From positions 1 to 29,193 of the IMG/VR virus record IMGVR_UViG_3300022670_000404: a stretch of 29,193 nucleotides of DNA, one strand, 5' to 3'. The position numbers and the translations under genes were made by a program. The notes below the pieces were generated by a model. The model was not told where the DNA came from. It made no database searches and saw only the letters and a list, made by a program, of their open reading frames with translations. The DNA comes from a virus (Duplodnaviria > Caudoviricetes). Shown here one piece after another: positions 1-29,193 of the stretch (position 1 is the first letter of the stretch; every line of letters starts with the position of its first letter).

Positions 1-2
1 TC

Positions 3-437
3 TCACTCGCTAACATGTCAGTCGCGATGACGCATTTATATGACATGGCTATTCTACCGCTCACAAAGCGCATCTATGACACGCTAACGATGAACTTGAT
101 GCCGATGTACAAAAACAGCGATAATCTCGTGCTTTCTTTTGATCCGTGTACGATCCCAGCAATCAAAGACAGAACTATTCAGCAAGTGACCGATATGTCA
201 AAGCTCAATGTCATGTCTGATAATGAAATCAGAAACCGCATTGACTTGCCGAGCTACGAAGGCGGCGATGAAATCTATAAGCCATCAACCATGGTGCCGA
301 TTGGTGCAGCTGATGCCGTCTCAAACGAGATGGACGACAATCAAGAAGACGATAAGGACAACGACAGCGGCAGCGGCAAGCCAGACGATAGCAAAGAGAC
401 GAGCGATGCCGACGCAAGCGCAACAAGCTCAAGCTGA
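3..437 (+). CDS. Phage portal protein, C-terminal part (5' truncated by window edge)
   Basis: The frame is open from the window start. The 'MSDNEIRNRIDLPSYEGGDEIY' segment resembles the HK97-family portal C-terminal motif (T.NE.R...L.P.EGGD), followed by an acidic tail. It lies upstream of MuF, protease and capsid. Confidence 0.8.
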   Translation, partial: SLANMSVAMTHLYDMAILPLTKRIYDTLTMNLMPMYKNSDNLVLSFDPCTIPAIKDRTIQQVTDMSKLNVMSDNEIRNRIDLPSYEGGDEIYKPSTMVPIGAADAVSNEMDDNQEDDKDNDSGSGKPDDSKETSDADASATSSS

Positions 438-1182
438 GCAAGAAAAAAACAAAAAGATGCAGCAAGAGGCAGCGTTGGCCATTGCCATCTTATTGCTCAT
501 TTCACGCATGGTACGGACAGCTAAATCAACATACGCCGAAAGCGGTCAAATCATTGACTTAAATGCGTTCAGGTTGCCCCTTCAATTGATTTTGCGACGT
601 TCTTACGAAAAGACCAACACTTTTTTCATGAACCAGCAAGTGAGGAATCTGTCAAAACAGATGGGGGCAACCCTCTCAGATGATCAAAAAACACAACTCC
701 GGCGGATTCTCCAAGCGCAAGCTGATCAGCAAGCATCCCCTCAAGCCGTGCAACTCCTCAAAACGATGCAATCTGATTTAAACGACATCTTCTTTGAAAC
801 GCAAAGCGATCTCAAAGACCAAGCAAAAGTAGCAGCGAGTGCGTCACGAAAATGGAAAGTGAAAACGAATGGACGTGTTAACGCTCAGATTGTGAACACG
901 CAAGTCCAGGGCACCGCAGAGAACGCAAAGAACACGACAGCAACGTTTATGCTGACCAATTTGGGCGCACAAACAGCTATCCGGTCTTCAACTAAAACAT
1001 GGGTCACAGTAGGCGATGACGAGGTACGGCCCGCGCACGCATTAGCAGACGGTCAGACGGTGCCAATCCATCAGAAGTATACCGTAGGCGGTGAGAAATT
1101 ATCGCACCCTGGCGACTTCGCGGGCTCACCTGGCAACATTAACAATTGTCGTTGCTCAAGCTTGACGCTCTTTTCAAAGTAG
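406..1182 (+). CDS. Minor head morphogenesis protein (MuF / SPP1 gp7 family)
   Basis: C-terminal 'KTWVTVGDDEVRPAHALADGQ...HPGD...NINNCRC' is the MuF signature. ATG 406 is preferred over 208, which overlaps the portal by 230 nt; the start is uncertain. Confidence 0.85.
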   Translation: MPTQAQQAQAEQEKNKKMQQEAALAIAILLLISRMVRTAKSTYAESGQIIDLNAFRLPLQLILRRSYEKTNTFFMNQQVRNLSKQMGATLSDDQKTQLRRILQAQADQQASPQAVQLLKTMQSDLNDIFFETQSDLKDQAKVAASASRKWKVKTNGRVNAQIVNTQVQGTAENAKNTTATFMLTNLGAQTAIRSSTKTWVTVGDDEVRPAHALADGQTVPIHQKYTVGGEKLSHPGDFAGSPGNINNCRCSSLTLFSK

Positions 1183-1191
1183 TTATAATAA

Positions 1192-1206
1192 CGTTATATT
1201 ATAACA
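1192..1206. promoter_or_regulatory. Palindromic operator, copy 1 (Zur-box-like)
   Basis: CGTTATA-T-TATAACA (14/15 to TGTTATANTATAACA), with right flank TTGC. An extra GTTAT-A-ATAAC palindrome lies at 1182-1192. It sits just upstream of the prohead protease. Confidence 0.75.
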
Positions 1207-2211
1207 TTGCAGACGATGCCCATGTTTCATAAAAATTTTAACTTTGTCATTAAAAATATCTCAGAAGACCCGATTAAGAACATTGGGATTGTAGAGGGAT
1301 TTGCATCAACATTCGGCAATACGGATCGCGAAGGCGATATCATGATGCCTGGCGCATTCACTAAAAGCATTCAAGCGTTGCGATCAAGCAATCAAAAGCT
1401 GCCGATGCTTGCAGGTCACAGAGATCAGATAGGCGGCTTTGACCCGAACGAGATGTTTGAAAATAACATCGGCCTTCAAGTCTCAGGCCAAATTGATTTA
1501 AACATTCAAGAGGGGCGCGAAAAGTATTCATTGGCTAAAAACGGCTTCCTCACAAGCTTTAGTGTCGCATTTTTCGCCAATCGAAAGAACATTGATTTCA
1601 GCGACGATGGGCAAACGCGCTCATTCAAAGAAGTGGAGTTGCTCGAAGTCTCACTTGTGCCAATCCCCGCGAACACAAACGCTGTTGTCACCGAAGTAAA
1701 AGGTGCGATGGCCTACAAGAATTATCCCTTGATGGATCAAGCGACGCCCTGGTCTGGCGAAAAAGCGACCACTCAAATTAAAGACAAAACGGGATCAACC
1801 GACGCACCGTCAGCGACCTATCGCAACGGCTTCATGTGGTTTGATGCAAAGAACGCGGACAACTTCGGCGCTTACAAGCTGCCCTTTGTTGTCGTCGATG
1901 ATGGCTCATTCAAAGCCGTGCCGCGTGCGCTATCAGCTATTGTTGCCGCACTCAAAGGCGGTAGAGGTGGGGTAGATATCCCCGCAGGCGATGTTAATGG
2001 TGTCAAGCGAAACGTCAACGGCTACTTTGCAAAGATGGGCCGTGAGCTACCATTTGGTGATGTCGGCAGTCCAAAGTCATTTGAACGCGATGAGCGATGG
2101 ATTGAGAAGAATGACGAAAGTAACATTATAACATTGCAAAAGTTAGATGGGATGTTATTATCACAAACACTCGATAAATTAATCTTAGAGGTAAGAGATC
2201 ATGTCAACTGA
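1207..2211 (+). CDS. HK97-family prohead protease with C-terminal extension
   Basis: 'VEGFASTFGNTDREGDIMMPGAF', 'LPMLAGH', 'SFSVAF' and 'LLEVSLVPIPAN' are peptidase S78 motifs. The start may be ATG 1216 or 1222. Confidence 0.92.
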   Translation: MQTMPMFHKNFNFVIKNISEDPIKNIGIVEGFASTFGNTDREGDIMMPGAFTKSIQALRSSNQKLPMLAGHRDQIGGFDPNEMFENNIGLQVSGQIDLNIQEGREKYSLAKNGFLTSFSVAFFANRKNIDFSDDGQTRSFKEVELLEVSLVPIPANTNAVVTEVKGAMAYKNYPLMDQATPWSGEKATTQIKDKTGSTDAPSATYRNGFMWFDAKNADNFGAYKLPFVVVDDGSFKAVPRALSAIVAALKGGRGGVDIPAGDVNGVKRNVNGYFAKMGRELPFGDVGSPKSFERDERWIEKNDESNIITLQKLDGMLLSQTLDKLILEVRDHVN

Positions 2212-3565
2212 ATTAGTCGAAAAAGTAGAGAAGCTTTCTAAAGAAATTCACGATGCGCGTGAGGCGTCTGATAGAAATAATACTGAAGCGTTCAAAAAGC
2301 ACGCTGAGGCATCAGCTGACTTGCTGACTGAGGTCAACGCTCTCAAAGATGATCGCACAAAACAGACAAAAGCGATTGAAGAGCTCGAAATGAAGCTCTC
2401 ACGCTTGCCAGGCGAGCAAAAAATTGAAGTTGCGCCTAAAGATGAATATATCAAACATTTTGACGGGTATTTACGGTCAAAAGGCATGACTTCAAAGATG
2501 ACGTCAGAGATCGGCACCCCGATGCTGGACTGGGCAATGGATAACTCCATTGCGCTTAGCATGGCGAACAAAGGTGCAAAAGATTTAATCAAAAAAGATG
2601 TGCTCGAAGGCATTGATCCTCGTGGCGGCTATTGGATTTTGCCCGAATTATCAAGCATGACGGTTGACAAGTTCTACGAGAGCAACCCATTGCGCCAGAT
2701 GGCCAATGTCGTGACCACCAGCTCAAATCTGCTCCGCATGATCATTGACGATCAACTGTCCACGAGCGGCGGATTTGTGGGTGAGATTGAAAGCAGAAAC
2801 AACACTGACACTGCTCAAATTGGCCAAGTCGATATTCCTATTCACGAACAATTTGCGGAACCTCGTGTGACCCATTGGATGCTGGACGATGTAGCCTTTG
2901 ATCTCGTTGGCTGGGTCAATAGTAAAACGATGCAGATTTTCAACTTGTTTGAAAACAGTTCTTTTCTGCAAGGAAGTGGCAGCAAACGTCCCAAAGGTAT
3001 TTTATCTTACGCTAAGTGGACAGGCGCAGCCGTTGTCTTCGGTAATGATGGAGACTATGAGCGTGACGCGCTGGAATATATCACGACAGGAGACGATCTC
3101 ATTCTTAGCTATGATAGCTATGTAAATCTTCAATTATCATTGCTAGAGCAATATCAGCCGGGTGCTGAGTTTCTCATGACGCGTAAAACATGGGCTGATA
3201 CCTTGCAATTGAAAGATTCGCAAAACAGACCGCTTTATGCGCTTGCCAACCTGTTGGCTGAAGGTGCCAATCAAGTCTTGCTCGGTAAAAACGTACGCAT
3301 TGCAGCCCCCACGCAAACCATTAAACAAGAGGGGAGTGATTTCACCTTAGAGGGGATGGGTTCTGCTGGTGATGGAGCGGGTACCGCGGTTGCTATTTAT
3401 GGTGCTTTCAACCCAGGTTATACCATTGCGGATCGCATCGGTTTTGTCACGATTGTTGACATTTTCACGGAGAAGCAATTTGTCAAATACTATACACGAA
3501 AACGTTTGGGTGGAGCTCTCACCAGCTATCAATCGCTCAAAGTTTTAGAAACTACATCAACATAA
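2201..3565 (+). CDS. Major capsid protein, HK97 family
   Basis: Coiled-coil delta-domain-like N-terminus, then 'GGYWILPE', 'FLQGSGSKRPKGIL', 'LKDSQNRPLY', 'YTIADRIG' and 'VKYYTRKRLGG'. Preceded by a GAGG RBS. Confidence 0.95.
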   Translation: MSTELVEKVEKLSKEIHDAREASDRNNTEAFKKHAEASADLLTEVNALKDDRTKQTKAIEELEMKLSRLPGEQKIEVAPKDEYIKHFDGYLRSKGMTSKMTSEIGTPMLDWAMDNSIALSMANKGAKDLIKKDVLEGIDPRGGYWILPELSSMTVDKFYESNPLRQMANVVTTSSNLLRMIIDDQLSTSGGFVGEIESRNNTDTAQIGQVDIPIHEQFAEPRVTHWMLDDVAFDLVGWVNSKTMQIFNLFENSSFLQGSGSKRPKGILSYAKWTGAAVVFGNDGDYERDALEYITTGDDLILSYDSYVNLQLSLLEQYQPGAEFLMTRKTWADTLQLKDSQNRPLYALANLLAEGANQVLLGKNVRIAAPTQTIKQEGSDFTLEGMGSAGDGAGTAVAIYGAFNPGYTIADRIGFVTIVDIFTEKQFVKYYTRKRLGGALTSYQSLKVLETTST

Positions 3566-3577
3566 GAGGAGATTACG

Positions 3578-4015
3578 ATGCCTATTAAAGACAATCGTTC
3601 GAGCATTGAAGCAAGCAATATCATGACGGAAATCGATAAATCAAACGATAGCACTGTATTGTCAAGCATTATTGACACGGCTGATTTCGATGACGGTGTG
3701 ACGTTTGTTTTCAATTTCCTCAAGGCAACTGGCACGCCCTCTATTGTTGTCACCAAGATTGAAGAAAGTGACGACTCAACAATGGCGACCGGCGTAACGA
3801 CAGTGCCAACTGCTAACTTAATCGGGACACTCCCCACTTTAACTGCGGCAGACGCCGAGAATGCCTCACTCAATACAGTTGGGGTCTTCGGCACGAAGCG
3901 CTTTATCCGCGCTGCAGTTGACTTTACAGTCTCCCCTGATCCGGTAGACTTTGTCGCCTGGGTTTACAAGACAGACGAAGTCAAGCCGGCTATTCATCCT
4001 AACGATGGTAATTAA
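3578..4015 (+). CDS. Putative capsid cement/decoration protein (Bbp16-like), paralog 1
   Basis: Lies immediately after the capsid gene, is beta-rich and has an 'S.IDT...ESDD...KRFIRA' pattern like BPP-1 Bbp16-type cement proteins. RBS GAGGAG. Confidence 0.65.
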   Translation: MPIKDNRSSIEASNIMTEIDKSNDSTVLSSIIDTADFDDGVTFVFNFLKATGTPSIVVTKIEESDDSTMATGVTTVPTANLIGTLPTLTAADAENASLNTVGVFGTKRFIRAAVDFTVSPDPVDFVAWVYKTDEVKPAIHPNDGN

Positions 4016-4027
4016 GAGGATATTACA

Positions 4028-4456
4028 ATGCCTATTAAAGACAACCGCTCAAATATTGTTGCAGCCCGTATCAAGCATGAAAGCGATCTAACATCCGATG
4101 TGGGAGTAGAGACAAGCATTATTGACACGGTTGATTTTGACAACGGTGTGACGCTTGTTTTCAATATCATGCAGGCAACTGGCACATTTACTATGACTGT
4201 TTTACAGGTTGATGAAAGCGACGACCCAGGAATGGCGGGCGCAACAAACGTTCCAACTGATAACTTAATCGGGACGCTCCCCATTATAACTGCAGCAGAC
4301 GTCCCGAATGCCTCACTTAATACGCTGGGCGTATTTGGCACGAAGCGCTTTATCCGCGCTGCAGTTGACTTTGTTATTGTCTCGGGAAGAGTGGACTTTG
4401 TCGCCTCGGTTTACAAGACAGACGAAGTCAAACCAGCTATTCACCCTAACGATTAA
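4028..4456 (+). CDS. Putative capsid cement/decoration protein, paralog 2
   Basis: Clear paralog of 3578-4015 with the same MPIKDNRS start and VFGTKRFIRA motif. It has its own GAGGA RBS. Confidence 0.65.
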   Translation: MPIKDNRSNIVAARIKHESDLTSDVGVETSIIDTVDFDNGVTLVFNIMQATGTFTMTVLQVDESDDPGMAGATNVPTDNLIGTLPIITAADVPNASLNTLGVFGTKRFIRAAVDFVIVSGRVDFVASVYKTDEVKPAIHPND

Positions 4457-4468
4457 GAGGATATTGGA

Positions 4469-4906
4469 ATGCCCATTAAAGACAATCGTTCGAGCATTGA
4501 AGCAAACAATGTTTTAACTGAAATTGATAAATCAGTCGATAGCTCTGAATTTTCAAGCACAATTGACACGGCTGATTTTGATAACGGCGTGACGTTTGTT
4601 TTCAATCTTCTCGCGATAACTGGCTCGCCCACTGTTGAGGTCACATCGATTTTCGAAAGCGACGACCCAACATTTCCGGACCCAATAGAAGTGCCAACTG
4701 CTAACTTAATCGGGACACTCCCCATCACTTTAACTGCAGTAGACGTCCCGAATGCCTCACTTAATACGCTGGGCGTATTTGGCACGAAGCGCTTTATCCG
4801 CGCTGTAGTTAACTTTATAGTCTCCCCTGGTACGGCAAGTTTTGTTGCGTGGGGTTACAAGACTGGGGAAGTCAAGGCAGTCATTCATCCTAACGATGGT
4901 AATTAA
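4469..4906 (+). CDS. Putative capsid cement/decoration protein, paralog 3
   Basis: Third paralog, with its own GAGGA RBS. Confidence 0.65.
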   Translation: MPIKDNRSSIEANNVLTEIDKSVDSSEFSSTIDTADFDNGVTFVFNLLAITGSPTVEVTSIFESDDPTFPDPIEVPTANLIGTLPITLTAVDVPNASLNTLGVFGTKRFIRAVVNFIVSPGTASFVAWGYKTGEVKAVIHPNDGN

Positions 4907-4917
4907 AAGGAGGCTTC

Positions 4918-5598
4918 ATGTCAGGCTTTGCAGGAGGGTTAGGCTACGCGTCTGATCCTCTTTTCATGCCCAACAGGCGATTCTCGAAAGTCTATACGTA
5001 TGACGTATTGACGCCGCCCGCGGAGTTGCCCGTCTCACTCGCACTCGTTAAGGAACACTTACGTCTTGATTCAGCTGATACCTCACAAGATGCCTACCTG
5101 ACGCTTCTTATTAACGCATCCCGTCAGTTCTTTGAAAAGTTCACTAATCGCATTTTAATCAACACGCAGTTTCGCACCTTCTTTGATTGTTTCCAGCAAT
5201 CTTTTGAGCTGGCACGTTCAAGGCTCGTCACACTCGATGCTTACGAATATCTAGTTGATGGGACGTTTACCGCCGTTGATCCGAGTATTTTCTACGCAAC
5301 GTTTGAGCGCAACTATTCACGCGTCATTATTGAGGAGGTCGATAACTTCCCAACGGACAAAGATGACAGGTTTCAATCGATCCGCATTGATCTGACATCA
5401 GGCTTTGGCGCAGCAGACACTGATATTCCGTCCGACATTCAAATAGGCTTGCTCAATCAGATTGCCTCCCTCTATGAGAACAGAGGCGATTGCGGGGCGT
5501 GTGATTGTTCAGACATCAGTAATTTACCCGTAGCTACGCAGAATGTGTATCGGCAGTATCGTATTGAAACAGTTTACGGGCAACCTTACAGGGGGTAA
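4918..5598 (+). CDS. Head-tail adaptor/connector (gp6-like, phiE125 gp8 family)
   Basis: 'PPAELPVSLALVKEHLRLD...YLTLLINASRQFFEKFTNR' and 'DIPSDIQIGLLNQIASLYENR'. RBS AGGAGG. Confidence 0.88.
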   Translation: MSGFAGGLGYASDPLFMPNRRFSKVYTYDVLTPPAELPVSLALVKEHLRLDSADTSQDAYLTLLINASRQFFEKFTNRILINTQFRTFFDCFQQSFELARSRLVTLDAYEYLVDGTFTAVDPSIFYATFERNYSRVIIEEVDNFPTDKDDRFQSIRIDLTSGFGAADTDIPSDIQIGLLNQIASLYENRGDCGACDCSDISNLPVATQNVYRQYRIETVYGQPYRG

Positions 5599-5602
5599 TA
5601 AT

Positions 5603-6115
5603 ATGAGTGTAGTAGCAGTAAAAGTATATGATGATAGAATTGAAATGGCGGCCGATTCTCAAACGAACGTGGGAAGCTATAGAAGTGCCTCAGCTAGAAC
5701 GGGGAAAATAATAGAAGGCATCGATTGTATTATTGGCATTGCGGGCAGTCGTAGTTGCTCATTGCTTGCAAAGCAGTATTTTGAAGGCCATCCTATTCTT
5801 CCTTTAACAACTTCTAATAAAGCGGGCAAACTAACCTTAAAATTTGACGAATTTAGACAATGGGCAAAAAACGAATTTAACTATGATATATACGATAAAT
5901 GCCACTATTTGATCGTGACTGATTGTCATGCCTTTATTATATATGAAACGGCGGCAGAAGAAATAACAGATTATGTAGCGATAGGATGCGCTCATTATTT
6001 AGCAGAAGTAGGATTGATGTTGGGTCATAATGTCAAAGATAGCGTAGCGGCGACGTGTGAAATGTCAAATGACTGTGGTTTTCCCGTCATCACTAAGACG
6101 ATTAATTTTCAATAA
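5603..6115 (+). CDS. Ntn-hydrolase fold protein (proteasome beta/HslV-like peptidase)
   Basis: Start ATG 5603 follows GGGGG. The 'MSVVAV...MAADSQ...K...IIGIAG...YVAIGCA..LA' pattern parallels proteasome-beta/HslV motifs (T1, AADS, K33, AIGSG). Confidence 0.6.
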   Translation: MSVVAVKVYDDRIEMAADSQTNVGSYRSASARTGKIIEGIDCIIGIAGSRSCSLLAKQYFEGHPILPLTTSNKAGKLTLKFDEFRQWAKNEFNYDIYDKCHYLIVTDCHAFIIYETAAEEITDYVAIGCAHYLAEVGLMLGHNVKDSVAATCEMSNDCGFPVITKTINFQ

Positions 6116-6124
6116 AGAGGTTTA

Positions 6125-6265
6125 ATGTTAATGCTAAAATTTTCACCAAAAAAAGACAGCAAAGAAGGCGTTCATACGTTTAAAGACAAGTATCCTGTTG
6201 AGACGAACGCTAAGCGAAAGCTTGCCAAGAAAAGATTAAGCCTTATTAAAGGCTATAAAGGGTGA
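6125..6265 (+). CDS. Small basic hypothetical protein (46 aa)
   Basis: Translates as MLMLKFSPKKDSKEGVHTFKDKYPVETNAKRKLAKKRLSLIKGYKG. It has an AAGAGG RBS at 6115-6120 and fills the gap before the head closure gene. It is below the ORF-track size cutoff. Confidence 0.55.
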   Translation: MLMLKFSPKKDSKEGVHTFKDKYPVETNAKRKLAKKRLSLIKGYKG

Positions 6266-6268
6266 TTC

Positions 6269-6667
6269 ATGGCCACTTGCAAGAAATTAACGCGCACAAA
6301 AACGCAAGTCTGCATTGGCTCACTCAATCGTAAGATTGATATTTTTACGCGCAACATTACAGCGCCCTTGAATTCAATCAATACACTGGTCGACTACGGT
6401 GAAGACTTCACCCTGCTGGCGTCTGTCTTTGCAATGATTGAAACACCTAAAGGCAAGACTATCTTTGATGAAGTCGGCACGGAAAAGATTGTGACGCATG
6501 TTTTCTCAATCCGCGCCATTGCGAACCTAACCAGCGAGAATTGGATTGTCTATCAAAGCAATCGCTATGACATTCAGATGATCACTGACTTGCAAGAAAA
6601 TGTACTATTTCAGCAGCTCTTTGCGATCATTCGCGGTGCAGATGCGAGAGAGGCAACCAAAGCATGA
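6269..6667 (+). CDS. Head closure / head-tail joining protein (SPP1 gp16-like)
   Basis: 'IGSLNRKIDI...VFAMI...VTHVFSIR...WIVYQSNRYDI' pattern and synteny. Confidence 0.8.
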   Translation: MATCKKLTRTKTQVCIGSLNRKIDIFTRNITAPLNSINTLVDYGEDFTLLASVFAMIETPKGKTIFDEVGTEKIVTHVFSIRAIANLTSENWIVYQSNRYDIQMITDLQENVLFQQLFAIIRGADAREATKA

Positions 6668-7116
6668 GACTTAAAATCATTGCTCACAATCAGAAAAGCT
6701 TATATCGTCTCGTAGGGCTTGAAGCTAAATTCAAAGCGGGCATCTATCAAGCCTATATTGATATCGCTAAATATTTGAAATCAACGGTTAAGAAGGACTT
6801 AAACGATGAAAAACACGGCCGCCTTTATATTCGCCGTCTTGCTGGTCGTGTGGTGCGTCACCGTGCAAGTGCGCCAGGCGAGCCACCCGCAACATTCACG
6901 GGCAAGCTGGAACGCTCAATTTCAACTAAAACATCCGGCTATAGAGACCTAGACTTTTCAGCGGGCGGCAAGGACGTCAATTATGCCGGTTTCTTAGAAG
7001 ATGGCACACGGCGCATGGCCAAACGTCCTTATATGATACGATCTGTCAAGCAGAACGAACGCAACACCATTGAGGCCTTTTATCGACATATTAGCGTGAA
7101 AATCAATGAAGCTTAA
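6664..7116 (+). CDS. HK97 gp10-like neck/tail completion protein
   Basis: 'HRASAPGEPPATFTGKLERSI' and 'YAGFLEDGTRRMAKRPYM'. Confidence 0.85.
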   Translation: MRLKIIAHNQKSLYRLVGLEAKFKAGIYQAYIDIAKYLKSTVKKDLNDEKHGRLYIRRLAGRVVRHRASAPGEPPATFTGKLERSISTKTSGYRDLDFSAGGKDVNYAGFLEDGTRRMAKRPYMIRSVKQNERNTIEAFYRHISVKINEA

Positions 7117-8227
7117 GCCAATCATCAATCAAATGGCAAAGTTCTTACCGTTTTTTAGCGATAAGTTCACTGATATTGCAACCATTTCAAGCATTTCAGC
7201 AGCAAGTGGTATTGTCAGCGTCACAACAACTGCCCCGCATAATTTAAGCGTTTCTGAAACGGTCGTCATTTCAGATGTGGTCGAGCAAGTCGTGATTGAT
7301 AGCCTTGAGCTTGACGCGGCCACCAATCAAGTGACGTGCCGCACAAGCGTTGATCACGGGCTGGTTGAGAACTTCAACTTTAAAACGCGCAAAACAACCG
7401 ATGTGACCGTAGAGATTTCAGGCGTTTTTGACATTGGGTTTAATGGCACGTTTGAACTGGTCAGCGTCCCTAATAGGTTCGCCTTCATCTATCAACTGAC
7501 AGCAGACCCAGCAGGGCCACCTACAGGCACAGGCATCTTAGCTGATTATACGTTCAATATTTTCAATGGCGCTCAAATTGTCGCAAGCGTTCCAAGCACC
7601 ACCACCTTTACCTATGCGATTTCAAGCACAGCCACCATCTTGACATTTAATACAGGCAAGACGCATTCCAACTTTCGCATCTCAGCAAGTGTTAATCTTG
7701 AGCGGATACTCGCCAGCTATACCAAAAATGCCCCTGATAAATGGTGGCTTTTTATCACACAAAATAGCTCGGTTGCCTCAAAGAATCGAGAAATACTCAA
7801 TGACAGCATCACGACTTATCGCGTCAATCATCAGACTTATCGGCAGAGACTCATTGAAAGCCTCAATATGTTTGTCATTGTGCCTACGGCAGATGAACTC
7901 AGCGCACGCAATGCAATTGATGAATTAGAAGATGTTAAAGTGGCGATCTTTCAATCTTTCTTGCGTTTCCCGGCGAGCGCCCAGTATGATGCGGACAATG
8001 GCACTGATAACCAGTTTGTCTATACGTATAACTCATCGGAAGTGATATTTTATAATACGTCCTTTGTGGTGTATCAATACATTTTTGACACAAACTATGA
8101 TGTCACCTATTTTGATACCTTCTCGCCCAACCTCTTTGCGCCATTCAGAGATATTGCGATGACGCAGGCAATCAACGACTTCGACTTTGTTTCAAACATT
8201 GATTTAGATGTTGACCCTGATTTTTAA
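7106..8227 (+). CDS. Probable tail terminator/neck protein with inserted small beta domains
   Basis: Lies directly before the sheath gene. The N-terminal half has two 'T..H.L...V.ISG..FNG.F.V......F.Y' (FCCH-like) units. Confidence 0.55.
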   Translation: MKLKPIINQMAKFLPFFSDKFTDIATISSISAASGIVSVTTTAPHNLSVSETVVISDVVEQVVIDSLELDAATNQVTCRTSVDHGLVENFNFKTRKTTDVTVEISGVFDIGFNGTFELVSVPNRFAFIYQLTADPAGPPTGTGILADYTFNIFNGAQIVASVPSTTTFTYAISSTATILTFNTGKTHSNFRISASVNLERILASYTKNAPDKWWLFITQNSSVASKNREILNDSITTYRVNHQTYRQRLIESLNMFVIVPTADELSARNAIDELEDVKVAIFQSFLRFPASAQYDADNGTDNQFVYTYNSSEVIFYNTSFVVYQYIFDTNYDVTYFDTFSPNLFAPFRDIAMTQAINDFDFVSNIDLDVDPDF

Positions 8228-8230
8228 GAA

Positions 8231-8245
8231 TGCTATATTATAACA
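8231..8245. promoter_or_regulatory. Palindromic operator, copy 2 (Zur-box-like)
   Basis: TGCTATA-T-TATAACA (14/15), followed by an extra TAACA. It lies in the 38-nt gap before the sheath gene. Confidence 0.75.
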
Positions 8246-8265
8246 TAACATGATGAGGTAAAAAA

Positions 8266-9816
8266 ATGGCGATTGTATCCAAACCTAAAACGACTTTTAT
8301 CCTAACCGAAGTGCCTCAACTGGTGGATAATGCGCCTCAGCGCATTTTAATCATTGGGCAGCAAATAACAGACCAAAGCACTGTTGACAAGCTCGTTAAA
8401 AATATTGAGATAGGCGCAGAAGATACTTTATTTGGTCGTCAAACGATGCTCGCAACGATGATCCGATCTTTTCGGAAGCTCAATACGCTCAGCCAAGTTG
8501 ACGCTATTCCTTTGAACGATCCAGCCGGCACCACAGCCGAAGCAACGATAACGATTGAAACAGGAACAATTAGCCAACCCACGTCGATTGATTTTTTTAT
8601 TCAATCCAAAGATTTTAAATTCGAAATTGATCTGCTCGTGGGCGATGATGAGAGTGATATTGCTACTAAGATAGCCGCTGCCATTAATGCTAATGATGAA
8701 ATACTTGTAACAGCAGCACAGGTTCTAGGTGTCGTGACGTTGACGGCAACGAATAGTGGTGAAGAAAATAATGCTATCTCAATTGAATTCATCCAAAAAT
8801 CCTTTAGCGGTCTAACTGTAACCATTGTGGGGTTCGCGGGAGGTACGCTATCTCCAGACATTTCAAACATTTTTACACAAATTTCAAATATCCGCTATCA
8901 AACGATTGTCTATCCCGCATCCTACACTAAATCAACCATTAAAAATCTGTTAAATACTCGCTTTAATACGACAAATGCGGTCTTGGATGGTGTCGCAATT
9001 GCCTCTCAAACCGACAGTTTAGGCGATCTTGAAAGTGAAGGGCAAAGCCTGGACTCACTCAGTATGGTCATCCTCGGGAATAGGGCATCAAGTGGTAGCT
9101 CCACACTGACCCAGCATGCTGGGTCAGCCTTATTTGAGTACGACCCTTCGATTGCGAGCTATACGGCAGCCCTCAGAACACTACGATTAACGGAAAATGC
9201 AAATGTTGCAAACATTGTGATAGGCGATCAAACGCAATTTGGTGGCCCACAATTCGCCTCGATCCCTTACTTCAACACGCCCGTTGAAACACTCACTGTC
9301 ATTGAAGAAGAGCGCGGCTGGAAGGCAGACGATCAAGAGTCATTGAACGATAACGGGATCGCTTTCCTAGGCAACAATACTTCAAGCACCCGTATTATAT
9401 TCGGCGCAATGGTAACCACTTATCTAACGAATGGCGTCGTCGATGATACGACTTTTAAATTCTTGAATACAGTGGACACAGGCTCACAAATTAGAGAATT
9501 CTATTTTAACAACAATAAATCAAATTACGCGCAAAGTGTCTTGACGTCAGGCGATATTGTCCCAGGCTCTCGTCAAGTTGATGTAGCCTCTTTTAATTCA
9601 TTCCAAGAGAAATTATACAAGGATTTATCCGTGCAACCTTTTGCGCTAACCGTTGCGGGAAGTGCGGCCCTTGATTTCTACAAAAATAATATTAATACCA
9701 CATTTACACTTTCAGCGGGGCTTGTCTCAGTGACGATGGTAGTCCCCATTGTAGTACAGCTACGAGAAATCGATGCAACTATTCAAATAACTTTCGATAT
9801 CAACACAACAACTTAA
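8266..9816 (+). CDS. Contractile tail sheath protein (Mu gpL-like)
   Basis: 'QRILIIGQ', 'LFGRQTMLATM', 'IAAAIN...VTLTA' and 'MVTTY...DTTFKFLNTV'; 516 aa; synteny. Confidence 0.88.
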   Translation: MAIVSKPKTTFILTEVPQLVDNAPQRILIIGQQITDQSTVDKLVKNIEIGAEDTLFGRQTMLATMIRSFRKLNTLSQVDAIPLNDPAGTTAEATITIETGTISQPTSIDFFIQSKDFKFEIDLLVGDDESDIATKIAAAINANDEILVTAAQVLGVVTLTATNSGEENNAISIEFIQKSFSGLTVTIVGFAGGTLSPDISNIFTQISNIRYQTIVYPASYTKSTIKNLLNTRFNTTNAVLDGVAIASQTDSLGDLESEGQSLDSLSMVILGNRASSGSSTLTQHAGSALFEYDPSIASYTAALRTLRLTENANVANIVIGDQTQFGGPQFASIPYFNTPVETLTVIEEERGWKADDQESLNDNGIAFLGNNTSSTRIIFGAMVTTYLTNGVVDDTTFKFLNTVDTGSQIREFYFNNNKSNYAQSVLTSGDIVPGSRQVDVASFNSFQEKLYKDLSVQPFALTVAGSAALDFYKNNINTTFTLSAGLVSVTMVVPIVVQLREIDATIQITFDINTTT

Positions 9817-9826
9817 TAGGTGAATT

Positions 9827-10204
9827 ATGGCGAATGCAATCACAACCCCGTCCCTGCAAATAAACGGAAACTATATCCCTATTGTGCCCAATTCATTGAC
9901 CTACACAAGAGGCGTTGGCACAGTCACTGTTGAGTCGCAATCAATTGGTGGCACTGTTGAGACTGTGTATAAAAAAGATCAAACTAAAGCAGTCGGACAG
10001 CTCACCTTCATCGTTGAGCCTATAGATACCAATATTAATTTCATCCGCTCTTTTCAAGACTCAAGCCCTGATAATGTTGTGCAGTTCACCGAAGAAGGCT
10101 TCACGCGCACGATGTCAACAGCAGCGATAACCAACGATCCAACGATTGAGTTAGGGTCTGATAAAAACATTACTGTTGAAATGGCGGGCGATCCTGTCAC
10201 CTAA
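9827..10204 (+). CDS. Tail tube protein
   Basis: 125-aa beta-rich protein directly after the sheath gene. Confidence 0.75.
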   Translation: MANAITTPSLQINGNYIPIVPNSLTYTRGVGTVTVESQSIGGTVETVYKKDQTKAVGQLTFIVEPIDTNINFIRSFQDSSPDNVVQFTEEGFTRTMSTAAITNDPTIELGSDKNITVEMAGDPVT

Positions 10205-10216
10205 TAAGAGGTTAAA

Positions 10217-10675
10217 ATGTATAAACCATTCATTGAATGTAAGCTTGAGACAGCAATTGCTGGCGGGAAAATTGACACGCTTTTTTTATATGCGCCTTGT
10301 AAAAGGCATACGCCGATCACAGCTAAAATAGGAAGTATGATGTTGGGTGGCGCGTTTAAGTTCAACCAGAGCTTAGGAAAAGAGGCGGCTACTCAAACAG
10401 ATGCTCCCAAAAAAGATGAAAGCGATGATGGCAACGATAATCCATTTTCTGATGTCAGCGCTGCTCAGATGGTTATGATGCTGAAAAGTGTGCCTTCTGA
10501 CGACTACAATTTTTTTGCTGAATTTTGCGGTGAGTTCGACGCGCTCATGTTGAGTGATAATATTTGCAAGCCAAAAGACAGCGACAAAAGCTTGGCAGCG
10601 GGTTATTACGATCAAATCTCACTCTTAGATGCTGATAAGATGATGGGGGATTACCTGAAAAATTTTTTTATGTAA
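10217..10675 (+). CDS. Tail assembly chaperone
   Basis: Lies between the tube and tape measure genes and ends in a slippery sequence. Confidence 0.7.
   Translation: MYKPFIECKLETAIAGGKIDTLFLYAPCKRHTPITAKIGSMMLGGAFKFNQSLGKEAATQTDAPKKDESDDGNDNPFSDVSAAQMVMMLKSVPSDDYNFFAEFCGEFDALMLSDNICKPKDSDKSLAAGYYDQISLLDADKMMGDYLKNFFM
10660..10669 (+). other. Programmed -1 ribosomal frameshift site
   Basis: A AAT TTT TTT fits X XXY YYZ twice (A-AAT-TTT and T-TTT-TTT). The -1 frame is open into ORF 10675-10869. Confidence 0.7.
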
Positions 10676-10869
10676 TGCAATTCTTCAGCCAAGAGTTTGA
10701 CAAAATATATCCGCCTCTGCTCCTATTCTACAAAGGCGGCGTGAGTTATGAAGCGTTGCAAACCATGAATTATGGTGACATCCGAAATCTCACACAATTT
10801 GCACAAGAGCATGTGGCGCAGCAAAAGAGAGAAGCTGACAAGCTGAAAAGTCAAAACAAGCGGAGATAG
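10675..10869 (+). CDS. Tail chaperone frameshift extension (lambda gpT / P2 E'-like)
   Basis: In the -1 frame relative to 10217-10675. 'GGVSYEALQTMNYGDI' resembles such extensions. Confidence 0.65.
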   Translation: MQFFSQEFDKIYPPLLLFYKGGVSYEALQTMNYGDIRNLTQFAQEHVAQQKREADKLKSQNKRR

Positions 10870-10874
10870 CCATC

Positions 10875-12581
10875 ATGCCATCAAATAAAGTCACCTATAC
10901 CTTTATCGCGATCGATGAATTCAGTCGAGTCTGTAATAAACTTCAAAAGTGTGTCAAAGGATTGACGCGAACAATCACGACGCACAGCGCGCCCGCGCAA
11001 AAGAAATTCAATAAAACGCTTCTTGAAACAGGCATGGCTCAAAATGTATTTGCAAAAGCGTCTAAAAAAACGGCGTTTGCAGCTGCAGAAGCGAACGAGA
11101 AAGTCGAAGAAGTAACCTCTAACTTTGAGAAATTTAAAAACAAAATCATTAAAACCAGCGGACACCTTCAACAATTTGGCACGCATATGTCGGCGGTCAG
11201 TGATATGTTCGGCATGGGCGCATATTACCGCTTCATGAATATTGCGATGCCGATGGCGGTCATTGCCAAGCTCGGTATGGATTATTCGGACAGCTTAGAG
11301 TCCGCAAACCTTCAAATTAAACTCCTCTTTCGGCATACCAAAGGGCTTGCAGGTTATCAACAGCAAATCTCAGCAGCGGCGAAAAAATACAGCGCATTAT
11401 CCGTTGGCTTCTCGCCAGCGGACATCACAGCGAGCATTGCTATTGCGGCACGAGAGACGGGCAACATAAAAGCAGGAATAAAGGCGATCCCCTTTCTCAT
11501 GCAATACGCCATTGGCACAAATCAAACTAAAAGCTTAGCGCAAGCGACGGAAAAAGCGATGGGGGAAATTCGGAGTGGGCGGGCGACAGATGTGATGGGA
11601 ATGCGCTTGACGGGCGCAACTGGCACACTTCGGACGGGGCAATGGGAGCGCGGTGTCTCATACGCCTTTAAGGGGGCAATTCCTGCCTATGCCAAAACAT
11701 CAGGGGCACAAATTGCTGGGTTTGCAATTGCCTTTAAGAAGCTGGCAGGCGCAATTATGATGTCGATTGCGCCTGCCTTTGAAATGTATAATAGACTGCT
11801 TACGCCCCTTGTTCCAAAAATTCAAAAGTTCATTGCAGTGCATACAACATTGTTCAAAGTACTGGGGGAAGTCGCGGTTGCATCGATAGTATTCCTTGGG
11901 GTTCTCATGGCGCTAGGCGCAGCAAGCGGTGTCATAGCGATGCCTTTTGTGTTTTATAATTCTGTCATCAAACTAGGAACTGGTTTAATAAAAGCGTATA
12001 GAATAGCTTGTGTTGCCACCTGGTGGGTGATTAAATTATTGCGCATTGATATAGCTGTATTCAGATTAAGTCTGATTGCGTGGGGAATTTCTTTAAAAGC
12101 CGTGACAGCAGCGACATGGCTTTGGAACGCAGCATTGGATGCTAACCCTATTGTATTAATCCTAGCGGGGATTGCGTTATTAATTATTTCTGGCTATGAA
12201 TTGATTAAACATTGGAAGACGATTAAAAAAGTATTTCACGAAGCCCTCGACTGGGTAGGGGATAAAATTAAATCAATTAGAGCCGATCTTAAAGGGCTTA
12301 TACATGATCTGTCAACGCTAAGCTGGCATGGGCTTATGCAATATGGGGAAGGAATGGCAACGTCAGGCGCAAAGTCGGTTTTGGCGTATGGAAAGACAGA
12401 TATATCGGCTGGAAAGGCGGCGATAGGGTCTCATGAGAGTCTCTATCATCGTTTTGAGCATTTTGTCCACGTCAATGTAGATGTGCATGACAAGTCAGGC
12501 ACGGTGTCCGCAGTTCATTCAGCGAGCAGCCCACATACCACTACCCACACTAATTTGGGCACTAATATGGCGCATACCTAA
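10875..12581 (+). CDS. Tail tape measure protein
   Basis: 'YTFIAIDEFS' start, Ala/Gly-rich helical body and 'AATWLWNAALDANPIVLI...YELIKHWKTIK' motif. Confidence 0.88.
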   Translation: MPSNKVTYTFIAIDEFSRVCNKLQKCVKGLTRTITTHSAPAQKKFNKTLLETGMAQNVFAKASKKTAFAAAEANEKVEEVTSNFEKFKNKIIKTSGHLQQFGTHMSAVSDMFGMGAYYRFMNIAMPMAVIAKLGMDYSDSLESANLQIKLLFRHTKGLAGYQQQISAAAKKYSALSVGFSPADITASIAIAARETGNIKAGIKAIPFLMQYAIGTNQTKSLAQATEKAMGEIRSGRATDVMGMRLTGATGTLRTGQWERGVSYAFKGAIPAYAKTSGAQIAGFAIAFKKLAGAIMMSIAPAFEMYNRLLTPLVPKIQKFIAVHTTLFKVLGEVAVASIVFLGVLMALGAASGVIAMPFVFYNSVIKLGTGLIKAYRIACVATWWVIKLLRIDIAVFRLSLIAWGISLKAVTAATWLWNAALDANPIVLILAGIALLIISGYELIKHWKTIKKVFHEALDWVGDKIKSIRADLKGLIHDLSTLSWHGLMQYGEGMATSGAKSVLAYGKTDISAGKAAIGSHESLYHRFEHFVHVNVDVHDKSGTVSAVHSASSPHTTTHTNLGTNMAHT

Positions 12582-13828
12582 TGAGCGATCTTGTTTTAGC
12601 AACCTTTCAAACCGCCTCCTTCCGCGGTGTCGACTTCTTGTTTAAGAACAACAAGCAAGTGGGCGGCCGAAAATATAAAATATTTGAATACCCGAACCTT
12701 GATCAACGTTTTGTCCAAGACTTGGGCACGTTGCAACGCACCTATCACATGACAGCGACAATAGCTGACCCCAGTTTCAATTACCAGAACAGCAAATTTG
12801 AATTGATCAAAGCACTTGAGACGGAAGGGCCAGGCGTGTTGGTGCATCCAACGGACGGCGTTAAGACGGTCTTTGCTATGCCTTATACGCTAGATGAGGA
12901 TATTTCATACACAGGCACCGCGATCTTTACGCTCATTTTTGTGGAGACTGGCCCACAACTTTTTCCCAATCAATCGCCAAGTGCTAACTCAACGATTGCT
13001 AACATTATTAATAATTTTATTAGCATTATCAATGCTAACTTTAATAGTCTATGGAAAACATTTAGCCAGTTTCAAGGCAATATTCAATTCAGTGCGGACC
13101 TTATCCAGTCAACAGTGGATCAATTTAAAAATGCAGGTAATCTAGTCAGCAGTAACGTCACCGCGATTAATAATTTTACTGAGGAAGTAAGCAGCCTAGA
13201 AGATAATAAATATACCTTGGCACAAGATGCGGACGGCCTATCAACTAACATTGCTGACATCTTTTTTGAAGCGGGTGAATTAGGTGAGAGTACAACAGAC
13301 AACCTATTAATCATGCAATCTATGTTTGCCTATAGCGGGGCGGACCCCGTCAATCAAATAACCGTGCCAACCGCGCAGCGCGAAGTCAACCGCATTATCA
13401 GCAATCAATTGATGAATGCACAAAGCTTAGCTTATTATTATTTGTTCATGGTGAACACTGAATTTGATAATGAAGATGATATCAATGAGCAGAAAGAAAT
13501 TACCAATAATCAGTTTTTCTTCATCATTAATGCGAATAGCTACACAAACATCTTGGGTAACTCAAGTCAGATATTAAACAATGAGACCCTTGATCTGCTG
13601 GAGGAGCTCAGAATAAATGCCAATGATGCGCTGGATGCGCAACTGGCAACCGCCCGAAAAGTGATTGAGACCAACATTGGGAGAGGCTCACTTCTCTCCA
13701 TTGTGTTTGATTATTATGGAGACGTTGACTTGTATGATGACATCTTTGAATTAAATAATTTAACAAGCCCTGCAAACTTAAGCGGCACTCTTAAATTATT
13801 GAGCAATGTAGGTGAGGTAAACGTATGA
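12581..13828 (+). CDS. Mu gpN-like 'DNA circularisation' / tube initiator protein
   Basis: 'ASFRGVDF...GGRK..IFEYPN...VQDLG...LETEGPGVLVHP' and a C-terminal LysM-like 'SLLSIVFDYYGD...IFELN' segment. Confidence 0.88.
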   Translation: MSDLVLATFQTASFRGVDFLFKNNKQVGGRKYKIFEYPNLDQRFVQDLGTLQRTYHMTATIADPSFNYQNSKFELIKALETEGPGVLVHPTDGVKTVFAMPYTLDEDISYTGTAIFTLIFVETGPQLFPNQSPSANSTIANIINNFISIINANFNSLWKTFSQFQGNIQFSADLIQSTVDQFKNAGNLVSSNVTAINNFTEEVSSLEDNKYTLAQDADGLSTNIADIFFEAGELGESTTDNLLIMQSMFAYSGADPVNQITVPTAQREVNRIISNQLMNAQSLAYYYLFMVNTEFDNEDDINEQKEITNNQFFFIINANSYTNILGNSSQILNNETLDLLEELRINANDALDAQLATARKVIETNIGRGSLLSIVFDYYGDVDLYDDIFELNNLTSPANLSGTLKLLSNVGEVNV

Positions 13829-14991
13829 AGCTACGCATCAACGGCATTGACTTTGTGGGATTCACACACATGGAAGCCTCACGCTCATTTTTAAACATTG
13901 CGGGTAAATTTTCATTCTTAACCTCTCCCAAAGATTTAGCAAACAACGGCTATCCTATCAAGGTACAGCAAGCGTGTGAAGTAATCGTTGAAGATAAGAT
14001 ATTCATCACTGGATTTATTGAAAAAATTAACATCATGCAAACGGCTAACGATGTTTCAATTCATGTCGCTGGGCGTGATAAGACGGCTGACTTAGTCGAC
14101 TCAACGGTTGATTTTGACATACTAGGGAACGGTGAGTTTACTAATGCCATTACCCTTAAGCAAGTGTGTGAAGAAGTCATTGCTAACCTTGGCATTACAG
14201 GCATGAAAGTTATTGATTTAGTCAACCCAGCTATCTTTTCGAGTGGAAACTATATCGCGCCTGTCACGGGAGAGGGCGCTTTTGATCTGATTGAAAAATA
14301 CGCCAAAAAAAGACAAGTGCTGCTCACGACAGACGGGCTCGGCAATGTGGTGATCACGCAAGCGATCAGCGGAAAATCAAGAGAGCACACGCTGCAAACC
14401 AATCTAATCAATGCTAAGAATGGAAAAAATAATAATGTAGTTCATATGCACTCTATGTTGAATACTGAGAATGAATTTAACTTATACCGTGGCTATTCAC
14501 AGCTTGCAGCCACCACCATCAATGCGTCTTCTAATCCGGGTGGCGCGGGCTCTAATATCACGCCGGATTATTTGTCACACCAAAGCGGCGAGATTACAAA
14601 TGATGCCATCCGTTCCAGTCGGCAACTTGTTTTTATAACCAATACGCCCGTCGACACTGAAACGATGAAGCAGCGTTGCATTTGGGAGAAAAACTACCGA
14701 CGCGCCAAGTCTCAGTTCTATAATTGCGCAGTCTCAGCCCATACTTATAATGGGATAGACATTTGGCCGGTCAATGTGCTAACTAAAGTTTTTGATGACG
14801 TGGCGAACATCACAGGCACGACGATGCTTATTGATCATGTGGCTTTCACGGAGAGCGTCGAAGGCGGCAAGCAGACGCAATTAAATTTAGTTGATAAACT
14901 GTCATACAGTCTACAAACCCAAGCCAACTACCGTGAGGCACTTTCCGAGAGTTTGCAAGACGCTTATTTTACAAGAGACACTGATAACTGA
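13825..14991 (+). CDS. Baseplate hub protein (Mu gp44/gpP-like)
   Basis: 'LRING..F.GF...SRS...AGKFSF', 'ITGFIE', 'VAGRDKTADLVDST' and 'LLTTDGLGNVVI'. Confidence 0.9.
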   Translation: MKLRINGIDFVGFTHMEASRSFLNIAGKFSFLTSPKDLANNGYPIKVQQACEVIVEDKIFITGFIEKINIMQTANDVSIHVAGRDKTADLVDSTVDFDILGNGEFTNAITLKQVCEEVIANLGITGMKVIDLVNPAIFSSGNYIAPVTGEGAFDLIEKYAKKRQVLLTTDGLGNVVITQAISGKSREHTLQTNLINAKNGKNNNVVHMHSMLNTENEFNLYRGYSQLAATTINASSNPGGAGSNITPDYLSHQSGEITNDAIRSSRQLVFITNTPVDTETMKQRCIWEKNYRRAKSQFYNCAVSAHTYNGIDIWPVNVLTKVFDDVANITGTTMLIDHVAFTESVEGGKQTQLNLVDKLSYSLQTQANYREALSESLQDAYFTRDTDN

Positions 14992-15578
14992 TGCAAGCAT
15001 TAATTACTATCCTTAGAAATATTATTACACGCTCAAAGACAGTCGACGATCAAATTGATAATAATTATAGCTACTCCGTCAATATTTCAACCTACGGTCA
15101 GACCACCAACAGTGAAGCATACTATCCTTACGGTATGGCCTCGCGTGCGCCTAAAAATTCAGTGGCGATCACTTTTTTAATAGGCGGCCAGCCTGAGAAC
15201 AAGACCAGCTTTTTATACGATCCGTCTACCCGATTTACGGGGCTTGAAGTAGGCGAAGTAATTATCGGCAATCAGATCAAGCAAACTTTTATTAAATTCA
15301 ATGAAGACGGTACGATTGATATTCAAACGGACGACACGCTGACTGTGAAAGGTAATCAGATTATTAGTGGCAATCTCACCGTCAAAGGCTCAAATGTTGT
15401 GATGGACGGCGATGTGTTAATCAAGGGCAATTTAATCGTTGAAGGCAATATCAATGGGGATGGCGAGATCACAGATGCCAACACAAGCCTCAGTACAATC
15501 CGAACCACTTACAACAGCCATGATCACCAAGACCCTGTGGATGGAACGACCAGCACTCCTAATCAAATGATCCCCTAG
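14991..15578 (+). CDS. Baseplate spike protein (Mu gp45-like)
   Basis: 'YPYGMASRAP', 'GLEVGEV', beta-helix repeats 'LTVKGN' and a C-terminal 'YNSHDH' HxH metal-binding tip. Confidence 0.88.
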   Translation: MQALITILRNIITRSKTVDDQIDNNYSYSVNISTYGQTTNSEAYYPYGMASRAPKNSVAITFLIGGQPENKTSFLYDPSTRFTGLEVGEVIIGNQIKQTFIKFNEDGTIDIQTDDTLTVKGNQIISGNLTVKGSNVVMDGDVLIKGNLIVEGNINGDGEITDANTSLSTIRTTYNSHDHQDPVDGTTSTPNQMIP

Positions 15579-15593
15579 TATCAGCGCCTATTA

Positions 15594-15608
15594 TGTTATA
15601 ATATAACA
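15594..15608. promoter_or_regulatory. Palindromic operator, copy 3 (Zur-box-like; contains extended -10 TGnTATAAT)
   Basis: TGTTATA-A-TATAACA is a perfect match and ends 2 nt before the gp46 ATG. Confidence 0.8.
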
Positions 15609-15610
15609 GC

Positions 15611-16084
15611 ATGAGTGGTACACCCGTTGATTTAAAATTAGATGAGAATTCAGACGGCTTCTTTGATTTAACGATCAATGACGATGGCGATTTTACGAGC
15701 TTGGACGGCTTAGAGACGTCCTTGACCGTTTCATTTTTCACCGACCGCAGGGCGGCTGAAAGTGAGGTCTCGAGTCCGCAATACCGGCGCGGGTGGTGGG
15801 GAAATCTAGTTAAAGCGGATACTGACCCTGAATTGGGTTCAAAAATATGGCTTCTTGATCAAAGCCCGGTCGCACAAATTACGCTCAATAATGCCATTGC
15901 CCACACAAGAAACGCCTATCAATGGCTGATAGACCTTGATTTTGCGGACCGCGTGGAAGTATCAGGTTCAACAGATAGGAACACTATTTTTTTAATCGTC
16001 AAAATTATTAAAGACAATAATATCATCAGTCAACAAGTCTTTGATCTGTGGCAAAATACGGTAAGCGAGATAAACAATGCCTAA
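15611..16084 (+). CDS. Baseplate protein (Mu gp46-like)
   Basis: 'GLETSLTVSFFTDRRA...RRGWWG...LGSKIWLL...AYQWLID'. Confidence 0.92.
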   Translation: MSGTPVDLKLDENSDGFFDLTINDDGDFTSLDGLETSLTVSFFTDRRAAESEVSSPQYRRGWWGNLVKADTDPELGSKIWLLDQSPVAQITLNNAIAHTRNAYQWLIDLDFADRVEVSGSTDRNTIFLIVKIIKDNNIISQQVFDLWQNTVSEINNA

Positions 16085-17390
16085 CATTACATTCCCACGC
16101 CTGGAAGAAGTCATCAAGCGGATGCAGACGGACGTACAAAAAGAGCTCCCTAACTCAAATCCGTATCTGCCCAATTCTTATCTCAAAGCAATCATCACAG
16201 GGCTTGCAGGACGGAACTTTGAAAATTTTAATGAGTTGCAATCCTTATTAAACAATCTTTTTCTGACAACCTCAATTGGTTTTTTCATTAGTGAGTGGGG
16301 ATCAATCTATGGTTTAACTCAGATTAATGCAACGCGAGCGTCGGGCAACATCACCGTCACAGGTGATGTAGGTACGGTAATTGACAGTGGCGAAGTGTTG
16401 ACATCTACCACTTCCAAAGAATACACCACCAGCGAAGATGCACTGATTTCAGCGGTCAATGAAAATGTCACGCTCACTTTTACAGGAAAAACAATTACAG
16501 CAACGACTCAAGATGGTCATGATTTTGCAACCGGCATTGATGTGACGATAAGCGGTGCCACCGGAATCAATGGAGTTATTTACAACGGGACTTTTGAAAT
16601 TACGGTACTCGATGCCGTGACCTTTATCTATTCGGTGCTTATAACGCCTACGTCCGACGATAGCGGGATCGCGAGTGCGGACATTGCCTCAATCAATGTG
16701 GAGTCCACGGACTTTGGCAGCGATCAAAATTTGAGCAGTGGCGATACGCTCACTTTTCAATCAATTATTGCGGGCGTTGATAACAATGATGGCATTGTCG
16801 GTGCTGATGGTATTATTGGTGGCAAAGATGCAGAAACAGACGAAGCTTTCAGAGATCGAATTTTAAACCGCATCAGAAACCCCGTTGCACAATTCAGTGA
16901 AAGTGCGATCACTCAACAAGCATTGCTTGTGCCAGGTGTCACACGCGTCTTTGTACAGCCCATCACGCCCGCCCCAGGTCAAGTTACCGTTTATTTCGTG
17001 CGCGATAATGATGCAGATATCATCCCGGACAGCGGGGAAGTGGCAGACGTGCGACAATCCATCCTAGTGATTTACCCCGCTTCGAACGATCCCGTTGATC
17101 TATTTGTCAAAGCACCAACGCCTGTTCCCGTCGATTTTACTTTTGATGAGCTGGAGCCTGACACGTCTACCATGCAAGAGGCGATTCAACAGAACTTGCA
17201 ACAATTTTTTGATGATAATGCGGGTGTTGGCGATGACATCCTACAGCTCGGTTATAATTCCGCGATCTTTAGCACGATTGACCCACAGACTGGCAATCAA
17301 GTCACTGACTTTTTACTGACAACGCCACTAGGTGATGTCACTATTCAATCTAACGAAATAGGGCAGCTCCGCAATGTTACGTTCACCTAA
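16077..17390 (+). CDS. Baseplate J / Mu gp47-like wedge protein
   Basis: 'ATRASG', 'GGKDAETDEAFRDRIL', 'VPGVTRVFV' and 'GQVTVYF'. Confidence 0.92.
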   Translation: MPNITFPRLEEVIKRMQTDVQKELPNSNPYLPNSYLKAIITGLAGRNFENFNELQSLLNNLFLTTSIGFFISEWGSIYGLTQINATRASGNITVTGDVGTVIDSGEVLTSTTSKEYTTSEDALISAVNENVTLTFTGKTITATTQDGHDFATGIDVTISGATGINGVIYNGTFEITVLDAVTFIYSVLITPTSDDSGIASADIASINVESTDFGSDQNLSSGDTLTFQSIIAGVDNNDGIVGADGIIGGKDAETDEAFRDRILNRIRNPVAQFSESAITQQALLVPGVTRVFVQPITPAPGQVTVYFVRDNDADIIPDSGEVADVRQSILVIYPASNDPVDLFVKAPTPVPVDFTFDELEPDTSTMQEAIQQNLQQFFDDNAGVGDDILQLGYNSAIFSTIDPQTGNQVTDFLLTTPLGDVTIQSNEIGQLRNVTFT

Positions 17391-18060
17391 CCCACAAGAT
17401 TATCTCCCCCTTGGGAAGGATAAAAACGCGCAATCCTACGCGGACTTGATGCCCCGCAACAAGAAATTATGGGCAAGCGTCAATATTTCAGATACGATTG
17501 TCCGAAAGTTTTTAGAAGGCTTAGCCGGTGAATTAGACAGCTTTCAGGATTTAGAGTTTGTTATTGCATCAACGTACATTCCAAACTTTGATGATAGCAT
17601 GATTGATCGCTGGGAAGAGCTTGTCGGCATCCCTGACAAATGCTTTCCCAACGATGGCACCGATGCTGAGAGGCGACGAAATATCATCATCAAGCTAGCT
17701 TTCATGAATCTGCAAACCCAGCAAGATTATTTTGATTTGGCCGCCATCTTAGGGTTGACGATAGAGATCAGCTATGCCGATACCAATGATGCTTTCACCT
17801 ACACTTTCCCGGTCACGCTCTTCACCAAAAAAGAGGCACAGTTCACCTGGTTCATCAACATTATTGAGGAGAATTTAACCCAATTCTCCTACACATTCCC
17901 GATTGCGTTTGAACAAACAAACTCGGCACTTTTTCAGTGCATTTGTGAGCAGCAAAAGAATGCGTCCACCAACCTTATCTTTACTTTTGAGCCCGTCATC
18001 TATATTGATGGCGCTAATGATATCTATACAGACGGTGACGGCAATGAGTATACGCCATGA
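17374..18060 (+). CDS. Baseplate protein Mu gp48-like (DUF2313/YmfQ)
   Basis: 'DLMP...W', 'MIDRWEELVGIPDKC...ERRRNI' and 'YFDLAAILGLTIEI'. Confidence 0.85.
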   Translation: MLRSPNPQDYLPLGKDKNAQSYADLMPRNKKLWASVNISDTIVRKFLEGLAGELDSFQDLEFVIASTYIPNFDDSMIDRWEELVGIPDKCFPNDGTDAERRRNIIIKLAFMNLQTQQDYFDLAAILGLTIEISYADTNDAFTYTFPVTLFTKKEAQFTWFINIIEENLTQFSYTFPIAFEQTNSALFQCICEQQKNASTNLIFTFEPVIYIDGANDIYTDGDGNEYTP

Positions 18061-18069
18061 GAATTATTA

Positions 18070-18084
18070 TGTTATACTATAACA
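18070..18084. promoter_or_regulatory. Palindromic operator, copy 4 (Zur-box-like)
   Basis: TGTTATA-C-TATAACA is a perfect match in the 46-nt gap before the tail fibre gene. Confidence 0.8.
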
Positions 18085-18106
18085 CTATTGACGAGAGAGG
18101 TTTTAC

Positions 18107-19051
18107 ATGAAAGACGTGCCTACTAAAAATACGGGTGATGAGCTAAGCGCAAATGAATACAGCTTGTGCACGTCGCAAGAATGCCAAAACCAAGTGAAAA
18201 ATACGGGTCAAACGCTCTCTGAGGCCAATCTTGAGCAGCTGACTCAAAGCACTGTGTTGGTTGGCAATAATGCCATCGGCTATGAGGATACGACAGGCGT
18301 GGTAAGCAATAATTATTTATTATCAGTGCGTACTCAGTTTAATAATGTCGCACCTACCTCTCTTTTTAATGGTTTTAATATCTTTTTTGAAGTTGTCAAT
18401 GCTAATACGGGCGATGTCACGCTCAACGTTGAAAGCTTAGGCGTCACGTCGCTTGTTGACTCACAAACCCAACAGCTAGCGGCAGATACGCTTGTGCCTA
18501 ATACCACGAACTATGCTTTTTATGACGGCACTAACTTTGTGTTGGGATTAATCAATGCAACCGATGCAGCGTTTAAGGCGGCTCTTGCTGATCAAGATAT
18601 ATCTACTCAAGGTGATAAGCTTGTGGGGCATACGGGCGAGACTGTTTTTTCAGCGATTAATGCTAGACCAACAAGCACGACGTTATCTGCCAATGGTGGC
18701 GCGGCTTTAATCGGAACGACTTCAAGCGATACGGTGCAAGATGAATTGGATAAAACATTAATCACTATCGCGTTTGGAGGAACTGATAATTCCACTCTTC
18801 TTTTTGGTTCCGGCGTAAGTTTTATCAAAGGAGGTCCTGACCTGGGCATATATGAGTTTACTTTTACAGTCGCAGAGCCCGATACTAATTATATTATACA
18901 GGCAATATCTATTGCAGATGGTGGCGATCAAATGGCTAATGCAGCCTTTAAAACTACAGCAGGATTTACTATACGCACATTTCAGCTCGGGACCGCTATT
19001 CCCATTGATACACTCTTCATTGACTTTACAATATGGCGAGCTAGGTCTTAA
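18107..19051 (+). CDS. Short tail fibre protein
   Basis: Follows gp48. It has a baseplate-anchor-like N-terminus, an 'NTGDVTLNV..LG' domain, a 'GAALIGT...TVQDELD' neck and a C-terminal small beta-sandwich. Confidence 0.7.
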   Translation: MKDVPTKNTGDELSANEYSLCTSQECQNQVKNTGQTLSEANLEQLTQSTVLVGNNAIGYEDTTGVVSNNYLLSVRTQFNNVAPTSLFNGFNIFFEVVNANTGDVTLNVESLGVTSLVDSQTQQLAADTLVPNTTNYAFYDGTNFVLGLINATDAAFKAALADQDISTQGDKLVGHTGETVFSAINARPTSTTLSANGGAALIGTTSSDTVQDELDKTLITIAFGGTDNSTLLFGSGVSFIKGGPDLGIYEFTFTVAEPDTNYIIQAISIADGGDQMANAAFKTTAGFTIRTFQLGTAIPIDTLFIDFTIWRARS

Positions 19052-19614
19052 CTATTCCAAGCGTAAGTATATTCAAATAAATCCACGTCGACAGCAAGAG
19101 AAGCGCTTTTTATGGGGTTTCCGCTATCAACAATAGTTTTGACAGCATTTATAGTTCCTGTGTATAGCTCCACTGTGCTAGGCTGATTTTCAATATATTT
19201 ACCGCCGTAAAAATGAATGGCGTGTGCTTTTATATAATCATTATTGTCAAAAATTCCATAATCAAAATCATCCCCATTGACAGTTAAATATACCTTTCCA
19301 TTGCCTCCACTTGCAATAATTAAGAAATTAGTTTTAGTATCTGATACGAGCTGCCCATCAAACACTCCTTTTAGAATAAATGTTCCTTCAAAAGCGGTTG
19401 TTAGAGAAATATTTTTAAGATATAAATTCCCTGTGTCCGCCTCAAACCAAACTTGTAAGTCATTTACATTGCAAACAAAATAATCCCGATCAAGGTCGGT
19501 CGGCTGAATTAGAACGTGACATTTATATTCAACTGGCTGAGTTGTCGTTTTCGGCTTAGCAAATGTAATGCTTGACACTAAAAGAGAAAAAACAATTATA
19601 CAAATAATCTTCAT
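19048..19614 (-). CDS. Secreted hypothetical protein, paralog A (moron)
   Basis: Signal peptide ending ITFA|KP. AT-rich and antisense to the virion operon. Paralog of 19625-20158. Confidence 0.75.
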   Translation of the reverse strand: MKIICIIVFSLLVSSITFAKPKTTTQPVEYKCHVLIQPTDLDRDYFVCNVNDLQVWFEADTGNLYLKNISLTTAFEGTFILKGVFDGQLVSDTKTNFLIIASGGNGKVYLTVNGDDFDYGIFDNNDYIKAHAIHFYGGKYIENQPSTVELYTGTINAVKTIVDSGNPIKSASLAVDVDLFEYTYAWNS

Positions 19615-19624
19615 ATTACACCCT

Positions 19625-20158
19625 TTAATTATTTATTGAATAAGAAGAATAAAAAATATCTACATTAACAACAAGCGATGAATTTAGATCGGCTCCTGTT
19701 TTATAAGCTTTAATATCACCTGTATAGTTCAAAATGACGTTCCCAGTGCCATAACTGTTTATATTCATAGCATCTACATCCATAGAATCTTGGCTGTGCA
19801 TCATCCCATCACGATTATCAAACCCATTAGTTGTTAAATAAAAATTAACTGCTTGATCAAAAGTAATTTGTTTTACATAAGTATGAGGGATAATTTGACC
19901 ATTAAATACGCCGCTAATAAAATAAGAGGCTGTAAAATGAATTTGTGAATTAGCTATAATATAAAGTGTTCCCGTGTTTGCTTTATATAGAACCGCTAAA
20001 TCTTTCACATTACACAAAAAATAATCAGCATCGTAATCAGTGGGCTGAATTGTGACATGACATGTGTATTCGATGGGGACTACAGAGCTTGGCTTAGCAA
20101 ATGCGGGGGTGATGAGTGTCAGCATGAAGCTAAAAAGAATAATTGACATGATACGCAT
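19625..20158 (-). CDS. Secreted hypothetical protein, paralog B (moron)
   Basis: Signal peptide ending AFA|KP. Shares 'P.EY.CHV.IQPTD.D.DYF.CNV.DL.V...A.TG.LY' with paralog A. GAGG RBS. Confidence 0.75.
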   Translation of the reverse strand: MRIMSIILFSFMLTLITPAFAKPSSVVPIEYTCHVTIQPTDYDADYFLCNVKDLAVLYKANTGTLYIIANSQIHFTASYFISGVFNGQIIPHTYVKQITFDQAVNFYLTTNGFDNRDGMMHSQDSMDVDAMNINSYGTGNVILNYTGDIKAYKTGADLNSSLVVNVDIFYSSYSINN

Positions 20159-20368
20159 AGGGATTACCTCTTTTATAATTATTATTTAACATAAGCCGCG
20201 AGTTACGGAAATAACAACAAGCAAAAACCTACGCTCGCTGCTTATGAATGCACCAGAAATATATAAATGATTTAAAGCCATAGCTTCAGGCGCAAGCCTC
20301 GCATCAAAAACATATTCTATGCTTATTAGAGCATGGAAAGGTGAGGATGTCCAGGATTATTATTTGAT

Positions 20369-20440
20369 TGTCTCCGACGGGAGTTGAACCCATGTTAACG
20401 CCGTGAAAGGGCGCTGTCCTAACCACTAGACGACGGAGAC
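20369..20440 (-). tRNA. tRNA-Glu (anticodon TTC), CCA not encoded
   Basis: The minus strand reads GTCTCCG-TC-GTCTAGTGGTTAGGAC-A-GCGCC-CTTTCAC-GGCGT-TAAC-ATGGG-TTCAACT-CCCGT-CGGAGAC-A, a full cloverleaf with a perfect 7-bp acceptor stem. Confidence 0.93.
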
Positions 20441-20472
20441 ATTATACCTGATCGAATTCGACCAGTTATAGA

Positions 20473-20489
20473 AGTGCGGACTCCGCACT
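20473..20489. repeat. Perfect 8-bp inverted repeat in the tRNA leader region
   Basis: AGTGCGGA-C-TCCGCACT. A second near-palindrome, CTGATCGAATTCGACCAG, lies at 20448-20465. Confidence 0.6.
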
Positions 20490-20537
20490 AAGGATAGCCA
20501 GCTACTCATTAACTTTCCTTGATACCTTATATTGCAA

Positions 20538-20552
20538 TGTTATACTATAACA
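20538..20552. promoter_or_regulatory. Palindromic operator, copy 5 (Zur-box-like), in a divergent intergenic region
   Basis: GCAA-TGTTATA-C-TATAACA has a perfect core and lies between tRNA-Glu (-) and the 1024-aa gene (+). Confidence 0.8.
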
Positions 20553-20575
20553 AATAAATCAACTGAGGCGAGAGC

Positions 20576-23500
20576 ATGGCAAGTTTTAAAAAATTACCTG
20601 ATACAACGCTGAAAGTCGGCGCTACAACCGATGTCGATGGCGTAGGTGGCTTAGATGGTAACAGTGCTAATGTCACTGATAACTTCACTGACCCAACCAC
20701 TGACGGCGCTCTAGCGCCAAAAAGCTATGTCGACACAGCCGACGCCACAAAAATAACAGGCGTGGGATCTGCTGTCGTCGGTAATCTTATTCAAGCTGAT
20801 GATACCGGACTAACTCAAGTCTCTGACAGTGGCTTTTCCCCGAGTGATTTTATAAGCGCTCAGCCAGTTACTACCAATGAATTGCTTAAATCGGCCACTG
20901 AGACTGGCGAAAGCTTTGAAGGTATTGATGTATTTTCGCCTGCAGCTCGACGCATGACAAGCGACTTTTCAAATCTACATAATTATAACTCAATTGATAT
21001 TGGAGGAGGTAAGAAGGCGAATGGAATGATAGAAGGAAGAGATAATTTGGTATTTTTCCTTGATAGAGATGGCGACTCGATTACAGCATACCGACGCAAA
21101 GAAAATGGAGAGTTAGGATCTTCTCTCGATATAATAAGCGATGGGGATGATTTAGAGGGCGTGATAGCGGGTGTCGCCGATGATAATTTTCTCTATGTAG
21201 TGGCCCGAGAAGGTCAGAATGTAACAAAAGTAGATTATTCGCTATTGTTGGAAAATGGTAGTATGTCGGTAGCGCTTACTAATTCATTGGGAGGACAACC
21301 CCTTGGGATAGATAAAGATTCGCGGGGAAATATTTATGTAGGATTGACAACAGGCACTAATCGATTAAAGATATTTGACAGCACTTTAACTCTTATTAAT
21401 GAAATTGCGGTGACCGATGGGGGTAATGGGGTAGCCATTGGAGAAGACGAGAGGGGAGATGTGTTTTGCGCGGTAACAGGAGGCGGTTCGTCAGTTGATT
21501 TTATTAATGTAACGGATACGGCACTCCTTGTTACTATGGGGACTTATACGAATACTCAAGGCTATTTTACGCAAGGTCGCGCCATTGATGTTAATGCTTC
21601 AAAAAATATTATTTATATTATTAGTCAAGGTGGAGTTAGTCTATTCATCACCTTAAAATACACGCTTACCTATGCCGGCGGGAAAGCGACGACGGCTACT
21701 TTTGATGATACGACACGATTATTTAATGATTTTTTTGAGACGAGCCCATTAATGACTCGGCGCGGCGATGTATTATATTTAACGTGTAAGACGGGGGTAG
21801 GTGAAAATGGCAATAAAGGCGGTATTGCTGTTATTAATACGCGTGGCGATATCAATGCGTCCGCTTCTATGACAACGAATGCCACGGGAGAGCCAGGAGA
21901 GTTTGCACTAGAGAATGATGGGTCGTATAGAATTTCCATGGACGGCGTTCAACAAGATATTTTGGGTAATAATTTTACGGGTTTCACTACATTCGCTGAG
22001 ATTCAGGCGGAACTTCAAACACGATTGCAAATTTCTTTTCCTAATGCGAGAGTGGTCAATGTATCAATTGATGAGTTTAATACCAGATTTTCCTTTATAA
22101 GTGGGACTACAGGCGAGAGTTCAAGTGTCTCTGTTTTATCGACGGCAGCCTCTGGCACTGATATATCAGGAAGTGTCTTTCTCAATGGCACAGATGGTGC
22201 ATTATTTTCAGTGAGTGACCCTATTTTTATTGAGGGATTTACCCCCGTTACCACTGATTATAATAATACAGTAGAAGAAGGATTGCCAATTGGAAACCAA
22301 CTGTATATTGCTAATATAAAGGATGTTAACACACATGCGTGGGCAGATATTATCCAACATGAATTGCCCCAAATTACGAGTAGCTATGTTAATTCTACGG
22401 TGCTTGAGACGCATAATTTAATCATTAATAGTGACATACAAGTCGAAAAATTGCCGATTAAATTCCTGAAACAAGTAGGGACGGTAGGCGTTCAATCGCG
22501 CCAAACGGGTTTGCTGAACATGGGCGAACCTAATTTGCGGCCTGTTTTTACAGGGACGTTTACCTCCGTTGGAACAGCGGTCACCGTTACAAGTGTTGAT
22601 CATTTATTAACGAATGGCGATGTGGTTTTAATTTTGCCTCCTGTTGATGCGGCTTATCAAGGTGTCTTCGTGATTACCGTTAGCACTCCTGATATTTTTA
22701 CTTACACAGTGCTTTCAGCTCCTGGCCCACAAGGCGAGACGGGAGGCATTTATCACAACCAAAGCGTGAATATTCCTGGTGGAAATGGTTTGGTTGTCGA
22801 CACAAGCGACCCTAACCAAATAAAAGAATTTCTCGTAAAATGGGAGACACAGGATTATTCCCCAACAACCCTCACCACTCAAATTGCTAAAAAGATATTT
22901 TTTGATAAAAATGGTGTCATTGGTCAGAAAGATGATGTCGACTGGACGGACGAAGATCGACGTGATTTTATTGTTGTGTGCATTATCTTGGCAGGGCTTC
23001 CAAATATCATCACTTCTATCAGGCCTACGCCTGATGAAACTTCCTATGCCAACCAAGAAACATGTGATCTAACAGATTCAAGTTTTGTCGGTGGCGTCCA
23101 AGGAATGCGACTCACAGGAAATGCCGATCTTACTTTCTCAATCGGTGAAGGCATTCTAAATAAGCCTAATCTTAATTATCATAACAGCAAAAAAGCACCT
23201 CATAATGTATCTATTGCTGAGAATCTCACGCCTTTCTTTTCCTACGGACAACAAGCACTTGCCAGTGATTTTATCGCCGTGGATAATAATGGGGGTAATT
23301 TTTATAACTCTGTTATCCCTGGTATGTGGGATAATGTAGGCGTGTTAACAACAGTAGCCTCGAATATGTGGACAGTACAGCCTATCTTTACCACAGATGC
23401 GTTCAGCGGCATTACAACTTTGCGTGATCTCATCATTTGTTACGGACAGCGTGAATATAATACGCTGGCAGACGCGGTTGCCGCCGTTCCAACCTTAGAA

Positions 23501-23650
23501 TTTAACGCGCAAGTGCCTTTAATGGATTTATTCTTAGTTGGATTTTTTGTGATGAAGAATAGTACAACTGATTTAACGAGTTCCGAGGTAGCTTTATTGC
23601 GCGCTTTAAGTCGTAATTACTATAACTGGCGACAGTTTGATCAAATTTAG
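20576..23650 (+). CDS. Large multidomain virion appendage / receptor-binding protein
   Basis: N-terminal fibre-type motif 'PTTDGALAPKSYVD', a beta-propeller-like middle, an inserted sheath-like domain, an FCCH-like domain and a C-terminal 'PGMWDN.G.L..V....WTVQ...YGQ..Y..L' domain. Confidence 0.6.
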   Translation: MASFKKLPDTTLKVGATTDVDGVGGLDGNSANVTDNFTDPTTDGALAPKSYVDTADATKITGVGSAVVGNLIQADDTGLTQVSDSGFSPSDFISAQPVTTNELLKSATETGESFEGIDVFSPAARRMTSDFSNLHNYNSIDIGGGKKANGMIEGRDNLVFFLDRDGDSITAYRRKENGELGSSLDIISDGDDLEGVIAGVADDNFLYVVAREGQNVTKVDYSLLLENGSMSVALTNSLGGQPLGIDKDSRGNIYVGLTTGTNRLKIFDSTLTLINEIAVTDGGNGVAIGEDERGDVFCAVTGGGSSVDFINVTDTALLVTMGTYTNTQGYFTQGRAIDVNASKNIIYIISQGGVSLFITLKYTLTYAGGKATTATFDDTTRLFNDFFETSPLMTRRGDVLYLTCKTGVGENGNKGGIAVINTRGDINASASMTTNATGEPGEFALENDGSYRISMDGVQQDILGNNFTGFTTFAEIQAELQTRLQISFPNARVVNVSIDEFNTRFSFISGTTGESSSVSVLSTAASGTDISGSVFLNGTDGALFSVSDPIFIEGFTPVTTDYNNTVEEGLPIGNQLYIANIKDVNTHAWADIIQHELPQITSSYVNSTVLETHNLIINSDIQVEKLPIKFLKQVGTVGVQSRQTGLLNMGEPNLRPVFTGTFTSVGTAVTVTSVDHLLTNGDVVLILPPVDAAYQGVFVITVSTPDIFTYTVLSAPGPQGETGGIYHNQSVNIPGGNGLVVDTSDPNQIKEFLVKWETQDYSPTTLTTQIAKKIFFDKNGVIGQKDDVDWTDEDRRDFIVVCIILAGLPNIITSIRPTPDETSYANQETCDLTDSSFVGGVQGMRLTGNADLTFSIGEGILNKPNLNYHNSKKAPHNVSIAENLTPFFSYGQQALASDFIAVDNNGGNFYNSVIPGMWDNVGVLTTVASNMWTVQPIFTTDAFSGITTLRDLIICYGQREYNTLADAVAAVPTLEFNAQVPLMDLFLVGFFVMKNSTTDLTSSEVALLRALSRNYYNWRQFDQI

Positions 23651-23849
23651 AGGCTTGTTATGAAAGAATGGTTAGGTAATAATGTTGTGATTTGCACATA
23701 GACTTTAGTCAGTTATATTAGCAATCTCAATTAAATAACAAGCAGCATTAACGGTAGATCGAATCGTTGCAGCAAACACCGCTGTTCTAGCCTTGATTAC
23801 TAAAAAATAGTATAATACTGTCGTATCCTAATACTAAAAGAGGTAAGTT

Positions 23850-24224
23850 ATGTCAGAAACCATCAATATTGATTTAAGCACAAAGCAAGCCGCGCTTGTC
23901 ATAGATCGCGTTGTTGAAGAAATGAATAAGCTGCTTGGCGAGCCCCACTATCAGAATTTAGAAAGCACCGAAAGAGGCATTGAGACGGCGACATTGGGGA
24001 ACAGCCCCGAACAATGCCATGGGCAGTGGTGTGCTCAACGCCGAATGGAAGGTTGGAAATATGGCGAAGTTAAAAGCAAAGACGCATTAACCCATCCTTG
24101 CCTTGTACCGTATGATAAGTTACCTGTTCAGCAAAAAATGAAAGATTGTGTGATGATAGCTATTGGTCGCTTAGTGAGCGACAGACAAATATTAGATAAA
24201 CTCCCGATAAAATCGGCGAGTTGA
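23850..24224 (+). CDS. RyR-domain protein
   Basis: 'HGQWCAQRRMEGWKYGEVK....THPCLVPYDKLP..QKMKD' is the ryanodine-receptor repeat motif, common in phages. GAGG RBS. Confidence 0.88.
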   Translation: MSETINIDLSTKQAALVIDRVVEEMNKLLGEPHYQNLESTERGIETATLGNSPEQCHGQWCAQRRMEGWKYGEVKSKDALTHPCLVPYDKLPVQQKMKDCVMIAIGRLVSDRQILDKLPIKSAS

Positions 24225-24256
24225 AGCGTACGGTATAATCGTACAGTTGAATTAAC

Positions 24257-24595
24257 ATGAAAACACTGCTTATCATCATACTGCTCACGATAGCGCCCTT
24301 ATCAGGCTGCTCCTGGGTAGCTTCCACAGCGACTAAGATGTTGCAGGGCAAGGATGGGCCATCACTCACCGTTAATGCTGCTAATAAGACGCACACCAAG
24401 TTTACGGGCGCATCTTCAGAACAGAACTTCAAAAGCAATCATGGTCAAGTATCACACGGTGATATTTTAAATAATCCTGTCTACGTTGAATGCCGCCCGT
24501 GGCTTCTGTTGATCTTGTGTGTTATCTGCTTATGGATTGAACGTCCGCATATTTTGTGGCGGAAGTGGCGTAGGAAGCGTAAGAAGAGAGGATGA
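24257..24595 (+). CDS. Putative unimolecular spanin (u-spanin)
   Basis: Lipobox LSG-C at the N-terminus plus a C-terminal hydrophobic segment and basic tail, the T1 gp11 architecture. Confidence 0.72.
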   Translation: MKTLLIIILLTIAPLSGCSWVASTATKMLQGKDGPSLTVNAANKTHTKFTGASSEQNFKSNHGQVSHGDILNNPVYVECRPWLLLILCVICLWIERPHILWRKWRRKRKKRG

Positions 24596-24605
24596 CAGCC
24601 AATTA

Positions 24606-24923
24606 TTAGCTTGTTTCCTCATTTTTTACCATTTCAGTTGCTTCTATAAAAAAACATTGCCCAAGTTTATTGCCATATTTTCTATGTAATTTAAAATATA
24701 AAAATTCTTTTATATCCGCATTTTTCATCTCATTTTTTGAGTGGGGGTAGGGATCTAATAATGAAAAGCGAGAGTCTAATGGCGACGTTTTTGAACAATA
24801 TTCATCTCGTAACTTTTTATTATATTCGAGATCATAAAATAGTTCTTTCTTCTCTTGACGCTTAAATATCCCAACGCCTTTGTTAATAATCGCGTGACAC
24901 ACATAGCCTTTAATTTGTTTCAT
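24606..24923 (-). CDS. Hypothetical protein
   Basis: ATGA overlap with the upstream gene and a GGAGG RBS. No recognisable motif. Confidence 0.6.
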   Translation of the reverse strand: MKQIKGYVCHAIINKGVGIFKRQEKKELFYDLEYNKKLRDEYCSKTSPLDSRFSLLDPYPHSKNEMKNADIKEFLYFKLHRKYGNKLGQCFFIEATEMVKNEETS

Positions 24924-25165
24924 TCCTTATCCTCCATTGCCGCCTTGACGAGCCTGTCAAATTCCTTGTCTCGGGCTTTTTCTGCATTGTATTCCAACAT
25001 TATATTAAATGAGTCACCCCCCTGAATCTCTATATCATAGGTAGCAATTATCCCACCATCTTCATATGCCTCATGCGATGCTTTATTAAAAGAAGCTATA
25101 CTATCTAAATTAATATAAATAGGATGACTACGATCACTACTATTTATTTCAATAAAATTACTCAT
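24920..25165 (-). CDS. Hypothetical protein (weak FlbD-like N-terminus)
   Basis: 'FIEI......IYINLDSIASF' pattern and a GAGG RBS. Confidence 0.6.
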   Translation of the reverse strand: MSNFIEINSSDRSHPIYINLDSIASFNKASHEAYEDGGIIATYDIEIQGGDSFNIMLEYNAEKARDKEFDRLVKAAMEDKE

Positions 25166-25195
25166 TGTTTACACCTCTAACTTCAAATCATCAAG

Positions 25196-25236
25196 CAAAA
25201 GAGCGCTCCACTAACGAGAATAAATGAGAGCGCTCT
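25196..25236 (-). terminator. Possible intrinsic terminator/hairpin downstream of csrA
   Basis: AGAGCGCTC (25200-25208) pairs with GAGCGCTCT (25228-25236) around a 19-nt loop, followed by a short T run on the minus strand. Confidence 0.4.
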
Positions 25237-25245
25237 AATTGCCAC

Positions 25246-25500
25246 TTACTTATTATCTTTCGACTTTCCTTCTTGATTGATAATTAAAAATCCACCATCG
25301 TTAATAACGAGACGGCCATTTTCTAAATTCCCCTCACCTCTCTTGATCCGGTTAAAAATCTCTTCTCGGTGAATGGATATGTCGCGCGGCGCTTCAATGC
25401 CTAACTTGACCTCTCCATCACTAAGCCTTAAAATTTTAACTTTAATTTGTCCATCTCCAAATATAATGGACTCCTGCTCTCTTCTAGTTATCACCAACAT
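25246..25500 (-). CDS. csrA: Carbon storage regulator CsrA/RsmA homolog
   Basis: 'MLVITRR..ESI.FG...V.I......VKLGIEAPRDISIHREEI' is the canonical family pattern. AAGGAG lies 8 nt before ATG 25500. Confidence 0.93.
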   Translation of the reverse strand: MLVITRREQESIIFGDGQIKVKILRLSDGEVKLGIEAPRDISIHREEIFNRIKRGEGNLENGRLVINDGGFLIINQEGKSKDNK

Positions 25501-25596
25501 AATCATTTCTCCTTATGTCAATTATCACACCTTTATAAATTCAAAGCTGACGGCGTGTAAATCAGCTTAGAATATGTTACGGTTTAAATTCAATGA

Positions 25597-25612
25597 GGTT
25601 TCATGTGAAACC
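25597..25612. promoter_or_regulatory. parS-like palindrome
   Basis: GGTTTCATGTGAAACC versus the chromosomal parS consensus TGTTNCACGTGAAACA gives 13/14 in the inner core. It is intergenic. Confidence 0.6.
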
Positions 25613-25613
25613 A

Positions 25614-25736
25614 TTAAAAATAAATTAAATAACTTGCCATAATTATCAGCCTTGATTGAGACTGCTCCTTTGCGTAATAGGCAGCTATAACTTGCCCGTA
25701 CGGTATCTCGACAGGCCTTTTTCTTTTTCGTTTCAT
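25614..25736 (-). CDS. Small hypothetical protein (40 aa)
   Basis: Translates as MKRKRKRPVEIPYGQVIAAYYAKEQSQSRLIIMASYLIYF. It has AGGGG upstream and follows the HTH-like gene. Confidence 0.4.
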   Translation of the reverse strand: MKRKRKRPVEIPYGQVIAAYYAKEQSQSRLIIMASYLIYF

Positions 25737-25744
25737 TCCGTCCC

Positions 25745-26125
25745 CTATTGCCTGATTAACAAATCAGGATATTTTTTGTAAAGATGATTTCGCCTCGAGT
25801 GAAACCGGGCTCGCAACGTCAAGACGATCCGCTCCTTAATTTCGAGCGTTTCTATAGTCGAAATCGTTGCGCTAATATTCTGCCGACTCATGCCATACAG
25901 GCTCTCGGCTCCCCCCTCTGTTAATCTTCGGTAGAAGTCAACGCGCTCTTTGCAGTCGTCACTCATCTCATATTTTCCTGACAATAAGTGTTGCCCGTGC
26001 ATACCTGTTTTATTCAGCAAGATGCCAATATCATTGCACGAAAAAAACATCTCTTTCTTCAAAGCAATGAGTTCTCGCCTCTCAACCGACGCACCTTTAA
26101 GTGGGTAATTAAACTTTATTTTCAT
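25745..26125 (-). CDS. Putative HTH (Cro/XRE-like) DNA-binding protein
   Basis: 'ELIALKKEMFFSCNDIGILLNKT....QHLLSG' has HTH-like spacing. ATG 26125 is preferred as the start. Confidence 0.45.
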   Translation of the reverse strand: MKIKFNYPLKGASVERRELIALKKEMFFSCNDIGILLNKTGMHGQHLLSGKYEMSDDCKERVDFYRRLTEGGAESLYGMSRQNISATISTIETLEIKERIVLTLRARFHSRRNHLYKKYPDLLIRQ

Positions 26126-27251
26126 TGCCAATATCCCGAACTATGATAATCAAGTCAAATATTTCATTCTTAGCTTTATTTGACGCGTAATTATCCCAAC
26201 CCCACGAAACGATAACTGGCTTCATAGCTGGTGAAAGAGGTATCCATAAGTCAAGCTGATTTTGTAGCCAAATCTTTCGTTTTAAAAACTTATCTGCTAA
26301 TGTGTCGCTCTCTTTATCGGCCGGCAATTCATTATCAGATAGCGCGGGCGATCCACCGTCCATAATCGTCATCGTGCCTTCAACCTCCCTAGCCGGGATT
26401 TCTACCTTTTGAGATAATTGGACATCTTTAACGCCATCAGCGCTTACATTCTCCGTCATAAATCTATCGGATTGCGCCTTTAAGTCCGCGTGGATTTCGT
26501 CACGCCCAGTATTTGGCTTGTTCCAATCTAAGTCAGACACCAGCCTTGTCTCCTTCCAATCTGAGTGGGCGCCCTTCTGGGGTAGCTCTGACAGCTCAGC
26601 CGCCATCCTGTCGGACTTGCTAGGGTATGATGTCTCGCCAGCCTCGAGTGCATGACGGGATTTGTTTTTATCAGAACTAATGCTTTCAAAGTCTCTCTCT
26701 TCTTCCGCCATTTTAATTCCTTTCAGCGCATCAGGGAAAGTGTCGCGCATACAAAACCCCCTAGCCCTAATTTGTAACATTCTTTTAGGAAACAGTTTCC
26801 AAGGCGATGGCTTCCCCGTGCGCGACACTTTACCCCATAGGCCAGCGCAACTTGCATCCTGTTGGCTAAATTTACTAGTGTGAGGGGTTTGGTTTTTTCT
26901 CGTAATCGTGCATATTGCCGTCATTGTCTCCTCATCAAGCGTTTCAACAATGTTTACAAATTCAGGGTGTGTTTTTACAAGAGCTAGCGCACTATCGCCC
27001 CACACAGTCGGCGATCCATTAATTGCAGCGATAGCTTGCACGGCTTGCATTGGCTTGAGTCCAATCTCCGCGCCAAGCTGCAATGCTATAAAAACATCAT
27101 TTGGCTTTCCAGCGTAAGCTTGAGGAACAAATCCGCTATCCGCAATTTTTTTAGACAGCGCTATCGCCTGTTCAACTGTTGCTGGCATTCCTCCAAAACT
27201 ATAAATTTGTTTAGGCTCAGCAATGGTTATCTCTGTTGTAGTTTCGTTCAT
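26109..27251 (-). CDS. RecT-family single-strand annealing protein
   Basis: 'SGFVPQAYAGKPNDV..ALQLGAEIGL.PMQAVQ.IA.INGSPTVWG' and 'SPWK.FPKRML..RA..F..RD.FPDALKG'. It lies near the YqaJ exonuclease. Confidence 0.88.
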   Translation of the reverse strand: MNETTTEITIAEPKQIYSFGGMPATVEQAIALSKKIADSGFVPQAYAGKPNDVFIALQLGAEIGLKPMQAVQAIAAINGSPTVWGDSALALVKTHPEFVNIVETLDEETMTAICTITRKNQTPHTSKFSQQDASCAGLWGKVSRTGKPSPWKLFPKRMLQIRARGFCMRDTFPDALKGIKMAEEERDFESISSDKNKSRHALEAGETSYPSKSDRMAAELSELPQKGAHSDWKETRLVSDLDWNKPNTGRDEIHADLKAQSDRFMTENVSADGVKDVQLSQKVEIPAREVEGTMTIMDGGSPALSDNELPADKESDTLADKFLKRKIWLQNQLDLWIPLSPAMKPVIVSWGWDNYASNKAKNEIFDLIIIVRDIGNENKV

Positions 27252-27416
27252 TTACTTTTCCTCTACTATATTTTGCAGTTCCAATAATGTGCCTAAAGTG
27301 TTTTCCATTTCTTTCCAAAATTCTATTTGTTTTTTACAAAACTCCATGCCTTCTAAAGGCATTTTGTAATTCTTTAAGCGATCTTTCATTTTCTTTAACT
27401 TTTCACTAGCTGTCAT
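27252..27416 (-). CDS. Small hypothetical protein (54 aa)
   Basis: MTASEKLKKM...IVEEK. Its stop abuts the RecT ATG and it has an ATGA overlap with the upstream ORF. Confidence 0.65.
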   Translation of the reverse strand: MTASEKLKKMKDRLKNYKMPLEGMEFCKKQIEFWKEMENTLGTLLELQNIVEEK

Positions 27417-27568
27417 TTTACTTCCCCCGCAATTTGTTTAATCTGATCCAACTTGTCTTGTGTCGACTTGACCCAATATGCCAAGTCGTCTACATTGCCA
27501 GTAAAGGGCTTATGGTTTGAGACAATCCCCCTGATCTGCTTGATGTTTTCCGCGTAGTTACTTTTCAT
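27413..27568 (-). CDS. Small hypothetical protein (51 aa)
   Basis: MKSNYAENIKQ...AGEVK. It has AGGAG upstream and is tightly packed with its neighbours. Confidence 0.65.
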   Translation of the reverse strand: MKSNYAENIKQIRGIVSNHKPFTGNVDDLAYWVKSTQDKLDQIKQIAGEVK

Positions 27569-27571
27569 TTT

Positions 27572-27859
27572 CTATTTTTCTCCTATGATTTTGTTGAGAT
27601 CGTCAAACATTCTTTGAACAAGGTCAACTTTTCTGATGCCAGGCATTCCGCTTAAATCAACAGCGTCTGATGTTTCCAAACATTGCTTTAAAATAGAAGC
27701 GTGATACTTCAAGGCCTCCCTAACTCTTTCTATCGTTTCTTGCGCTGTTTCACCAAAAATTTCAGCAAACTTTTGATTGAATAAGCGCGTTTCTTCCCAA
27801 CTTGCTTCGCTGCCATGCACAATATCTTTTAACTCTTCTAAACTTTTACTGTCAATCAT
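27572..27859 (-). CDS. Hypothetical protein
   Basis: A GGAGG RBS 9 nt before ATG 27859 favours this start over 27877. Confidence 0.65.
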   Translation of the reverse strand: MIDSKSLEELKDIVHGSEASWEETRLFNQKFAEIFGETAQETIERVREALKYHASILKQCLETSDAVDLSGMPGIRKVDLVQRMFDDLNKIIGEK

Positions 27860-27904
27860 TACTTCTTTCCTCCCCATATCATATATATTATTAAAATTAC
27901 CACA

Positions 27905-27933
27905 AATGTAGTGATGACTATATTTGCCGTCAA
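27905..27933 (-). promoter_or_regulatory. Sigma70-like promoter
   Basis: The minus strand reads TTGACG-N17-TACATT in the intergenic gap after yqaJ. Confidence 0.55.
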
Positions 27934-27940
27934 TAAAATG

Positions 27941-28825
27941 TTATTGATCATTTTTACTCCGATCAAAAAAATTAAACCTTCTGCCGCTCTTGTATTGTTC
28001 CCTTGTTACTAGAAACTTATCATTAACCAGCGTTAAGCCCTCTGCATCTCCCATCTGGTTTGCAAGCTTAACAATTAACTTGTCTTCCTTTTCCTTAATG
28101 ACTCTCGCTGATTTTTGATGAGCCAATCTGTCAAAGCGCATTAATTTTATTTGTATAACTAACTCAACCTCTTCACACGTTGCCATGCGTGACTTCTTCC
28201 GCACCCTATCCCAGCGTGATTGAATATCCCGCATAGTAGAAGCATCAGGCGGTATGTCCTGAAGAACGTTATACTCCCAGAAGTGTTTTAGCCGCTTAGT
28301 CATTGCTTCAATCATTTTGTGATTTCGATAAATCCTGTAATAGCGAATGTCTGTATTACCTATTAGCACAACAACATCCGTCCATCGTGTATCAGAAACG
28401 CTCATTTGTTGCTGGACTTGAGCGAGATAACAGACGGGGATATTATCCGATGACTCGTCCACATCCCAGTCATCGGACAAATAAGCACTTGCTGTCTTTA
28501 TTTCAACTAACCCATCAGAGTTGCCATTATAGCCTGGCACTACTCCATCAGGATGGGCGATCATATAATCATTTGAGTCATGCAGATACTTCGCGCCACG
28601 GACTACCTTATCGCCTGTTTTAGCTTCGTACTTATCGAGAAGCCATGGCTCAACTTGGTGCCCGTGTTCCGCTGCAATCTTTACCGCCTCTGATCTCTCA
28701 AGATACTTGCCTCGCGTCTTCTGCATCCATATATCATAGGGGCTATCGTATTTTGAATAGCCCAGGATTGCCCCGACTTCACTTGCGCCGATGATCTTAC
28801 GGCGCTCTGCCTGAGTCATATTCAT
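27941..28825 (-). CDS. YqaJ-like (lambda exo family) recombination exonuclease
   Basis: 'RRKIIGASEVGAILG.S.Y.SP..IW..K', 'AHPDG', 'VEIKTA' and 'YLAQVQQQM'. Confidence 0.93.
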   Translation of the reverse strand: MNMTQAERRKIIGASEVGAILGYSKYDSPYDIWMQKTRGKYLERSEAVKIAAEHGHQVEPWLLDKYEAKTGDKVVRGAKYLHDSNDYMIAHPDGVVPGYNGNSDGLVEIKTASAYLSDDWDVDESSDNIPVCYLAQVQQQMSVSDTRWTDVVVLIGNTDIRYYRIYRNHKMIEAMTKRLKHFWEYNVLQDIPPDASTMRDIQSRWDRVRKKSRMATCEEVELVIQIKLMRFDRLAHQKSARVIKEKEDKLIVKLANQMGDAEGLTLVNDKFLVTREQYKSGRRFNFFDRSKNDQ

Positions 28826-29109
28826 ATCGTCAACCTCTCCAGCTCATTAAACTTTTTAATCAGTGTAAGCTGTCTATCGGATAAATTTTGACACAACGCT
28901 TTGCTTCCCTCTAATCTTTCTCGTACCCCGTTAATTTCTAAACAAAACTCAGTGTGTTTAGCAATTTGCTTATCAAGTTTTTTCAGCTTATCTTTTAGTT
29001 CAATCTCTATTTTGTCTCGCGAAATTAACTCTATATCAAGTGCTTTTTGATAATCAGAAGTCACTTTATTTTTTAAAGATATTATTTCTTTTCTATACAG
29101 TGTATTCAC
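28822..29109 (-). CDS. Hypothetical coiled-coil protein
   Basis: GTG start, ATGA overlap with yqaJ and a heptad-like Leu/Lys/Glu pattern. Confidence 0.55.
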   Translation of the reverse strand: MNTLYRKEIISLKNKVTSDYQKALDIELISRDKIEIELKDKLKKLDKQIAKHTEFCLEINGVRERLEGSKALCQNLSDRQLTLIKKFNELERLTI

Positions 29110-29193
29110 AACACTTGCACTCTTTTCATTGTCTCTGTCATTTTAATTTCCCTCCACTGATCTTTTAAAATGAAAAGGAGTAATCTCATTTAT

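Follow-up and report, generated by a model that had tools for sequence, protein, structure and literature searches.

The late promoters of the uncultured phage in record IMGVR_UViG_3300022670_000404 are probably repressed by the zinc sensor Zur of its host, as judged from a palindromic operator that recurs at the starts of its head and tail modules. The window, i.e., the whole stretch of 29,193 nt that was analysed, represents a genome that is about 54% complete. The core of the palindrome, TGTTATA-N-TATAACA, is perfect at 15594-15608, 18070-18084, and 20538-20552 (operators 3 to 5), and carries one mismatch at 1192-1206 and 8231-8245 (operators 1 and 2). These positions and mismatch counts, first given in the original prediction, were reproduced by a rescan, and all five copies indeed lie between genes and have an A immediately 5' of the core. 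Chance occurrence was checked with 100 dinucleotide shuffles: the window contains six matches at two or fewer mismatches, while the shuffles contain 0.16 on average and one at most. The sixth of these matches, at 8236 (two mismatches), overlaps the site at 8231. The claim that the copies lie outside coding sequences is correct for the five main copies, but it overlooked a degenerate one (operator 6, 2119-2133) inside the protease gene, 67 nt upstream of the capsid ATG, with three mismatches to the strict 15-mer and two to the Zur 20-mer described below. The right half, TATAACA, is unchanged in all six operators. No site is present in 23651-29193. Among the pieces listed for contigs of two other studies, none spans the site at 18070 or that at 20538, and the sequencing runs listed as containing the sequence include no RNA run.

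The features described here are on the plus strand except where stated. The protease/capsid module is preceded by a predicted sigma-70 promoter at 1162-1189 (TTGACG, 16 nt, TATAAT), which matches the consensus at 11 of 12 positions, is the best match in 1-20000, and is presumed to serve this module. It is followed by operator 1 (1187-1211, no strand assigned; extension TTGCA; two mismatches to the two-dimer 20-mer) and by the prohead protease gene (1216-2211; PF04586, phrog_80; alternative TTG start at 1207). The 20-mer match of operator 6 occupies 2119-2138 (no strand assigned) at the 3' end of the protease gene, with a weak internal promoter match at 2102-2129, and the gene for the HK97-type major capsid protein is at 2201-3565 (PF05065, phrog_10). 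Operator 2 and its predicted promoter (8211-8250; TTGACC, 17 nt, TG-extended TATATT; extension TAACA; one mismatch to the 20-mer) precede the tail sheath gene (8266-9816; phrog_165), which opens a sheath-tube-tape-hub-spike run. Operator 3 (15589-15608), with the perfect extended -10 TGTTATAAT, has no mismatch to the 20-mer as given in the review and one to that of the original paper; the ATG of a Mu gp46-like baseplate wedge gene (15611-16084; PF07409) begins 2 nt after its end, and baseplate J (PF04865) and gp48-like (PF10076) genes come next. Operator 4 (18065-18084; extended -10 TGTTATACT; two mismatches to the 20-mer) precedes a 314-aa gene (18107-19051), and operator 5 with its predicted promoter (20519-20552; TTGATA, 16 nt, TG-extended TATACT; left extension TGCAA; two mismatches to the 20-mer) precedes a 1024-aa gene (20576-23650), divergent to a tRNA-Glu gene from 20441. 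All five main sites therefore precede genes as predicted, and the protease, sheath, and wedge assignments stand; the names 'tail fibre' (314 aa) and 'appendage' (1024 aa) are likely by position, neither product having a family match in PHROGs, Pfam, or NCBIfam. Homologues of the 314-aa gene come after the baseplate genes in relatives.

The 20-bp pattern of the E. coli two-dimer Zur operator is TGWNAYRWTATAWYRTNWCA (PMC4219657). With one to two mismatches, it fits all six phage operators and no other position in the window; shuffled sequence gives 0.46 matches on average and four at most. The fit takes in a 5-bp arm beyond the 15-bp palindrome, of which a -10 element has no need. The arm is an exact TNWCA in one operator and TNNCA in four of the six, the six arms falling into three sequence classes that are not independent of each other. 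The 15-bp core is the centre of the consensus of the E. coli operator (znuABC, zinT, L31p, pliG; PMC4219657), and its claimed identity with the gammaproteobacterial Zur box agrees with the consensus printed in PMC2706843. The outer flanks GAAA/TTTC of the full 23-bp consensus, which the original prediction had also quoted, are kept only in part in the phage. Among the predicted Zur boxes of one species, only four of eleven held up (PMC6103462).

The same box is found at zinc genes of candidate hosts. The phage-derived 20-mer (at most one mismatch) has five matches among 401 gammaproteobacterial genomes, and all five are at zinc genes: three at zur/znuA, one at dksA2, and one at a ZnuD-like receptor gene. 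The DksA at the dksA2 match has the CxxT-x17-CxxA motif of the zinc-free type (PMC8456098), and the central base of this box is C, which two of the phage sites share. Fangia hongkongensis, the only named cultured host of any relative, harbours a prophage related to the window phage, with 44% identity in the sheath, and encodes a Zur of this type; its sole core match at one mismatch or fewer precedes a znuA operon whose last gene is of the Fur family. The Fangia prophage has no palindrome site, and matches to cultured phages are low (25-31% for the sheath, about 30% for the exonuclease) and point to no host. In the Francisellales, 9 of 22 new loci examined are at zur, znuA, cobW, ZIP, or DUF1826 genes. 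The outer flanks of the zinc-gene sites in this order are not conserved, in agreement with PMC5786701, and the TNNCA arm is present in only 1 of 11. The Zur reading of the original prediction is thus favoured in part, by the 20-mer fit of all six sites, the five host matches, and the Fangia Zur gene with its box.

Most of the operators coincide with predicted promoters. The left half reads as an extended -10 of the form TG-n-TATA[A/C/T]T in four of the five main sites, and two sites have -35 elements matching at five of six positions; such promoters can well have an operator lying over them. By consensus match, five sites overlap a -10 of the sigma-70 type or the predicted start of a transcript, and the match at 2119 is weak. 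Operator 1 has lost its own TG and covers the predicted start site of the better promoter upstream. Activators, antiterminators, or sigma factors encoded by the phage are the usual explanation for the timing of late genes in tailed phages. Here, zinc-loaded host Zur would sit on the six promoter sites and hold the head and tail modules off; the host would be a gammaproteobacterium with a Zur of this type, and two Zur dimers per site would block RNA polymerase sterically. Release may follow from falling zinc, upon which apo-Zur would leave the DNA, or from phage replication, after which copies of the six sites would outnumber the Zur available. By either route, the phage would have a late switch without encoding a late activator. 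That zinc is a real input to this control is put forward tentatively, while titration or plain silencing, with zinc playing no role, seems rather unlikely.

The palindrome may instead be bound by a dimeric repressor of the phage itself, or by a phage Fur-family protein, with its gene in the part of the genome that the record lacks; such a repressor would silence the strong late promoters directly, and the likeness to Zur would be convergence on the extended -10. This alternative, already raised in the original prediction, is somewhat unlikely, and it is kept alive chiefly by the relatives. In 50 whole records of relatives, the palindrome is never matched more than once at one mismatch or fewer, and the relatives nearest in the capsid (50-59%) are without the box among the matches listed. 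A different repeated palindrome occurs in 7 of 17 relative records (G095, G096, G097, G099, G110, G116, and G144), at corresponding junctions, as fast-changing phage repressors would give; that of G097 sits at portal, protease, capsid, and sheath, and some also cluster in non-structural regions. Relatives encode HTH or Phd-type proteins, and the G095 palindrome has no exact match in 251 proteobacterial genomes, although its host may lie elsewhere. The differing palindromes suggest that the controlling protein has been swapped in evolution while the promoter positions stayed constant. Also in line with a phage repressor are the incompleteness of the record, another record (G016) with six copies that have their own CATG arms and a poorer fit to the Zur 20-mer (two to three mismatches), and a perfect core located 3 nt upstream of a HigB toxin gene. 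The latter is one of four perfect matches in 121 genomes, and therefore the 15-mer alone is not Zur-specific. However, a phage repressor leaves unexplained both the two-dimer register of all six operators and the location of all five host matches at zinc genes. No Fur-family gene was found in the window contig or among the 143 proteins scanned of 216 small unlabelled proteins of five relatives, and the contig has no HTH match. Moreover, given a host with this type of Zur, the sites would probably bind it regardless. Relatives of the sheath in viral contigs were missed by a search with one sequence and were recovered with alignments.

It is improbable that the sites are merely strong, duplicated extended -10 promoters followed by an AT-rich stretch, with no protein operator. 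A palindrome built around an extended -10 necessarily reads TGN-TATA-N-TATA-N'CA, and a quarter of such palindromes are thus identical to the Zur core. The -10 and -35 matches given above are in keeping with such promoters, as are the plain -10 elements of relatives at the corresponding junctions and the single viral copies of the core, which are frequently upstream of replication and recombination genes of large phages. The intergenic bias of the core among viruses at first looked favourable to an operator (90/111 vs 61/110), but this support was discarded, since the TGCTATA control palindrome is just as intergenic (85/101). The core is not enriched among viruses either (about 890 stretches vs about 1400 and 370 for the controls), and its association with structural genes among random viral matches is not significant (6/59 vs 2/46, p = 0.46). 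Against promoters alone, the invariant right half TATAACA is outside the sigma-70 consensus; at 1192 the palindrome is retained over the start site of a better promoter, even though its TG is lost; and near-consensus promoters left unrepressed would not be late. Two further candidates were rejected by their spacing: the LexA box has a spacer one base shorter than that of the palindrome, and the P2 Ogr-type TGT-N12-ACA does not agree in spacing.

Zur is also an activator in some bacteria (PMC2490734; PMC6103462), and six strong sites per genome would titrate it once replicated. It is nevertheless most improbable that host Zur activates here, or that the sites are decoys by which the infecting phage sequesters Zur and thereby induces zinc uptake by the host. 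The sites overlap the -10 or start-site positions of specific genes, which is the geometry of repression; described Zur activation works from upstream or different sites (PMC6103462); and decoys have no need to be at module starts.

The arm and the copy number distinguish the Zur core from control palindromes in other viruses. A TNNCA arm follows 15 of 90 intergenic viral matches of the core, compared with 1 of 61 and 4 of 85 for the two controls (p = 0.003 and 0.014). At least two copies are present in 13 of 81 records shorter than 100 kb, compared with 4 of 89 control records (p = 0.02); this test started from 100 of 121 test loci and on 50 of 120 plus 50 of 120 control loci, with records of 100 kb or longer dropped and a terminal-repeat duplicate (G051) counted as a single copy. 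By hand count, 15 of 30 listed one-mismatch second sites use 6C or 7G, substitutions that the Zur motif allows. Several unrelated phages have the core before structural or packaging genes: portal and a protease-like gene (G304), terminase twice (G312, and likewise G307/G308), capsid and tail fibre (G067), and scaffold (G309). The G305 region has no BLAST match to cultured phages. The box is therefore not confined to one phage lineage, being shared with host zinc regulons and with unrelated phages.

The known targets of Zur in E. coli and other gammaproteobacteria are genes for zinc uptake or zinc sparing (PMC4219657, PMC2706843), whereas the phage sites, candidate operators from sequence, are at virion modules. 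Yersinia Zur targets show the same overlap with the -10 as the phage sites. Short sites repeated through the genome, mostly between genes as in the window phage, are known from mycobacteriophage L5 (stoperators) and phiC31 (conserved inverted repeats), where they are bound by phage-encoded repressors. Those sites are spread over early regions, whereas in the sequenced half of the window phage they are at late modules only and match a host box. A precedent for a host repressor on virion genes is the Bacillus thuringiensis phage GIL01, whose late promoter P3 is repressed by host LexA with gp7 (PMC6182141). In both phages a host repressor at a virion-gene promoter stands in for a phage repressor, as a prediction in the present case. 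The GIL01 LexA, however, senses DNA damage and acts at one late promoter with the phage cofactors gp7 and gp6, whereas the window phage repeats a metal-sensor box at six module starts. A host Zur box on horizontally acquired DNA is also found in the VSP-II island of Vibrio cholerae (verA), where the site TGTTATGTTATAACA represents a variant of this core; this genomic island carries genes for chemotaxis and regulators, and its Zur control was shown by reporters (PMC8248653), while the candidate sites of the phage are at morphogenesis genes. As the original prediction had supposed, no Zur-controlled phage late regulon appears to have been described; the literature search turned up no report of a virion operon under Zur control.

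It is possible, though we say so with reserve, that virion assembly has come under the zinc sensor of the host several times independently, in unrelated phage lineages. On the same tentative reading, Zur boxes at the promoters of portal, terminase, capsid, and tail genes would form a zinc-gated late regulon that replaces the phage late activator, and may exemplify a more general phage strategy, the borrowing of an abundant host repressor as a nutrient gate or copy-number timer. Zinc is scarce in many waters and is withheld by animal hosts. If Zur control is true, particle output would depend on the zinc supply through a host metal sensor at each of the virion modules, and the titration of the repressor would serve as a simple late timer.

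The pattern TGTTATANTATAACA has six matches in the window at up to two mismatches (1192, 8231, 8236, 15594, 18070 and 20538), that at 8236 overlapping the 8231 site, versus a mean of 0.16 and a maximum of 1 in shuffled sequence. The five palindromes claimed by the original prediction are thereby confirmed; they precede genes for a protease, the sheath, a gp46-like wedge, a 314-aa protein and a 1024-aa protein, respectively. A degenerate sixth copy at 2119, which has TATAACATTGCA in common with the 1192 site, lies within the protease gene, 67 nt upstream of the capsid ATG. No copy was found in 23651-29193.

The window is an entire virus record of 29,193 bases, about 54% complete, and encodes an HK97-type head and a Mu-like contractile tail, with the RecE, RecT and CsrA genes on the minus strand (CsrA at 25246-25506, with homologues in two relatives, G095 and G097). 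Behind the capsid gene stand three tandem paralogues of phrog_5707 (3578-4906, plus strand), 68-71% identical to the first of them, which probably decorate the head or serve as connectors, and an HslV-family peptidase gene lies among the head-tail genes (5543-6115, plus strand). At 19048-20158 on the minus strand, oriented against the tail genes, is a pair of AT-rich genes that look alike and begin like signal peptides; no family match was found for either.

The 15-bp core (TGTTATA-N-TATAACA) is the centre of the gammaproteobacterial box for the zinc sensor and repressor Zur, as given in PMC2706843. Core identity alone is weak evidence for Zur, because a palindrome centred on an extended -10 element has one free position, so that one in four equals the Zur core, and because a perfect copy also stands before a HigB toxin gene. 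The perfect core was found in four of 121 genomes, twice at zinc genes, once at HigB and once with no ORF found nearby. The HigB copy (L471, 1501-1515, in a gammaproteobacterial genome), 3 nt upstream of the HigB-like gene, may be either an antitoxin operator or part of a zinc-controlled toxin-antitoxin pair.

A stronger test uses the E. coli motif bound by a pair of Zur dimers, TGWNAYRWTATAWYRTNWCA, which is derived from structure and extends the core by a 5-bp arm (as described in PMC4219657 and PMC6103462). It fits all six sites with one or two mismatches each and has no match elsewhere in the window at that level (shuffle mean 0.46); 17 relative records have 0-3 scattered matches each. The phage-derived 20-mer, at up to one mismatch, matched five of 401 gammaproteobacterial genomes, and all five matches are at zinc loci: three at zur/znuA, one at a DksA whose CxxT-x17-CxxA marks it as zinc-free DksA2 according to PMC8456098, and one at a ZnuD-like receptor, the protein names being best matches, several under curated cut-offs. 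On the two-dimer fit in six of six sites and the zinc genes in five of five, the original reading of the sites as Zur operators is more probable than not.

The best match to the DNA is in a marine sediment metagenome, which may be where it comes from. Among named cultured genomes, only that of Fangia hongkongensis contains a related prophage (44% sheath identity); the other five genome matches are metagenome bins with mixed labels, which give no firm host. From the related provirus we infer a temperate life style. F. hongkongensis has two Fur-family genes and a single core match, upstream of a znuA operon. In its order, Francisellales, 24 of 41 genomes have a core match, and nine of 22 new loci retrieved are at zur, znuA, cobW, ZIP or DUF1826 genes; the outer flanks vary, in line with PMC5786701. 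These zinc-gene sites are mostly without the arm, and the phage sites are therefore closer to other gammaproteobacterial forms. Core sites conserved between glyoxalase and Vut_1 transporter genes (L536, L539 and L540, Francisellales) are candidate unreported Zur targets.

The perfect core is not enriched among viruses (about 890 stretches, where two control palindromes occur in about 1400 and 370). Among viral matches its intergenic share does not exceed that of the TGCTATA control, and its association with structural genes is not significant (6/59 against 2/46); many of the single copies resemble ordinary promoters. A TNNCA arm follows 15/90 intergenic viral cores versus 1/61 and 4/85 for the controls, repeat copies occur in 13/81 small records versus 4/89, and 15 of 30 second sites at one mismatch (a hand count among the matches listed) use two substitutions that the Zur motif allows. 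A subset of viral cores thus looks like Zur operators. Illustrations, chosen after inspection and constituting no test, are cores on structural leaders in G304 (portal, protease-like gene), G067 (capsid, tail fibre) and G309 (scaffold), and two sites each at terminase in G312 and G307/G308. An unrelated phage fragment (G016, L303, 2552-14968) has CATGTTA-N5-TAACATG six times, with arms of its own, at divergent leaders and those of packaging genes; a separate regulator may act there.

A core match at up to two mismatches is present in 11 of 50 whole relative records; none has more than two matches, and only one has a match at one mismatch. The closest capsid relatives among the matches listed (capsid identity at most 59% for those available as DNA) and the Fangia prophage have no Zur box. 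The box is not inherited within the phage family. Seven of 17 relative records examined (G097, G095, G096, G110, G116, G144 and G099) have a repeated palindrome of their own, at late leaders and others; three of the seven exceeded shuffles, and the positional survey had no null. G097 (L432) has AACTG-N4-CAGTT upstream of portal, protease, capsid and sheath, and G095 (L428-429; G096 is L430-431) has TGTWCAA-N3-TTGWACA upstream of protease and sheath. In the relatives at L215 and L216 the strand switches past the hub gene, so that spike, baseplate and fibre genes run the other way. The relatives' palindromes at late leaders are the best argument that a phage-encoded repressor uses the sites, a rather unlikely reading to which the HTH or Phd-type proteins of several relatives also lend weight; the proteins binding these palindromes could include other host regulators, and no Fur-family gene was found in the window of this incomplete record.

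In the window, where promoters are predicted by consensus match, the left half of four sites forms an extended -10 element (TATAAT once, TATACT twice and TATATT once, each after TG-n), with 5/6 -35 matches at 8231 (17 nt) and 20538 (16 nt). The 1192 site has lost its TG; here the palindrome covers the start predicted for an upstream promoter with 11/12 consensus. The sites could be promoter elements only, which is improbable given that their right half, invariant in six of six, is outside the promoter consensus. Since host-type promoters this close to consensus have to be restrained when they stand ahead of virion genes, this invariant half makes it likely that the palindromes act as protein operators. 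Activation by Zur or a decoy role is the least credible reading.

The wedge ATG is 2 nt past its operator (15589-15613) with no visible ribosome-binding site, so its transcript may be leaderless or nearly so. Read on the minus strand, the 20538 palindrome also forms an extended -10, and it may drive or control the divergent tRNA-Glu(TTC) gene (20368-20441, minus strand) together with the two genes that follow. Short imperfect palindromes at 23805-23820 and 24222-24240 contain two more TATAAT elements; these have no Zur-box match and precede a RyR-domain gene and a 112-aa gene.

Host repressors at phage late promoters are already known, as in GIL01, where host LexA with gp7 is described as the repressor of P3 (PMC6182141), as is Zur control of mobile DNA, as in VSP-II (PMC8248653); at title and abstract level, with subscription papers mostly outside the scope, no Zur-controlled virion operon was found. 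We lean towards zinc-loaded host Zur, bound as two dimers per site, blocking RNA polymerase at six predicted late promoters. A drop in zinc would then lift repression and make lytic output zinc-gated, or replication would multiply the sites beyond the Zur pool and act as a timer at any zinc level, the sequence being compatible with both. The differing palindromes of the relatives would also fit a family in which the promoters stay in place while the protein that controls them is exchanged.
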